Below are positions 1 to 56,171 of a DNA stretch of 56,171 nt, piece after piece. This stretch comes from a virus (lineage: Duplodnaviria > Caudoviricetes): positions 1-56,171 of IMG/VR virus record IMGVR_UViG_3300033143_006337; one strand, 5' to 3'. The notes under the pieces are model-generated. The model was given only the letters and a program-made list of their open reading frames with translations. It made no database searches and was not told where the DNA came from. Position 1 is the first letter of the stretch, and each line of letters begins with the position of its first letter. A program made the translations under genes and the position numbers.

Positions 1-114
1 TATCTTATTTCCAAGTAAACTCTATACAGGGTTTTTTTGGAGTGGTTAGGGGAGCTTTGGGTTTGTTCACGCCTACCATAAAGCTCCTCTTTCACAATCT
101 TATTTTTGGTTTTC
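1..114. repeat. Terminal direct repeat, left copy (circular assembly overlap)
   Basis: Identical to 56058-56171; the last gene 55746..56075 ends inside it. Confidence 0.97.
17..87. terminator. Terminator region between convergent genes (end of late operon and ORF 92..322)
   Basis: AAACTCT-ATAC-AGGGTTT followed by T run (17-38) directly after the last late stop codon; second stem GGAGCTTT/AAAGCTCC (51-58/80-87). Confidence 0.55.
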
Positions 115-322
115 CCGTAATAAAAAGCGAAGCACCCAGCTCTTTTTTCAACTCAACTTCATTAACATAGTACTTCCTCTTTCTTGGTCTGATAAATGAC
201 ACAAGATAAGTCAAGAACAAAACAAACCCAGCAACGAGCAAAATAAGAAGGATTCTACCTGGAGAAATTTCGTCTAAAAACATTTTATTTTTCCTCCTTT
301 TCACTTGCGTTTTTGCTTGCAT
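92..322 (-). CDS. Small single-pass membrane protein
   Basis: Hydrophobic run ILLILLVAGFVLFLTYLVSFI then basic RPRKRK; AAGGAGG upstream of the internal Met (MFLDE) suggests a later start. Confidence 0.6.
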   Translation of the reverse strand: MQAKTQVKRRKNKMFLDEISPGRILLILLVAGFVLFLTYLVSFIRPRKRKYYVNEVELKKELGASLFITGKPKIRL

Positions 323-327
323 GATTA

Positions 328-356
328 TAGATTACAAATTGTTTAACGATTAATCA
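328..356 (-). promoter_or_regulatory. Sigma70-like leftward promoter with palindromic operator in its spacer
   Basis: Minus strand TTGATT-17 nt-TAATCT with TG extension; palindrome AATTGTTTAACGATT at 337-351. Confidence 0.45.
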
Positions 357-383
357 ATAGCAAAATAGTAAGGAGCTAATAAG

Positions 384-590
384 ATGGAAAATACTCAAGA
401 AGCAACTACAGAACTAACAAAGAAAAGAACCAAAAAAACTAAGTATTTTGTGACAACTTCTCCACAGGAGTTTGACAGTAAAAGAGATGTAGAGGCTTTT
501 CTTTCAGAAAACAGACCAAACGAGAACACCAGGGTTATTAAAGGGGCAACAGTTCAATCAAATGTTAAGGAGCATGTCATTCTCACCTAA
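384..590 (+). CDS. Hypothetical protein
   Basis: 68 aa ORF with AAGGAG RBS; TTGCGT-17-TAGATT candidate promoter at 305-333. Confidence 0.7.
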   Translation: MENTQEATTELTKKRTKKTKYFVTTSPQEFDSKRDVEAFLSENRPNENTRVIKGATVQSNVKEHVILT

Positions 591-598
591 GCACACCA

Positions 599-910
599 CT
601 AAGGGGGATGACTTATCCCCCACTTTACAACTTGTTTTATTCTTTTTAGTTTCTCATCCCAGTTCTCAGGGCAGGCAGTCATACCGTAACCACCCGTTGT
701 GCGAATTTTTCTTAGGTTATACTTCTGTAATTCTGTAGGATCTTCACTAGCATCTCTTTTGATTTCAAGAGCAATGAAAATACCAGCTGCACAAATTAGA
801 AAATCGGGTATGCCCACGGTAGAGACTTCGTTGGTTTTGAGATACCAAAGTCTTTCAACTTTATCAAGATCTCTTTTTACTCTGAGTTTGAAAGTGGTTT
901 CTGGTTTCAT
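599..910 (-). CDS. VRR-NUC (PD-D/ExK) nuclease, probable resolvase
   Basis: GIPD..ICAAG.FIALEIK and PTELQ motifs; start taken at MKPETTF, overlapping the upstream stop. Confidence 0.85.
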   Translation of the reverse strand: MKPETTFKLRVKRDLDKVERLWYLKTNEVSTVGIPDFLICAAGIFIALEIKRDASEDPTELQKYNLRKIRTTGGYGMTACPENWDEKLKRIKQVVKWGISHPP

Positions 911-1215
911 CTTAACAAATATGCATCCTCTCCCCATTGTTGCTTTAGGGATTCCCACATATTTCCATAGTAAAAACCACATGAAAAAAGATCATCTCTG
1001 ATTGCTTTACATGTAAGACAGGTTACTATTTCAGTAGGTGCTATATCTTCAAAATTTCTTGTAATAGTTATCTCAACTTTCTCTTCAAAATCAATTTTAT
1101 TTTTGCATTCAATACACTCTGGCATTGCATCTTCATCTCCGTAGTAATGCCAAATTTCAGAGATACAATAAATCTGTTCATCGTTACAAGCATCTACGCA
1201 AATACAATCAAACAT
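907..1215 (-). CDS. Cys-rich hypothetical protein
   Basis: CIEC and CLTC pairs; GGAG RBS. Confidence 0.6.
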   Translation of the reverse strand: MFDCICVDACNDEQIYCISEIWHYYGDEDAMPECIECKNKIDFEEKVEITITRNFEDIAPTEIVTCLTCKAIRDDLFSCGFYYGNMWESLKQQWGEDAYLLR

Positions 1216-1238
1216 TTTGTTTCTCCTTTTACTTTGAG

Positions 1239-1589
1239 TTAGAAATTCTTTACTATCTCAAACTTAAACCTCTTAAATACTTCCGGAAAATATATCTTTG
1301 CTTTGAGTACTGCCTCATCAAAATCCAAAACACCTGGAAGTAAAAAGGCTGAATTGCTTTGACCTCTACTATCTACCGACCGATCCCAGAATGCTAAAAT
1401 CGTTGCGTATCCGTTCATATGAAAAAGATTTGCCCGCCCTTCAATCTCTTTACCCCAAGGTGCAAAAACCGTATCTTTATACGCAAACCAATTTTTAAGC
1501 TCACTTCTCCCTGAATATTGCATTCCACGTTTCCAAACGTTATGACCTGGAGTTCTATTACACCCAAAATATAGTGGCTCTATTTGCAT
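1239..1589 (-). CDS. Hypothetical protein
   Basis: 116 aa ORF, AAGGAG RBS, follows the polymerase. Confidence 0.7.
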   Translation of the reverse strand: MQIEPLYFGCNRTPGHNVWKRGMQYSGRSELKNWFAYKDTVFAPWGKEIEGRANLFHMNGYATILAFWDRSVDSRGQSNSAFLLPGVLDFDEAVLKAKIYFPEVFKRFKFEIVKNF

Positions 1590-1600
1590 ATCTACTCCTT

Positions 1601-3418
1601 TTATTGTGGCAATCCCTTAACCTTATCTGCCCAGCTTTTCCAACTGTGGTCAACTCCACAAGTCAAAGGCAGGTGTTTATAGTTGTAAACTGTTTCCATG
1701 ATTTTCTTAATAGGTTCGATTTCCTCAAACTCATTTTTGTGAAAACGGAAAAGAATTTCATCGTGAATCTGAATCAGCATTTTAGACCGAGCTTTTTTCG
1801 ATTCTAAAAGATCATCAATTCTATTCATAGCTATCTTAACGATATCCGCGCATCCACCTTGAATAAGATAGTTAGGGGCTTTGTAAGCAAAGTTAGAATC
1901 AGGGAAGTAGTAAATTCTTCCAAACCAATTGAAGATTTCTTTTCGGTACTTGGCTTTATTCATAACCTTGCTGATAAAATCAGAAATCTTAGGGAGTGTG
2001 TCAAAGTAGTGTTGCTTAAGCCTCTTGGCTTCTGCAACTGATATACCTAATTTTCCTGCAAGTATTACTGCTCCTCCACCATAGATAAGTAGAAAGTTAA
2101 TTGTCTTTGCAAACTCACGAACAATCTTAAGAAGCTCTGCAGTAGAGGTATGGACATCCAATCCTTCATCCAAAATCTTCCTAATGATTTTCATCTCACC
2201 GGCATAATCCAGCATGAGCCTGTATTCCATCTGATCATAATCAATCATGATAAAACAATAATCAGGATCTCCAGGAACAAAAGAACGTCTTACCAAAAAC
2301 TCTTTTTCAGGATCAAACTTCTTATTCAGGTTTTGAAGGTTGGGGTTACTATAGGAAAACCGACCTGGTGCTGTTCCTCCTTGCCGAATGTTTGCATGTA
2401 TCAAACCGTTGGTATCAGAATAGTCTAAGAAATTTCTGTAGTAAGTATTTGCTTTCTTATAGCTGGATCTGTAGTCTCTAACGACTTGAGCCATTGGTGT
2501 TGTAAAGTTTTCGAGCACTTCATCCCTGAAACTAGGATTACCCTTCTCGGTGGTAGGATACTTTTCACCCACTGCTCCAAATGCCTGGGCAAGCGTTTTA
2601 TTGGAGTCCTTGAACGGGATCGAAGAAATCTTAGTAAACTTTTTCTCACACGTCTTGAAAATATTTGTCTCAAAAGCCAGAGCACGAGTGGTGTAGTCAT
2701 AATCGATTGCTGCACCGTGCCTCTCCATCTTAAAACACGTCTTTGTAACTTTTCTTTCATTAGCATATAGCTCCATAATAGAAGGAATACCAACAGAGAT
2801 TTGCTTTTTCTCGATTTCTTCCAACCTGGCAATTTGCCATAACCCCAGTTTTCTTGTGATGTCTCCATCAGTGCATCCATAACCTGAAATAATCTCAAAA
2901 GGAACATCTATAAAGTGTGGAACTTTCGTGCGCTTTTTCTTCCCTGGTATTTCTTCCCAGTGGTAAAGCTTGTTTTTTGCAATATGCTCGTCAACAGCTT
3001 TTGATTTTTTCTCCCCGCAATCGGGAGCCCTTTTGTCAAGCTGATAGCTCATGTGGGTATTGTTGACAAGCCTTCCAATGGCTTCTGTACAGTGGATCTG
3101 CCCATCCACAAATAATCCCTCATTCGCCAACATGCTCATATCGAACTTAGCATTATGCATAAACCATAGGGATAGTTTAACCGATAAGATCTCTTCAAAC
3201 AGAGCAAGATTCTTTCTGTCAAGAATCAAGTCTGAATCTATATCATCATAATGCTGGAAGTTGAAATAGTAGGAATCAATTTCGTTTGTGAGAATGACAG
3301 AGAATAATTTATCGCCAAGGTAAGATTTTAGCCCCGTTGTTTCTGTATCCAATGCATACTGCCCTGGAAGACAAAACAAACTTAGAACTTTTCTAACTTC
3401 TCCTTCTCTTACTAGCAT
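1601..3418 (-). CDS. polA: Family A DNA polymerase with 3'-5' exonuclease
   Basis: ExoI DTETTGL, ExoII HNAKFD, GRFSYSNPNLQN, motif A DYDQMEYR, motif B AKTINFLLIYG, motif C QIHDE. Confidence 0.97.
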   Translation of the reverse strand: MLVREGEVRKVLSLFCLPGQYALDTETTGLKSYLGDKLFSVILTNEIDSYYFNFQHYDDIDSDLILDRKNLALFEEILSVKLSLWFMHNAKFDMSMLANEGLFVDGQIHCTEAIGRLVNNTHMSYQLDKRAPDCGEKKSKAVDEHIAKNKLYHWEEIPGKKKRTKVPHFIDVPFEIISGYGCTDGDITRKLGLWQIARLEEIEKKQISVGIPSIMELYANERKVTKTCFKMERHGAAIDYDYTTRALAFETNIFKTCEKKFTKISSIPFKDSNKTLAQAFGAVGEKYPTTEKGNPSFRDEVLENFTTPMAQVVRDYRSSYKKANTYYRNFLDYSDTNGLIHANIRQGGTAPGRFSYSNPNLQNLNKKFDPEKEFLVRRSFVPGDPDYCFIMIDYDQMEYRLMLDYAGEMKIIRKILDEGLDVHTSTAELLKIVREFAKTINFLLIYGGGAVILAGKLGISVAEAKRLKQHYFDTLPKISDFISKVMNKAKYRKEIFNWFGRIYYFPDSNFAYKAPNYLIQGGCADIVKIAMNRIDDLLESKKARSKMLIQIHDEILFRFHKNEFEEIEPIKKIMETVYNYKHLPLTCGVDHSWKSWADKVKGLPQ

Positions 3419-3674
3419 GGGATTCCTTATAGCAATCTATAATGTAATCAGCAAACGCAGAAGCTGATACACCTTCTTTTTCTGCCTGTGTCTCTATATA
3501 TTCTTTGTTCTCTTCTTTTACTCTCACATACAAAACAGCTGGGCGTTTTTTTGGTAACGCTCCTACACTGGAAGTATTGCTGCTTGGATTCCTGCTTCTT
3601 CTGCTTTTTGTAGCTCCTTTGGCACCTGGCTGCTTTTTACTTGTTTTAGCCATAGCTTTCTTTTTCCTTCCCAC
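3393..3674 (-). CDS. Ribbon-helix-helix-like DNA-binding protein with basic N-terminal tail
   Basis: VLYVRV strand then KEENKEYIETQAEKEGVSASAFADYII, the CopG/Arc pattern. Confidence 0.65.
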   Translation of the reverse strand: MGRKKKAMAKTSKKQPGAKGATKSRRSRNPSSNTSSVGALPKKRPAVLYVRVKEENKEYIETQAEKEGVSASAFADYIIDCYKESHASKRRRS

Positions 3675-4297
3675 TTGTAGCCTAGCTCCTTGGCTACGCC
3701 TGTTTGTTTCCCTTCATCGTGCCAGGGCTTCATTACAACTGCTCTGACTGACACATTAGGCTCCTTAGAGAGTTTCACAATCTCTTCTATATCATAGTTG
3801 GATATAACTTTCATCATTGTAAGCACATCAAATACAGCTCTGTGAGCAAAGGGATTGAGAAAATTATGCTCCGTAGCCAAATAGGTTAGCTTTCTTGTAC
3901 CGATAGATTCATGATAGGGAACATCAACATAAGTATCAATCCAGTCTATGTTCTTTCCAATAAACTCTTTATGCCTAGCTTTTTCAGCATCATAAAAAGC
4001 TTTATCGAAAGGAGCATTATGAGCTACAAAATACTCAGCCTTGCTTGCGAGTTCGTCTAACCCCAGGAATGCTTGCTTTTCATTGATTCCAAATTCCTGC
4101 AACATATTAAAATCAATCCCCGTTATCCGAGTAATCTCATCTGAGACTTCTTTGATATCAGAATGGTTCACCAATACACTGTAGATTTCCATAGGAGATC
4201 TTTTTTCTGTACACCAGAGAACAGCACCTATTTCTGTAACTCTGTTTTCTTCTGAACAAAGCCCTGTTGTTTCAAAATCTAATCCGCAAAGTAACAT
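3563..4297 (-). CDS. DEDDh (DnaQ-like) 3'-5' exonuclease
   Basis: DFETTGL, EIG, AHNAPFD, AHRAVFD. Confidence 0.92.
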   Translation of the reverse strand: MLLCGLDFETTGLCSEENRVTEIGAVLWCTEKRSPMEIYSVLVNHSDIKEVSDEITRITGIDFNMLQEFGINEKQAFLGLDELASKAEYFVAHNAPFDKAFYDAEKARHKEFIGKNIDWIDTYVDVPYHESIGTRKLTYLATEHNFLNPFAHRAVFDVLTMMKVISNYDIEEIVKLSKEPNVSVRAVVMKPWHDEGKQTGVAKELGYKWEGKRKLWLKQVKSSQVPKELQKAEEAGIQAAILPV

Positions 4298-4300
4298 AGT

Positions 4301-4672
4301 TTACCCTTCCTTGGTTTTTGGTTCCTCAATCTGCACGTTTCTTTTCACTTCATAAGCTGGTTTCTTGAGAACAGCGATGAAGTCTATATCAGGTGGCATA
4401 TAGATACCAGCGATTCCTCTATGCTGTAACCACTGATCAAAATTCTTTATGAGGTTATCTCTTATCTTGTGCGGCAATTTTTCTCTAAGCTGAAAAACAA
4501 GCATGTCTCCTTTGTCACATTCAAGAGAAGTTAGCTTCTCAACTTCTGCAGGTATGTAACCTTTCTCAAGCATATCCAGCACAACTTTCTCAGCCAGGTG
4601 CGAAAACTCATCTACTCTTTCTTGTTTCATTTCTACCTTGTTTTCTTTCTTGGCTTCTGCTTCATTTTCCAT
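4301..4672 (-). CDS. Hypothetical protein
   Basis: 123 aa ORF tightly packed against the exonuclease start. Confidence 0.7.
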   Translation of the reverse strand: MENEAEAKKENKVEMKQERVDEFSHLAEKVVLDMLEKGYIPAEVEKLTSLECDKGDMLVFQLREKLPHKIRDNLIKNFDQWLQHRGIAGIYMPPDIDFIAVLKKPAYEVKRNVQIEEPKTKEG

Positions 4673-4705
4673 ACTTTACTTACCCCTTAAAATTCTTATA
4701 AGTGT

Positions 4706-4885
4706 TCAGCAATTCGGGTTTTTTGAATTTTTACGAGTTTTAAATTCAATAACACACTTTTGTTCTATAAAAAATTCTTCACCACAATAAAAACAATCTT
4801 GATCATCATAGCCTTCCCATGCAGGCTGGATACGATAACAATACGGGCATTTTAATTGTTCTTTACTTATGTCTGGTGTCGGCAT
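4706..4885 (-). CDS. Small zinc-ribbon protein (not in ORF track)
   Basis: Manual translation MPTPDISKEQLKCPYCYRIQ...DCFYCGEEF..., 59 aa, two CxxC. Confidence 0.6.
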   Translation of the reverse strand: MPTPDISKEQLKCPYCYRIQPAWEGYDDQDCFYCGEEFFIEQKCVIEFKTRKNSKNPNC

Positions 4886-4939
4886 AGCTCACTCATCTCT
4901 TATAAATTCCCTGCAAAGTGTTCAAAAATCATTTCTTTT

Positions 4940-5140
4940 TTAAAATCTTTTTTCCTCACATTTTTTACACTTTGAAGCTGGGTTGTGGTGGTTTTCGCAG
5001 TCTATCTTTTTAAACTTCCGCCTCTTGTGTTGACACAAAGGGCTATCTCCTTCTTGTGCATCCTCATAAAAACAATGCCAGTACAAAGTAACGGTCATTC
5101 CTTTACGGCCTCTTTGCCAAATAAATTTCGACTTTGTCAT
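4940..5140 (-). CDS. Small Cys/His-rich hypothetical protein
   Basis: WHC, PLC, CKKC motifs. Confidence 0.55.
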   Translation of the reverse strand: MTKSKFIWQRGRKGMTVTLYWHCFYEDAQEGDSPLCQHKRRKFKKIDCENHHNPASKCKKCEEKRF

Positions 5141-5168
5141 AGTACTCTTTTTCTTTACTGAATAATGA

Positions 5169-5233
5169 ATTTGGGAGCAAGCTACGTTTTTACCAGGTAT
5201 TCAACAAAGTTAATAAAAAGCCTGCCCCCAAAT
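5169..5233 (-). other. Long intergenic RNA hairpin
   Basis: 15-bp stem ATTTGGGGGCAGGCT/AGCTTGCTCCCAAAT with two G-U pairs valid only on the transcribed minus strand. Confidence 0.6.
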
Positions 5234-5240
5234 ATGTTAG

Positions 5241-5990
5241 TTAGAATTTATCCCCTTCCTTGTACTCACCAGCTGTCTCTGTATGCCCTGTTTCCTGCTC
5301 AAGATCCGAATGATCAACTTCCACGTTTGTTGTCCTGATGATGTTCTCCCAACGCTTAATAGCCTGCTTTTCCTTGTCGGTAGTCTTACGGTTCTCGACA
5401 ACATCATAAACGTAAAATTTTCCGTGGTCGTTTTCCTTTGCCAGTGAACTTAGGTTATACGTTTTATGATATACCGGAAGACCAAAAGCACCATACTTAG
5501 CCCGAGCAGTCTCCAGCTTTTTACCTGCCATATGGGAAGTACGACGAAAAGAAATAAGATAAGGAAAATATACGTCTTCATTTTCAATCTCAATAGGAAG
5601 AAGACAGAAATAATTAATAGCATGATCTCTTCTGATGTTCACACCATCCTCAACACCTGTCCAATCCCAGTCAACATTCTCTGGGGTTTGCGGGACTTGC
5701 TTTTTAAACTTGAGCTTATCGCCAATCTGCTCATAGATAACCCAGGTTTCTGTTACAAAAAAAGGAAGGATCTCTAAAGGCTCTTCCTTTGTGCCAAGCT
5801 TAACGCAGTTCATTGAATCGCGCATTTCACCAAGTCTTGCTTTTTCTTCCTGTACAAACTGGGAAGGAGGCTGCATTAAAAGAATTTTCGGCACAATTAA
5901 ATTCTTGGGGTTAATCGCTCCTGCAGGATCTTGGTAAGCTGCCACTACTCCAGGTGCTTCTGTTGTCGCTACTTTTGTTTCTTCAGTCAT
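5241..5990 (-). CDS. Putative ssDNA-binding / replication accessory protein
   Basis: LIVPKILLMQ..S N-terminal motif typical of a phage replication-module family; acidic tail ending in Phe; sits between helicase and PolA. Confidence 0.5.
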   Translation of the reverse strand: MTEETKVATTEAPGVVAAYQDPAGAINPKNLIVPKILLMQPPSQFVQEEKARLGEMRDSMNCVKLGTKEEPLEILPFFVTETWVIYEQIGDKLKFKKQVPQTPENVDWDWTGVEDGVNIRRDHAINYFCLLPIEIENEDVYFPYLISFRRTSHMAGKKLETARAKYGAFGLPVYHKTYNLSSLAKENDHGKFYVYDVVENRKTTDKEKQAIKRWENIIRTTNVEVDHSDLEQETGHTETAGEYKEGDKF

Positions 5991-6205
5991 GATTCATTTT
6001 CTCCTTTAAATTTACATTCCGATTCTTCTTCAGGAAAATGCTTCCCTGTAAATCTATACTTTAAATGCTGAGCTAATTTTTCATAATCATACCCTTCAAT
6101 TACTGTAAAATTATCAAAAGGTAGCAAATCCTTACTATTCCCCCCAGGACAAGAACAAATAATAAAACCATTTCTTACCTGCTCAACATGAAATGACATA
6201 CCCAT
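5987..6205 (-). CDS. Hypothetical protein
   Basis: Overlapping stop/start coupling on both sides; FHVEQVRNGFII N-terminus. Confidence 0.6.
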   Translation of the reverse strand: MGMSFHVEQVRNGFIICSCPGGNSKDLLPFDNFTVIEGYDYEKLAQHLKYRFTGKHFPEEESECKFKGENES

Positions 6206-6720
6206 TATGCTTTCTTCCAAGTTACTGTGTCGTAATGTTTAGGCTCCTCAATCCCAGGAATTGAGAAATCTGGATTTTGCTCTTCTACTGCTTTTGCAAA
6301 TGCTTCCTTGTAATATGCATTGAGGCTTTGGCTGTTCACTGTCCAAAGGCTATCAAAAACTTCTTCACACTCAAAATATTTCCTCAAGGCATTTCTTTCC
6401 ACTTCTGTCTTTGGCACCTTCACAGAGAAGTTATCTTTTCTTCCAAAGGTTCCAAATTCACTTTTGAAACTTTTTAGCTCAGCTACTTGCAAATGCTTAA
6501 GCCCCTTTTTCTTCATTGCTTCAAGCTTTGAGGTTTCATTTGCAATAATTCTTTTGTAAGAATCAACAACTTCCTTTTGCTCCGCATACTCTTTACAAAA
6601 AGAATTCATCTGCTCAAGCGTAGCTGTTTGAGATTCTTCTGCAGCTGGTGCATCTGAAACAGAAGCCCCACAAGCTTCCTGAAGTGGTTGTCCTTCGTGA
6701 GTTACGTTTTCTTTTTCCAT
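6205..6720 (-). CDS. Coiled-coil phage replication-module protein
   Basis: N-terminal coiled coil, FKSEFGTF, VNSQSLNAYYKE and IPGIE motifs; AAGGAG RBS. Confidence 0.6.
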   Translation of the reverse strand: MEKENVTHEGQPLQEACGASVSDAPAAEESQTATLEQMNSFCKEYAEQKEVVDSYKRIIANETSKLEAMKKKGLKHLQVAELKSFKSEFGTFGRKDNFSVKVPKTEVERNALRKYFECEEVFDSLWTVNSQSLNAYYKEAFAKAVEEQNPDFSIPGIEEPKHYDTVTWKKA

Positions 6721-6731
6721 TTCTGTTCTCC

Positions 6732-6905
6732 TTAGCTTGGATAATATTTTGTATAAATATCTATAATCTTGTCTCTTTGATTTCTAGTAAACCATTGACT
6801 ATGGTACATATCGTTAAGAAAGGTGTTTTCCCAAGTTGAGTAATTTTCACCTACCCAATCCTCAACCATTTCTCTCACCATCTCTGTGCAGTCTACATTA
6901 GTCAT
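6732..6905 (-). CDS. Hypothetical protein (not in ORF track)
   Basis: Manual translation MTNVDCTEMV...STWENTFLNDM...YYPS, 57 aa, fills the gap exactly. Confidence 0.6.
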   Translation of the reverse strand: MTNVDCTEMVREMVEDWVGENYSTWENTFLNDMYHSQWFTRNQRDKIIDIYTKYYPS

Positions 6906-6907
6906 GC

Positions 6908-7168
6908 TTAACCATTCATGCTTACATGTTTAACGCCAAGTTTCTTTGCAGCATCTCTGTTTGCTTTACTGAATACTTTTAGCTCATCTTTGTTTTCTTC
7001 TACAGATGTAACTATAAAAGCAGCTCTTGCAAATCCAGCAAAGTAAGCCTGCATTATTAAAATCCTAGTATCCTCTGGCAGCATCTCAGGATTATCAGAA
7101 GTTACTTTTTTCTCAAACTCACCAAAACTATTCATGATTATAGGTTCTCTAATCTCAATATCTTTCAC
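6908..7168 (-). CDS. Hypothetical protein
   Basis: GTG start with AAGGAG RBS; QAYFAG motif. Confidence 0.65.
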   Translation of the reverse strand: MKDIEIREPIIMNSFGEFEKKVTSDNPEMLPEDTRILIMQAYFAGFARAAFIVTSVEENKDELKVFSKANRDAAKKLGVKHVSMNG

Positions 7169-7196
7169 TTTTCTCTCCTTGCGAATTGATTAGGCT

Positions 7197-7228
7197 AAGT
7201 TACTACCCTGCTTTCTAAAGTGCAAGCA
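7197..7228 (-). promoter_or_regulatory. Sigma70-like promoter with TGCTT-N10-AAGCA palindrome
   Basis: Minus strand TTGCAC-17-TAACTT; 7209-7228 matches 15154-15173 at 19 of 20 bases. Confidence 0.6.
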
Positions 7229-7496
7229 ATTTCTTTCTCTTTTTAATGCTGCGAATATTCCTCAAACGATTCCTAACTTCTCTTCTATAACTCTTGTAAG
7301 CTACTCTTTCCAGTTTGCTTTTTTTGTTAGGTTTTTCCCCTAATTTAAATTCTTTAAGCTTAGCTTTTATAAGATTAAATGCCCCAAATTTTACACAAGC
7401 AGGGCATAGAAATAAACCACACTCATGAGATCTCAGATCTACATCATGAAAAAATTCGTGGCAAATCTGACAAGGTTGAGAAACTTCAAATCTCAT
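7215..7496 (-). CDS. Zinc-finger-like basic protein
   Basis: CQIC and LCPAC, very basic C-terminus; coupled to helicase stop. Confidence 0.6.
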   Translation of the reverse strand: MRFEVSQPCQICHEFFHDVDLRSHECGLFLCPACVKFGAFNLIKAKLKEFKLGEKPNKKSKLERVAYKSYRREVRNRLRNIRSIKKRKKLLAL

Positions 7497-8926
7497 TAAA
7501 GCCTATCCTTTATCTGCAAAATATTGTTGGCAATATTCTCTTTGCGAAGAAGAGCTTCCAAGATAACCTCATCAATAGTATTAGGTGCAACTATATCTAT
7601 GCGAGTTATCTTTTCATGTTGTTCACTTCCTGATCTATGACAACGAGATTCAGACTGCAAATCAAACTCAAGAGAGAAGTTGCGCGAGAAGTAAACAGCA
7701 TAACTTGCTGCAGTAAGATTGACTCCTACTCCACCAGCTCCCTGGTTTGCAATCATAGTGTTATAGGTTTCATTATTCTGAAAGTTGTCAATAGATTCTT
7801 GTCTTTGCTTCTCGGTCATTCCCCCATACAGCATACAGACATCACCAGCCATTAAATCAGCTATCATTTTGTAATTCTGCCTGAAGCAACTCCAGATAAT
7901 AACTTTCTTTTTCTCATCCATAATCTCCTGCAGAATATCTTTCAGCGCATCAATCCTGGGGTTTTGCTTATAAATGATTTCTTCACCATCATCTGTTTTA
8001 AAATATCCTGAGAGAATTTGTTGGAGACGAAGCCCTTTAGTTAGTGCCATTGACGCAACACATGTCTTATCACCAAGGTAAGCTATAAACTCCTTTTTCA
8101 TTTGTTCGTACATTCGAGACTGCTCCGCCCCCAACTCAACAAAGATTTGCTTTTTGACTAACGGTGGTAAGTCTAAGCAATCTTTTTTTAAAACCCTAAC
8201 CGCTCTTTTGTAAATCAGTTTATTGAATTCTGTATTCACAGAAGGTTTAGGCTGCCAGTCAGGGAAATATCTTTGCTTTGGCATTCCTGCATTTTTATCC
8301 TCAAACCACCTTAAGCGAAACTGCTGGAACTTTTGTCCGAATGATTGCCCCCCATCTAATACTCGATACTGAGAAAAAATATCCATCGGAGTGTTAAGAA
8401 TAGGAGTACCAGTGAGAATATATTTATACCTAGCGCGATCGGCAAGTATAATACAGCTTTTAGTGCGCTTGCTTTTATGGTTTTTAATTTTGTGAGATTC
8501 ATCAATTATTAACACTTCAGGTTGCCAATCATAAATAGACTGATAAAGTTCCTTCATGTTGAGCGTTTCATAATTCGTTACGAAGATAGCGTTTTTCGTT
8601 CTCGGTACTCCTTCAACAGTAAACCAAGCATTATTCATAAATTTATCAAGACGTTTTTTCCCTGTTCCTGTTAACGTAGTTACCTTGTCTCCTACTCGGG
8701 AGAACTTTATAAACTCGCGTCTCCACTGCTCCACTACGACAACAGGGCAAAGCACCAGGGTTTTGAGGATACGATTGTTTTCATGATACTTATAACGAAG
8801 GGTAGATATAGCCATACCCGTCTTGCCACATCCCATTTCCGCAAAGAATGCAAAACCATGTAAGGGAATAGCTTTCATGACTGAATCTTTTTGGTGCTGC
8901 CATAGGACAGGGATTTCTTTTTTCAT
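7496..8926 (-). CDS. SNF2-family (SF2) helicase
   Basis: EMGCGKT, DESH, LTGTP, GVNLTAA, QSESRCHR. Confidence 0.95.
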   Translation of the reverse strand: MKKEIPVLWQHQKDSVMKAIPLHGFAFFAEMGCGKTGMAISTLRYKYHENNRILKTLVLCPVVVVEQWRREFIKFSRVGDKVTTLTGTGKKRLDKFMNNAWFTVEGVPRTKNAIFVTNYETLNMKELYQSIYDWQPEVLIIDESHKIKNHKSKRTKSCIILADRARYKYILTGTPILNTPMDIFSQYRVLDGGQSFGQKFQQFRLRWFEDKNAGMPKQRYFPDWQPKPSVNTEFNKLIYKRAVRVLKKDCLDLPPLVKKQIFVELGAEQSRMYEQMKKEFIAYLGDKTCVASMALTKGLRLQQILSGYFKTDDGEEIIYKQNPRIDALKDILQEIMDEKKKVIIWSCFRQNYKMIADLMAGDVCMLYGGMTEKQRQESIDNFQNNETYNTMIANQGAGGVGVNLTAASYAVYFSRNFSLEFDLQSESRCHRSGSEQHEKITRIDIVAPNTIDEVILEALLRKENIANNILQIKDRL

Positions 8927-9099
8927 TCGTCTATCTCCGAAATTTCCGTAGGATCTTCAAAGCTCCATTCTATAAGCTGATCAGAACCATCCTCTATGTC
9001 TATACATGTTGCCTTATCTATAGCTTTTCTTTCAGAGTTTGCTTTCACGATTGCTGTAGCTATCCCAGAGATTTTGTAAGTAACTTGATATGATTTCAT
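8923..9099 (-). CDS. Hypothetical protein (not in ORF track)
   Basis: Manual translation MKSYQVTYKISGIATAIVKANSERKAIDKA..., 58 aa, ATGA overlaps at both ends. Confidence 0.65.
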   Translation of the reverse strand: MKSYQVTYKISGIATAIVKANSERKAIDKATCIDIEDGSDQLIEWSFEDPTEISEIDE

Positions 9100-9290
9100 T
9101 CGCTACGCTCCTTTAAATATTTCGGTATTTCTCCGGATTTAATACAGCTTTCTAAAAAACCTATCTGCTTATAGCAAAGACGTAATTCTTCTTTCATTTT
9201 TGCTACTTGGATCTCGGCTTTGCAATGTGGACACACAACTTTCTCAAGATCTTTTTTACAAAACTTGCAATGCATTATTTTGCCTTTCAT
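9096..9290 (-). CDS. Small zinc-ribbon protein
   Basis: CKFC and CPHC. Confidence 0.55.
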   Translation of the reverse strand: MKGKIMHCKFCKKDLEKVVCPHCKAEIQVAKMKEELRLCYKQIGFLESCIKSGEIPKYLKERSE

Positions 9291-9329
9291 CTCAGTAAGA
9301 TAACGCTAACTTCTAGCAGCGCAGATGCA

Positions 9330-9563
9330 TTAACTTCTAGCAAGCCAGCCTTTTTCTTTTGCTTCCTGAATATCCAAACAACTTTTTTCACAACTATCTT
9401 CAGGCTCACAGCCTTGGCAAAGAAAAATCAAACCTCTAAGCCCCTTAACAACTTCTACTAACCAATCTATACTATTAATCAGTTCTTCTCTTGAAGTAGT
9501 TAAGGGGTTACCCCCGTGAACTAGCTTAACTATTTCTTCTAATTTATCTGTCATTTCAACCAA
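9330..9563 (-). CDS. Hypothetical protein, paralog of 9551..9754
   Basis: Shared MTD.LE.I.KL, WLVE.V.GLR, KGWL. Confidence 0.65.
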   Translation of the reverse strand: MVEMTDKLEEIVKLVHGGNPLTTSREELINSIDWLVEVVKGLRGLIFLCQGCEPEDSCEKSCLDIQEAKEKGWLARS

Positions 9564-9754
9564 CCTTTTTCTTCTGCTTTAGCTTTTAATTCACAAGGAG
9601 CGCATTCTTTGCAAACACAACGAAAAGCCATATCTGTTAAATTAGATATTTCTCTTAGCCCCTCAACAGCTTCAACCAACCAATTTACTTCGGTAGTAGC
9701 TAATGGGCATCTACTAGAGGTAAGTTTTTTAATTTTTTCTAATTGATCTGTCAT
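9551..9754 (-). CDS. Hypothetical protein, paralog of 9330..9563
   Basis: Shared motifs as above. Confidence 0.65.
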   Translation of the reverse strand: MTDQLEKIKKLTSSRCPLATTEVNWLVEAVEGLREISNLTDMAFRCVCKECAPCELKAKAEEKGWLK

Positions 9755-9755
9755 T

Positions 9756-9962
9756 TTAGTCAGCCTTTTTCAATTTTCTATTTGCTTCGCTTAACTCAGC
9801 ATTAAACAAAAAAAGAATTTTATCCCCTTCATCTGTTTTAAAAACTTCTTTTGTGCTTTTAATTGCTATGCCCTTAAGCCCTTGGGAGTTACCAAACGCT
9901 ACAGCCTCCTTGATTGCTTCTAGCATTGATTTTGATATTTCTATTACAAAGGGAATTTCCAT
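9756..9962 (-). CDS. Hypothetical protein
   Basis: Tightly packed early ORF, GAGG RBS. Confidence 0.6.
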   Translation of the reverse strand: MEIPFVIEISKSMLEAIKEAVAFGNSQGLKGIAIKSTKEVFKTDEGDKILFLFNAELSEANRKLKKAD

Positions 9963-9963
9963 T

Positions 9964-10185
9964 TTAATTCCTCAATAAAGATTCAACATCAATCCCAAAA
10001 AAATCTGTCTTTTTATTGTTCTTCATGTTTTGAGTTATCAGAAGGATGTACATGTTAAGCGCAGTTTGAGCCAAGACTTCAGGAGACGCTACAACTTCTG
10101 CTTTCGTGTAAGCTACTTTAGCAATCTCAATGAATCCTTCAATAAGATTAAAAGTCTCTTTTGTTGCAAATAGGTTCTCGGTCAT
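9964..10185 (-). CDS. Hypothetical protein
   Basis: Tightly packed early ORF. Confidence 0.6.
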   Translation of the reverse strand: MTENLFATKETFNLIEGFIEIAKVAYTKAEVVASPEVLAQTALNMYILLITQNMKNNKKTDFFGIDVESLLRN

Positions 10186-10484
10186 ATACTCACCTTAGCT
10201 TTCTCAATTTGTAATAGTTCTTTTTGTTTCAGGCGTAAACAATTGTGGCAAAGATGATACTCTCTTGACATTAATTGCTTTTTCAATCCTTCACATAGCT
10301 CCTTAAATTTCCAATACGCTTTGCTTTCTTTACTTTCCCTTTTTGGATTGTAAGTAGGGCTTTCAGGATAATTCACTCTAAGTTGTGGTCTTACTGTACC
10401 CCAACCAACAGGAGCTTTTGCTTTTCCATCTGTTCTCACAAAAAACTCTCCGCAAAGATTACAAGTAAATTTAATGTCAATCAT
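10182..10484 (-). CDS. Zinc-binding hypothetical protein
   Basis: FTCNLCG and HLCHNC. Confidence 0.6.
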   Translation of the reverse strand: MIDIKFTCNLCGEFFVRTDGKAKAPVGWGTVRPQLRVNYPESPTYNPKRESKESKAYWKFKELCEGLKKQLMSREYHLCHNCLRLKQKELLQIEKAKVSI

Positions 10485-10753
10485 TTCTTGTAAACCTCAA
10501 AGCTAGGATCTCCTTCGGTAGCTACTCTCATTGCCATAGCAGCAACTTGCACAGCTTCCTGAAGGATTGTATTCTTCTGTAGTGGGCTACCTGTCTTTCC
10601 TTTGAGAAGAGCTTCAGCAAGTTCTCCTACTTCCTCAACCAATGCAACAAAATTCATATTAGGCTGTGGAAAATGTTTTCTTGCCCAATCTATCTCTCCT
10701 TCAACAGCTATCAAAAAACTTTTGTCAGATATTGTTTTCATTTTCCTTCTCAC
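10481..10753 (-). CDS. MazG-like nucleotide pyrophosphohydrolase
   Basis: LVEEVGELAEAL and EAVQVAAMA motifs of all-alpha NTP-PPases. Confidence 0.8.
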   Translation of the reverse strand: MRRKMKTISDKSFLIAVEGEIDWARKHFPQPNMNFVALVEEVGELAEALLKGKTGSPLQKNTILQEAVQVAAMAMRVATEGDPSFEVYKK

Positions 10754-11081
10754 CTTTCTCTAATTCAGCTACATCATTTGAGTTAAGAATTTTTCCGTAC
10801 TTAACGATTGTACTCACCATCCAGTTATAGCCACAAAACCCATCTGATTTTCTTCTCAATCTTCTCGATTCATTGCCATCTACTTCTTTCGTTGAGATTG
10901 ACGCGGACCAACCATCCCCGAAGGAATAATGATAGTTACCTCTTTTCAAAATAGGATTTGCAACAGCAACTTTTAAACTTTGCACCAGTACATAGTTGCG
11001 CTCTGATCCAGACCATCTTCCATCCCAAGACCCAACATTAGGCATTGATAATGTGAAAGATACAAATTTATTTCGTTTCAT
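10725..11081 (-). CDS. Hypothetical protein
   Basis: 118 aa, aromatic-rich motifs SWDGRWSG, FGDGW, GFCGYNWM. Confidence 0.7.
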   Translation of the reverse strand: MKRNKFVSFTLSMPNVGSWDGRWSGSERNYVLVQSLKVAVANPILKRGNYHYSFGDGWSASISTKEVDGNESRRLRRKSDGFCGYNWMVSTIVKYGKILNSNDVAELEKGEKENENNI

Positions 11082-11089
11082 TTTCTCCC

Positions 11090-11350
11090 CTAATATTTTT
11101 TAGGTTTCCCCTTGCATATTGCTCTATTTTCATTGCATCCATCACAAGGGCATTCACCTTTATTCACTAACCCAAAAACCATCATTCCAGGAAGTGTGCA
11201 TCCTACAGGAACATACCCTTGCTCAATGCATATTTCTCTCATATTATCTTCTGGTTTGCTCAACAGAGCAGGTATTTTATCTTCACCTTTAGGAATATTT
11301 GCACCCGGCATAAAAGCGTTAAATGGTCTTCTTTTAAACTTCTTTCTCAC
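11090..11350 (-). CDS. Hypothetical protein with tape-measure-like N-terminal motif and Cys-rich C-terminus
   Basis: FMPGANIPKGEDKIPALLS then C..GYVP..C.L.G...CPCDGC...C. Confidence 0.55.
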   Translation of the reverse strand: MRKKFKRRPFNAFMPGANIPKGEDKIPALLSKPEDNMREICIEQGYVPVGCTLPGMMVFGLVNKGECPCDGCNENRAICKGKPKKY

Positions 11351-11595
11351 AACAAACCTTTCTGTTCTGCCTGCTTCACTTTCTCAGCCAAAAGCTTTGT
11401 AGTGTTAAACTGAGCCTGCTTTGTTGCTACGTGAGCCCAGAGATGCTTTTTAGCTGCTTCTGCCAGCTCGGTAAGAATTTTATAATCAGCGATAAGCTCA
11501 AGAATTTGTTTCCTGGTGCTTTCGTCATAATCCCAGATTCCTTTTTGGCAGTAGCTGTTAAGAACATCGAGACTGTATTTTTTCTTTTCGCTCAT
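11347..11595 (-). CDS. Hypothetical protein
   Basis: Packed early ORF. Confidence 0.6.
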   Translation of the reverse strand: MSEKKKYSLDVLNSYCQKGIWDYDESTRKQILELIADYKILTELAEAAKKHLWAHVATKQAQFNTTKLLAEKVKQAEQKGLL

Positions 11596-11596
11596 T

Positions 11597-11800
11597 TTAG
11601 TTCACTTCCGATCTTAAGAATTTCTGAGCTTCCTCAACATTTCCAAACATTTCAATAATTACTTCTTCTGCAGCTTCTTTCAAACTTTCGTAATCTATTT
11701 TCTCTTCATAAATTGATAACAATATTTCCATTGCCATACCATAAGCCAAGCCACAAAAACAATAGCCTTCTTCTATCTGTTTGCAATCATGCTGCCTCAT
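11597..11800 (-). CDS. Hypothetical protein
   Basis: Packed early ORF, GGAGG RBS. Confidence 0.55.
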   Translation of the reverse strand: MRQHDCKQIEEGYCFCGLAYGMAMEILLSIYEEKIDYESLKEAAEEVIIEMFGNVEEAQKFLRSEVN

Positions 11801-11952
11801 TCGCTAACCTCTCCAATTTCAAATTCTTTGCCACATCCTTCACAAACATATGTTGTTAGAACGTCCGATGTGGTTCCAACTGAGGCAAATTCGGAACAGT
11901 ATGGACATTCGCATTCAATGTCTTCGCTTCTCCATGTTTCAGCCTTTTTCAT
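11797..11952 (-). CDS. Small zinc-ribbon protein (not in ORF track)
   Basis: Manual translation MKKAETWRSEDIECECPYC...VCEGCGKEFEIGEVSE, 51 aa. Confidence 0.6.
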   Translation of the reverse strand: MKKAETWRSEDIECECPYCSEFASVGTTSDVLTTYVCEGCGKEFEIGEVSE

Positions 11953-12223
11953 TTTTACCTCTTGCCTGCATCTTCACTGCAGCTACCCAGTCTGCAACAG
12001 CTTCAGGAGATCCCCAACAGCCTGCAGGAATATAGTTATGGCAGAATGCCACATAATCCCAGATTGTGTACTTCCTGATATGGTCTGCTCTACCACAAGC
12101 TTCTCTCAGATCATTCTTAAGGACAGCCTGCAGAAAACTCCCTGGGAGTATGCCGTGATGTACGTAACGCTTTAATGCTGCTACAAACTCACTGGGGATC
12201 ATTTCTTTATGTATCTCTGTCAT
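11939..12223 (-). CDS. Conserved-looking phage hypothetical protein
   Basis: RYVHHGILPGSFLQAVLKNDL..A.GRAD and CWGS.EAV..W; start moved to ATG with GAGG RBS. Confidence 0.7.
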   Translation of the reverse strand: MTEIHKEMIPSEFVAALKRYVHHGILPGSFLQAVLKNDLREACGRADHIRKYTIWDYVAFCHNYIPAGCWGSPEAVADWVAAVKMQARGKNEKG

Positions 12224-12225
12224 TT

Positions 12226-12676
12226 CTAACAAGCCTCATAAGTAAAAAGATTTTCAAAACCATCTTCTTCATTTAAAATAGCAATAAGATTTTCTTTAAT
12301 TTCACCACACTTTTCATCTATCTCATCATATTCATAATGAAGAGTACTTTTATAACTTCTCTCAGTGTGTAAACTCTCTCTCTCTAACGGTAACACTCAT
12401 CCATTGCACGTAAGAAGATAAGTCTAAATCACACTGCCAGATCCCAGCTGCATTTATCTTCATAATAATTCGAAACAACTCAGTTAGTTTAGGAATTCTT
12501 TTTTCCATCTTTTCTTTTTTAGCTAGGCGCTCTTTTTTCTCCAGCTCCTTTTTTTCCTCTCTTAGAAGCTCAAGGCCCCCAAGGTAAGGCTCCTTTGCCT
12601 TTCGGGTAGCTTCACAAATCTCTTTGTTTGTCTCTCTAATTTTGTTGCTAATTTCGTTGATTCTCGTTTCGCTCAT
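12226..12676 (-). pseudogene. Coiled-coil protein gene split by a frameshift at an (AG)6 tract
   Basis: ORF 12362..12676 stops just after (AG)6 at 12374-12385; another frame continues 49 codons to TAG at 12226, 2 nt before the next ATG. Confidence 0.5.
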
Positions 12677-13205
12677 TTTCTTTTCTCATTTCTGTTAATG
12701 CGTTAATTACAAGTTTCTCAATCCTAGCTATATCTTTATCGGCTTCTTTAGTTGTGTAGTTTGACTCAATTCCACATTTTGTTAACCAATCAGAAATTAA
12801 AAACTCCAACGATTTGGTAGACCCATCTGAAAGGGTTACTTCCCCCCAAGATCCATTATGATAAAGCTTCCAATATATTTGCTGTTTGCAGCGTATGTTC
12901 TTTAATTCTTGGCAAATCTCGCTCCAAGCAGTCCAAGAATGTCTCGGGCCTTCTGATAGTTGTTTATGCTCAATGCGTTGGAGTATGCTCATTCTGTACT
13001 CGGCATCCATAGAAGTCCAACACCCATCCTCATCATCACCACAAATATAATCTATTACGTAAGATATGACAGATTCTTGGATACTGAATGTTTTTATAAA
13101 GTGCTTTGTATCCTCCTCATTCATGGCTTCTAAAATACCACCAATATCAATGCACAACTTACTATTTTTATAATCAACCGATGGGCGCATTTTTATTCTC
13201 CTCAA
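12648..13205 (-). CDS. Hypothetical protein
   Basis: 185 aa ORF in early cluster. Confidence 0.7.
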   Translation of the reverse strand: MRRIKMRPSVDYKNSKLCIDIGGILEAMNEEDTKHFIKTFSIQESVISYVIDYICGDDEDGCWTSMDAEYRMSILQRIEHKQLSEGPRHSWTAWSEICQELKNIRCKQQIYWKLYHNGSWGEVTLSDGSTKSLEFLISDWLTKCGIESNYTTKEADKDIARIEKLVINALTEMRKENERNENQRN

Positions 13206-13216
13206 AATTTCTAAGG

Positions 13217-13546
13217 TTAAAAATCTTCTTTCCTAAATCGAAAACCATCGGAGCTTATGAAATTATATTTATGCCCCTCTGAGCTAAAGTAATTTAACCA
13301 ATGCTCTGCTTCTAAAGATTCTTGCTTTCCTTTCACAAAAGCAATAAACTCACTATGAATTTGCACCTTCCCGTACTCATCATATACAACATGCTGCCTA
13401 ACTAAATCTTCCCACTCCTCAAAAGTCTTAGTTCCAACTCCAATACACATAAACGGCCAGCCAATAGCACTATGACCAATCTCTTTTTCTTCGTAGCGAC
13501 CACATCTAGCACAACAATTTATACGGATATAATAATCACAGCTCAT
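13217..13546 (-). CDS. Hypothetical protein
   Basis: CARCGR and IGHSAIGWPF, YDEYG motifs. Confidence 0.7.
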   Translation of the reverse strand: MSCDYYIRINCCARCGRYEEKEIGHSAIGWPFMCIGVGTKTFEEWEDLVRQHVVYDEYGKVQIHSEFIAFVKGKQESLEAEHWLNYFSSEGHKYNFISSDGFRFRKEDF

Positions 13547-13830
13547 CCCTTAGCAATCCTTTCTAGCGCGTCCAGTCTTTCGTTAAACTTATCTACAATG
13601 AGTTCCAAGGTAGCAGCCAATGTAGCATATGAATAATTGATATGAGCAACACTTGCCATTGTTAAATGCTCTGGACTTTCAAACTTTTTATCATCCAAAA
13701 CACTTCTCTTAAAATCTGAAGAGATTGCATCATAATGCTTCTCGGCTACTTTTTTAAGCTCCACCATCCTTTTTTCTTTTTTGTCTTTCTCACTCAGAAA
13801 ACCAAAAGCATCAATTAAATTATCTGTCAT
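13543..13830 (-). CDS. Hypothetical protein
   Basis: ATGA-coupled early ORF. Confidence 0.6.
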   Translation of the reverse strand: MTDNLIDAFGFLSEKDKKEKRMVELKKVAEKHYDAISSDFKRSVLDDKKFESPEHLTMASVAHINYSYATLAATLELIVDKFNERLDALERIAKG

Positions 13831-14093
13831 TCCTCAATCTCCTTAAGAGCTTTTCTAGCCACAACACCAGTTTGTGTGTAGATATGATCCCCATGAATTT
13901 CCTTTTGATGGTAAAACTCAATAGCAACTAAAGCTTTTTTCATTATTTTCTCTTTTTTGGTTTCTGCTCTTTTGTTCCACCATTCTACAGGATGCTCATC
14001 ATCACTTAAGGGACAAGATGAGTTCAAACATTTTGTGTAGCCTCCTATGGAAGCTCCTGCTGTACCACCACAAAAAGGGCAATCTAAATTCAT
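13827..14093 (-). CDS. Lar (restriction alleviation)-like zinc-ribbon protein
   Basis: LDCPFCGG.A, C...C and WNKRA pattern. Confidence 0.6.
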   Translation of the reverse strand: MNLDCPFCGGTAGASIGGYTKCLNSSCPLSDDEHPVEWWNKRAETKKEKIMKKALVAIEFYHQKEIHGDHIYTQTGVVARKALKEIEE

Positions 14094-14524
14094 TTCTCAC
14101 CTTCCTCAAGCATCCTTAAATCTTGCACAAGTTCATTTGCGCAGCGCTCAATAAAATTAACGTCAACACGTCTGCACACAACCTGAAGCTCAGTATTCAT
14201 TGCTGCTAAGAGATCTTTGCTCCTTCGGTAAATCCATATTTCTCTAGGCATAACCCCAAGTGGAGGTTTTTTTGTTGCTGCCATTTCTTCTCTGGTTACT
14301 TTTTCTTCTGCTTCTTTAGCAATAATGCATTCTTGCTCAGCGCAATCCTCAAAGTTTTCCAGACCACAGCAAGATTTTTTAGCGGATGGGGCTCCATATT
14401 CTCTTGCTAACTTTGCATCAAGTTTTTGTTTTTCTTCTTTGCTCACGTAAAATTCTCCTCTAAGTAAAGGCTCAACATTCTTTTTACCACCTGGGATTAT
14501 CCCGCCTTTTTTAAATCCGAACAT
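14090..14524 (-). CDS. Hypothetical protein with tape-measure-like N-terminal motif
   Basis: FKKGGIIPGG...LLRGEFYV at the N-terminus; KPPLGVMPR.IW domain at the C-terminus. Confidence 0.6.
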   Translation of the reverse strand: MFGFKKGGIIPGGKKNVEPLLRGEFYVSKEEKQKLDAKLAREYGAPSAKKSCCGLENFEDCAEQECIIAKEAEEKVTREEMAATKKPPLGVMPREIWIYRRSKDLLAAMNTELQVVCRRVDVNFIERCANELVQDLRMLEEGEK

Positions 14525-14739
14525 TATTCTATTTTCTCCGGTGTAAAAGCCCAGCCTATTTTATTTCTTCTAGCAAATTCACTCGCAGATTTTTCACTCT
14601 CAAAAATCTTTGCTAAAGATTCTTCCCAGGAACATCTTTCTTTTGAAATTACATACAATATAATTTCCTCTGGGCAAGCAACATTATTCCCCCCATAACA
14701 TTTCAAAACCCATTTCTCATTCACTCGATTCTCTCCCAA
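14524..14739 (-). CDS. Hypothetical protein
   Basis: Coupled early ORF. Confidence 0.5.
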   Translation of the reverse strand: MGENRVNEKWVLKCYGGNNVACPEEIILYVISKERCSWEESLAKIFESEKSASEFARRNKIGWAFTPEKIE

Positions 14740-14918
14740 AAATAAATAGGATCTCCATAATAGTAAGATATGATCCTTCGGAATCTTTCTGATTCAGTAT
14801 CGTTTTTCTTCCTGATGAAAAAATCCTTTGCATATGTCGCAGGATTAGGAAGAGTTTCGTCAATCTCAAAAAGAGCTTCAAGAACTTTTTTGTCATGCAC
14901 CAGGATTTTGTTTTTCAT
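14721..14918 (-). CDS. Hypothetical protein
   Basis: Coupled early ORF. Confidence 0.5.
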   Translation of the reverse strand: MKNKILVHDKKVLEALFEIDETLPNPATYAKDFFIRKKNDTESERFRRIISYYYGDPIYFWERIE

Positions 14919-15117
14919 CTTTTATCCCTTTCAATTCCTCTGCAACATCAGTGAGCTTTTCAATCGCTCTTCTCACAAAGCTTTCTGGATCTGGCTTTAC
15001 TTCAATATGAGTGACAAATTTAAAAGCATAAGCATGCTCTAAAAAATGACTTATAGCGTAATCACTCTCCTCAAACTCAACAACAAACATTGCTTTTATT
15101 CTTTTTTCTGTACTCAT
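14893..15117 (-). CDS. First gene of the leftward early operon, hypothetical
   Basis: Perfect TAAGGAGG RBS downstream of candidate promoter. Confidence 0.7.
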   Translation of the reverse strand: MSTEKRIKAMFVVEFEESDYAISHFLEHAYAFKFVTHIEVKPDPESFVRRAIEKLTDVAEELKGIKDEKQNPGA

Positions 15118-15141
15118 CGGTTCCTCCTTAGTCGTTTATCT

Positions 15142-15173
15142 TGTGTAGCAAGGTGCTTTCCAAAGTGCAAGCA
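15142..15173 (-). promoter_or_regulatory. Leftward early promoter with TGCTT-N10-AAGCA palindrome
   Basis: Minus strand TTGCAC-17-TACACA with TG extension, in the divergent gap; near-identical to 7209-7228. Confidence 0.55.
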
Positions 15174-15252
15174 CTAAAAAATCTTTTTTGTAAGCAAGCG
15201 AAAAGAAAAAAATTATGCTTGCATTTTTGCACTTGACACAGGCAGGAGTTAT

Positions 15253-17697
15253 ATGGAGAATTCTTTCAATAGCAAACCTTACCACTCTCCAGGAGTACAA
15301 TCTGTGAGCAAAATTCAGATCATTGCCCTTCGCTCTTTTACGAATGAAGACAGCAAGTTAATAGTATATGACAAAATTTTAACCCTCAAAAATAACCCCA
15401 AAACCGTAGCCGAGGTTTTTGCAAACTACAAGCAAATATGCGAGCAAATCCCAAAGGATAATCGGTGGAATATTTTCTACACCATCTCAACTTGTGGTGA
15501 GAAAAAACGTGAGTTCGAAAGCTGCTCTACACTCGCTTTTGACATCGACAAAATAAACTTGGAAGAGATTCCAAAAGTCATAGATGTAGTGCTTTCAGTT
15601 CTGCAAACCCCAAGGGATAGCGTAGGTATCGCCTGCAGTGGAAACGGAATACATATCCTAGTTGGTCTGAAAGTACCAATCAAAAAGAAAGACTACTACA
15701 AAAAGAACAGGGCTCATTACAGAGCTGTTGTGACAAAGATAAATATAGCTCTACAAAAAGCTGGGGTATCCGGCAATGCAGATACAGTTGTGTTTGATGC
15801 CAGAAGAATTCTAAGACTTCCAGGAACCATAAACCGCAAACCAGACCGACCAGAAAAAACTTCCTACATGATCCAACCTCACATCCTTCCACTATCCTTC
15901 GATATCACAGAACTCTCAGGACTTCCGATTGTTGAAGAAAAAGACCAGATACCCCAGGCTTTTCTTAAGAAGTATCCAAAGACAGATAAAGAAGCCATCT
16001 TAAGCGAATGTAACTTTATAAAATGGGCAGGCGAAAATCAGAGCAAAGTAAGTGAGCCCGAGTGGTACTCATTACTCTCTATACTGGCAAGGGTAGAAGA
16101 TGGGCCAAAACTCTGTCATGAGTACAGCAATAAACATAAAGGCTATAACGAAGAAGAAACCAACATGAAAATAGAGCAAAGTCTTGAGGCTTCTGGCCCA
16201 AGAACTTGCGGCAACATAAATGATCTCTGGGGTAAATGCCCTAAGTGTAAACATTTCCAGAAAGTAAACTCTCCTATTTTATTGGTTGGTGAAGATCATA
16301 TAGCAACGGAGAACACTGGTTTTCATAGCCAACATTTTAGTGGTAATACTATGAAGACAAAGCCTAACTATGAAGATCTTAGAAAATTCTTTAACCAACA
16401 ACATGCTTACATTAATGTTGGCGATTCTCGTATGACTCATATTTGGGATAAAAAACATTATAAGTTTATTGGTAATGCTTCATTAGAACAGTTTGCACAA
16501 GAACATTTTGAGCCCAAGGCTAATAGTTCTATGGTAAGAGAGTTTAGAGAGTTAGTAAGCAGAACACATATCAAAGATACTGAATGGTTTTCTGAAACTA
16601 CTCAAAATTCTATTAACTTTGAGAACGGAACTTTAGAAATACCATCAATGGATTTTTTCCCGCATACTTCGGACCGCGGTTTTCGGTACGTGCTTCCCTA
16701 CTCCTATGATCGTTCGGCAACTTCCCCAGTGTTTTCTGCCATGCTCGAAAGAATTACTGGAGGAGCAGTAGATCTTCAGCAAGTCATCCTGGAGTTTATG
16801 GGGTATTGCTTGGCGGGAAGTGAGCCCTGGGCGCAAAAATCTGCAGTTTTGGTAGGAGAGGGGGCTAATGGAAAATCAACGCTCATGGATGTAATGAGGG
16901 CTCTTGCTGGGGATGGTAATTATTGTAGCTTCACTATGGAAGATATCCATAAAAGTGAATACAATCGCCAAGTGTTAGATGGTAAATTGTTTAACGTGAG
17001 TGAAGAAACACCAGACAAGGCTCTTGTCGCAAGCTCCTACTTTAAAACCCTGGTGACTGGTGGAGAAATTCAGGCAAGAAGCCCTTACAAAGATACCTAT
17101 TTTGTGAAGAATAAAGCAAAGTTGGTTTTCACTTGTAACAGATTACCTTCAAGCATAGATACATCCTATGGTTTTTACAGAAGGCTTTTAATAATTCCTT
17201 TTCATCAACGATTTACAAAAAAAGATAAGAGCTTTGATCCGAGAATCTTAAATAAAATTATGCAGGAACTCCCAGGTGTTTTTAATTTAGTGATTGCTGG
17301 GTATCAAAGGCTTCTCAAAAATGAAGAGTTTACAGAGAGTAGTACTATAAACAATGAGCTTGAGGAATACAAAGAGCTTACCGATAACGTTTTAAGGTTC
17401 TATAAAGAATGCGTAGTTGTTTACGAAAATGGAGAAGGTAACGGGCATTTTGTAGAGATTGCAGATTTATATGATAAGTATAAACTGTATGCTCAAAGCG
17501 AAGGTGAGGAGAAATCAGTCATAACGAAAAAAATGTTTTGTAAACAAATGAGCAAACTTGTTTCTGATTACAAAATAAGGGTTAAGCAGAAGAAGGTTAA
17601 CGGGTACAATTACAAAGTGCTTACCGGAATGCAATATATTGAGCCAAGAAATGTTGATAGAAAAGATGCAGAACTAATCAAAAATTTGCTCAATTAA
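15253..17697 (+). CDS. Primase-helicase (AEP/RepB'-like primase, Cys-containing linker domain, D5/P4-like SF3 helicase)
   Basis: AFDID, SGNGIH, RILRLPGTIN; RTC..CPKCKH..SP; Walker A GEGANGKST, FTCN, GFYRRLLIIPF. True start may be GTG at 15304. Confidence 0.93.
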   Translation: MENSFNSKPYHSPGVQSVSKIQIIALRSFTNEDSKLIVYDKILTLKNNPKTVAEVFANYKQICEQIPKDNRWNIFYTISTCGEKKREFESCSTLAFDIDKINLEEIPKVIDVVLSVLQTPRDSVGIACSGNGIHILVGLKVPIKKKDYYKKNRAHYRAVVTKINIALQKAGVSGNADTVVFDARRILRLPGTINRKPDRPEKTSYMIQPHILPLSFDITELSGLPIVEEKDQIPQAFLKKYPKTDKEAILSECNFIKWAGENQSKVSEPEWYSLLSILARVEDGPKLCHEYSNKHKGYNEEETNMKIEQSLEASGPRTCGNINDLWGKCPKCKHFQKVNSPILLVGEDHIATENTGFHSQHFSGNTMKTKPNYEDLRKFFNQQHAYINVGDSRMTHIWDKKHYKFIGNASLEQFAQEHFEPKANSSMVREFRELVSRTHIKDTEWFSETTQNSINFENGTLEIPSMDFFPHTSDRGFRYVLPYSYDRSATSPVFSAMLERITGGAVDLQQVILEFMGYCLAGSEPWAQKSAVLVGEGANGKSTLMDVMRALAGDGNYCSFTMEDIHKSEYNRQVLDGKLFNVSEETPDKALVASSYFKTLVTGGEIQARSPYKDTYFVKNKAKLVFTCNRLPSSIDTSYGFYRRLLIIPFHQRFTKKDKSFDPRILNKIMQELPGVFNLVIAGYQRLLKNEEFTESSTINNELEEYKELTDNVLRFYKECVVVYENGEGNGHFVEIADLYDKYKLYAQSEGEEKSVITKKMFCKQMSKLVSDYKIRVKQKKVNGYNYKVLTGMQYIEPRNVDRKDAELIKNLLN

Positions 17698-17749
17698 AAA
17701 TCAAGTATCTTTTATGTTAGGAAATTTTATAATGGTTCTAGTGGTTTGT

Positions 17750-17990
17750 CTGAATAGTAGCTTATTAGTAACTTCGGTTCTCGGTTCTGGGCTACCCGAT
17801 TTTTTCTTTGATCCCAGTAGTTTAAATCCCAGTAACCCTAGTAACTCTTATTCTCTTATAGAGAAAGTATAGAAATAAATATAACGTAAAAATATATCCC
17901 TCCTGGGAATGGGGGTATTTGAGCTACCTTTGGCTGAAACCCTTGGGGCTCAAGGCTTAGATAGGTAACTTTTAGAGTTACCTGCGAAAA
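17750..17990. other. Probable replication origin
   Basis: Non-coding gap after primase with nine RGTARY hexamers flanking an AT-rich core (about 17847-17897) and palindrome AGGTAACT-N5-AGTTACCT. Confidence 0.55.
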
Positions 17991-18075
17991 TAAAAAACCA
18001 AATTGTTTTTGGCATAAGTACCAATTTTTTACTATAAGTTAAGTTTTTGTTTATAATTTCTTCAATGCACTTTTT

Positions 18076-18264
18076 ATGAAAGGTAAAATTATGGGAGAGA
18101 AAGCAAAGTGGATTAAAGTTGTTGATGTGAAAACATGGGTAATGATTGTTCCTAGCGGTCTTGTTTTTCGTTCTTATTGTCAAGGTTGTGAGAATGCATC
18201 AATGGTGTTTGTACCAATGATTGAAAAAGTTGCAAAGGAATGGATCGAGAACAATAAATCTTGA
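18076..18264 (+). CDS. Hypothetical protein
   Basis: TWVMIVPSGLVFRS...MVFVP; likely start at the second Met. Confidence 0.6.
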   Translation: MKGKIMGEKAKWIKVVDVKTWVMIVPSGLVFRSYCQGCENASMVFVPMIEKVAKEWIENNKS

Positions 18265-18289
18265 TATCACTGTTTAACGATTGTACTGT
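18261..18289 (+). promoter_or_regulatory. Sigma70-like promoter with operator in spacer
   Basis: TTGATA-17-TACTGT with TG extension; CACTGTTTAACGATT at 18268-18282. Confidence 0.5.
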
Positions 18290-18295
18290 AGAGCG

Positions 18296-18529
18296 ATGAG
18301 AGCTTGTAAACTTTTCAGATCTGGTAGCTGGTTTTCAATTTGTCCAACATGCGAAACGATTTTGATCATGGGGGACACAAGTGATTTGTTCTTTTACTAC
18401 GGTTCGAGCTTTCATTGTTCTGAGTGTGATGAGCATTTAGTTTTAGACATGAGGAGATTAGAGAATGCAAGAGAATTTGTCGGGGAGCAATCCGGTTTTC
18501 GCAGCAACGATATTGAGGAGCTTTGTTAG
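18296..18529 (+). CDS. Zinc-ribbon protein
   Basis: CPTC and CSEC; ATG at 18296 lies at the predicted transcription start, possibly leaderless. Confidence 0.55.
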   Translation: MRACKLFRSGSWFSICPTCETILIMGDTSDLFFYYGSSFHCSECDEHLVLDMRRLENAREFVGEQSGFRSNDIEELC

Positions 18530-18818
18530 CTGGGCAGAAAAGGATAAACTTTTTGAGAAAAGTTATGACAAGCTAAAGGATGAAGCCAAAGAAATGATAA
18601 AGGCTAGTCTTTCTGAAATTGGAGAGTTACAGCCAGCTGCTTTTGAGCATTGGTGGTTATTGAATCACATGAGATTCCAAAAAGTTCCACAAATGCAGCA
18701 ACGTCCAGCTTATGAAATGGTAAGGACTTTTCTTTGCAAACACGTTAGGGGTGAGTTGAGAGATGTTAGAACAAAGGAAAAGAACAGGAGCCCCAAAGGG
18801 GGGAAAGAAACCTCTTAG
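18465..18818 (+). CDS. Hypothetical protein
   Basis: GAGGAG RBS, 117 aa. Confidence 0.6.
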   Translation: MQENLSGSNPVFAATILRSFVSWAEKDKLFEKSYDKLKDEAKEMIKASLSEIGELQPAAFEHWWLLNHMRFQKVPQMQQRPAYEMVRTFLCKHVRGELRDVRTKEKNRSPKGGKETS

Positions 18819-18975
18819 CGAAGTTGAAGAAACTGTCATCGTAGCTTTTAAAGTTCCTAAGAGTACAAAAGAGCGATTTAAAAGGGCTTCTCAAAACCTG
18901 GGGTTTCGTGAGTTTTCGGGGCTTCTCAGAGTGATTATGGATTCGTGGTTAAAAGAGTATGAGAAAACTGTTTAA
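18763..18975 (+). CDS. Ribbon-helix-helix-like DNA-binding protein
   Basis: GAPKGGK basic arm, VIVAFKV strand, two helices ending FSGLLRVIMDSWL. Confidence 0.65.
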   Translation: MLEQRKRTGAPKGGKKPLSEVEETVIVAFKVPKSTKERFKRASQNLGFREFSGLLRVIMDSWLKEYEKTV

Positions 18976-19134
18976 ATGGTTGTGGGGTATTTTGTGGAAG
19001 TCTGAAAGCTGGCCGGATGAGCTTCCAGAGAAGGATGATTTTGAGCTTGATACAGATGAAGATGTTTATTAAATAACTTATCTAGAAAAAACCCAATGAT
19101 TTCAGTCTCCGGGAGACTTTTCTAAAAAATTCCT

Positions 19135-19163
19135 TGACATTAATTAATAGTTAACTTACCTTG
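19135..19163 (+). promoter_or_regulatory. Sigma70-like promoter
   Basis: TTGACA-17-TACCTT in a non-coding gap. Confidence 0.5.
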
Positions 19164-19448
19164 TTTTCTTCATCGATGGTGGTATCGATGCGGTTAAGGA
19201 ATGAATGCCAAAAGGTTTTAATGTTTGTAAACGTAACACATAAAAGACCAGTCAGATGCTTGATGCATTGCCACTTAGCAGATGTTTGGGATGACTTACC
19301 TAATAAAGTTAAAAATTATATTGCAGATATTGAGCAAAGAGCAGACCCAGCTGGAGAATGCCAGGACAGAGCTTTTTTGTTGGATTTAGTTGATTCTCTT
19401 ATGAGTAAGCTTAAAGAATTGGAGGAGGAAAGTGGAAGTAACAAGTAG
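19161..19448 (+). CDS. Hypothetical protein (start uncertain, probably later)
   Basis: C-terminal LPNKVKNYIADIEQRADPAG domain looks genuine; the 5' part overlaps a promoter. Confidence 0.55.
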   Translation: MFSSSMVVSMRLRNECQKVLMFVNVTHKRPVRCLMHCHLADVWDDLPNKVKNYIADIEQRADPAGECQDRAFLLDLVDSLMSKLKELEEESGSNK

Positions 19449-19656
19449 AAAAATCGGAGCAAGAAGTTATAAGTGTAAGCAGCATAACGTTAGTATAGAT
19501 TTCTTTTCTCATGCAAGTATAGGCGTACCAACTAGGTTAGTAAATTTTGATATTGAGATAGATGATAGAAGATATGAATTTGAGTTAGAAAAGGAAGATG
19601 TTGATTATTTCTTAGTGATGTTTAAAAACTTAAAGGTTGAGTTTGATGGAAACTAA
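19432..19656 (+). CDS. Hypothetical protein
   Basis: GGAGG RBS, GTG start. Confidence 0.6.
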   Translation: MEVTSRKIGARSYKCKQHNVSIDFFSHASIGVPTRLVNFDIEIDDRRYEFELEKEDVDYFLVMFKNLKVEFDGN

Positions 19657-20029
19657 TAAGGGTATTGCTTGGAAGAAAAATTGTGTTTATTCACAGAGAT
19701 ATTCCAATGGCTATGTTGGAATAGATTGGGGGAGAGAAGTGAAACAAAAAGAGCATTGCGGTAAGTGTGATTTTATCTCTTTAGAAGTGCAGACTGAAGA
19801 AGGGAAAAATATTTATGAGTTTAGAGAGGTTTGGAAAGCTCTTGAGTTTATCGAGCATGTAAGGAACTTTTCTAAAGGTGAAATTATCAAAACAGATATC
19901 AAGGAGATTTGTGAAGATGGAAAAGAATGTTGGAGGCAGGCCATACCGGGACAAGTTACAGAAGACAGTAATAACGAGCATAAGCCTTCTGGAGAAAGAA
20001 CACCTGGAGCTAACGAAGAATGCTTATAG
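19637..20029 (+). CDS. Hypothetical protein
   Basis: Overlap-coupled ORF; 3' third overlaps the next gene. Confidence 0.5.
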   Translation: MSLMETNKGIAWKKNCVYSQRYSNGYVGIDWGREVKQKEHCGKCDFISLEVQTEEGKNIYEFREVWKALEFIEHVRNFSKGEIIKTDIKEICEDGKECWRQAIPGQVTEDSNNEHKPSGERTPGANEECL

Positions 20030-20114
20030 ATATAAGATGAGTATTTCTGAATTTGTGCGGTTTTTATTTAATTATTGGAAAGAAAAAATTGAACCATTGG
20101 AGCCAAAGAAATGA
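19917..20114 (+). CDS. Ribbon-helix-helix-like DNA-binding protein
   Basis: GGRP arm, ITSISL strand, A.RYKMSISEFVRFL helix pattern; AAGGAG upstream of MEKNV. Confidence 0.65.
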   Translation: MEKNVGGRPYRDKLQKTVITSISLLEKEHLELTKNAYRYKMSISEFVRFLFNYWKEKIEPLEPKK

Positions 20115-20359
20115 GTATCAAGGAAGAGCATAAGCAGAAAGTTCAAGCAGTTGGGGATAGAGTTGTAGGGTTAAGAGAAGAGCTTAGAAAAGCTTTAAGG
20201 GGAAGTCTAGTAAAGGAGAAGCTAAAAGCCAATCCAAGAGATCCTAATGATATTGTCATTGACTGGATTATAAGTGAGTTCGCTGTAGTGATCTATACTC
20301 AAGAACAATTAATCAACAACTGGAATAATTTAATGAAAGGAGGAGATACCCCACAATGA
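20111..20359 (+). CDS. Hypothetical protein
   Basis: ATGA-coupled ORF. Confidence 0.6.
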   Translation: MSIKEEHKQKVQAVGDRVVGLREELRKALRGSLVKEKLKANPRDPNDIVIDWIISEFAVVIYTQEQLINNWNNLMKGGDTPQ

Positions 20360-20529
20360 ACAAGCTAATGTTAATGGATGCTGTAGAAAAAGCAAAGTTT
20401 TTGGAAGCGCAAAGGAAGAGAAAGATTAGACCATGCAGAAAACATGGAAAGAATTTTATGGAATGGAGCGAAGACTTGCAGGCTTTTCTTTGCATTTTGT
20501 GTGGATATAAAAAAGAGATAAGGGGGTAA
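20356..20529 (+). CDS. Small zinc-ribbon protein (not in ORF track)
   Basis: AGGAGG RBS; MNKLMLMD...CRKH...CILCGY, 57 aa. Confidence 0.6.
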   Translation: MNKLMLMDAVEKAKFLEAQRKRKIRPCRKHGKNFMEWSEDLQAFLCILCGYKKEIRG

Positions 20530-20535
20530 AGGACA

Positions 20536-20808
20536 TTGAATATGGGAACATGCCTACATGGAGAAAAAGATTGGTGTTACCAATGTTGGAATGAAAGAAA
20601 ATATGGATTTGGGGCTGAGCTTGGTAAGCCTAAGTTGTTAAAATATGAAATTATTACGATAAAGAAACAATTAGAACTGATTGCAAGTATTCATAAAGAA
20701 TACATCCTTAAGGATTTTGAAAATGCTTCTGAAGAGATGGAGTACTTGAGGGTACATTTAAGTTCAGCAAGTCTTATTGCAGAACATACTTTGAAAGGCA
20801 TTTTATAA
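20536..20808 (+). CDS. Hypothetical protein
   Basis: CLHG...CYQC N-terminus. Confidence 0.55.
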   Translation: MNMGTCLHGEKDWCYQCWNERKYGFGAELGKPKLLKYEIITIKKQLELIASIHKEYILKDFENASEEMEYLRVHLSSASLIAEHTLKGIL

Positions 20809-20822
20809 ATTAAGGAACCAAA

Positions 20823-21044
20823 ATGATATTTCTATTAGGAGCAGGAAAGAGGTTTGAAATGATTACTAACTTGACAATTTACAACACTGCAGGACTTTTA
20901 CTTTTTGGTTATGCAGTCTTTGAAAAAGGTTTTTCGGGATGGTGGTTTTTAGCCTACATTGGGATTAGTATGATATTCTATGGCATGGTAAAAAAAGATG
21001 ATAGAAAAGAATGGAGTAAAAAATCCCCGCATTCCGATACTTAA
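20823..21044 (+). CDS. Small two-helix membrane protein
   Basis: Two hydrophobic segments around SGWWFL. Confidence 0.6.
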   Translation: MIFLLGAGKRFEMITNLTIYNTAGLLLFGYAVFEKGFSGWWFLAYIGISMIFYGMVKKDDRKEWSKKSPHSDT

Positions 21045-21286
21045 TTAAACCAATCTCCTGTACAAAATGCAAGGAAAGCCCACTATACTTGATTTTTGAT
21101 ACTGAGCAATCTGAAAAGGTTCCTGTTTGCATCTTCAAAGCAACACCTGGGATCTTGACGGATTTAATAAGTTGGTTTAATCAATATAATATATCCATGT
21201 TCGATTGTAAGCTTTACCAGCCTGAAACAGTTACCAAAAAGCTGTTTAAGAAATATCTTCTTGCCGCTACAAAATTATCCATATAG
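20998..21286 (+). pseudogene. Probably interrupted gene (ORF 21089..21286 is its 3' part)
   Basis: Frame stays open upstream of 21089 (KIPAFRYLIKPISCTKC) to a TAA at 21017; removing one A of the A6 run at 21018-21023 joins it to ATG 20998. Confidence 0.4.
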
Positions 21287-21321
21287 AATCGTTTAACAAT
21301 TGCCTTATTAAATGCTACAAT
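21287..21321 (+). promoter_or_regulatory. Candidate late promoter with overlapping palindromic operator
   Basis: TTAACA-17-TACAAT with TG extension upstream of the terminase operon; AATCGTTTAACAATT at 21287-21301. Confidence 0.55.
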
Positions 21322-21373
21322 TTAAGTAGGTAAAAATATACTGGTTTTTATCAATCCATAAGTTAATAAGCAT

Positions 21374-22018
21374 ATGAAAACTAATAAACCAATAGAATCT
21401 AATAAATTTCATAAAATCAATTGGGAGCATTTGTTTGATGAGTGGATGATTGTGGGCATGCCCAACAAGTATACGTTTCTAGCCGAGAAAGGATTAAATC
21501 CTAAGAGTGAGATTTGTCAAAGACAGATGGCATTTTGGGAAAAAGGTATTGCAAAGGTTCTCGATAATGTAACTCTTTCTCATCGTGAGTATTTAGAGAT
21601 AGGTGGAAAAACTCCTGCTAATGCAACATCTTGGGAGATTATCCAGAGATTCCGAGAAGCGCAAGCCAGGGCAGATTTTCGTAGGGCGAATATGCTTGCT
21701 AAGCATGTTGAGAATCAGATAGCTCAAGGTTGGGAAGAAGTAACCACAAGAGATCCTGCTACTCTTAAAGAGGTTGTTGAGTACAGATCTACCATCCCTG
21801 CAGTTAAGCTAAATCATTTGGCAACTACAATTGAGAAGATTCAGAGGATACAGAGATTAGCTCTTGGATTGTCTACTGATAACCTTGGTGTTGCTGATCC
21901 TACGACAACAGAAACTCATGTAGAGCAGGATAAGAAGGAAAGTAAAGGACCAGTGTTTATTGTGGAGACAACAGAGAGTGGAAAATTTAAGGCACCTAAA
22001 CCTAAACGTGTAGAATAA
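21374..22018 (+). CDS. terS: Putative terminase small subunit
   Basis: Position upstream of TerL; N-terminal INWE.L..EW helix motif and KIQRIQRLALGL segment. Confidence 0.65.
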   Translation: MKTNKPIESNKFHKINWEHLFDEWMIVGMPNKYTFLAEKGLNPKSEICQRQMAFWEKGIAKVLDNVTLSHREYLEIGGKTPANATSWEIIQRFREAQARADFRRANMLAKHVENQIAQGWEEVTTRDPATLKEVVEYRSTIPAVKLNHLATTIEKIQRIQRLALGLSTDNLGVADPTTTETHVEQDKKESKGPVFIVETTESGKFKAPKPKRVE

Positions 22019-22030
22019 GGAGTTTGATAA

Positions 22031-22258
22031 ATGAAGAAAGAACAATACCCAGCAAAGGCTTTTTTTTCTCAGAAAATGGATGTTGATGAGATTGAAAAAT
22101 CAAATAAGCATAGAGAGAAGTTTGCTGAACTTGCCGAGCTACTCCAACAAGATTTGCCGATGAATGCATATCTTGTGGAAGCTGTTGACCTGTTGGAGAA
22201 TGCCGCTATGTACGCAACTAAGGCGTTTAGCCATAAAGATTATAAATCAGAGTTATAG
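22031..22258 (+). CDS. Acb2/Tad1-like helical hairpin protein
   Basis: F....D.DEI.....REKFAELAELL...LP......A...LENAAMYATKAFS pattern. Confidence 0.55.
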   Translation: MKKEQYPAKAFFSQKMDVDEIEKSNKHREKFAELAELLQQDLPMNAYLVEAVDLLENAAMYATKAFSHKDYKSEL

Positions 22259-22271
22259 TAGAAAGAATAGC

Positions 22272-22303
22272 AAAACCCTAGCAACAATTTGCTAGGGTTT
22301 TTT
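22272..22303 (+). terminator. Intrinsic terminator
   Basis: AAAACCCTAGCAA-caat-TTGCTAGGGTTTTTT perfect stem with T tail. Confidence 0.85.
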
Positions 22304-22360
22304 AAACAGTTCATCTTTTACCATTCTTTTCATTCAAGGAAGTAATAAAAGTATTTTAGC

Positions 22361-22552
22361 ATGGATGCAAATAGAAAAAAAGAGCGAGAATTAGAAGTTC
22401 AGATCTGTAACTTAAAGCTTGAGCTTGGAAGGCTAAAGAGAGTATTGAGGCTAGCAAATGATTTTGTTGAAACTGGAGAAGATCTTTATTTATACAGACT
22501 TAAGCAGGAGATTAAAAGGCTTAAGATAATTGAGGGGGCATGGAAAGCCTGA
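22361..22552 (+). CDS. Small coiled-coil protein
   Basis: 63 aa overlapping TerL start. Confidence 0.55.
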   Translation: MDANRKKERELEVQICNLKLELGRLKRVLRLANDFVETGEDLYLYRLKQEIKRLKIIEGAWKA

Positions 22553-23994
22553 TGTTTTTAGAGAATGCCCCAGAGCAAGTTACTATTATCCTACCAGAAC
22601 CACATGAAGAACAACGAATATTTTTTGATTGGCATTTGTTACATCCAGTTGCACAAGTTTTAGTTGCTCCTTGTGGTACGAAATTTGGTAAATCTTATGG
22701 CTGTTCTCTTTGGCTTGCTAGGGAAGCACTAGAGAATCCAGGCTCCTTCTGTGTTTGGATTGCACCAACTTATCTTAAAGCAAAAATTGGGTATAGATAT
22801 TTAAAAGCAATGCTCAACATTGGTGGGGATTTTGTTGAGTGTTTAGATGGGCTTCTTGAGATACGTTTTTGCAATTCATCTTTCATCAAGTTTCTTCATG
22901 GTAAAGATGCTGAAGTTACTGTTGAAGGTGAAGGAGTAGATAGATTTGTAATTGATGAAGGTGGAAAAACAGCGAAGCAGTTATGGTATTCCCTCTTTAC
23001 TACGATAACTCAAACAATGGGTAAGGGAATTATAACTGGAACTCCAAAAGGTTTTAATTGGTACTATGATGTTTTTAGGACTGCAAAGAGAGGAGATCCT
23101 TTTTATTGCTGGGCTCATTTAATGACAGAGGATTCTCCTTATGTGAAACCTAAAGCGATTGAGCAAGCCAAAAGATTATTGCCAAAGGCTCTTTTCGATC
23201 AATACTATCGAGCAATGTTTGTCTCATCGGGCTCAGTGTTCGGAGATCTTTCAGGAATATGGGAAGAAGGTTTAAAAATTCCTGAAGGTAGAGTTAGATT
23301 CTGGGTACATCCTGATGAGAAGGAAAGATTAAAAGACACAATACATGGAATTGACTTAGCCAAGATGCAAGATTGGACTATTTTTTATTCTGTTAATGTT
23401 GATGGGGCTTTGACTGGTTATTGTAGATTTAGGCATACTCCGTACACTCGGCAGGTGCAAAGAGTAGAAGAGTATTTGAAAAGATTTTATCCTAAGACAG
23501 ATAACCATATTCGTTATGATGCAACTGGGGTAGGTATTGCTGTTGGCGATATTTTGGCTGATTCTGAGGTAGATGCTTCTGTAACTCCAGTTACATTTAC
23601 AAATAAATCTAAGCAAGAGATGGTAACAAGAACCACTATTGCAATTGAGCAAGGTTGGCATAAAGCACCAAGGATCGAAGATATAGAGCATGAGTTTGCA
23701 TCTTATGAAGTTTCTGTAACTCGCTCTGGTCTGCATTCTTATGCTGCTCCAGACGGGGAGCATGATGATATCGTAAGTGCTGGAATGCTTGCTATCAGTG
23801 GAGCCTACCAATCTTGTCAGGCTGAAGAAGCTGAGAAGCTGTTAGAGGAAATAATGGGTGGTAAGATAGAAAAGGACGAAGATTCTTTGGGAGAGTATGC
23901 TAAAGAAGCAGGGCTCAAACCTGGGGATGATGATTTCTTTAATGATTCTGATGAAGTAGAAGATGACTTTGATTTCAATGAGGATACTGCGTAA
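22540..23994 (+). CDS. terL: Terminase large subunit
   Basis: PHEEQ, Walker A variant GTKFGKS, WIAPT, FVIDE, TGTPKG, GIDLA, YDATGVG, HDDIV. Confidence 0.95.
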   Translation: MESLMFLENAPEQVTIILPEPHEEQRIFFDWHLLHPVAQVLVAPCGTKFGKSYGCSLWLAREALENPGSFCVWIAPTYLKAKIGYRYLKAMLNIGGDFVECLDGLLEIRFCNSSFIKFLHGKDAEVTVEGEGVDRFVIDEGGKTAKQLWYSLFTTITQTMGKGIITGTPKGFNWYYDVFRTAKRGDPFYCWAHLMTEDSPYVKPKAIEQAKRLLPKALFDQYYRAMFVSSGSVFGDLSGIWEEGLKIPEGRVRFWVHPDEKERLKDTIHGIDLAKMQDWTIFYSVNVDGALTGYCRFRHTPYTRQVQRVEEYLKRFYPKTDNHIRYDATGVGIAVGDILADSEVDASVTPVTFTNKSKQEMVTRTTIAIEQGWHKAPRIEDIEHEFASYEVSVTRSGLHSYAAPDGEHDDIVSAGMLAISGAYQSCQAEEAEKLLEEIMGGKIEKDEDSLGEYAKEAGLKPGDDDFFNDSDEVEDDFDFNEDTA

Positions 23995-24155
23995 TGACTA
24001 AAGCAAGTAAGAGAAGATTATTTAATAAGGGAAAACTGCGGAAAAATTCAGTTGAATCTGATAATGATATGATAGGTAATAAAAGGAAGCTGTCAAAGAG
24101 AAGAAAAAAGAATAAGATATCTGCTAAGTCTCGTAAGCAAAATAGAAAAGGATAA
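23994..24155 (+). CDS. Very basic 53-aa protein (not in ORF track)
   Basis: TAATG coupling to TerL; MTKASKRRLFNKGKLRK...SRKQNRKG fills the gap to the portal. Confidence 0.6.
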   Translation: MTKASKRRLFNKGKLRKNSVESDNDMIGNKRKLSKRRKKNKISAKSRKQNRKG

Positions 24156-24159
24156 TAGC

Positions 24160-26487
24160 ATGAAAAACCTATTTAGCAAACCAAAGGAAAATCCTGTTGA
24201 GTCAGTTATGGATGTTGTTGAGGAAAACTGGGATTTAAGCAAGCTAAATAGGCAAGCAGATGATGTACAAAAGAAAATAGAGAAAGCTTTAGACCTATTT
24301 CAATTTCAAATCCAGCCTGAAATGATGGGTGGTGAAGGTGGGCATTTTGGCCAGGAGTTTGAGTTAAGAGCAACGGTAGGAAGGCTCAAGAGCCTTTATA
24401 TAAAGGAGCCCTGGTGTTTTGCTACAGCTGCTCTTATCGCTAAGAAGCTAATCACAGTTCCCTTTCGTGTTCAAGATCCATTAACAGAAGAGTTTATAGA
24501 TAATCATCCACTAGAAAAAGTTTTGAATGCTGGCAACTCAATGCAGGACAGTAAATCAATGGACTGGGCAGGGTATGTTGATTTAGTGATGGGTGGGAAT
24601 TATTTTAGGGTTATGGATGAAAGATATCAAGTACCTTATCACCTTCCCGTTGAGTATGTTGGTTTGGATATGCGAGATCTAAAAACTCTTGAGGATAAAA
24701 AGAAATTCCAAGAGGTAGGACCAATTGAAAGTCTACAAATACAGCAAAACTTTATGCATGGTTTTGGCTTATATGAAAGCAAAATACCATACGAGCAAGT
24801 TATACATCATAAGTTTCCTAATCCTTTTAATCCTTTTTATGGGCTCAGTTTATACACTGCAGCTAGTAGGCCTATTCTTTTAGATAGGCACAAGAATGAA
24901 TTTGAGATGGCTTTCTATTTGAGGGGAGCTACTAACGCAGGAGTTATAGAAACCACTGAGGATATGACGAAAACCAGGATGGAAAGGCTCATGAAAACTT
25001 TTGAGCAGGCTTTCACTGGCAAGCGCAACTGGTGGAGAACTTTATTTCTCCCTAAAGGTGCTAAGTGGGTTAACTCAGGTCTTACTATGAATGAAATGCA
25101 GCATCTTGAGGGGCTTAGAGAGAATAGGCTTACTCTTCTTGCTGTTCTTGGAATTCCACCTTCTCAGGTGGGTATCGTGCAGGATGTTAACCGCTCAACT
25201 TCTGAGACAGAAGAAAGGGCACTTTGGTCTAACACTATCCAACCTATTGCAGATTTCATTGCTGCAGGCTGGAATAACTCTTATCTTGTACGGGTAATCT
25301 ATGGTGGAAAAGTTCAGGTAGTTCCGGACTATACAGGGATAACTGCAGTTGAGGGATCTTTAGCGAGTAAGCAGCCAGATATCCAGGCAGTTGAGAAAGT
25401 TGCAACTGTCAATGAGATTAGAGAGAAAGTTTTAGGTTGGGTTAAGCTTAAGGAAACAGATCCAAGAGGAAACATGTTCCCTATAGAAATTGGCCCAACA
25501 TTTTCTAATCCTTTTGGGGAACCAGCCGACGAAGGAAAACCTGGGGATTTGGGGCCAGATGATCCTGAGCCTGATAAAGTTCCTGATGATGGAGATCCTG
25601 AAGATAAGGCAAAAGAACGCGAGCGAGTTAAGTCAACCATATCCGAGAATCAAGAACGAATTGAAAAGAAACAGGGAAGTGTTTTCATGAAGGTTTTTGA
25701 TTCCTATGTTAAGCTTCTTGTATCCCAGGCAAAGAAAGCTTTGATTGGTGGTAACGATATAAGAGCCCATCTTGAAGCGCAGCGAAATGTAAGAGCTGAG
25801 CTTTATTCTAAGTCAGGGATTCCTGTTCTTATCGATACCCAGGAGAAAGGTTTTATCTTAGGTAATACCAGTGCTAAGAGCTTTACTCTGCTTGTCTCTA
25901 AAAAGCAATTTGCTGAGATAGATGAAATTGCTATAGAAATCATTCGAGATAAAACAAGAGATAACAAAAGAACACTTCTTGCTGAAAGAAGCTTAACGCA
26001 TTTTCTTGGTTTTGATGAGCATAAGACAGAGCAGATAATGAGAATCATTGAAAACGGATTGGAAGCTGGAAAGACTACTGAGCAAATTGCAAAGAATATG
26101 GAGAAAGATTTTGTAGAAAGATATGGGGATCAATTCTTCACAATTTCCAGGACTGAAATTTTGCATGCTGTTTCTCAAGGATTACAATGGAATCAGGAAA
26201 CATTAGGAACAGTTTTTTCTGAAGTTCATAAACAATGGTTTCATGTTGGGGATGTTAGTAGCAATCCAGATGCAAGAGAAGGTCATGCTGCTTTTGAAGA
26301 TGCTGGCAAAAATGGAGTGGTTCCTGCTGATCATGTTTGGGTAAATGAAAACACAGGTGGACGTTTGCGGTATCCAAGAGACTTTCAGGCGGGTGCAGAA
26401 GACGTTATAAACTGCAGGTGTTCAATGGCTAATGTTATTCCTTCTGGTGCTGTAAGCAATGCAGAAGCAATCATAGCAACAGAATAA
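24160..26487 (+). CDS. HK97-type portal fused to a MuF/SPP1 gp7-like head morphogenesis domain
   Basis: VIHHK.PNP....YGLS, LGIPP..VG, NEIRE; acidic Pro-rich linker; then ISRTE, KQW, R.GH, LRYPRD, INCRC. Confidence 0.9.
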   Translation: MKNLFSKPKENPVESVMDVVEENWDLSKLNRQADDVQKKIEKALDLFQFQIQPEMMGGEGGHFGQEFELRATVGRLKSLYIKEPWCFATAALIAKKLITVPFRVQDPLTEEFIDNHPLEKVLNAGNSMQDSKSMDWAGYVDLVMGGNYFRVMDERYQVPYHLPVEYVGLDMRDLKTLEDKKKFQEVGPIESLQIQQNFMHGFGLYESKIPYEQVIHHKFPNPFNPFYGLSLYTAASRPILLDRHKNEFEMAFYLRGATNAGVIETTEDMTKTRMERLMKTFEQAFTGKRNWWRTLFLPKGAKWVNSGLTMNEMQHLEGLRENRLTLLAVLGIPPSQVGIVQDVNRSTSETEERALWSNTIQPIADFIAAGWNNSYLVRVIYGGKVQVVPDYTGITAVEGSLASKQPDIQAVEKVATVNEIREKVLGWVKLKETDPRGNMFPIEIGPTFSNPFGEPADEGKPGDLGPDDPEPDKVPDDGDPEDKAKERERVKSTISENQERIEKKQGSVFMKVFDSYVKLLVSQAKKALIGGNDIRAHLEAQRNVRAELYSKSGIPVLIDTQEKGFILGNTSAKSFTLLVSKKQFAEIDEIAIEIIRDKTRDNKRTLLAERSLTHFLGFDEHKTEQIMRIIENGLEAGKTTEQIAKNMEKDFVERYGDQFFTISRTEILHAVSQGLQWNQETLGTVFSEVHKQWFHVGDVSSNPDAREGHAAFEDAGKNGVVPADHVWVNENTGGRLRYPRDFQAGAEDVINCRCSMANVIPSGAVSNAEAIIATE

Positions 26488-26500
26488 AATTAAGGAGTTA

Positions 26501-27559
26501 GTGATGATTAAGATTATAGGCAATCCCAAAGATGTTCAGAAGTGGCTTCAACTTAAAGAAACACCACTAACAAAGTATATTAATAAAGCTTTGAAAGCTG
26601 GAGAAAAAGGTGAAGAGCCTGATAGAGAAGATGTTCCTACTTTTCTTGGGCAGATTACTGAGGTTAAAGGAGTAGATGGAAAAAACCTAACAGACTACGA
26701 ATTTAACACCACTAAGCGTATGTATCTTAAGGGGATTGCTAATGAGCATACGATGGACAGAATGAATGAAATCGTTAAGCCTGTTGGTCTTGATGCAAGA
26801 AACTATTTAAAGAATCCTATTATGTTAGCTGACCACATGTATATGGCAAGGGCTTCTATAGGTAGAGTTGAAGAGCTTAGGCCAGAAGATGATGGTGTTC
26901 ATTTTGATGGTTGGGTAGGAGATCCTGAAAAAGCTCCACTAACTGATATGCAAAAAGACATTAGAAGCCTTATAGCTCAAGGGATTCTGAGAACTGTATC
27001 TATTGGATTCATTCCCAAGAAAATCAAATCACCACTGTTTAACGATGAAGGAGAAATGGTTGAGCCTGCTATCATTGAAGAGTGGGAAATGTTAGAATTA
27101 AGTGTCATACCAGTTCCCGCTAATGCTGGTTCAACATTCGAAATGAAGAAAATTCAGCAAACTTACGTTAAGCATCTTAATGAGTTTGCATCTTTATGGA
27201 ATAATGATAATGTAACGATTACTAGCAACGGTAAATCGTTTAACAAAGATAATGATAAAGGAGCCTATGAAATGAACGAAAAGCAAGCTCAAGAATTAAT
27301 TGATAGTATGAAAAATCTTGTGACTCTTTCTTCTTCAAGTAACGAGATGCTTAAGAAAAGCCTTGAGCTTCATGAAACTACTCTGAGTACACTTGAGGCT
27401 AAAGGAAAGAAACCAAAAGATGATGACGATGATGACGACAAAAAAGCCTTCGAAAAGAGACTTAAAACTCTTGAAGATGGTTTGGCAGGAATGACTGAGC
27501 AACTCGGAAAACTCTCCGAAAGTGTTCTCTCACTCGTTGAAGGCAAAAAAGAAGACTAA
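26501..27559 (+). CDS. HK97-family prohead protease with C-terminal scaffold-like coiled coil
   Basis: DRMNE, NPIMLADH, SIGF, ELSVIPVPAN. Confidence 0.92.
   Translation: MMIKIIGNPKDVQKWLQLKETPLTKYINKALKAGEKGEEPDREDVPTFLGQITEVKGVDGKNLTDYEFNTTKRMYLKGIANEHTMDRMNEIVKPVGLDARNYLKNPIMLADHMYMARASIGRVEELRPEDDGVHFDGWVGDPEKAPLTDMQKDIRSLIAQGILRTVSIGFIPKKIKSPLFNDEGEMVEPAIIEEWEMLELSVIPVPANAGSTFEMKKIQQTYVKHLNEFASLWNNDNVTITSNGKSFNKDNDKGAYEMNEKQAQELIDSMKNLVTLSSSSNEMLKKSLELHETTLSTLEAKGKKPKDDDDDDDKKAFEKRLKTLEDGLAGMTEQLGKLSESVLSLVEGKKED
27272..27559 (+). CDS. Nested in-frame scaffold-like protein
   Basis: AAGGAG 8 nt before in-frame ATG (MNEKQAQE); coiled coil with KKPKDDDDDDDKK. Confidence 0.55.
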   Translation: MNEKQAQELIDSMKNLVTLSSSSNEMLKKSLELHETTLSTLEAKGKKPKDDDDDDDKKAFEKRLKTLEDGLAGMTEQLGKLSESVLSLVEGKKED

Positions 27560-27626
27560 TTGCAGTCTTAATTTTATTAAATACTATACATAATTTACTT
27601 TTTGTTGTTTGAAAAAGGAGAGTCAA

Positions 27627-28997
27627 ATGAACGATAAGGCAAAACCAGAAGACACTATCAGCAAAATTTATGAGCTTCTTGCTGCTAAGAAAGCTCCAGA
27701 CCAGATCGGAAAACCTATCTATGCAAAAGACATAGAGATGGCTAAGATGCTTGGCGCAAAGAACATGGTGCAGCTCATCGGTAAAAAAATCGATGATAAT
27801 GATAACAAAACTAAATCTATTCCTTTGAACTTCGGTTCAAAAGCTTCAACGGGTATGCTTCCCGATGATGTTCGTATGAGATTGTTTTTTCTCAAGAAAG
27901 CAATCAGTGATGTTGAGATTCAGGCGCAGTACAAGTGCAATAAAAAGCACGTAACTGTTGCTGAAATGAAATCAACGCCACTGTATAAGGATACTCTTGA
28001 GCCCATGCTTAGGGCTTTTGATGTAACGGATTTTAGTGATTGGGCAGATACTCAAGCCCAAGCGCGTTTCTTTTTTGAAGAGTATGAGCTTCCTTTGCTT
28101 CTCGCGGATCAGTTCGACCAAATGCCGATGGATGCTTCTTTCATAAGGGTACCGGGAGCGTTAGGGAAGTTGATGGGTCAGTTAGAAGCTGATAATGCAA
28201 CATTTACTCCTCAATTCAACACAGATGCAAACTATATTGTTGAAGCCAAAAACAATGTGGTACATACTGTTATCACTCAAGATTTAATGGATGATGCTGC
28301 TCCTTCCATCATTGATAAACTTCGTAAAGAAGTTTTGAAAGGTGTTGGAAGAAGTTACGAAAGAACGCTTATTGATGGTGATGTAACCAATCCTCATCAA
28401 GATGCTGATGTAGCTTTTGGCTCAACTGACTTTAGAACAGCATGGAATGGTTTGAGAAAACTTGCCATTGCTAACGAAGTTACGGTTGGTGGTGGAGCAA
28501 TCGTTTATAATCATGGTGGAGACACTGCATCCAAAACTTTGTTTGCAACTCTACTGAGAATGCTCAAATCTCAAAACTCCAACAAAGCAGATCTTGCTTG
28601 GATCTTCCCAAATTCCATCTCAACTGATCTTGTAACTGGTGCAATTCCTGAACTCTTCACGGCATTTGCTTTTGGTGGTTTGGCATCAAACGTAACTGGC
28701 CAGGTTCCTCCAGTGTTTGGTGTTAATGGTGTTGAGAGTGAATGGATGAGAGAAGATCTTCATGAAAGTGGAGTTTACACCATCGCTGATCAAACAAAGA
28801 CGACTATGCTTCTTGTGCAAAAGTCTCGTTTCATGAACTGGACGCGCCAAGCAACGAGAGTATGGGCAGCTCCTTCGCTTCCTTCGAGCGATCAAATGCT
28901 TATGAGTTCCAAGGCACGTCATGCATGGGCAGGAACTCCTCAAAGCGAAACAGAGCGCAGTGTTGTGATGGCAAGAAACGTCGAAACTCAAGGTTAG
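27627..28997 (+). CDS. Major capsid protein (HK97 fold, N-terminal extension)
   Basis: Follows protease, AAGGAG RBS, ITQDLMDD and ERTLIDGD motifs, strong terminator after. Confidence 0.88.
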   Translation: MNDKAKPEDTISKIYELLAAKKAPDQIGKPIYAKDIEMAKMLGAKNMVQLIGKKIDDNDNKTKSIPLNFGSKASTGMLPDDVRMRLFFLKKAISDVEIQAQYKCNKKHVTVAEMKSTPLYKDTLEPMLRAFDVTDFSDWADTQAQARFFFEEYELPLLLADQFDQMPMDASFIRVPGALGKLMGQLEADNATFTPQFNTDANYIVEAKNNVVHTVITQDLMDDAAPSIIDKLRKEVLKGVGRSYERTLIDGDVTNPHQDADVAFGSTDFRTAWNGLRKLAIANEVTVGGGAIVYNHGGDTASKTLFATLLRMLKSQNSNKADLAWIFPNSISTDLVTGAIPELFTAFAFGGLASNVTGQVPPVFGVNGVESEWMREDLHESGVYTIADQTKTTMLLVQKSRFMNWTRQATRVWAAPSLPSSDQMLMSSKARHAWAGTPQSETERSVVMARNVETQG

Positions 28998-29042
28998 TAG
29001 CCTTTTAGTTCTTGTTTCTGTTTTTGTTCTCTATATTTCTTG

Positions 29043-29078
29043 AAGCCCCTTCCCCAATATAGGGGTAGGGGTTTTTTT
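29043..29078 (+). terminator. Intrinsic terminator after capsid gene
   Basis: GCCCCTTCCCC-aatata-GGGGTAGGGGT followed by T run. Confidence 0.85.
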
Positions 29079-29095
29079 CTCTAAAGGAGAAAGTA

Positions 29096-29413
29096 ATGAA
29101 GTGTGTTGAGTTAAAAGTAGTGAATAGAAAAGAAGCGCTTTGTATATTGGAATGTGGTGGAGTTTATGTTGAAGCTGGTGGAAGTGTTATTGTGGATGCA
29201 GAAGTAGCTCCTAGAATCCTTCAAACCTACATCATGTTTATGGATAAGGGAGAAGTGTTCGAAAGAGAAAAGAAGCTTGCTAATGGTCACTATGAGCTTG
29301 TTGGTGCAAAGAAAAAAGAAGCTCCTAAGCCTGCACCAAAAGAGCCAGAAAAAGTTAAGGATGTAGCCGAGAATCGCTCAATGGAAGGTAGCTCCGAAGT
29401 CAAAACAAAATAA
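29096..29413 (+). CDS. Small head-associated protein
   Basis: Position after capsid; Lys/Pro/Ala-rich C-terminus. Confidence 0.55.
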   Translation: MKCVELKVVNRKEALCILECGGVYVEAGGSVIVDAEVAPRILQTYIMFMDKGEVFEREKKLANGHYELVGAKKKEAPKPAPKEPEKVKDVAENRSMEGSSEVKTK

Positions 29414-29437
29414 ACCTGGGGTTAAGGAGCTTTTGAG

Positions 29438-30052
29438 ATGGTTGTAATAGCTACATTAGATGAAGTTAAAACTTGGATTGGTATTCCTCTTTCTAATACC
29501 GATCATGATGATAACTTAACTCTCATTATGAATTCTACAACAAAAGCAATCTACAATTATGTAGATACCCCTTTCGAATTGACTCCTATAACTAACGAAG
29601 TAAAAGATGGGATAAGGGCAGATATTCTTGTACCTAAGTTTTTTCCTACTGCTAGTGTTCAAGAAATTCGGTTTGGAATTGGAACAGATGGAACAGGTGG
29701 AACTGTTGTAGATCCTACGGAATATATTGTAGCTCCAGATTCTATTACTTTTCGTTGGCTTCATACTCCGTTTTACCGTGGGAGTGTTGGTCTTGATTAC
29801 ACTTACGGGTACGATGGTGTTCCTGATGATGTTAAGCTTGCATTTATTCAGGCAGTGGAAGCTCAATTTAGGCGTAAGGGACGTAAAAGCATAGGTATGG
29901 CTTCAAGATCCAAGAAGGATGAATCAGAAGCTTACAGTGGCGATTTGAACGCTTGGGATGGTTTAACAGGGCTACCAAAGGAAATTGTGGCAATGCTTAA
30001 GCCTTACAAGTCTTTCGAGTTTCCAACGGATAATGCACAAAGGAATCTTTAG
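29438..30052 (+). CDS. Head-tail connector (gp6/gp15-like)
   Basis: TLDEVKTWIG, YTYGY..VPDDVKLA, MLKPY. Confidence 0.85.
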   Translation: MVVIATLDEVKTWIGIPLSNTDHDDNLTLIMNSTTKAIYNYVDTPFELTPITNEVKDGIRADILVPKFFPTASVQEIRFGIGTDGTGGTVVDPTEYIVAPDSITFRWLHTPFYRGSVGLDYTYGYDGVPDDVKLAFIQAVEAQFRRKGRKSIGMASRSKKDESEAYSGDLNAWDGLTGLPKEIVAMLKPYKSFEFPTDNAQRNL

Positions 30053-30054
30053 AA

Positions 30055-30678
30055 GTGGCTAGAGTAAGAAGCATATTTGAAATGGTTGACTATATTAAAG
30101 GTATGAATAATGCTTTTACTCGCGGTTATTCTTTAGCTCTTCTGCAGGCTACTATTGATGCAGAAAGACTTGCAAAACGGAATGCAACAAGACAGTTTAC
30201 TGGAAGGCGCAACAGAAAGCTTTCTGGAAGGCTGCTTAATTCTATCTACAGTGGCTTCACAGAAGCAGGGGGTATGCCGCAAAGCTTTATAGGTACAAAA
30301 GGAATTCCTTACGGAGCTGTTCATGAATATGGGCATGATGGAATTAAACCTGTGAAAGCGCAACATCTTTGGGTAAAAATGTGGGGGGGAGCTGCAGACA
30401 AATTTAGGCGAATGACTCCTACAGATTTTATTAAAGAAATGAGAAACAGCAAAGCATTCCAAATCTTCAGAAGTAAAGCTGGTAATTTGCTTGCTTTTCA
30501 TGTTGTAAAAATATCAGGGAAAAAGGTTAAATATAAGCTTACTCCTCTTTTTCATTTGCGCGATGAAGTGAAAATTAAGGAACGGCCGTACTTACGGCCA
30601 GCGATTGAAGAAGCCTTTGAGGATTTTGGTGGAATCGCTGCAAAGCGCATAGCTCAAGAGCTTGTGGGGATACGTTAA
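30055..30678 (+). CDS. Neck/tail completion protein (HK97 gp10-like)
   Basis: SGRLLNSI, YGAVHEYG, RPYLRPA. Confidence 0.8.
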   Translation: MARVRSIFEMVDYIKGMNNAFTRGYSLALLQATIDAERLAKRNATRQFTGRRNRKLSGRLLNSIYSGFTEAGGMPQSFIGTKGIPYGAVHEYGHDGIKPVKAQHLWVKMWGGAADKFRRMTPTDFIKEMRNSKAFQIFRSKAGNLLAFHVVKISGKKVKYKLTPLFHLRDEVKIKERPYLRPAIEEAFEDFGGIAAKRIAQELVGIR

Positions 30679-30682
30679 ACAA

Positions 30683-31147
30683 ATGAGTAGTATTAAAGCT
30701 CAAATTTTTGCAAATTTTGTCGATAGGCTTAAGACAATAAAAGAAAGTAATGGTTACTCTTTTACTGTGCAGAAAGTTTTTGCTGATGATATTCCTACTG
30801 GTCTTTCTTTAGAAGCTTATGAGCTTCCTGCTATATTGGCTTTAGAAGCGCAAGACAAAATTAAAATGCAGCATCAATGCTTGGATGGAATGTGGACAAT
30901 TGAACTGCAACTTATTCATGGGGATGTTAGTGATACGGTTATGATGGAATTTGTGAGGGATGTTTTCAAAGCAATTTATGCAAACTCACCAGTTGCAGAA
31001 AGAAATGATGCTTTTAGAGAGATTCATCCTAGCATTTATCAGATTAGCCCATTGTCAATATCGCCTGATTTGAATATGATTGAGGCTAATAGGTTTTATG
31101 GTATTTCTTTAGCAATTCATTATCGTGCAAGACTTTATAACTTATAA
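30683..31147 (+). CDS. Tail terminator protein
   Basis: LKTI...NGY, ELPAI pattern and position. Confidence 0.7.
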   Translation: MSSIKAQIFANFVDRLKTIKESNGYSFTVQKVFADDIPTGLSLEAYELPAILALEAQDKIKMQHQCLDGMWTIELQLIHGDVSDTVMMEFVRDVFKAIYANSPVAERNDAFREIHPSIYQISPLSISPDLNMIEANRFYGISLAIHYRARLYNL

Positions 31148-31158
31148 GGAGACAAGTC

Positions 31159-31542
31159 ATGGGTAACTTTCTGAAACTTCTTTTAACGATTTCTGTTTTT
31201 CTTTTCATCTCGTCAGTGGCGAGTGCAGATTGGTTTGGTGAAAATACCAGGATTAAATCTGTAACTCCGTACCATACAACTGTTGGTACGAGTACCGCTC
31301 TTGCAATTCCTTCTGCTGATGTTACTGGAAATATTTATCGTTTTGAGATTTGTAATGATGCTGTAAATACTTCTACTTATCTTGCTGTTGGGATGGATAC
31401 AGACGTTTCAGATGATGGCATTAGGCTTGATAAAGGAGCTTGCTGGGCTTGTGAAAACTGCAAACCATCTATTCTGAAGTTGATAAAGGTAGAGGGGCAG
31501 GCAGCAACTAACGGCTACTCAGTTTTTCAGTACAAACGATAA
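31159..31542 (+). CDS. Signal-peptide protein, four-Cys paralog 1
   Basis: MGNFLKLLLTISVFLFISSVASA/DW; ICND...GIRL..GACWACENC...GYSVFQY. Confidence 0.8.
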   Translation: MGNFLKLLLTISVFLFISSVASADWFGENTRIKSVTPYHTTVGTSTALAIPSADVTGNIYRFEICNDAVNTSTYLAVGMDTDVSDDGIRLDKGACWACENCKPSILKLIKVEGQAATNGYSVFQYKR

Positions 31543-31569
31543 CCAAATTTACTTATAAGGAGTTAGACT

Positions 31570-32307
31570 ATGAAATATTTAGCATTGTTTTCAATTCTTC
31601 TGTTTTCCTTCACTGCTTTTGCAGCGATGAACGATTCAAACAATAGAGCTTCCCAGGTAAGTTTTGTGCGAGGCTCAACAGATCTTGAAGTTAAAGAAAT
31701 CTCAAGTGTACAGTGCAGAGCAGATGTTGCAGGAAATTTAGGAGGTAAATACTTCCTGATTTATTCAGCATTGGATGCTGTGAAATATGGTATCTGGTAC
31801 GATGTTGATGATGGTTCAAGCGCACCAACAGTAGCGGGAGCAACGCTTGTAGAAGTTGATATTTCTTCAGGTGATTTAGGAGATCCTGTTTGTGCGGCAA
31901 CTGAAACTGCAATGGATGCTGTAACCGGAACACCCTGGGATATTGGGAGAGTTACAGATACACTTACCATTACAAGTTCTGACTTTGGAGCTGTAACGGA
32001 TATAGCCGATGTTGACACAACGCACACCGATATTTCAAAGACTACAGACGGGGTGAGCGCAGAAGCTGCAATTGGTGCTTCTGATATCATTGCGAATATA
32101 AGAGGATTCCAGGTTTGCAATGATGCTGTGAATACGTCAACTTACTTACTGATAGGTTGGTCGGCTACAGTTCAGGATACTGGCATAAGGATTGGGAAAG
32201 GGATTTGCTATTCTTGCGAAGAATGCTCAAGGAGTATTCTCTCAAATATGTATGTTTCTGGGCAGGCTGATGCAAACGCTTATGGAATTGTACAATGGAG
32301 AAAGTAA
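31570..32307 (+). CDS. Signal-peptide protein, four-Cys paralog 2 with inserted domain
   Basis: MKYLALFSILLFSFTAFA/AM; VCND...GIRI..GICYSCEEC...YGIVQW. Confidence 0.8.
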   Translation: MKYLALFSILLFSFTAFAAMNDSNNRASQVSFVRGSTDLEVKEISSVQCRADVAGNLGGKYFLIYSALDAVKYGIWYDVDDGSSAPTVAGATLVEVDISSGDLGDPVCAATETAMDAVTGTPWDIGRVTDTLTITSSDFGAVTDIADVDTTHTDISKTTDGVSAEAAIGASDIIANIRGFQVCNDAVNTSTYLLIGWSATVQDTGIRIGKGICYSCEECSRSILSNMYVSGQADANAYGIVQWRK

Positions 32308-32678
32308 TGATTAAATATCTAAGCTTACTTCTTTTACTGTTTTCTTTTACTTCATTCTCTGATGTTGTATTCAATTCTAATACGATGATGAATCAGATTG
32401 AGGTAGAGCATTCAACTGTTGGAGTAGCTGCGCAGCTTGCGATTGCTTCAGCTGATGTTAAGGCTGATTTGCATGGGTTTAGCATTTGTGTGGATAAAGA
32501 AGCAACGGCTACTTACTTTGCTATTGGTGAAGCAGTAGATCCTTTAACTGATGGGGTAAGAATTGGTGCAGGGCAATGCTTTATGTGTAATTTTTGCTCT
32601 GGTAAAATCTTAAGGCTTTTACGTGTTGTTGCTCAAGCAGCATCAACAGGTTACTCAGTAACGCAATTTAGGCAATGA
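32307..32678 (+). CDS. Signal-peptide protein, four-Cys paralog 3
   Basis: TAATG coupling; MIKYLSLLLLLFSFTSFS/DV; ICVD...GVRI..GQCFMCNFC...GYSVTQF. Confidence 0.8.
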   Translation: MIKYLSLLLLLFSFTSFSDVVFNSNTMMNQIEVEHSTVGVAAQLAIASADVKADLHGFSICVDKEATATYFAIGEAVDPLTDGVRIGAGQCFMCNFCSGKILRLLRVVAQAASTGYSVTQFRQ

Positions 32679-32725
32679 CGCGAGCATATAGGTAACGCAA
32701 TTTAAGCAGTGATGTAAACATATGG
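32658..32725 (+). repeat. Degenerate 34-bp tandem duplication
   Basis: GTAACGCAATTTAGGCAATGA at 32658 and GTAACGCAATTTAAGCAGTGA at 32692. Confidence 0.8.
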
Positions 32726-32740
32726 TAAAGGAGTACCGTT

Positions 32741-34342
32741 ATGAAATATCGTTCTAAAACAGATTATGCAGCAATCTATGCTGGTGATAAAGAAGGATAC
32801 AACATTGGTTTAGATGGGAGTATCTTTCTAAGAAAAGAAACTACCCCCAGGACTTTTAACGCTCCCAGGATCGGAACACAGGGACTTTCAGAAGGAGATA
32901 CAGCTGCTTCAACAGATATCTCAGGTGGAACTGATGATAATGTAGATGTTGCTGTTGATGGTGGAAGTGTTGTGACTGCGAATATCGCTTCTCTTGTTGG
33001 TCTTAGTACTGGGGCTTTGATTGCAGCTGCTCTTGAAGTAGCTATTAATGCTGCTCTTGCTGCAGATAGCCAAGATGCAAGGGTATGGGTAGATTTCGAT
33101 GGTGGTGATGATCATTACGAGATTTACAGTCAATTCACTGGACTTTCTTCTGCTGTTGTTATCACTGACTCTGCAGGCGACAACTTAGCAGACGATTTGA
33201 AAATTGGTGTTGCAAATGCCGGTACTGAAACTGCTGGAACTGATGATCAAGATTTCTTGCTCTATACAACAGGTGGTCCTACGTATTCTCAGCCAGTGGA
33301 ATCCAATGCCCATAGAAACGGACGTTTCCACACTGGGATTATACGAAAAAAGAAGGTTGCAGAGTTTGATATTGACACAATGATCAATATGAGCGGCAAT
33401 GCAGGGGATTCCTTGGATACAGCTATCAGGCTGCTCCTGGAGAACGTCTTTGGTCTTGAGACTGTTGTTGCGGCAACTTCAATTGATTATGAGCAAGGAC
33501 TTCCTAACTTTTATTTCTCAATGGTCCGAGTATCGACTATCTTTGGTGAGTACTTCACAGGTGCTTATGCCAAAGATATGACAATGACTCTTCCAGGTGA
33601 TAACCCAGGAACTTTCAAGTTTACTGGAAAAGCTGAGAAAGCTTCTATTGCTGGGCTTGCTCAATTAGATGGTGATGTTATTGCTTCTGCTGATGTTATC
33701 CTGAATGTTGATGAATCTGAAAGGTATACTGCTAACTCGAGAGTTATGCTTGTCGGTTTAGACGGTAGAACAATTCTTGCTGGTGCAGATGGAAGTCTTT
33801 ACGTAGCAAGTTTAGATCATGCTTTAGAAAAGGTGGTTTTAAGTGCTGCAGTGGATGCTGAAGATGATGGTTACTTAGTTCCTTGGAATCCAGGGGCAGT
33901 ACAACAGACAGGTAGAGATAATATCTACACTGATCTTGAGGGGAGCATCAAGCTTAACTCTACTGGTCAGGAGATTTGCACAACAAACATCGTTCTTTCA
34001 GCTACGAACGACCATATAGACAAAGACAACTGCTTTGGTGCAGATGCTAACAGAGGTTTTGTTGCAGGCAATCGCTTAACACTAAATCTTGCTGTTACTT
34101 TTGATCTAAGTAATGAAAACTTTGCAGATGTTGTGCAGGCAAGAGAGTTCGCAGGATTTGCACCAGAGATTGTTGTAGGGGATACTTCAGGACGTTATCT
34201 AAAAGTAACCGCTCCTAAGTGGATTCCGAGTGTTCCAGCTTTGGAAGTTCCAGAAAACGGAACTACCCCAACTACGCTGGAAGGAACTCTTTATCAGTCT
34301 GATTCAGGTGCAAAAGATCCTATAAAATTGCGTTTTCTGTAA
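32741..34342 (+). CDS. Major tail tube protein with inserted domains
   Basis: Position before chaperones and tape measure; strong RBS and terminator; tube-like C-terminus NDHIDKDNCFG...GNR.TLNL.VTF. Confidence 0.75.
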   Translation: MKYRSKTDYAAIYAGDKEGYNIGLDGSIFLRKETTPRTFNAPRIGTQGLSEGDTAASTDISGGTDDNVDVAVDGGSVVTANIASLVGLSTGALIAAALEVAINAALAADSQDARVWVDFDGGDDHYEIYSQFTGLSSAVVITDSAGDNLADDLKIGVANAGTETAGTDDQDFLLYTTGGPTYSQPVESNAHRNGRFHTGIIRKKKVAEFDIDTMINMSGNAGDSLDTAIRLLLENVFGLETVVAATSIDYEQGLPNFYFSMVRVSTIFGEYFTGAYAKDMTMTLPGDNPGTFKFTGKAEKASIAGLAQLDGDVIASADVILNVDESERYTANSRVMLVGLDGRTILAGADGSLYVASLDHALEKVVLSAAVDAEDDGYLVPWNPGAVQQTGRDNIYTDLEGSIKLNSTGQEICTTNIVLSATNDHIDKDNCFGADANRGFVAGNRLTLNLAVTFDLSNENFADVVQAREFAGFAPEIVVGDTSGRYLKVTAPKWIPSVPALEVPENGTTPTTLEGTLYQSDSGAKDPIKLRFL

Positions 34343-34372
34343 GTTAGTTTTTGTGTACTCCTTTCTACTTAT

Positions 34373-34408
34373 AAAATCTGCCTGGGCTCTAGCGCCCAGG
34401 TGGATTTT
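34373..34408 (+). terminator. Intrinsic terminator after tail tube
   Basis: AAAATCTGCCTGGGC-N6-GCCCAGGTGGATTTT with G-U pairs valid on the plus strand. Confidence 0.8.
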
Positions 34409-34464
34409 CTGCTAAATATAATTAAGTACTAATACTTAATTTACTTCATAGAAAGGCGTGAGCA

Positions 34465-34959
34465 ATGGCACTATCAGTAACACAGACCAAGAGACTAAAT
34501 GCAGTAAGAATCATCTCTAAGAAAGATCCCTCAATTGACTGGGATCAAACCTCTGAAGAAGATTGGAAAACTTATTGCGAAGATCCAACCAAAAATGAAG
34601 CTTTGATAAAGCTTAAACCAGATCAAGCCCCCACAATTTTCCTTTGCAACTTTGAGCTTTCCGGTAGAGAAAGAGCAACCGGAAAAGATTCAATGGTGAA
34701 GGGGATTGATGATGAGAAAAACGTGCAGGTATCCTATGGGTATTGGTCCTATACGATTGTGAGAATGATCCTGAAGGAGATTCAAAACCCACCAGGTACC
34801 AAAGATGGTATCGTGCTTAAAAAAGATCCTAAAGGCTATGTGGATGACTACACGATGAGTATTCTGGACAGGCCAAACCTGGGGTTAGTGGCAGAAATTT
34901 TTAACCACTATATGACATTATCAGAAGAAGATGAGACAAAGGCTGAATCAAAAAACTGA
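34465..34959 (+). CDS. Tail assembly chaperone (lambda gpG equivalent)
   Basis: Between tube and tape measure; ends in slippery A AAA AAC TGA. Confidence 0.8.
   Translation: MALSVTQTKRLNAVRIISKKDPSIDWDQTSEEDWKTYCEDPTKNEALIKLKPDQAPTIFLCNFELSGRERATGKDSMVKGIDDEKNVQVSYGYWSYTIVRMILKEIQNPPGTKDGIVLKKDPKGYVDDYTMSILDRPNLGLVAEIFNHYMTLSEEDETKAESKN
34950..34956 (+). other. Programmed -1 ribosomal frameshift site
   Basis: A AAA AAC heptamer; the -1 frame reads CTG ATA GGC GCA TTG GTA into ORF 34968..35378. Confidence 0.85.
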
Positions 34960-34967
34960 TAGGCGCA

Positions 34968-35378
34968 TTGGTAGATCTTTATTTTGCCAGTGCGGGAAAC
35001 AAAAAACTTTGCTCCTGTAGTATTTGCCCGAAGGAGCAAAAGAAACTTAGAAATTGTGAGCAGAAAGGTTTTCGTAATGTTAAGAAACCAAGAAGAGTTG
35101 ACGGTATGGGGATGGAATTTTATTTCTGCCCAGGTAAAGCTCAGTGGTATCCAAACATTGCGGAAACTTTTGAGCAGTGCAGGATAGCTCTTGAGACTGG
35201 CATTATGCCAGAGACAGGAAGCTTCTTAGATCAAAATGAACTTTTTGTAGAAGCTTTTCCTTTGTTTGTTGAGAGATGGAAGTACAGGAAGTACTTAGCG
35301 ATTTGGCAAGATGTAATGGAGTACACACCGAAGGTTTTGGAAGCTGTTGGAAGAATGTTCGGTGGAAAGGCTAAATAG
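34968..35378 (+). CDS. Tail assembly chaperone extension (gpT equivalent)
   Basis: -1 frame relative to upstream gene, no good RBS, stop overlaps tape measure start. Confidence 0.8.
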   Translation: MVDLYFASAGNKKLCSCSICPKEQKKLRNCEQKGFRNVKKPRRVDGMGMEFYFCPGKAQWYPNIAETFEQCRIALETGIMPETGSFLDQNELFVEAFPLFVERWKYRKYLAIWQDVMEYTPKVLEAVGRMFGGKAK

Positions 35379-38300
35379 TGGCGATCAAAACAACAGATGA
35401 ATTCAGAATTCCCATTAGTGTTGAGAATGAAACTGATGCTGATTTCAAGAAAATGGAAGTTACGGTAGCCAAAACCCTCGGTACTTTAAAAAATTACCAA
35501 AGGGCTAAAGCTCAGCTTGATAAAACCTCTCAATCTTTAAGTGCTTCTCTTGAGGTCACTAATCAACAGGTTCAGACAATTTCGGCAAGCTATATGCATG
35601 CTTCAAAAACTAGTGGAAAATTTACAGAAGCAATAACTAAGCAAACATCTGCTGTCCAACAACTATCAAGTACTTTTGCAACAATAGGAAATGTAGTTTC
35701 TCAGACAACTCAGTTCTTTAGTAATCTCATAAATATTATTGATGTTCTTACTGATCCTGAAAAGCTTAGGCGTTTCTCACAGCTGCTTTCTATTTTATCC
35801 ATTATTATGAGACTAAAAGGACAAAAAGAATTTTCGCAAAGACTTAGAGGCATGTCTAAAAACCTCGATTCGTTTGCAGATAGAATGGAGGTAATACGGG
35901 AAAGAGGTACTGATTTTCAGCAACTTGCGGATAGGGCAGAGATTGCTCAAACAGCTTTGGATGTAATGGAAGGTACTGTTAAAGGTCTTGCTGTTACTTT
36001 TGTAGGTCTTGGTCTTTCAACTCTTATACGTGGATTTGACCGTACAAGAGATTCAGTATTTCAGACAGCTAAAGTGTTTACTGGATTTGGAGGAACAGTA
36101 GCAAAAACTGGTTTTCTTATGGCTAATAAATTCAGACCATCTTTGCTTAAAGCTACAGAAGCTGGTCTTTTACTTTCACCAGTGCTTTTAGGTCTTGGAG
36201 CATTGATGAAAAATACTGATAATCAATTTATTAGATTTGCTGGAACTCTTGCAAGTATTGCTGCGATTATCTTGGGAAGTTTTGCAACTGCTATGCTTTT
36301 TGCACTACGTATTGTTGGAGATTTATTTATAGCTATAGGAGATAAACTTGTAGGGGCTATGGCTTCCTTTCAAAAGAAATCTATAATAATGGAAGAAAGT
36401 ATTAGAAGTCTTACTTTTACCATTCAAGGTTTTTCAAGGGAGCTTGGAGTAGGTGCTGTAGGATCTGTTGAGCTTTGGACAGAAGAAATTGAAAAGCTTA
36501 ATGATACTACTAAAGCGACAAGAAAAGAACTCACTAAATCTGCAAAGCTTATGATTTCTGAAGGAATTGCAATAGGCTTGACACTTGAGCAAAATATAAA
36601 ATTATTTCAAGCTGTTTCAGATATTGCTGCTGATACTGGGAAAAAACATGACGACGTAACGCAAAGAATTATAAGTGCATTGGCTGGGCAATCACAGTCT
36701 GTTCTTGCTCTTGGTATTAATACAAGAGAAACAGCTTTAGAACATAGCAAATTTGTGCAAGAGCTTGAGACAACTACAGATGCGCTTTCTGAAGAAGGAA
36801 AAGTGCTTGCTAGGCTCAGTATTATTTTTGACAGAGCTAATAAAGTAACTGGAGCAGCTGTTGCTGAAGCACAAAGTATTGCAGGAGCTACTGAGATTTA
36901 TGATAAAAGACTTGTACAGCTTCAGGAAAGACTTGGTAAACAAGGGGAGCTTACTAGGATTTTAATTTCTTTACAGACAAGACTTGTTAACGTATTTCTA
37001 AAATTCCCAGAACCAATAATATCAATAGTTGGAAATTTACAGGATTTTCTCGGTGTATCTCTCAAGATTGTTGGTGTTGTTATAAAGTACGCTGTTATTA
37101 TCTCAACTCTTACAACTGTCTACTTACTTCTAAATGCTGCTCTTGTAAAAAATGGGATTATACAGGGCTTTGTACAAAGAGCTTTTGTCATAACTGCAGC
37201 TGCAATAAATACTTCTACAGGGGCAGCTACAACAAATGTGATAGCTACTAACAGTATGTCAGCTGCTCTTTTGAATTTGTCTAATATTATTAGAGGATCT
37301 TTAGTAGTTGCTCTTACTAAATTGAGGTCTGCACTAACTATCACAGCTGTCTTTGGTACTCTTACAGCAGTGATAGGTAAAGTAACTATTGCTGTTGGGC
37401 TTATGTCTAAAGCTGTTATTGCTTTTTTACTTCATCCTGTTGTCCTAGCCGTTACTGCAATAACTGTTACTTTTCTTGCAGCTAAAGAAGCGATTGCAGG
37501 AGTGGTGGAGGAAACAGAATTTCTTAATAAGGCTTTTGCAGAGAATATAGAGCATACAAAAAAAGCAACAAAAGAAATCGATATCTTTGGAAAACTCTGG
37601 GAACTTGCTGTAAAAGCTGGCCATAAATTTTGGAAGCTTATGGTAGATATCATAAAATTTGCAATTCTTGGATACATTGGGGCAACGGTAAAAGCTGTTA
37701 TTGCAATTAAGCAATTACGAATTGCTTGGAATGAATTCACTGGGGATGATGATGAAGCCGAGGGGCTTAGAGAACAAGTTGTGATGCTTGAACAGGCTTT
37801 TAATGATTTAAGACTTACAGCCAATCTTACTAAGCTTGATATTGGTGGGGCTTTTTCATTAGAGATGAGATTAGCTGCAAAAAATATGCGGAGAAAAATT
37901 GATGAAGCTAAAGACAGTGTTATTAAATTTGATACCTCTCTAAGAACTTTAGCAGAGCTAGGAAGAGCTGCTTTTGATCCTAAGAAGCTTAGGCTTGAGA
38001 TATTTGCAGATGAATTTAAACGTGCTGAAATTGCTATGAGTGAACTATCTTTAGCTCATGCAAAAGTTACAGATCAATTTGCAAAAGATAGGTCAAACGA
38101 AGAACTTAGGGAACAGTTTATAAAAACAAAAAGAGATGCTGCTAGAGCTTTTATTGAGCTTGGAAAACTTCGTATTGATACTGTTAATAACTGGGCAGAT
38201 CAGGAAAGAAGACTTGTAATTGATAGGCTTAAGAATGAAGAGAAATTTGTAGAAGCTATAAGGATGGAGAACACTGCTAGGTTAAAAGCTATTGATGAGC

Positions 38301-40426
38301 AAGTAAGAAATTTTCAACGAATATTTGGAAGAAGATCAAAAGAAGTTGAGCAGGTGCAAAGGCTTAGAAAAGAACTTGAAAAGGTAAATGCAGAGGAGCT
38401 TAAGCGAGCAAAAGAAAAAGCTGGACAAACACCATTAGAAGCAGCCGGGGAGGCGTTTTTAGCTGCCTTTGGACAAATTGACAGCCTACAAAAAATTATG
38501 ACTTCAGATGAGCCAGGAGAAAAAATCTGGGATGCTTTCAAAAAAGGCTCCACACTTGCTAAAGAAGCAATCAAAGCAGGTTGGGATGCTGCATCTAGCG
38601 CTGTTGTTATGATTGCCTCTGGTGTTGCAAAAGGAATTAGAGCAGGAGTTGATTTTCTGGAGAATCTTTTTGGTGGTAAATATATAAATGAGATTACAAA
38701 AGTATTCTCATTCATTGGCGATGTTCCCACTATGCTGCTGAAAGCTTTTTCTAATCTCGATGTTGCTCTTGAAAAATTCATAGATACTTTCCCAAGGGCA
38801 GTAGAGCGGATTTTCAAAAAATTACCTTCGATCCTGGAGAATATTCTTAGAGCAATTCCAATTGTGATCGAACAATTTGTAAGATCTTTCCCAAAACTCA
38901 CAGAAGCTTTGCTGGCTGCTATACCGCAACTTGTTGATATTCTTAGCAAAAATCTACCAAAGCTGGTTTCTTCCATTGCTTCTCAACTTCCAGCCATAGC
39001 AGATGCATTGCTTGAAAAAATGCCGGAATTTATCGAAGCAATTTCATTTGCGATGGTCGCATTAATTGAGCGAGTACCGGAATTTTTGGAAGTAATTTTG
39101 CAAAGACTTCCAGCCATCATAACTATGCTCCTGGAAGAAGCTCTACCAAGGGTAGGTAGAGCCATCATGGAAATTATCCCAGCGGTTTTTGAGATCATTA
39201 TGAGGGAATTAGTACCCATCACCAGAGTGTTAACTGAGGGACTTGTAGCAGCTGCAGGAGATCTTGCAGTAGCTTTCATAGACGTGTTTTTGGTACGTGG
39301 GGGATTAGAGCGCATAGTTATGGCACTTATAAAATATCTCCCGGTCATTGCTTGGCAACTTGTCGTAGGGATTATTGAGGGGCTTAAGAAAGCAATAAAA
39401 GCAGTTGGGGAAGCATTTTTTAGTGGTGTTTCAATGAAAGGCTTCTCAGATAAATTTAGTGAAGTTGTGGATGAAGGTGTTTCAGCTGTAGGAGAAAGCA
39501 TAGCTCGCTCAACTAGTGAGCTTTTCCAAGTACAGGAATTAGCGTTAAGAGCAAGAGGAGCTACGATTGGTGATGATATTCGTAATGCTATCTTAAGCTC
39601 AATTGAAATTGCTGGGATAAAAGTTGCTGGCTGGTGGGAAGCTTTTAGAATGTTGTGGCAGAAGTTTATCAATAACTTAAAAGCAGCATGGAACTGGGTA
39701 GCGGAGAAGATCATCAATCCAATCTGGGATCTTATTACTAAGCCTTGGATTTGGATTTGGGATAATATTTTATCTGTTATTCCTAAGCTTATTAGAAAAG
39801 CATGGGAACCAGTAGCAGCATTGCTTGATCTTTTCAAAATAGAAATCCCTGTACCAGAATGGTTGTCAAAATTCGAAAATATTGTTGATGCTTTGCTTGA
39901 TTGGGATTGGCCGTCGTTTGCAATGGGTGGTCTTGCTACTGGAGCGCAAAAAAGAATAGCTGCAGCTGGCTCAGAGATTTCTGATAGGTGGAAACGCTCT
40001 GATGCTGGTAAAGCAGTTTCTTCTGTAGGAAGTGCAGCTGAATCTGTAGGAATTAGTACGCCAAGGTTTGCAGAAGGTGGGCTTGCTTATGAAATGGGAG
40101 AAATCGTTAAGGGTATTACCTATGCTCAGCGTGGTTCAAAAGCAATCGGAACTGATACTATCCCCGCAATGCTAACACCAGGGGAATTTATTGTTAACCG
40201 AGAAGCCACAAGAGCAAACCTGGGGTTACTGAGCTTTATTAACCAATCAAAAGGAGCGGTTACTCCTGTACAGGCTTCTACAAATATTTCCGTAGTTATA
40301 AATGCAAAAACTGATCTTAGCGCAGCGCAAATTAGAAGGGAAGTTGTACCGGCATTGGAAAAACATCTTAGACGTAAATCACAGGAAGGCGGTTTTGTCC
40401 TTGCTGCAGCTGGAGTAAGAGCCTAA
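35378..40426 (+). CDS. Tape measure protein
   Basis: 1682 aa helical, hydrophobic segments, LP-repeat and W-repeat regions, FAEGG...DTIPAMLTPGEFIV. Confidence 0.95.
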   Translation: MAIKTTDEFRIPISVENETDADFKKMEVTVAKTLGTLKNYQRAKAQLDKTSQSLSASLEVTNQQVQTISASYMHASKTSGKFTEAITKQTSAVQQLSSTFATIGNVVSQTTQFFSNLINIIDVLTDPEKLRRFSQLLSILSIIMRLKGQKEFSQRLRGMSKNLDSFADRMEVIRERGTDFQQLADRAEIAQTALDVMEGTVKGLAVTFVGLGLSTLIRGFDRTRDSVFQTAKVFTGFGGTVAKTGFLMANKFRPSLLKATEAGLLLSPVLLGLGALMKNTDNQFIRFAGTLASIAAIILGSFATAMLFALRIVGDLFIAIGDKLVGAMASFQKKSIIMEESIRSLTFTIQGFSRELGVGAVGSVELWTEEIEKLNDTTKATRKELTKSAKLMISEGIAIGLTLEQNIKLFQAVSDIAADTGKKHDDVTQRIISALAGQSQSVLALGINTRETALEHSKFVQELETTTDALSEEGKVLARLSIIFDRANKVTGAAVAEAQSIAGATEIYDKRLVQLQERLGKQGELTRILISLQTRLVNVFLKFPEPIISIVGNLQDFLGVSLKIVGVVIKYAVIISTLTTVYLLLNAALVKNGIIQGFVQRAFVITAAAINTSTGAATTNVIATNSMSAALLNLSNIIRGSLVVALTKLRSALTITAVFGTLTAVIGKVTIAVGLMSKAVIAFLLHPVVLAVTAITVTFLAAKEAIAGVVEETEFLNKAFAENIEHTKKATKEIDIFGKLWELAVKAGHKFWKLMVDIIKFAILGYIGATVKAVIAIKQLRIAWNEFTGDDDEAEGLREQVVMLEQAFNDLRLTANLTKLDIGGAFSLEMRLAAKNMRRKIDEAKDSVIKFDTSLRTLAELGRAAFDPKKLRLEIFADEFKRAEIAMSELSLAHAKVTDQFAKDRSNEELREQFIKTKRDAARAFIELGKLRIDTVNNWADQERRLVIDRLKNEEKFVEAIRMENTARLKAIDEQVRNFQRIFGRRSKEVEQVQRLRKELEKVNAEELKRAKEKAGQTPLEAAGEAFLAAFGQIDSLQKIMTSDEPGEKIWDAFKKGSTLAKEAIKAGWDAASSAVVMIASGVAKGIRAGVDFLENLFGGKYINEITKVFSFIGDVPTMLLKAFSNLDVALEKFIDTFPRAVERIFKKLPSILENILRAIPIVIEQFVRSFPKLTEALLAAIPQLVDILSKNLPKLVSSIASQLPAIADALLEKMPEFIEAISFAMVALIERVPEFLEVILQRLPAIITMLLEEALPRVGRAIMEIIPAVFEIIMRELVPITRVLTEGLVAAAGDLAVAFIDVFLVRGGLERIVMALIKYLPVIAWQLVVGIIEGLKKAIKAVGEAFFSGVSMKGFSDKFSEVVDEGVSAVGESIARSTSELFQVQELALRARGATIGDDIRNAILSSIEIAGIKVAGWWEAFRMLWQKFINNLKAAWNWVAEKIINPIWDLITKPWIWIWDNILSVIPKLIRKAWEPVAALLDLFKIEIPVPEWLSKFENIVDALLDWDWPSFAMGGLATGAQKRIAAAGSEISDRWKRSDAGKAVSSVGSAAESVGISTPRFAEGGLAYEMGEIVKGITYAQRGSKAIGTDTIPAMLTPGEFIVNREATRANLGLLSFINQSKGAVTPVQASTNISVVINAKTDLSAAQIRREVVPALEKHLRRKSQEGGFVLAAAGVRA

Positions 40427-41718
40427 TGACGACAACAGAAAAAGGTTATCTTGAGCAGGATTATTTAGACCAACCTTACTTGTCTGGTCTTAAGCAAAAT
40501 GGTGGTGGTTTCCAGGCTGAGATGAAGATTGTTGACAAGCAGGAAGCCACTGGCTTTCAATCTGATATTCTTATCGTTACTCCTAGTAGTGGCATACTTG
40601 GAATGCAGGCTAAATTTGGAAAGCTTGCACATTATATTTGTGGAGAAGGATATTTAGAAAGAGAATATCTGGAAGAATCTTATCTAACTGAATGCATGTA
40701 CGCAACACAGGGCTTTCAGGCTGAGATGCTTATTGTTGGCCCAAGTGATGATTATCATTTGGGTATGCAAGCCGATATGAAAATTGAAGATGGTGGTGAT
40801 GACTATCATTTAGGTATGCAAGCCGAGATGAAAGTACTTACAGATACCCCTGTAGGTATGCAGGCTGAGATGCTGCGAGCAGTTGCTACTGGTTTCCAAG
40901 GTACCTTTGTAATTTATAATACAGAGCAGCTAAGGATTATGTGTGAGTTTCCTTCTCGCGGGGATGGTACAAACTGGACTTCGACAAGTACAAAATCAGG
41001 AGACTTCTCACCTAATAATCTGAACACAGATATTTTAGAGCAAAGGTGGCAATCAGACGGAGTTATTGCACTTGTAGAGCTTCGCTGCGACGTAGGGGCA
41101 GGACTGACAGCTTTCAATGATACTACTGCAATCCTAAACCACAACTTTTCTATTGGTGCAAGAGTAGAGCTGCAAGGAACTTCAGATCCTACTTACGGTT
41201 CAATTGAGTTTAGTACTGTTATGACTACTGAGCTTGAGAATATGTATTACATTGCACCAAGTCTACCAACTTCCGGGTATCGTTATTGGCGTTTCATTAT
41301 TCAAGATGTCAGTAACGCAGATGGATTTTTGTCCGTTGGAACTATTGTCTTTGGATCTTCACAGATCTTTTCACTTAATGAATGCTTTCAGCTTCCTGTA
41401 ACATTCGGTAAGCGTCATTTTAAGGATTCAATGGAAACTGAAGGCTTCACAAACGTATCTAATGATAGGGCAATGAGAAAATTTTTAGGGCTTTCTTTTG
41501 CTCAGCTTAGTTTTGACGGTGGGAATTATAGGTTGTTACAAAACTACTTTTCTTTTGCAAAAACAGATCTTAAGTGTTTGGTCATACCGCGGCCAACTAG
41601 ACCAAGCTCCCTAGCAGTGTTTGCTAAGCTTAACCAACTTCCAGAAGAGAATCATAATGCTCTTGAGGATAATGATTGGCATGTTGATTTGGCTTTAGAC
41701 TGGGATGAAAGTTTATAA
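40426..41718 (+). CDS. Distal tail protein with N-terminal repeats
   Basis: Directly after tape measure; G(F/M)QAEM repeats; discoidin-like ILNHN...YRYWR domain. Confidence 0.7.
   Translation: MTTTEKGYLEQDYLDQPYLSGLKQNGGGFQAEMKIVDKQEATGFQSDILIVTPSSGILGMQAKFGKLAHYICGEGYLEREYLEESYLTECMYATQGFQAEMLIVGPSDDYHLGMQADMKIEDGGDDYHLGMQAEMKVLTDTPVGMQAEMLRAVATGFQGTFVIYNTEQLRIMCEFPSRGDGTNWTSTSTKSGDFSPNNLNTDILEQRWQSDGVIALVELRCDVGAGLTAFNDTTAILNHNFSIGARVELQGTSDPTYGSIEFSTVMTTELENMYYIAPSLPTSGYRYWRFIIQDVSNADGFLSVGTIVFGSSQIFSLNECFQLPVTFGKRHFKDSMETEGFTNVSNDRAMRKFLGLSFAQLSFDGGNYRLLQNYFSFAKTDLKCLVIPRPTRPSSLAVFAKLNQLPEENHNALEDNDWHVDLALDWDESL
40745..40833 (+). repeat. 51-bp-period coding repeat
   Basis: GTGATGATTATCATTTGGGTATGCAAGCCGA at 40745 and near-identical copy at 40796 (DDYHLGMQA.MK). 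Confidence 0.85.
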
Positions 41719-43430
41719 TGAGTAGCAGGGACAGAAGACCATACCTTACAGCTGCTTCCTTAACACAGGATGTTTTGGATAACAGCCAAGATAATCTTAC
41801 GCAACAGCTTGAGATGATCGCTGAGATTACTGCACCCGATAGCTCAATTATAAAAGTTTCAGATAGAGCTAAGTATGTTGGTTCTTCTTTCTATGCTCCT
41901 AGAGTAAAATTTCCGATTATCTCAAGGACTGTTGGCGATTGGCTTAGTGGTGAGCTTGAGTTTTCCAGTCTCGATTTAATTTTGAACAATACGGACAAGA
42001 CTTACTCCCCTTATCTTCCTGGGGGAGCTTCTTATGATGGATGGATAGGAAGAAAAGTTGTGGTAAAGGTTGGTCTTTTCGAGCAGGCAGCAACATACAC
42101 AACAATTTTTGAAGGATTTGTAACTGATGTTGGTGGTTTCAGAAGAGACGCTATTACTTTTACGCTCATATGCCGTAATAAGTTTGATTCTGTTAATGCT
42201 TCCTTACCACAAGAAGTACTTGTTCCGGATTCCTATACAGATCTGGAGGATAGTTTTGTTGGTCGGGGTGTTCCTGTTATTTATGGTGACTGGACAACAG
42301 ACTTAAGAGAAGAAGCTCCAAGTGTACCTGCTCTTCCTGTTAACGGAGCAAACGCAGGAGTTTTGGCCGGTACAACTGACTTGAGGCTGGTGCTTGCCTC
42401 AACTCCTATCAGTGTTTTTGACGATACCAGCGTAACTCTTTACCGCGGGGATACTTACTACACGTTTGATGCTGCAGATATTACGATTGTTCCCGCTACG
42501 GATAACACTGAGTTCGATATTGAGCAGCAAAATCTAACTGTTGAGGGATCTCCTTGGATCTATGCACCAGGGGATGAGTTTTATTTGAAGGTTAAGGGAG
42601 TGGATCTTGGGGCTTATGATGATAACATTGTTTCCCAGGCTAAAGATATTCTCAAACGCTTTGGTGGGCTTGTAGACGGGGATTTTGACGCTAACTGGGC
42701 AACTTACCGGGATAAGGCAACTCCTGCACAAAGCAACATTGCTGCTTTCAAATCCCGTGTATGGATCGGAGACGACCAAAAAGCCCTTGCCTATGCCCTG
42801 TCAATGCTTGAGCAGGTACGCTTAGAGGCTTTTGTAGACCGAGACAGCAACTTCAAGCTCCTTGCCCTTCACTTTGAGGATTTTGTAGCTTCCCCCACCT
42901 TCGCAATAAAAAACTGGGATCTCGAGCGCAGGGGGTTTAACCCACAAATCGATGAGCGCAACAATTGGAATAGGGCAAAAGCTGATTTTTCTTATGATCC
43001 TTCAAAGCGGGAAAGTCTTTTCTCAACTGCGATCTACAAAAATTCTGCAGCGATAACGCAGGCAGGAAAAGAGATTTCTAAACTTATAACTTTCCCGAAT
43101 CTCTATGATGAAGATGATGTAGTTTACAATCTTAAGGAAATGATTCGTCTTGCAAGTGCTTACTCTGAGATGATCCCACAAACTCTGTCATCCAGAGCGT
43201 TTCTAAAAGACATTGGAGATTTTGTAGATTTGCAGGTGAAAATAGGGAGTGTTGAATTTGGAAACGGTACTGGTGTACCTTGTATGATAAGAGAAATTGG
43301 TTATGATCCAGATGGTTTAGCGATACCTTCGAAGCTTTGGAGCTTCCAGATGGTTCCTTTCCCCGGCTATGCGCCTGGGTATGCTGGCATAACTGGTGGT
43401 TATAATGCTACGATAACGAAAGAAACTTAA
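41718..43430 (+). CDS. Tail tip / baseplate hub protein
   Basis: Second gene after tape measure; IFEGFV, VPVIYGD, IGDFVDL pattern. Confidence 0.75.
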   Translation: MSSRDRRPYLTAASLTQDVLDNSQDNLTQQLEMIAEITAPDSSIIKVSDRAKYVGSSFYAPRVKFPIISRTVGDWLSGELEFSSLDLILNNTDKTYSPYLPGGASYDGWIGRKVVVKVGLFEQAATYTTIFEGFVTDVGGFRRDAITFTLICRNKFDSVNASLPQEVLVPDSYTDLEDSFVGRGVPVIYGDWTTDLREEAPSVPALPVNGANAGVLAGTTDLRLVLASTPISVFDDTSVTLYRGDTYYTFDAADITIVPATDNTEFDIEQQNLTVEGSPWIYAPGDEFYLKVKGVDLGAYDDNIVSQAKDILKRFGGLVDGDFDANWATYRDKATPAQSNIAAFKSRVWIGDDQKALAYALSMLEQVRLEAFVDRDSNFKLLALHFEDFVASPTFAIKNWDLERRGFNPQIDERNNWNRAKADFSYDPSKRESLFSTAIYKNSAAITQAGKEISKLITFPNLYDEDDVVYNLKEMIRLASAYSEMIPQTLSSRAFLKDIGDFVDLQVKIGSVEFGNGTGVPCMIREIGYDPDGLAIPSKLWSFQMVPFPGYAPGYAGITGGYNATITKET

Positions 43431-43442
43431 GGAGGCTTTCAA

Positions 43443-44108
43443 ATGACTGTCAATTTAGTGATATCGAAAACATTTTTAGGAGCGCAAGTCTCCGATGTAC
43501 TGGCAGGAGCAGGTGTTGGTGTTGACATTGGGCAAGTAGTCAATGGAAAATATGTTCCCATCATAAACCAAGTTGCGAATACAGGGCATCAGGATATTTA
43601 TGTTCGGCATGATGCTGCTGTAGACCAAATCACTGATGTTAAGACACATATTGCAGAGTATTCTGCAGGTGCTTATGGTGGTGCAGACAGTGCAGCTAAT
43701 GACTATGCAACATTAATCACAAAAGGAACTGCTGATACTGAAGACACTGCCAACAACTCTAACGGTACAGCTTCTGGTTTTCGTATTGAGCATAATGGTC
43801 TTGGTATCGCTGGGCTTGGTGCAAGTGCTTTCTTACCGTCAAGAGGACAGGTTGATATTTATGGCAATAGTGGAACAGACGGGATTGACTTAGCCAGTGC
43901 TTTTGACGCGCATGTTGACGCTATGGTTTATGATTCAGGTGGTGAGACTGATGCTATTGCTCCTGTTACGGGCCAAATCGGCAAAGCAGCTGATGCAAAC
44001 CTTGGTGAAGCAATGCACGTAGGTTTGAGGTTATACCTCGAACAAGCCGCAACGAATGGTGGTATTATACAGTGGGATTGGGTAGTAGCTTACTCCTTTA
44101 CTGCTTGA
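43443..44108 (+). CDS. Tail-associated structural protein
   Basis: AAGGAGG RBS, Gly/Ala/Asp-rich beta composition. Confidence 0.6.
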   Translation: MTVNLVISKTFLGAQVSDVLAGAGVGVDIGQVVNGKYVPIINQVANTGHQDIYVRHDAAVDQITDVKTHIAEYSAGAYGGADSAANDYATLITKGTADTEDTANNSNGTASGFRIEHNGLGIAGLGASAFLPSRGQVDIYGNSGTDGIDLASAFDAHVDAMVYDSGGETDAIAPVTGQIGKAADANLGEAMHVGLRLYLEQAATNGGIIQWDWVVAYSFTA

Positions 44109-44115
44109 GGTTTTT

Positions 44116-44571
44116 GTGAATTTAATTGTGAGAAAAGAAAATTCACCTGCTAAAAAAATGATAATGCCTCTTTGGCGTTTGAGATGGAGATTTGATTTTA
44201 TCGACAAAGCCCCCAGGATTGGTATCTGGAATGGTACAAGTGGCAGTGAAAAAGATTCTGCATGGGCAGTAGATAAAAGAGGTTTGAAGTCTGCATCGAT
44301 ACAAGGTGAATTTCACAGAGACTACATCGTAAAAACATTTTGGTTCTGTCCTGGTGAAGATTATGCAACGATGAAATGGGAAGGAGCAGTCAATATTCCT
44401 GGTGTTTTGGGATTTCAAGGGGAAGTTAAGTTAGCTCCGAGAATCATTGGTTTAAGCCTTCTTTCAAGATCAGAGCGAATAACGGTTTTTGTTAATGGTG
44501 AAATAACTAAAAGACCAATTAACGAAGACGAAGCAAAATTTAAAATTTATGAACATAGTAGAGGAGTTTAG
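44116..44571 (+). CDS. Hypothetical tail-region protein
   Basis: In-operon ORF, LRWRFDF. Confidence 0.6.
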   Translation: MNLIVRKENSPAKKMIMPLWRLRWRFDFIDKAPRIGIWNGTSGSEKDSAWAVDKRGLKSASIQGEFHRDYIVKTFWFCPGEDYATMKWEGAVNIPGVLGFQGEVKLAPRIIGLSLLSRSERITVFVNGEITKRPINEDEAKFKIYEHSRGV

Positions 44572-44573
44572 TC

Positions 44574-47258
44574 ATGAGAGTTTTTAGGTTTGTTATATTA
44601 GCTACACTTTTAACTTTTGTTTTTGGCCATACGCTTGACACAGATGTTGGTAGAGTTCCCCTAGCTCATCCCGATTTAGGGCATGATGGTGGAGCGGGAT
44701 TGCATACGAAAGTTCGCAATGCATGGACAACTATTGGGGATATTATAAGCTCACGCTATGAAGAGTTTACAAGTATTGCAGACTCAACTCTATCTACTCA
44801 TACTCACAATTTTAACATTCCCTTCGCAGATCTGAATGTAATCCTTTGGGATGATGTTGGGGCAGCTAAGACCAGGATTGCAGATCCAGCTGGAGCGGGG
44901 TGGATAATTGCCGCTAACGGTGGGGATGCTAAGAATAAAATAGATGTAACTACCCCTGGAAGTGGTGGACCACATGATTTTTCTGTAGAAGTGCATTCTG
45001 GTTTAAAAGATATGTCAGTGCAATCTTCTGCAGCTGTTTCTATTACTGGTGGGGATATTGATGATATAGATCTAACAGATCCTGTTCATGATGCTTCTGC
45101 AATCTTTGCCGAGATTGCAACACCAGCAAATCCAGCAGCTGGTAAGCATAAGATTTATTTTAAATCAACCGACAATAAACCCTATCGGTTAGATGAGAAC
45201 GGGGTAGAGCTTGAGCTTGGTTCTGGTGCAGGAGCAGGGGCTATTAACTACATCGCAAACTCAGATATAGAATCAAATGCAGATGATTATGATGAGTTTA
45301 AGGAAACAAAAACCGTAGCCACTGATGTTAGCGACAATGAGATTGATTTAACAGCTCATGGTTTACAAGTAGATGATTTAGTAAGTTTCACAGGGCTATC
45401 AAATACAACAACTCCAGCCAATAGCACAGATTATTACGTGCAGGCTGTGACTGATGCAGATCATTTTAAGCTTTCTACTACGAAAGGTGGATCAGCATTA
45501 ACCTTTGTAGGAACTGATGATACAGGTGTAACACAAACTCAGTCACGCGCAATTACGGGAACAGGTGGAAGCCCTACATTAGCAGTAGCTAGAACAACAA
45601 CAGGAGGAGAAATATTAAGAGGGACAGCTTCTTTAGAAATTACAAAGGACGCTGCCTCAAGATTGGGGGAAGGATTCGCTGTTGATTATACCGTTGATAG
45701 AGCAGACTTTTCTAAACGTCTTGAGTGGTCTTTTGATTGGATGACTTCAGCTAATTATGTTTCCGGTGATATGGGAATGTACTTATACCGGGTAACGGCA
45801 ACAGCTAAGCTTATTCCTGTTAGTTATGTAAACTTACCAGCACACCAAACAGTTGCTACTCCTATTCAGATTTATGCAAATCATGAGGAAGCTGGAGATT
45901 ATAGGATAATCTGGCAAGTACAAACCTCAAATGCATCTGCCTATACAGCTTATGTGGATAATGTTTCTGTTGGTCCAATGAATACAGCGCAAGGCCCACC
46001 AGTAAGTGAATTTATTTCCTGGACGCCAATATTTGAGAATGATTCAACGCATGCTCCAGATCAAGCAGATTTTTATTATCAACGTGTTGGTAGTAAAATA
46101 TTCATACATTTTATTTACAATGTTACTGCTACAGGTACAGACGCAAGCCCTTGGAGGTTTACTCTTCCTGATGGTATATCTCCTTCAACGCTTAGTTCCG
46201 GTGATAGTGCTGGTATTATCAAAGTATGGAAACGAACTGTAGGCTATGTTGCAATAGATGCGGTATATCAAACGGGTAATAAAATAGGACTAATAAAACA
46301 CCAAAGTACTGCATTAATGAATGGCAATGACATAGGAATTACTGGCTCAGAGTTTGATGTTATTGAATCACCTGGTACTATTTCTTTTGAAGTTGCAGCC
46401 TGGTCAGGATCGGCTGTGGGTTTAACAAATAGTCGCGTCGAATATTCTTGCAACACAACAACGACAGATGCAGACGATACTGCTAATTTTTCAAATAGTC
46501 CCAATGGTTGCTTAATGCCAAACATTACGGCAACAACTGCTGGATCAGCTGATTTGTCAAAAAGAGTTCGCTTTTTAACAACTATCCAATCTACCGACGT
46601 AAAAGGAATAGAAATTCTAAGAAACGGAGAAACAATTTGGGAACTTGTAGAAGTATCTGATGCATATGCAATGCATACAAATCAAAGTATTGAATCGTAT
46701 GGTATCGGATATAAACCAGTTACAGGCAGCACTACTGATCTTGACGTTAGATTTGGAAGAGCTGGTAGACTAACCAATGGTTCATATGCTGGCACAGGAT
46801 CTAACTATCCTCAAACATCAGGGGATCGCTACCGAGTATTTAAATCGAGTAATCCTTTAAGTATAGGGCAAGCAGTTACAGAATATTTTGAAGTAAAAAA
46901 ATTAACAGCTGATGTAGCTTCTGATACTGCTTCAATTGCTGATTTTGCTACTACTCTTACACCAGGCAAAGAGTATCGCTTCACAATGAATTATAAAATT
47001 GTTATTGGAGCAGGCGCTCCTCAAGCAGCGACATTGAGACTTCTCGATGGTGGAACAATCATAGGAACTGTTTTTCATTCTTCTGGGTCAAACGTAACTT
47101 ACCAAGATAGTTTTTCTACAGTGCGAACGATGCAAAGCTCAGCATTTACTGTTTCATGGGATGAAAATACAAACTGTGATCTTAACGGGGATAATACTCT
47201 AAATGAAACCCACTTGATAATTGAAGAAGTTGATTTAGTAGAAGGGACTGTAAATTGA
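44574..47258 (+). CDS. Multi-domain tail fibre / receptor-binding protein with signal-peptide-like N-terminus
   Basis: MRVFRFVILATLLTFVFG/HT; TPANPAAG..KIYFK, HGL..DD.V.F...YYV...FKLS, SWTP...YYQRVG fibre modules. Confidence 0.75.
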   Translation: MRVFRFVILATLLTFVFGHTLDTDVGRVPLAHPDLGHDGGAGLHTKVRNAWTTIGDIISSRYEEFTSIADSTLSTHTHNFNIPFADLNVILWDDVGAAKTRIADPAGAGWIIAANGGDAKNKIDVTTPGSGGPHDFSVEVHSGLKDMSVQSSAAVSITGGDIDDIDLTDPVHDASAIFAEIATPANPAAGKHKIYFKSTDNKPYRLDENGVELELGSGAGAGAINYIANSDIESNADDYDEFKETKTVATDVSDNEIDLTAHGLQVDDLVSFTGLSNTTTPANSTDYYVQAVTDADHFKLSTTKGGSALTFVGTDDTGVTQTQSRAITGTGGSPTLAVARTTTGGEILRGTASLEITKDAASRLGEGFAVDYTVDRADFSKRLEWSFDWMTSANYVSGDMGMYLYRVTATAKLIPVSYVNLPAHQTVATPIQIYANHEEAGDYRIIWQVQTSNASAYTAYVDNVSVGPMNTAQGPPVSEFISWTPIFENDSTHAPDQADFYYQRVGSKIFIHFIYNVTATGTDASPWRFTLPDGISPSTLSSGDSAGIIKVWKRTVGYVAIDAVYQTGNKIGLIKHQSTALMNGNDIGITGSEFDVIESPGTISFEVAAWSGSAVGLTNSRVEYSCNTTTTDADDTANFSNSPNGCLMPNITATTAGSADLSKRVRFLTTIQSTDVKGIEILRNGETIWELVEVSDAYAMHTNQSIESYGIGYKPVTGSTTDLDVRFGRAGRLTNGSYAGTGSNYPQTSGDRYRVFKSSNPLSIGQAVTEYFEVKKLTADVASDTASIADFATTLTPGKEYRFTMNYKIVIGAGAPQAATLRLLDGGTIIGTVFHSSGSNVTYQDSFSTVRTMQSSAFTVSWDENTNCDLNGDNTLNETHLIIEEVDLVEGTVN

Positions 47259-47449
47259 AACGATATATCTGTATAACAATTTCAATTTGGTTTATCTGTA
47301 TAACAAACTGCAGATGTGTTTCTACTCATCACGTAGCAGATAAAAATGGTTGTGTCAAAAAAGAAGCTTCCTACGGTACGCAAGCATATGGTAAAGAAAA
47401 AGAAATCGAAAAATGTGGTTATACCCCAGGGGGGAAAGTCAAAAAATGA
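47255..47449 (+). CDS. Small Cys-rich exported protein or lipoprotein
   Basis: Basic then hydrophobic N-terminus followed by NCRC; overlap-coupled on both sides. Confidence 0.45.
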   Translation: MKRYICITISIWFICITNCRCVSTHHVADKNGCVKKEASYGTQAYGKEKEIEKCGYTPGGKVKK

Positions 47450-47826
47450 CAGATATTGTTAGAGCAAGAAATACTCATAGAGCCCAGGTGCTTGTTGATG
47501 GTGACATGAGCCAGGATCTTGTATCCAAGACTATTGACTTTAGAGAAATGGCGATAGGTTCTATACAATCTCATTGGGAAGGCAACGATGAGTTTGATGG
47601 TGAGCTTCATTTTTACGGGAGCAATTATCCAGACCAGTTTTTCTCTAAGCTTTCTTGCGGTTACCACGTTATGGATGAGGATGGTTCTGATGCTTATGAT
47701 AATGCAAAATGCCACATCCCAAACCTGGGGGTTATCGGGTATCGTTATATGAGGGTGCTTTACAAAAAAGGCTCAAATACTGCAGGAACACTAAACATCA
47801 TTTGTATAGGTAAGAAAAATGGGTAA
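47446..47826 (+). CDS. Small beta-sandwich virion protein
   Basis: VSKTID...GSN...YRYMRVLY...GTL pattern. Confidence 0.6.
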   Translation: MTDIVRARNTHRAQVLVDGDMSQDLVSKTIDFREMAIGSIQSHWEGNDEFDGELHFYGSNYPDQFFSKLSCGYHVMDEDGSDAYDNAKCHIPNLGVIGYRYMRVLYKKGSNTAGTLNIICIGKKNG

Positions 47827-48262
47827 CATCAAAGATCTTCCTGCACAAATCGTTAAGAATTGCCCCGAAGGTGGAGCCCTGGATGTTTCGTTCTCTCCTA
47901 TCGATAGCACGACGAAAATTGCAGCTGCTTCGAATGGTTGGGTGGATGTTCCTGATGAAAGTTGGAAAGAGCTTTTCAAGCATACCCTGCTTGCCGTTGA
48001 CGGTACGCTCTATATTTTAGGAATGCTTACGTCTTTAGTCGGCATGAGCGGGGATTTTAGAATTGATGTTTATGATGGTGCAAGCTCAACATACCACGAA
48101 GAGCATAATTTGAATTCACAAAAACCATCTCTTTCTCATGGGTTAAAAAAAGCAATTAACGTGCCTTTCGTAGCTGGAGCTTACATAGCTGTACAGGCTA
48201 GGATGAACGTACAAAACCAGTCAGGACGTGCATTTGCATCGCTGAGTATCGTTAAACAATAG
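47819..48262 (+). CDS. Hypothetical tail-region protein
   Basis: In-operon ORF, beta-rich. Confidence 0.6.
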   Translation: MGNIKDLPAQIVKNCPEGGALDVSFSPIDSTTKIAAASNGWVDVPDESWKELFKHTLLAVDGTLYILGMLTSLVGMSGDFRIDVYDGASSTYHEEHNLNSQKPSLSHGLKKAINVPFVAGAYIAVQARMNVQNQSGRAFASLSIVKQ

Positions 48263-48284
48263 ATTTTTAGGAAAGGTTTAACTA

Positions 48285-48548
48285 ATGCCTATACTTATTT
48301 TTGACGATAAGGAGTTCAAGTTTTATGTTAGGGCTCGACCTAACGAGACTTTTACTCCTGATGAAGAGATCCAAAAACTTAACGATGAACTTGCTGTTAT
48401 TCGTGGTGAGTATCAGCAAGTTTATAAAAAGTTAAGTAACTTCCTTCCAAAGTTGACACTATGGAGCAGAAAACACGATGTTGATTTGGAAAAAAAGTTA
48501 AGGGCTAAGGAGGAAAAGCAGAAAGAGGCTGAGCCTAAAGAAAGTTAA
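48285..48548 (+). CDS. Small coiled-coil protein, possible fibre chaperone
   Basis: Charged helical composition unlike neighbours. Confidence 0.5.
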   Translation: MPILIFDDKEFKFYVRARPNETFTPDEEIQKLNDELAVIRGEYQQVYKKLSNFLPKLTLWSRKHDVDLEKKLRAKEEKQKEAEPKES

Positions 48549-48568
48549 TCTTTATTTAGGAGTAAGAC

Positions 48569-49588
48569 ATGATAGCTTTCACAACTCTTATTGGTCAATA
48601 CAATGCAGCTCTTTTAACCCTTGCCGATGGTGATTTCGGTCATCCAGCAATCGACGTTAAATCTCGTCTTATCTTGGATCATACAACGTCTTCAATGAAA
48701 ATTGGAGATGGTACGGATATCCTGGATGTACTGGTTTGGGATGCAGCAAGTGCGGGAACTGAAAAAGGTTTCATGCCTCTTGGTGTTTACAAAGCAAATC
48801 CCACCAATCTTGCCGATACAGATGGTGACTGGGTGCCTTTTCAGTTTAACGGTGCTGGAGCATTACGTGTTGATGCAGAAGTTTCTGTAACTACAGGTGC
48901 AGATAAAGCAGAAGATTCCGCTCATGTTACTGCTGATATCGGTTCTTATGTTCTCTCAGTAAGAGAAGACGCGCTTGCTTCAAGCACAAGTGCAGATGGT
49001 GACTATCAGTCTTTCAAAACTGATTCACTTGGCGCATTGTGGGTAAGAAGCAGAGCAGCTTACGCAGAAGATGCTGCCCATACAACTGGTGATATGGGGA
49101 ATTTTGTTCTTGCTGTTGCTAATGAAGCAAAATCTGATCTTGTCAGCGCAGATGGTGACTACACTCCTTTTGCAGTTAGTAAAAAAGGTGAGCTTTACAC
49201 CATAACAGAAATTGCAGAAAACGGAACAGAAGCAGATATTGGTGTTGATGAAGCTGGTGATGGTGAAATTGATGTTGCTTATCACGCTACGAACTTTATT
49301 GATCTTGCAACTATTGCTGTTGGTGCTGGTGAAACTCTCACCATCAAAGGTTTTGATTGCTCAAGTGATGTTCTTGTTGCTGCTCGTCTTGTTGTCGATG
49401 ATGATGGTACGCCTACCAAAATCATCAGAAAACTTCCTGTTACGGAAAACAACGGTTACTCTGCTCTTGAATTCCTAAGAGGAATTGAAGTTGCTGGTAG
49501 CGCAACAATTTCCGTTATACTGCAGGCAAGATGCATGCGCCCAGGAAAAACCGCGCATTGTGGTGGTGGAATCAACGCTTATAAATAA
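48569..49588 (+). CDS. Repeat-containing fibre/spike protein
   Basis: Three to four repeats of ED.AH..GD.G..VLAV....ADGDY..F.....G.L. Confidence 0.65.
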   Translation: MIAFTTLIGQYNAALLTLADGDFGHPAIDVKSRLILDHTTSSMKIGDGTDILDVLVWDAASAGTEKGFMPLGVYKANPTNLADTDGDWVPFQFNGAGALRVDAEVSVTTGADKAEDSAHVTADIGSYVLSVREDALASSTSADGDYQSFKTDSLGALWVRSRAAYAEDAAHTTGDMGNFVLAVANEAKSDLVSADGDYTPFAVSKKGELYTITEIAENGTEADIGVDEAGDGEIDVAYHATNFIDLATIAVGAGETLTIKGFDCSSDVLVAARLVVDDDGTPTKIIRKLPVTENNGYSALEFLRGIEVAGSATISVILQARCMRPGKTAHCGGGINAYK

Positions 49589-49613
49589 TCTCTAAGAAAG
49601 GGGATAAGGGAAG

Positions 49614-49979
49614 ATGAAAAGATTAATATTACTGTTGTTCTTGATTCTTCCCTTTCTTTTTTCCTTCGATGAGATTAGAGATCCTGATAGGATAGATGTT
49701 AATGATGTTGGTTACTATTCATCAGTAATCACTGTTGGAACTTCCCAGGTGGAAGTTAAGACTGATACCACAAAAAGACGATACCGCCAAAGAATCCTAA
49801 TCTACAATGACTCAGGCTCAACTGTTTATGTTGGTCCTACAGGAGTTACCACAACAGGCTCCACAAAAGGAGTTCCTTTATACAAAAAACAAACTATGGT
49901 TATCCCGCTAGGGAATGTTGGGATATTTTTGATAGCTGGATCTGCCAGCAATGACGTTATAGTACAGGTGCTTGAGTGA
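49614..49979 (+). CDS. Signal-peptide beta-sandwich protein, distantly like the 31-32 kb paralogs
   Basis: MKRLILLLFLILPFLFS/FD; TVGTS...ILIYND....VYVG...GVPL. Confidence 0.7.
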   Translation: MKRLILLLFLILPFLFSFDEIRDPDRIDVNDVGYYSSVITVGTSQVEVKTDTTKRRYRQRILIYNDSGSTVYVGPTGVTTTGSTKGVPLYKKQTMVIPLGNVGIFLIAGSASNDVIVQVLE

Positions 49980-50518
49980 GAAAACTTCTATTCATACTGC
50001 TATGCCTTCTTTTTATCCAGGCTCCAGGTACTACTGATTTTTGGATTAGTCCTGAAGCAGAATCCATTCCTTTTGATCCCCTTACAAGTGGTTTAACGAG
50101 TACAGAAGTTGGGCCAGCAATAAGAGAAGCTGCAGATAGTGTAGCCGTTTCAGCTTCACCAGGATTCACCTGGGGTAAGAGCGGAAATATCACTAACTCT
50201 TATTTACTGAATGATACTGTACCGTCTAATCTGGCCGGTAGAATTGTTCCCATTACAGCTGGATATATAGCAGAGATTTTTGTATCAGCTGAAGTTGCTG
50301 CTACCTGTACAATTACTATTTATAAAAGAACTGATCCTGGTCCGGTATTTACACCCCTGGATTCTATTTCCCTGATAGCTGTAAGAACAATGGTAGCTGC
50401 ATCTACAGCAAGTGTTGCTCGCGGTGATGAGATTGCTGTAAAAGTTACTGCTGGGAGTGTTAAGAATCCTGTTGTTGGTTTGGTTATCAAAGGAGAGGTT
50501 TCTGGATCTCCACCATAA
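49976..50518 (+). CDS. Signal-peptide protein with fibre-type linker and beta-sandwich
   Basis: MRKLLFILLCLLFIQA/PG; AESIPFD...EV..AIRE motif. Confidence 0.7.
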   Translation: MRKLLFILLCLLFIQAPGTTDFWISPEAESIPFDPLTSGLTSTEVGPAIREAADSVAVSASPGFTWGKSGNITNSYLLNDTVPSNLAGRIVPITAGYIAEIFVSAEVAATCTITIYKRTDPGPVFTPLDSISLIAVRTMVAASTASVARGDEIAVKVTAGSVKNPVVGLVIKGEVSGSPP

Positions 50519-50527
50519 GGGCTAATT

Positions 50528-52183
50528 ATGTCTCTTTATGTTCAACCAATTAAATATGTAAAAAATCTCACTGGTGGGGATTTAGAGCATACTAATACTG
50601 GTACAACTTTTTCTGCAGGTGAGTATCAGGAAGTTGACGAACTGATTCTTTATCGTTTGAATGATTCTCAGTTTCAGACTTGGTGGGATGCTGGTAGCCT
50701 TATGTACGCAGAAGCTAATGATAGCTCAGCAGATTTTACGAACAAATATGAAGGTTGGCATAGACTTTTTAACTATTCTATGAATACTCCTTTCATATCT
50801 TCCACAAACAGAAGCAATAATTTTGACGCTGAGAGTATGCAGGAAGCTGCAGAAGAAATAGACTTTCGACAAATCATTAAAGAGCCCACTGGATTTCTGA
50901 ACAACACAGATTCAGAGATCTCTTTTAACGATGGTACGCTTACCTTTTCAATTGAGCCTGTTGGAGATAGTTTTAGCTTCTGGAATCGAGGGAAAAGGTT
51001 TGATAGAGATTCTGCAGATACAGTAGCCATAACAGATACAGAGGGAACTTGGTTTATTTACTACAATTCCTCTGGAGTTTTAACGGCAAGCCAAACCATA
51101 TGGGATTTTGAAACTGATGTTTTTGTTTCTGTTCTTTACTGGGACGCTACGAACAACAAAGCTATCTGGATGCTTGATGAGCGGCATGGTGTTGCTATGG
51201 ACTGGTCTACCCATCAATATTTGCATCGCACCAGGTTTACTCAGATTGATGATCCTTATGAAGATTTTCCTTTAGGTGATTATATTTCTCAGGGAGATGG
51301 TAGCCTGGATACTCATGCTCAGTTCTCATTGGGAAATGGAACTATCCATGATGAAGATTTAGCTCACGCTATTACAAACTCAGCTACGCCAACAAATCCT
51401 TTTGAGCAGAAGCTAAGTACAGTAGCTTACATTCCTCTTTACTATGTTTCAGGCGCAAGTGATGTTCGCAAGATTTCTGCTACTGCTTTTCCTGTTTCTT
51501 ATGATGGGGTAAACCCAATTGATTATAACTATTTCAATACATCCACTGAGCTTTTCTCTTTAGAAAATGCTGCTGATGGTGAGTATCTGAATATGTTTTA
51601 TTTTGCTACAAACAATATCGATGAGCCAATAGTAGGCATTCTCGGTAGAGTAGCAAGTACTAATGTAGCTTCTGTTCTTAACGAACAAGCAACCGATGTT
51701 CTTGAGCAGTTTCCATTTCAGGAGTATACACTTCTTTACCGAATTATTTACAAAACTGACTCAAACTATACGAACACTCCAAAGGCTGCTCTTTATCTAT
51801 TTAACGATCTTCGTTATCTTTCTGAAACCCAAGACAGATACCTCTGGGAATGTGGGTACAATGCAAACGCAGGTGTGAGAAGATATATGGAAAGGCTTGG
51901 GCTTGGAATGGATGAAGCTCCTTTTCCTATGCCTGAAGATGGGTACGTAAGAACCATAACTCTGCAGACTACAGCAATCAACACAGGAACAATCGGAGTT
52001 TTTCTGGATACAGATCTTGTAACCCCTGTTTTTTCTATTACTATGACTGCAAAATCCTATGAGCGTTTCGACGTTACGAGATTTTTTAACCAGGATGATA
52101 AACTTGTATTCAAAGTAACCTCTGGAACTTTCAGTAAACCTCAGTTAACGGTTATTAACCAAACCAACATAGATACGGATTAA
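50528..52183 (+). CDS. Multi-domain tail fibre/adhesin
   Basis: N-terminal VKN.TG module, TPF...MQEAAEEI linker, EPTGF and DERHG domain, C-terminal beta-sandwich. Confidence 0.65.
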   Translation: MSLYVQPIKYVKNLTGGDLEHTNTGTTFSAGEYQEVDELILYRLNDSQFQTWWDAGSLMYAEANDSSADFTNKYEGWHRLFNYSMNTPFISSTNRSNNFDAESMQEAAEEIDFRQIIKEPTGFLNNTDSEISFNDGTLTFSIEPVGDSFSFWNRGKRFDRDSADTVAITDTEGTWFIYYNSSGVLTASQTIWDFETDVFVSVLYWDATNNKAIWMLDERHGVAMDWSTHQYLHRTRFTQIDDPYEDFPLGDYISQGDGSLDTHAQFSLGNGTIHDEDLAHAITNSATPTNPFEQKLSTVAYIPLYYVSGASDVRKISATAFPVSYDGVNPIDYNYFNTSTELFSLENAADGEYLNMFYFATNNIDEPIVGILGRVASTNVASVLNEQATDVLEQFPFQEYTLLYRIIYKTDSNYTNTPKAALYLFNDLRYLSETQDRYLWECGYNANAGVRRYMERLGLGMDEAPFPMPEDGYVRTITLQTTAINTGTIGVFLDTDLVTPVFSITMTAKSYERFDVTRFFNQDDKLVFKVTSGTFSKPQLTVINQTNIDTD

Positions 52184-52185
52184 TT

Positions 52186-52944
52186 ATGTTTACAACTTGC
52201 TGGGTAAAAAACATTAAAGGTTCTGCAGTAACAGGGCTTGGTACTGGTAAAGATTTAACAACTGGTGAAACTTACCAGATTACAGATTCAGAGCGTTTGA
52301 AATGGTCTAAAAATTCAGCTGTTGATGATGCTATCAGTGATGATCATATTCAGATAGGTGATGGTACACAGTACTTTTCAGATCATGATGACTCCATAAA
52401 TCATTTGAAAATGATTGGTGAGCCTACAGATACAGATGGTTCTAAGCTGGCAAGAGTGAAAATTACAAAAACAGGCTGGGGTTTGCAGTGCCATGCTATT
52501 AATTTTGAGACAAGTAAACTTGCTTCTGTTCATGAGAAAAAAGCAGACGGTACAAACTATGCTTATTGCACAATGAAATTTTATGATGATGAAGATACTG
52601 AGCTGACTACTCAGGCAACAATAGACACAGATTGTGTAAGAACAGATATATTCATTGAGCCTACTCATGATTATGAAATGATAGGTGGTGAGTTCTGGCC
52701 AATTACACTATTCTCTGAAGACTGCTTTGTTCATTTTTTTCATGTTCTTACAGGACACGAGTTTTGTTCTGATTTTAATGCCAGAGCTGTCGGTGCAGGG
52801 CATTGCAAACGAATGGATGGGAGAGCCCCTAAGCTTATGCCTCATGATGATCCTGTTGATCACACAAACCAACTTTGCTTAAGACTAAGACATTCAGCTG
52901 GTTTCAAACATAAAACACAAATCATAATGGAGTTTTTCAAATAA
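52186..52944 (+). CDS. Tail-associated protein sharing N-terminal module with 50528
   Basis: WVKN..G......G.....GE.Y.I. Confidence 0.6.
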   Translation: MFTTCWVKNIKGSAVTGLGTGKDLTTGETYQITDSERLKWSKNSAVDDAISDDHIQIGDGTQYFSDHDDSINHLKMIGEPTDTDGSKLARVKITKTGWGLQCHAINFETSKLASVHEKKADGTNYAYCTMKFYDDEDTELTTQATIDTDCVRTDIFIEPTHDYEMIGGEFWPITLFSEDCFVHFFHVLTGHEFCSDFNARAVGAGHCKRMDGRAPKLMPHDDPVDHTNQLCLRLRHSAGFKHKTQIIMEFFK

Positions 52945-53453
52945 TGGAAATTATTTTAGCGCAGGGTAAGCAGCCTTTAGCAAGAGCAATACAGCAGGCA
53001 GTTGGTTATAAATATTCTCATGCTGCTTTGCGCTACACTCACTCTCAATGGATGATCCATAGCTCAATTGGTGGAGTTCAGCCTGAGTGGTGGTATCATT
53101 TCCAGAAACGATATGGGAACATCAGACGTTATAATTGTTTGTTTGATTGCGCAGATAAAGCTGCAGAGAATCTTGTGAAACAAATAGGCCACAAACAATA
53201 TGCCTATACAACTCTTATTGGTTCTGGTTTGGTTCTTGCTTTCGATACTCTTGGAATCCATATCAAAAACCCTTTCAAATCCAATAATGCTTTTTTCTGT
53301 ACAAAAGTTATTCTCCATTTTTTCAAAAAATGCAATGAGCTTGACTCTTCGTTGAAGCTCAAAGAATATATCAGTGAAGCCCTTACACCAAAAGATATAG
53401 GAGAATATCTCGATGAAAATCCTAACTTTGTGCTTATCAATCCTTCTGTTTAG
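52944..53453 (+). CDS. Permuted papain-like (YiiX/NlpC-P60) enzyme
   Basis: YSHAAL before Y.Y and FFCT, then LTP; His-before-Cys order. Confidence 0.75.
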   Translation: MEIILAQGKQPLARAIQQAVGYKYSHAALRYTHSQWMIHSSIGGVQPEWWYHFQKRYGNIRRYNCLFDCADKAAENLVKQIGHKQYAYTTLIGSGLVLAFDTLGIHIKNPFKSNNAFFCTKVILHFFKKCNELDSSLKLKEYISEALTPKDIGEYLDENPNFVLINPSV

Positions 53454-54297
53454 CTGCAACAATAAAGAAGCGATACCCCCAACTTTTACAGAGAATACAG
53501 AGGCACTAAAATTCAATTACGCAGTTGATCTTGAAAGAGCAAAGCAGCTTAGAGACAGCAACGGAATGCTTTCTCATGATTGCGACGGTATGATTTGGAA
53601 TGGTAAGTATGCAAGCTCTAAAGGTGTAAGCAAAGTAAAGATCGAAAAAATGGAAAGAGAGAATGGTAGGTACGGAAGACGTGTTGAGCCCTGCTGGACT
53701 GAGGAAGATGGAAACCTGGGAGCAGATACAACCTGGTCAAGAGATATGGCTATCTGTGGATTGTTTCCTTATGCATGGAAAAAAGAGAAATTAGATCTAC
53801 TGGTTAGGCACAAAGATTATGGTGTGGATAACCTGTGGAAAATGGGAGATCCATTAGACGATGGACGTACACTTTACACACCTGGGATTATCGGACTTTT
53901 ATACAGCATGATTTTTGCATTAGGAGGGGATGATAATAAGCTTCGCCATACCCCAGATGTTTATCCAAAAGGGTTAGATGATTATGAGGCTCATCTTCAG
54001 ATCTGTAAAATTTGGCTCAGAGGTGAGATCGACGAAAAGCTTGAGAGTAAGAGCCTTTTTAGCGTCTCTGCTAAAATGTATGCTCGAATTGAGGAGCATT
54101 TTGAGAGAGAACCAGCAAATCCTTTTTACAGCTTCTTATGGGCAAAATATGAAACAGGAGACTTTGCGCATGTCGTAGCATTACTTCTCGATTTATCGCG
54201 TCCTATGGGCTCGTATGTTCGCTGCGAAAATGAGGAAAGATGTTTTTTGGCTGAGAGAATTTTTGTAAGTTCCTTGGTACTCGAATATTTGGAATAG
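53413..54297 (+). CDS. Lipoprotein with helical, possibly enzymatic domain
   Basis: MKILTLCLSILLFS/C lipobox; GGAG RBS; WSRDM motif. Confidence 0.7.
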   Translation: MKILTLCLSILLFSCNNKEAIPPTFTENTEALKFNYAVDLERAKQLRDSNGMLSHDCDGMIWNGKYASSKGVSKVKIEKMERENGRYGRRVEPCWTEEDGNLGADTTWSRDMAICGLFPYAWKKEKLDLLVRHKDYGVDNLWKMGDPLDDGRTLYTPGIIGLLYSMIFALGGDDNKLRHTPDVYPKGLDDYEAHLQICKIWLRGEIDEKLESKSLFSVSAKMYARIEEHFEREPANPFYSFLWAKYETGDFAHVVALLLDLSRPMGSYVRCENEERCFLAERIFVSSLVLEYLE

Positions 54298-54301
54298 AAT
54301 C

Positions 54302-54601
54302 ATGGATATCCTAAAAGAATTTATAGCACAAGTACCTTTCTTTGCGCTTTTAATAATATTCTTTACTTTCTGGGTAAGAAATGTTAACGGTTCTATTAAA
54401 GAACTTAAGAAAACAAGTTCCGATAATCATGATGCTATTCTAAATTTAAAAAAAGATATGGAATTTCATCAGACTAATAGAAATGATCTCAAAATAGATC
54501 TTGCCCAATGTCTCAAGGATAATAAGGATCTTAATAACTGGTATGATAGAGTTAGAAAAATCGAGCTGAAAAATGGAATCTCTCCTAAAGAAAAATCTTG
54601 A
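54302..54601 (+). CDS. Holin-like / lysis membrane protein
   Basis: One N-terminal TM helix then coiled coil, upstream of endolysin. Confidence 0.5.
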   Translation: MDILKEFIAQVPFFALLIIFFTFWVRNVNGSIKELKKTSSDNHDAILNLKKDMEFHQTNRNDLKIDLAQCLKDNKDLNNWYDRVRKIELKNGISPKEKS

Positions 54602-54671
54602 AACTCCGATAGTAAAAGCATAGCTCATATCGAGTTCCCAAATAATTGAATTACAACTCCAAAGGTTTTAT

Positions 54672-55229
54672 GTGAATCCTCCTGAGAAAAAAAGTGAAGA
54701 TTTTCGGTATCGACCAACGGGGCATCGCTGGTCAGGAATTGTGGTTCATCATACAGGGCTTGGAGCAAATAAGCCTCAAGCCCAATCTCCTAAGTTTTGG
54801 AAAAAACTTTTTACTGCAGTTGTATCCTGGCTCACAAAAAAAGATACTGTTTATGTATCGTCTCATTTTGTCATTGGAAGAGAGGGGGAACTTGCAATGC
54901 TAGTCGATCCTGAAACGGGGATTGCTTGGCATGCTGGGCGATCTCGGTGGTGGAATCCTCTTACGAGAAAGATGCAAAAATCCTGCAACAATTATATGAT
55001 AGGAATTGAGCTTGTAGGAGATGGTAACAGCCTTAGCTTCTCGGATGAACAATACAAAGAGCTTGCCATTTTATCAAGAAGTTTGATGGATGCTTATAGC
55101 ATTTTGCCGATAGGAATTGTTGGGCATGAGATGGTTTCACCAGGCAGGAAAGTAGATCCTGGTAAGTTTTTTGATTGGAAAAGATTCTTCGAAGATCTTC
55201 ATTTTCATAAGGAGCGACGTTATGAGTAA
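54672..55229 (+). CDS. Endolysin, N-acetylmuramoyl-L-alanine amidase (Amidase_2/AmpD-like)
   Basis: IVVHHT, VSSHFVI, AWHAG, IGIE, GH...PGRK.DPG. Confidence 0.95.
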   Translation: MNPPEKKSEDFRYRPTGHRWSGIVVHHTGLGANKPQAQSPKFWKKLFTAVVSWLTKKDTVYVSSHFVIGREGELAMLVDPETGIAWHAGRSRWWNPLTRKMQKSCNNYMIGIELVGDGNSLSFSDEQYKELAILSRSLMDAYSILPIGIVGHEMVSPGRKVDPGKFFDWKRFFEDLHFHKERRYE

Positions 55230-55557
55230 ATTGTTATTTTGTTTAGCTTTATTTGTGTTTTTTGCAATGTTCCATGTGGAACAGTTGCTTGCAGGGGGGC
55301 AAGCACCAGATATCGCGGGATGGTTTGAAATCGTGAAAACCTGGCTGGACGTTTTAGCCCAGGCTACTTTTTCTCTTATGATTTTTGCAACAATCCTGGT
55401 TCGAGTTATCCCGAATAAAAAATACGCTGAGAACGTTTACAGCTGGTCTGCTAAGATCCAAAAATGGTTAGGTTGGCTTCCTACCATCGGAGTCAATCCA
55501 AACACCAAGAAGCTTAAGGCAGCTCTTGAGGAGCTGAAGAAAAATGAACCAAGTTAA
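55222..55557 (+). CDS. Putative holin / lysis membrane protein
   Basis: AAGGAG RBS; two hydrophobic segments; ATILVRVIP. Confidence 0.55.
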   Translation: MSKLLFCLALFVFFAMFHVEQLLAGGQAPDIAGWFEIVKTWLDVLAQATFSLMIFATILVRVIPNKKYAENVYSWSAKIQKWLGWLPTIGVNPNTKKLKAALEELKKNEPS

Positions 55558-55810
55558 GGATGCAATAAGCTGGGCAACGCTTGGAGCAAAGCTTCTCGGC
55601 TTTCTCCAGGCTATTATTCCTGCTTTCCTGGTAGCTTGGGTGGAAGTTCTCAGATCCCAAAAGAATCGCGGTGAAAATCTCTTGGATTATGAACGTTTAA
55701 AACGTAAAACAGAGAAGAAACGTTATAAACAAGAAGGAGAATTTCATGGTAAAACAGATAGCGATATCCTTAACGATGTTCTTTCTAACGATGACTCTTC
55801 AAGCGAGTGA
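55544..55810 (+). CDS. Inner-spanin-like membrane protein
   Basis: N-terminal TM then charged helix; overlaps next gene. Confidence 0.45.
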   Translation: MNQVKDAISWATLGAKLLGFLQAIIPAFLVAWVEVLRSQKNRGENLLDYERLKRKTEKKRYKQEGEFHGKTDSDILNDVLSNDDSSSE

Positions 55811-56075
55811 CTACAAACTTCTTACCTCGAAACACTGTATAGATAATAATCTTCATTGTCACTGTTTAACAGACAAAGCCTTAACGAAAGTTGCAAATGA
55901 AGTGAAAGCCTCAAAGTATTGTCGCTCAGAGCTTTCAGCTGCTAATAAGTGGATTGAAGACCACAAAGCAGATGATATTAAACTCCCCTGGTATAAGGAC
56001 GGTTATTTTATAGTTGGTGGTATGATGGTATCATTTAGCTTTGGTGGTTTGGCTTATTATCTTATTTCCAAGTAA
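55746..56075 (+). CDS. Exported, C-terminally anchored protein, spanin-like position
   Basis: Signal peptide ...TLQA/SD, four Cys, short coiled coil, PWYK then TM helix. Confidence 0.55.
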   Translation: MVKQIAISLTMFFLTMTLQASDYKLLTSKHCIDNNLHCHCLTDKALTKVANEVKASKYCRSELSAANKWIEDHKADDIKLPWYKDGYFIVGGMMVSFSFGGLAYYLISK

Positions 56076-56171
56076 ACTCTATACAGGGTTTTTTTGGAGT
56101 GGTTAGGGGAGCTTTGGGTTTGTTCACGCCTACCATAAAGCTCCTCTTTCACAATCTTATTTTTGGTTTTC
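56058..56171. repeat. Terminal direct repeat, right copy
   Basis: Identical to 1-114. Confidence 0.97.

What the first reader, a model, noticed from the sequence alone, without database searches (positions are those of the whole stretch)
31159..50518. Virion operon with at least six Sec-signal-peptide proteins: candidate two-compartment (periplasmic or post-lysis) virion assembly system
Seen: six genes embedded in the tail operon, with normal RBSs or stop/start coupling, begin with a basic n-region, an 11-14 aa hydrophobic core and a small-residue cleavage site: 31159 (ASA/D), 31570 (AFA/A), 32307 (SFS/D), 44574 (VFG/H), 49614 (LFS/F), 49976 (IQA/P). Their neighbours (tube, hub, 43443, 47446, 48569, 50528, 52186) have no such leader. 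The mature parts look like virion modules, and 49976 shares its linker and C-terminal domain pattern with the leaderless 50528. Established: tailed phages assemble in the cytoplasm, and signal peptides are normally confined to some endolysins, spanins, exclusion lipoproteins and morons such as Lom and Bor. Inference: this phage exports a subset of tail proteins, folds and oxidises them in the periplasm, and adds them to particles only once the inner membrane is breached. That would allow disulfide-stabilised adhesins and keep particles unarmed until lysis. An alternative is that they are host-surface decoys or exclusion factors.
Basis: partly seen in the sequence, partly recalled or inferred. 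Interest (0 to 1): 0.88.

Follow-up and report, generated by a model that had tools for sequence, protein, structure and literature searches.

The report
Phage tail-fibre proteins with export signals
An uncultured tailed phage puts classic bacterial export signals on several of its tail-fibre-type proteins, which suggests that part of the virus particle, or look-alikes of it, is made outside the cytoplasm where tailed phages normally assemble.

Summary
The window is a complete 56-kb phage genome. All six named genes start with a Sec/signal-peptidase-I-type leader behind a good ribosome-binding site or a coupled start. The core tail genes have no leader.

Comparison with relatives adds three points.

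1. 31159, 31570 and 32307 belong to a small family: 31 hits among 1.84 billion representatives. All 28 full-length members carry a leader and four invariant cysteines. The fold is a small jelly roll. The cassette sits at a different genome position in one relative.
2. 44574 is the tail fibre in the canonical slot after the hub. Its roughly 125-residue N-terminal domain occurs with a leader in some phages and without one in others, in the same slot. The predicted cleavage gives the same N-terminus as the leaderless forms.
3. 49614 and 49976 (C1q-like fold) belong to a widespread module that is leaderless in other phages. In the 49976 family the leader was gained or lost at least twice.

Export is therefore well supported, at about 0.85. 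Whether the exported proteins join particles at lysis (about 0.4) or act on the host envelope (about 0.33) is untested. I found no precedent in five literature searches. SignalP was not available, and the host is unknown.

The parts
31159..31542 (+). Secreted 4-Cys jelly-roll protein, paralogue 1 (127 aa). The leader is residues 1-23 and the mature part starts DWFGEN.
   Evidence: Family alignment A4 has 4 invariant Cys. AF2 model with pLDDT 88.7 is an 8-strand jelly roll.
31570..32307 (+). Paralogue 2 (245 aa): leader residues 1-18, an extra N-terminal domain of about 115 residues, then the same 4-Cys jelly roll.
   Evidence: Orthologues of 245-249 aa occur in G001, G002, G004 and among the database representatives.
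32307..32678 (+). Paralogue 3 (123 aa from ATG 32307, which overlaps the stop of 31570). The leader is residues 1-18.
   Evidence: The 32295 start would put an acidic residue in front of the leader. A database gene call trimmed this leader (P0121).
44574..44627 (+). Leader of the long fibre (18 codons).
   Evidence: GAGGAG lies 7 nt upstream, and there is no alternative in-frame start in the first 30 codons. It is flagged SP-like.
44628..47258 (+). Mature long tail fibre. Residues about 19-145 form a conserved N-terminal domain, followed by a variable distal part.
   Evidence: The N-domain is shared with leader-bearing and leaderless fibres in the same slot after the hub. Only residues 20-143 match in the relatives.
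49614..49979 (+). Small protein (121 aa) with a leader of residues 1-17. It is a member of a family of about 100 residues that is leaderless in other phages.
49976..50518 (+). C1q/TNF-like jelly-roll protein (180 aa) with a leader of residues 1-18. Its GTG start overlaps the stop of 49614.
50528..52183 (+). Leaderless 551-aa partner gene of the conserved module. Its C-terminal domain weakly resembles that of 49976.
32741..34342 (+). Leaderless 533-aa putative major tail (tube) protein. It was used to find the relatives. The role is assigned from gene order only.
   Evidence: No Pfam or PHROG hit.
43443..44571 (+). Two leaderless genes (221 aa and 151 aa) that always precede the fibre gene in relatives.
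53413..56075 (+). Lysis region: a lipobox-type 294-aa protein, an Amidase_2 endolysin (54672-55229), membrane proteins, and a protein with a leader plus a C-terminal hydrophobic stretch (55746-56075).

Best explanation
The window is a complete genome of an uncultured siphovirus-like phage, probably virulent, that infects a bacterium with two membranes.

In this lineage, peripheral tail-fibre-module proteins carry canonical cleavable Sec signal peptides. These are the long fibre 44574, the small protein 49614 and the C1q-like protein 49976.

A lineage-specific family of small jelly-roll proteins with four cysteines (31159, 31570, 32307) is always made with such a leader.

The core tail (tube, tape measure, distal tail protein and hub, all assigned from gene order and size) has no leader and is assembled in the cytoplasm.

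Shown here by comparison:
- The leaders are translated.
- They keep signal-peptide architecture while their sequence drifts.
- In the fibre family the predicted cleavage produces the same N-terminus that leaderless orthologues have.

Inferred:
- The proteins are translocated and cleaved, and they fold in the periplasm. The four-cysteine family would form disulfides there.
- The fibre-type proteins bind the cytoplasmically built particles only when holin, endolysin and spanin-type functions merge the compartments at lysis ('late arming'). This is comparable to the late, spontaneous addition of preassembled fibres known for T4.
- The role of the four-cysteine family is open. It may be a late-added decoration or adaptor, or an envelope-directed factor.

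My confidence in export is about 0.85. My confidence in the whole statement, including late arming, is 0.4.
For: Genome and gene context:
- The window is a complete genome with a 114-nt terminal repeat.
- The structural gene order includes portal, protease and connector.

Leaders in the window:
- All six proteins are flagged by the rule-based test. Flagged ORFs number 8 of 28 from 31159 onward against 1 of 65 before it.
- There is no alternative start in 44574.

Four-cysteine family:
- A profile search found 31 hits in 1.84e9 representatives.
- All 28 full-length members have a 10-residue window of mean KD at least 2.46 near the N-terminus, with no acidic residue before it. My stricter rule flags 21 of the 28.
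- Four Cys are invariant in 28 sequences, and many leaders end in A followed by Q.

Fibre family:
- Among 13 database relatives, 9 have leaders, 3 are leaderless and 1 is odd.
- Among 18 metagenome loci, 7 have leaders (5 distinct) and 11 are leaderless, with in-frame stops or no hydrophobic stretch upstream.
- The slot after the hub, a 221-247-aa gene and a roughly 150-aa gene is the same in both kinds.
- Leaderless forms start MPTT or MGTT exactly where the leader forms have their predicted cleavage site.
- -3 is A, V or L and -1 is A, G or S in 14 of the 15 leader forms that I read.
- A leader-bearing member has a Phage Tail Collar domain, 30.8 bits against a cut-off of 24.
- The window holds only one gene with this N-domain, so there is no leaderless spare copy.

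49976 family:
- 13 of 120 listed relatives have a leader.
- Of 22 viral loci, only the close relative G001 has one.
- The tree needs 4 changes of leader state, at least 2 of them forced by well-supported branches.
- The fold is a C1q-like jelly roll, and the best PDB match is the tail fibre of Agrobacterium phage 7-7-1, E 1.1e-4.

Other:
- In G001 a short leaderless anchor protein (213 aa) is followed by a 703-aa leader-bearing protein. In that protein's family 29 of 42 members are flagged, and nearly all show leaders by eye.
- Late fibre addition is known for T4 (review PMC3185693, passage read).
Against: - I know of no tailed phage that completes its virion with Sec-exported parts. Five literature searches listed none.
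- No experiment or proteome exists for this lineage. It has no match among 50,697 deposited phage records.
- SignalP was not available, so the leader calls are my heuristic plus conservation.
- The relatives G001, G003, G005 and G006 make the same fibre N-domain without a leader. Export is therefore not needed for this fibre type.
- The time in which periplasm and cytoplasm mix before the lysate is diluted is short (established knowledge of lysis kinetics).
- The four-cysteine cassette does not track the leader state of the fibre. It is present in G005 and G003, which have leaderless fibres, and it moves within the genome. That fits an accessory role better than an assembly role.
- That 49614 and 49976 are virion proteins at all is inferred from fold and neighbourhood only. 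PHROGs and Pfam are silent.
Confidence: 0.4

Rival explanations
1. The proteins are exported but never join the particle. They act on the envelope of the infected cell. By binding the phage's own receptor or its precursors in the periplasm or outer membrane, they would block superinfection and keep progeny from sticking to debris, in the manner of T5 Llp or Cor. They are fibre-derived because fibre domains already bind the receptor.
For: - Signal peptides in tailed phages are otherwise known on envelope-directed proteins (established knowledge: Llp, Cor, Lom, Bor, Sim).
- The four-cysteine cassette is movable and varies from 0 to 3 copies.
- P. gingivalis phages carry several signal-peptide genes of unknown function that are proposed to modify the host surface (PMC10367356, passages read).
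- The best promoter-like match in 29.0-35.5 kb lies just upstream of the cassette.
- The window has other leaderless fibre-like genes (48569, 50528, 52186) that could serve the particle.
Against: - There is no leaderless spare copy of the 44574 N-domain or of the 49614 and 49976 families in this complete genome.
- The N-terminal domain of the fibre is kept at 45-70% identity in leader-bearing forms, which a free decoy would not need.
- In relatives such as L045, L042 and G005 this fibre is the only fibre-like gene after the hub, so the family is the particle's fibre.
- The genes sit inside the late operon without their own terminator. Promoter-like sites are not enriched, 8 against 14.2 in shuffles.
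- No integrase was found among the 10 large left-arm ORFs scanned, so a prophage-expressed moron role is unlikely.
- None of the six has a lipobox.
Confidence: 0.33
2. The hydrophobic N-termini are translated but do not lead to export during infection. The proteins stay in the cytoplasm and enter the tail in the usual way. The leader would be buried in the baseplate, or used later for membrane contact during infection, or removed by another protease.
For: - This keeps the textbook rule that tailed phages assemble in the cytoplasm.
- Leaderless and leader-bearing orthologues occupy the same slot, as expected if assembly is the same.
- Capsid proteins can score as signal peptides without being exported (remark in PMC10367356).
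Against: - The leaders keep signal-peptidase-type -3/-1 residues and a basic start while their sequence is not conserved. A structural helix would conserve sequence, not cleavage rules.
- The cores of 11-17 residues, mean KD 2.2-3.6, are typical of efficient export signals.
- Both AF2 models give the leader as a separate helix with lower confidence (10-residue-block pLDDT 60-71 against mostly 86-98 in the folded core).
- Many leaders in the four-cysteine family end in A followed by Q, a host-specific signal-peptidase habit (Q-rule as described in PMC10367356).
Confidence: 0.12
3. Artefact: the leaders are untranslated upstream sequence, and the real starts lie downstream.
For: A database gene call for 32307 does start at an internal Met (P0121).
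Against: - Strong ribosome-binding sites or coupled starts lie at the leader starts.
- There is no in-frame start for 30 codons in 44574.
- Open frames that encode signal-peptide-like leaders are kept in dozens of diverged homologues.
Confidence: 0.03

Closest known systems
Phage T5 Llp and phi80/N15 Cor (receptor-blocking lipoproteins encoded beside tail or receptor-binding genes; recalled, not from a call)
   Same: They are phage-encoded and exported through Sec. They are encoded in or next to the tail-fibre region and act in the envelope of the infected cell.
   Different: They are small lipoproteins with a lipobox and are not related to fibre proteins. None of the six proteins here has a lipobox. 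Three of the six are orthologues of leaderless fibre-module proteins. No sequence relation was found.
Lambda Lom and Bor type morons (recalled)
   Same: They are signal-peptide proteins embedded among late or tail genes of a tailed phage.
   Different: Morons have their own promoter and terminator and are expressed from the prophage. Here there is no terminator after the cassette and no enrichment of promoter-like sites. No integrase was found in the ORFs scanned. The genes are start/stop-coupled to their neighbours.
Late attachment of preassembled long tail fibres in phage T4 (review PMC3185693, passage read; in vitro fibre addition recalled)
   Same: Fibres are made separately and bind finished particles as the last step. 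This is the step that 'late arming' would use.
   Different: In T4 all partners are cytoplasmic and have no signal peptide.
Bdellovibrio MAT (mosaic adhesive trimer) fibre adhesins (PMC10769870, passages read)
   Same: They are phage-tail-fibre-like trimers made with a signal peptide. [quoted passage not shown] 44574 has the same layout. One homologue of G001's 703-aa leader-bearing protein is named by NCBI as from a Bdellovibrionales MAG.
   Different: They are bacterial surface adhesins, not encoded in a phage tail operon. Sequence homology of the N-domains was not tested, because no MAT sequence was at hand.
Signal-peptide genes of unknown function in Porphyromonas gingivalis siphoviruses (PMC10367356, passages read)
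   Same: A tailed-phage genome carries several genes with Sec signal peptides. Their cleavage sites follow the host's habit of Q at +1, which is also seen in many members of the four-cysteine family.
   Different: They are not reported as fibre orthologues.
Filamentous phages (Inoviridae; recalled; abstract of PMC4823517 seen in the listing)
   Same: Virion proteins carry signal peptides and the particle is completed at or beyond the inner membrane.
   Different: They are not tailed, have no capsid packaging in the cytoplasm, and extrude without lysis.

Membership tests
Sec (signal peptidase I) signal peptide | Basic n-region, hydrophobic core of about 7-15 residues, small residues at -1 and -3, and no proline at +1. 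| tested here: met
   All six are flagged by my rule-based test. For 49976 the site must be APG then T, not IQA then P. SignalP was not available.
Sec (signal peptidase I) signal peptide | The property is conserved across homologues while the sequence drifts. | tested here: met
   Four-cysteine family: 28 of 28 full-length members have a hydrophobic N-terminal window, and the strict rule flags 21 of 28. Leader-bearing fibres and 49976 relatives behave the same way.
Sec (signal peptidase I) signal peptide | Actual translocation and cleavage. | not testable with these tools
   This needs PhoA fusions or N-terminal proteomics.
Lipoprotein (signal peptidase II) signal | Lipobox with Cys at +1. | tested here: not met
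   None of the six has Cys after the core. 53413, in the lysis region, has LFS then C.
Tail fibre / receptor-binding protein (44574) | Gene directly downstream of the hub genes, with a conserved N-terminal domain and a variable distal part. | tested here: met
   Synteny holds in 9 loci or records of relatives. Only residues 20-143 are shared with the relatives. The lengths of the relatives range from 213 to 981 aa.
Tail fibre / receptor-binding protein (44574) | Recognised fibre domain. | tested here: inconclusive
   44574 itself has no Pfam or PHROG hit. Homologue P0159 has the Phage Tail Collar domain and P0165 has Laminin_G_3.
Tail fibre / receptor-binding protein (44574) | Presence in the particle. 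| not testable with these tools
   No cultured relative was found.
C1q/TNF-like jelly-roll head (49976) | Fold match to trimeric C1q-type heads or phage fibre tips. | tested here: inconclusive
   The Foldseek best E is 1.1e-4 and TM is at most 0.43 normalised by the query. The hits are a phage 7-7-1 tail fibre, C1q heads, phage cement proteins and CBM6. There is no sequence match in PDB.
Moron (Lom/Bor type) | Own promoter and terminator, with expression from a prophage. | tested here: not met
   There is no terminator after the cassette, and promoter-like sites number 8 against 14.2 in shuffles. No integrase was found among the 10 ORFs scanned. The scan covers sigma-70-type promoters only.
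Bacillus Ena endospore-appendage subunits (top fold hits of the four-cysteine family) | Jelly roll plus an N-terminal connector with cysteines that cross-link subunits (feature recalled). | tested here: not met
   The fold hits are only E about 1.5e-3 with TM at most 0.47. The mature N-terminus has no Cys, and all four Cys lie in the jelly roll.
Bdellovibrio MAT adhesins | Signal peptide, a conserved N-domain of about 130 aa, and a fibre. | not tested
   The layout is the same, but no MAT sequence was available for a comparison.
Common origin of the four-cysteine family and the 49614 family | Profile-profile similarity. | tested here: not met
   hhalign gives probability 5.8%. A joint alignment looked suggestive, with 18-24% identity.

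The most novel reading that the evidence does not exclude
Some tailed phages of bacteria with two membranes finish their particles outside the cytoplasm. The receptor-binding fibres and small head-like proteins are exported through Sec, processed and folded in the periplasm, and they arm the cytoplasmically built particles only when lysis joins the compartments. The leader has been gained or lost repeatedly on three fibre-module families, so this would be a recurring evolutionary option and not a one-off. The always-exported four-cysteine jelly-roll proteins could be periplasmic adaptors or late tail decorations.
Probability: 0.35. Interest if true: 0.92.

Novelty: new variant of a known kind. 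Interest (0 to 1): 0.78.

Why it matters
Tailed-phage assembly is taught as a purely cytoplasmic process, and signal peptides in these phages are tied to lysis or host-conversion genes.

Here, orthologues of a canonical tail fibre and of two neighbouring fibre-module proteins alternate between leaderless and signal-peptide forms in related phages. The cleavage site is placed so that the mature protein is the same.

Two outcomes are possible, and both would be new:
- These phages arm their particles from the periplasm. That would be a new assembly route, with consequences for disulfide-stabilised adhesins, for the timing of infectivity and for engineering fibres.
- Phages repeatedly convert their own receptor-binding proteins into exported envelope factors. 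That would be a new route to exclusion functions.

Both outcomes are directly testable with leader fusions and particle proteomics.

There is also a practical point. Gene callers can trim such leaders (P0121), so the phenomenon may be under-counted.

Tried and rejected
**Family and database searches**
- Pfam and PHROGs gave nothing at E <= 0.01 on the six proteins and on 14 neighbours. The only exception was Amidase_2 for 54672.
- PHROGs on 54 members of the 49976 family gave three single-member hits at E about 0.007, one of them a 'tail fiber protein' family. These are too weak to use.
- PDB sequence searches with the two family profiles gave nothing meaningful.
- Deposited phages: megablast of the whole region found nothing. 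tblastn with the tube protein, 49976, 31159 and the leaderless fibre P0165 also found nothing. The portal finds only relatives of 21-25% identity in phages of many different hosts. The host therefore stays unknown.
- Both scans of genome contigs, with the four-cysteine family and with the tube protein, found no prophage relative.
- A single-protein scan of viral contigs with 31570 found nothing. A scan with the 50528 alignment found only G001.
- The listing of cluster members gave no organism names.

**Comparisons that did not support an idea**
- The idea that the 894-aa fibre is a fusion of G001's 213-aa and 703-aa proteins is rejected. There is no similarity, best E 1.0.
- The idea that the extra domain of 31570 is related to the tube protein is rejected, best E 1.1.
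- A common origin of the four-cysteine family and the 49614 family is not shown. hhalign probability is 5.8%.
- The idea that the four-cysteine cassette goes together with leader-bearing fibres is rejected. G003 and G005 have the cassette and a leaderless fibre.

**Jobs without a usable answer**
- Complex prediction was run with three copies of the mature fibre N-domain and the upstream 151-aa protein. It returned no verdict (scores 0.33, 0.03, 0.00), which is evidence neither way.
- ESM Atlas for the mature 31159 lists only unnamed viral clusters. The nearest named one (PRD1 P5 spike N, on 32% of members, score 0.85) is a lead only.

**Literature**
- Five searches listed 71 papers in all. Judging by titles and abstract starts, I saw none that describes a tailed-phage tail fibre with a Sec signal peptide.
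- This is not proof of absence.

Full report
**What the window is**

The 56,171-base window is a whole virus record with direct terminal repeats. The repeat is 114 nt. No tRNA gene was found.

- Genes run on the minus strand up to about 14.6 kb and on the plus strand after that.
- The left arm encodes a family A DNA polymerase, an RNase T-like exonuclease, an SNF2-type helicase and a D5-like primase-helicase. No integrase appeared among the 10 large ORFs scanned.
- The right arm has a portal (Pfam 125.8 bits), a prohead protease, a head-tail connector and weak terminase matches.
- Next comes a long tail module with a 1,682-aa protein in the tape-measure position, and then a lysis region with an Amidase_2 enzyme.
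- The roles I give to the tube (32741), the distal tail protein (40426) and the hub (41718) come from gene order and size only.
- The phage has no detectable relative among 50,697 deposited phage records, apart from distant portal matches. It has none as a prophage in the species genomes scanned. The host is unknown.
- The lipobox protein and a protein with a leader plus a C-terminal hydrophobic stretch in the lysis region point to a host with an outer membrane. This is an inference.

**The observation**

All six ORFs are there.

- Five have AGGAG- or GGAG-type sites at the right distance. 49976 starts at a GTG that overlaps the stop of 49614.
- 32307, not 32295, is the sensible start of the third gene.
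- In 44574 no other in-frame start exists in the first 30 codons.
- A rule-based test that I wrote flags all six, with hydrophobic cores of 11-17 residues.
- Across the 93 ORFs picked in the genome it flags 8 of the 28 from 31159 onward and 1 weak case among the 65 before.
- The tube, hub, 43443, 47446, 48569, 50528 and 52186 are not flagged.

**The three paralogues at 31159-32678**

They share a C-terminal domain of about 100 residues with four cysteines, in the pattern C ... CxxCxxC.

- A profile search of 1.84 billion cluster representatives found only 31 proteins. Of these, 28 are full length (119-150 aa or 240-249 aa).
- All 28 have a strongly hydrophobic N-terminal window with no acidic residue before it. 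My stricter rule flags 21 of the 28.
- The remaining three hits are a trimmed gene call of the window's own 32307 (P0121), a fragment, and a marginal 482-aa hit.
- The leaders are not alignable, while the mature domain is. The four cysteines are invariant in 28 sequences, and many leaders end in A followed by Q. That is how real signal peptides evolve.
- The AlphaFold2 model is confident (mean pLDDT 88.7, and 94-98 over the domain). It is an eight-stranded jelly roll, with the leader as a separate helix.
- PDB matches are generic, best E 1.5e-3 and TM at most 0.54: Ena pili, nucleoplasmin, the PRD1 penton and the lambda tail tip.
- Among predicted viral structures there are 102 matches at E <= 0.001. 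Most of the 50 listed are uncharacterised phage proteins of about 85-135 residues. ESM Atlas agrees.
- So this is an exported, cysteine-bearing branch of a common small phage fold of unknown role.

Related phages were found through the tube protein (61-73% identity) and the fibre.

- G002 has three copies before the tube gene, G004 has two, and G003 and G005 have one each.
- G006 has none in the 26 kb held.
- G001, which is 99% complete, has none before the tube. It has two copies after the lysis genes at the end of the late operon.
- The cassette is thus nearly universal in the lineage but is not tied to one position.
- It has no terminator of its own, and promoter-like sites are not enriched.

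**The long fibre 44574**

Only residues 20-143 match proteins in G001 and G003. There the homologues (213 aa and 375 aa) have no leader.

- A database search with residues 1-160 found 13 other proteins. Nine have a leader, three are leaderless, and one has an unrelated N-terminus.
- A metagenome scan gave 18 loci. Seven have a leader (five distinct sequences). Eleven have none, and in those the frame upstream is closed or not hydrophobic.
- In both kinds the gene follows the same run: tape measure, a protein of about 470 aa, a protein of about 570 aa, a protein of 221-247 aa and a protein of about 150 aa.
- In L045, L042 and G005 it is the only fibre-like gene after that run.
- The alignment shows that leaderless forms begin MPTT or MGTT just where leader-bearing forms have their predicted cleavage site.
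- -3 is A, V or L and -1 is A, G or S in 14 of the 15 leader forms that I read.
- One leader-bearing homologue has the Pfam Phage Tail Collar domain, and one leaderless homologue has a concanavalin-like domain.
- The window has no second gene with this N-domain.
- 44574 is therefore the orthologue of an ordinary tail fibre, with a precise signal-peptide add-on.

**49614 and 49976**

49976 has 127 relatives at E <= 0.001.

- Of the 120 listed, 13 have a leader. The rest are leaderless forms of about 160 aa, shorter forms or longer fusions.
- In 22 viral loci only G001 has the leader. The others show the same gene string without leaders in phages of 30-57% G+C: a 48569-like gene, a gene of about 100 aa, a gene of about 160 aa and a gene with the 50528 N-terminus. 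The ORF finder used the most upstream start, so a leader would have been seen.
- The gene of about 100 aa is the leaderless counterpart of 49614.
- On a tree built without the leader columns, the 13 leader-bearing rows need four changes of state. At least two are forced by well-supported branches.
- The 49976 model (pLDDT 87.1) has the leader helix, a second helix and a C1q/TNF-like jelly roll.
- Its best PDB matches are the tail fibre of Agrobacterium phage 7-7-1 (E 1.1e-4), C1q heads, phage cement proteins and CBM6 modules, with TM at most 0.43 normalised by the query.
- Its C-terminal domain weakly resembles that of 50528.

**G001's extra fibre**

In G001 the short leaderless anchor protein is followed by a 703-aa protein with a leader.

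- That protein is unrelated to the body of 44574.
- Its family has 42 members in the search. My rule flags 29, and by eye nearly all others also start with a leader.
- One member is named by NCBI as coming from a Bdellovibrionales metagenome-assembled genome.

**How it most likely works**

Two strong regularities collide here. The leaders look and evolve like working Sec signals, while three of the proteins are orthologues of ordinary, leaderless fibre-module proteins, one of them the canonical tail fibre.

- I put export at about 0.85.
- Given export, the absence of leaderless spare copies and the retention of the fibre's N-terminal domain favour the reading that the proteins still end up on the particle. 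That can only happen when lysis joins the compartments.
- The main rival, at 0.33, is that they are envelope-directed factors derived from fibre proteins.
- A smaller possibility, at 0.12, is that the leaders do not lead to export during infection.
- An annotation artefact is nearly excluded, at 0.03.
- For the four-cysteine family I can only say that it is exported and probably disulfide-bonded. Its movable position, and its presence beside leaderless fibres, argue for an accessory role.

**Comparison with what is known**

I know of no tailed phage whose tail fibre carries a Sec signal peptide, and five literature searches listed none. The nearest things are:

- Envelope-directed phage proteins such as Llp, Cor, Lom and Bor (recalled).
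- The late addition of preassembled fibres in T4 (PMC3185693, passage).
- The signal-peptide genes of unknown function in P. gingivalis phages (PMC10367356, passages).
- The Bdellovibrio MAT adhesins, which have the same layout of signal peptide, a conserved N-domain of about 130 residues and a fibre (PMC10769870, passages).

**Limits**

- No dedicated signal-peptide predictor was available.
- The host is unknown.
- There are no expression or proteome data.
- The complex prediction gave no verdict.
- Supplementary files of papers were closed.

Noticed in passing
window 1-114 and 56058-56171: An exact 114-nt direct terminal repeat, consistent with a complete linear genome.
   Followed up: yes
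window 47255-47449: A 64-aa TTG-start ORF with a hydrophobic, cysteine-rich N-terminus overlaps the stop of the fibre gene. My leader test flags it, but its coding status is unknown.
   Followed up: no
window 53413-54297: A 294-aa protein with a lipobox-like leader (LFS then C) sits just before the lysis genes. A 323-aa counterpart sits in the same slot in G001. It is far larger than usual outer-membrane spanin subunits.
   Followed up: partly
window 55746-56075: A 109-aa protein with an N-terminal leader, several cysteines and a C-terminal hydrophobic stretch. Its topology resembles a single-chain spanin (a recalled comparison, not tested).
   Followed up: no
window 24160-26487: The portal protein (Pfam Phage_portal, 125.8 bits) has a weak Mu F-like match at its C-terminal end, below the curated cut-off. 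This suggests a portal-MuF fusion.
   Followed up: no
L015 1134-1868 (G001): A 244-aa ORF is inserted between two conserved tail genes and is absent from the window. Its N-terminus looks like that of a GIY-YIG homing endonuclease (motif recalled, not tested).
   Followed up: no
protein P0121 (database call of window 32307-32678): A public gene call starts this gene at an internal Met, so the leader is missing. Automatic annotation can hide such leaders.
   Followed up: partly
window 31052-31080: The best sigma-70-like promoter match of 29.0-35.5 kb (10 of 12) lies just upstream of the three-gene cassette. Such sites are not enriched overall, 8 against 14.2 in shuffles.
   Followed up: no
L013 12952-15063 (G001) and protein P0197: The 703-aa leader-bearing fibre-like protein of G001 belongs to a family in which nearly all of 42 members have leaders. 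One member is labelled by NCBI as from a Bdellovibrionales MAG, a possible hint to host range or to kinship with MAT adhesins.
   Followed up: partly
window 34465-35378: Two small ORFs (164 aa and 136 aa) lie between the tube gene and the 1,682-aa protein, in the usual position of tail assembly chaperones. I did not look for a frameshift signal.
   Followed up: no
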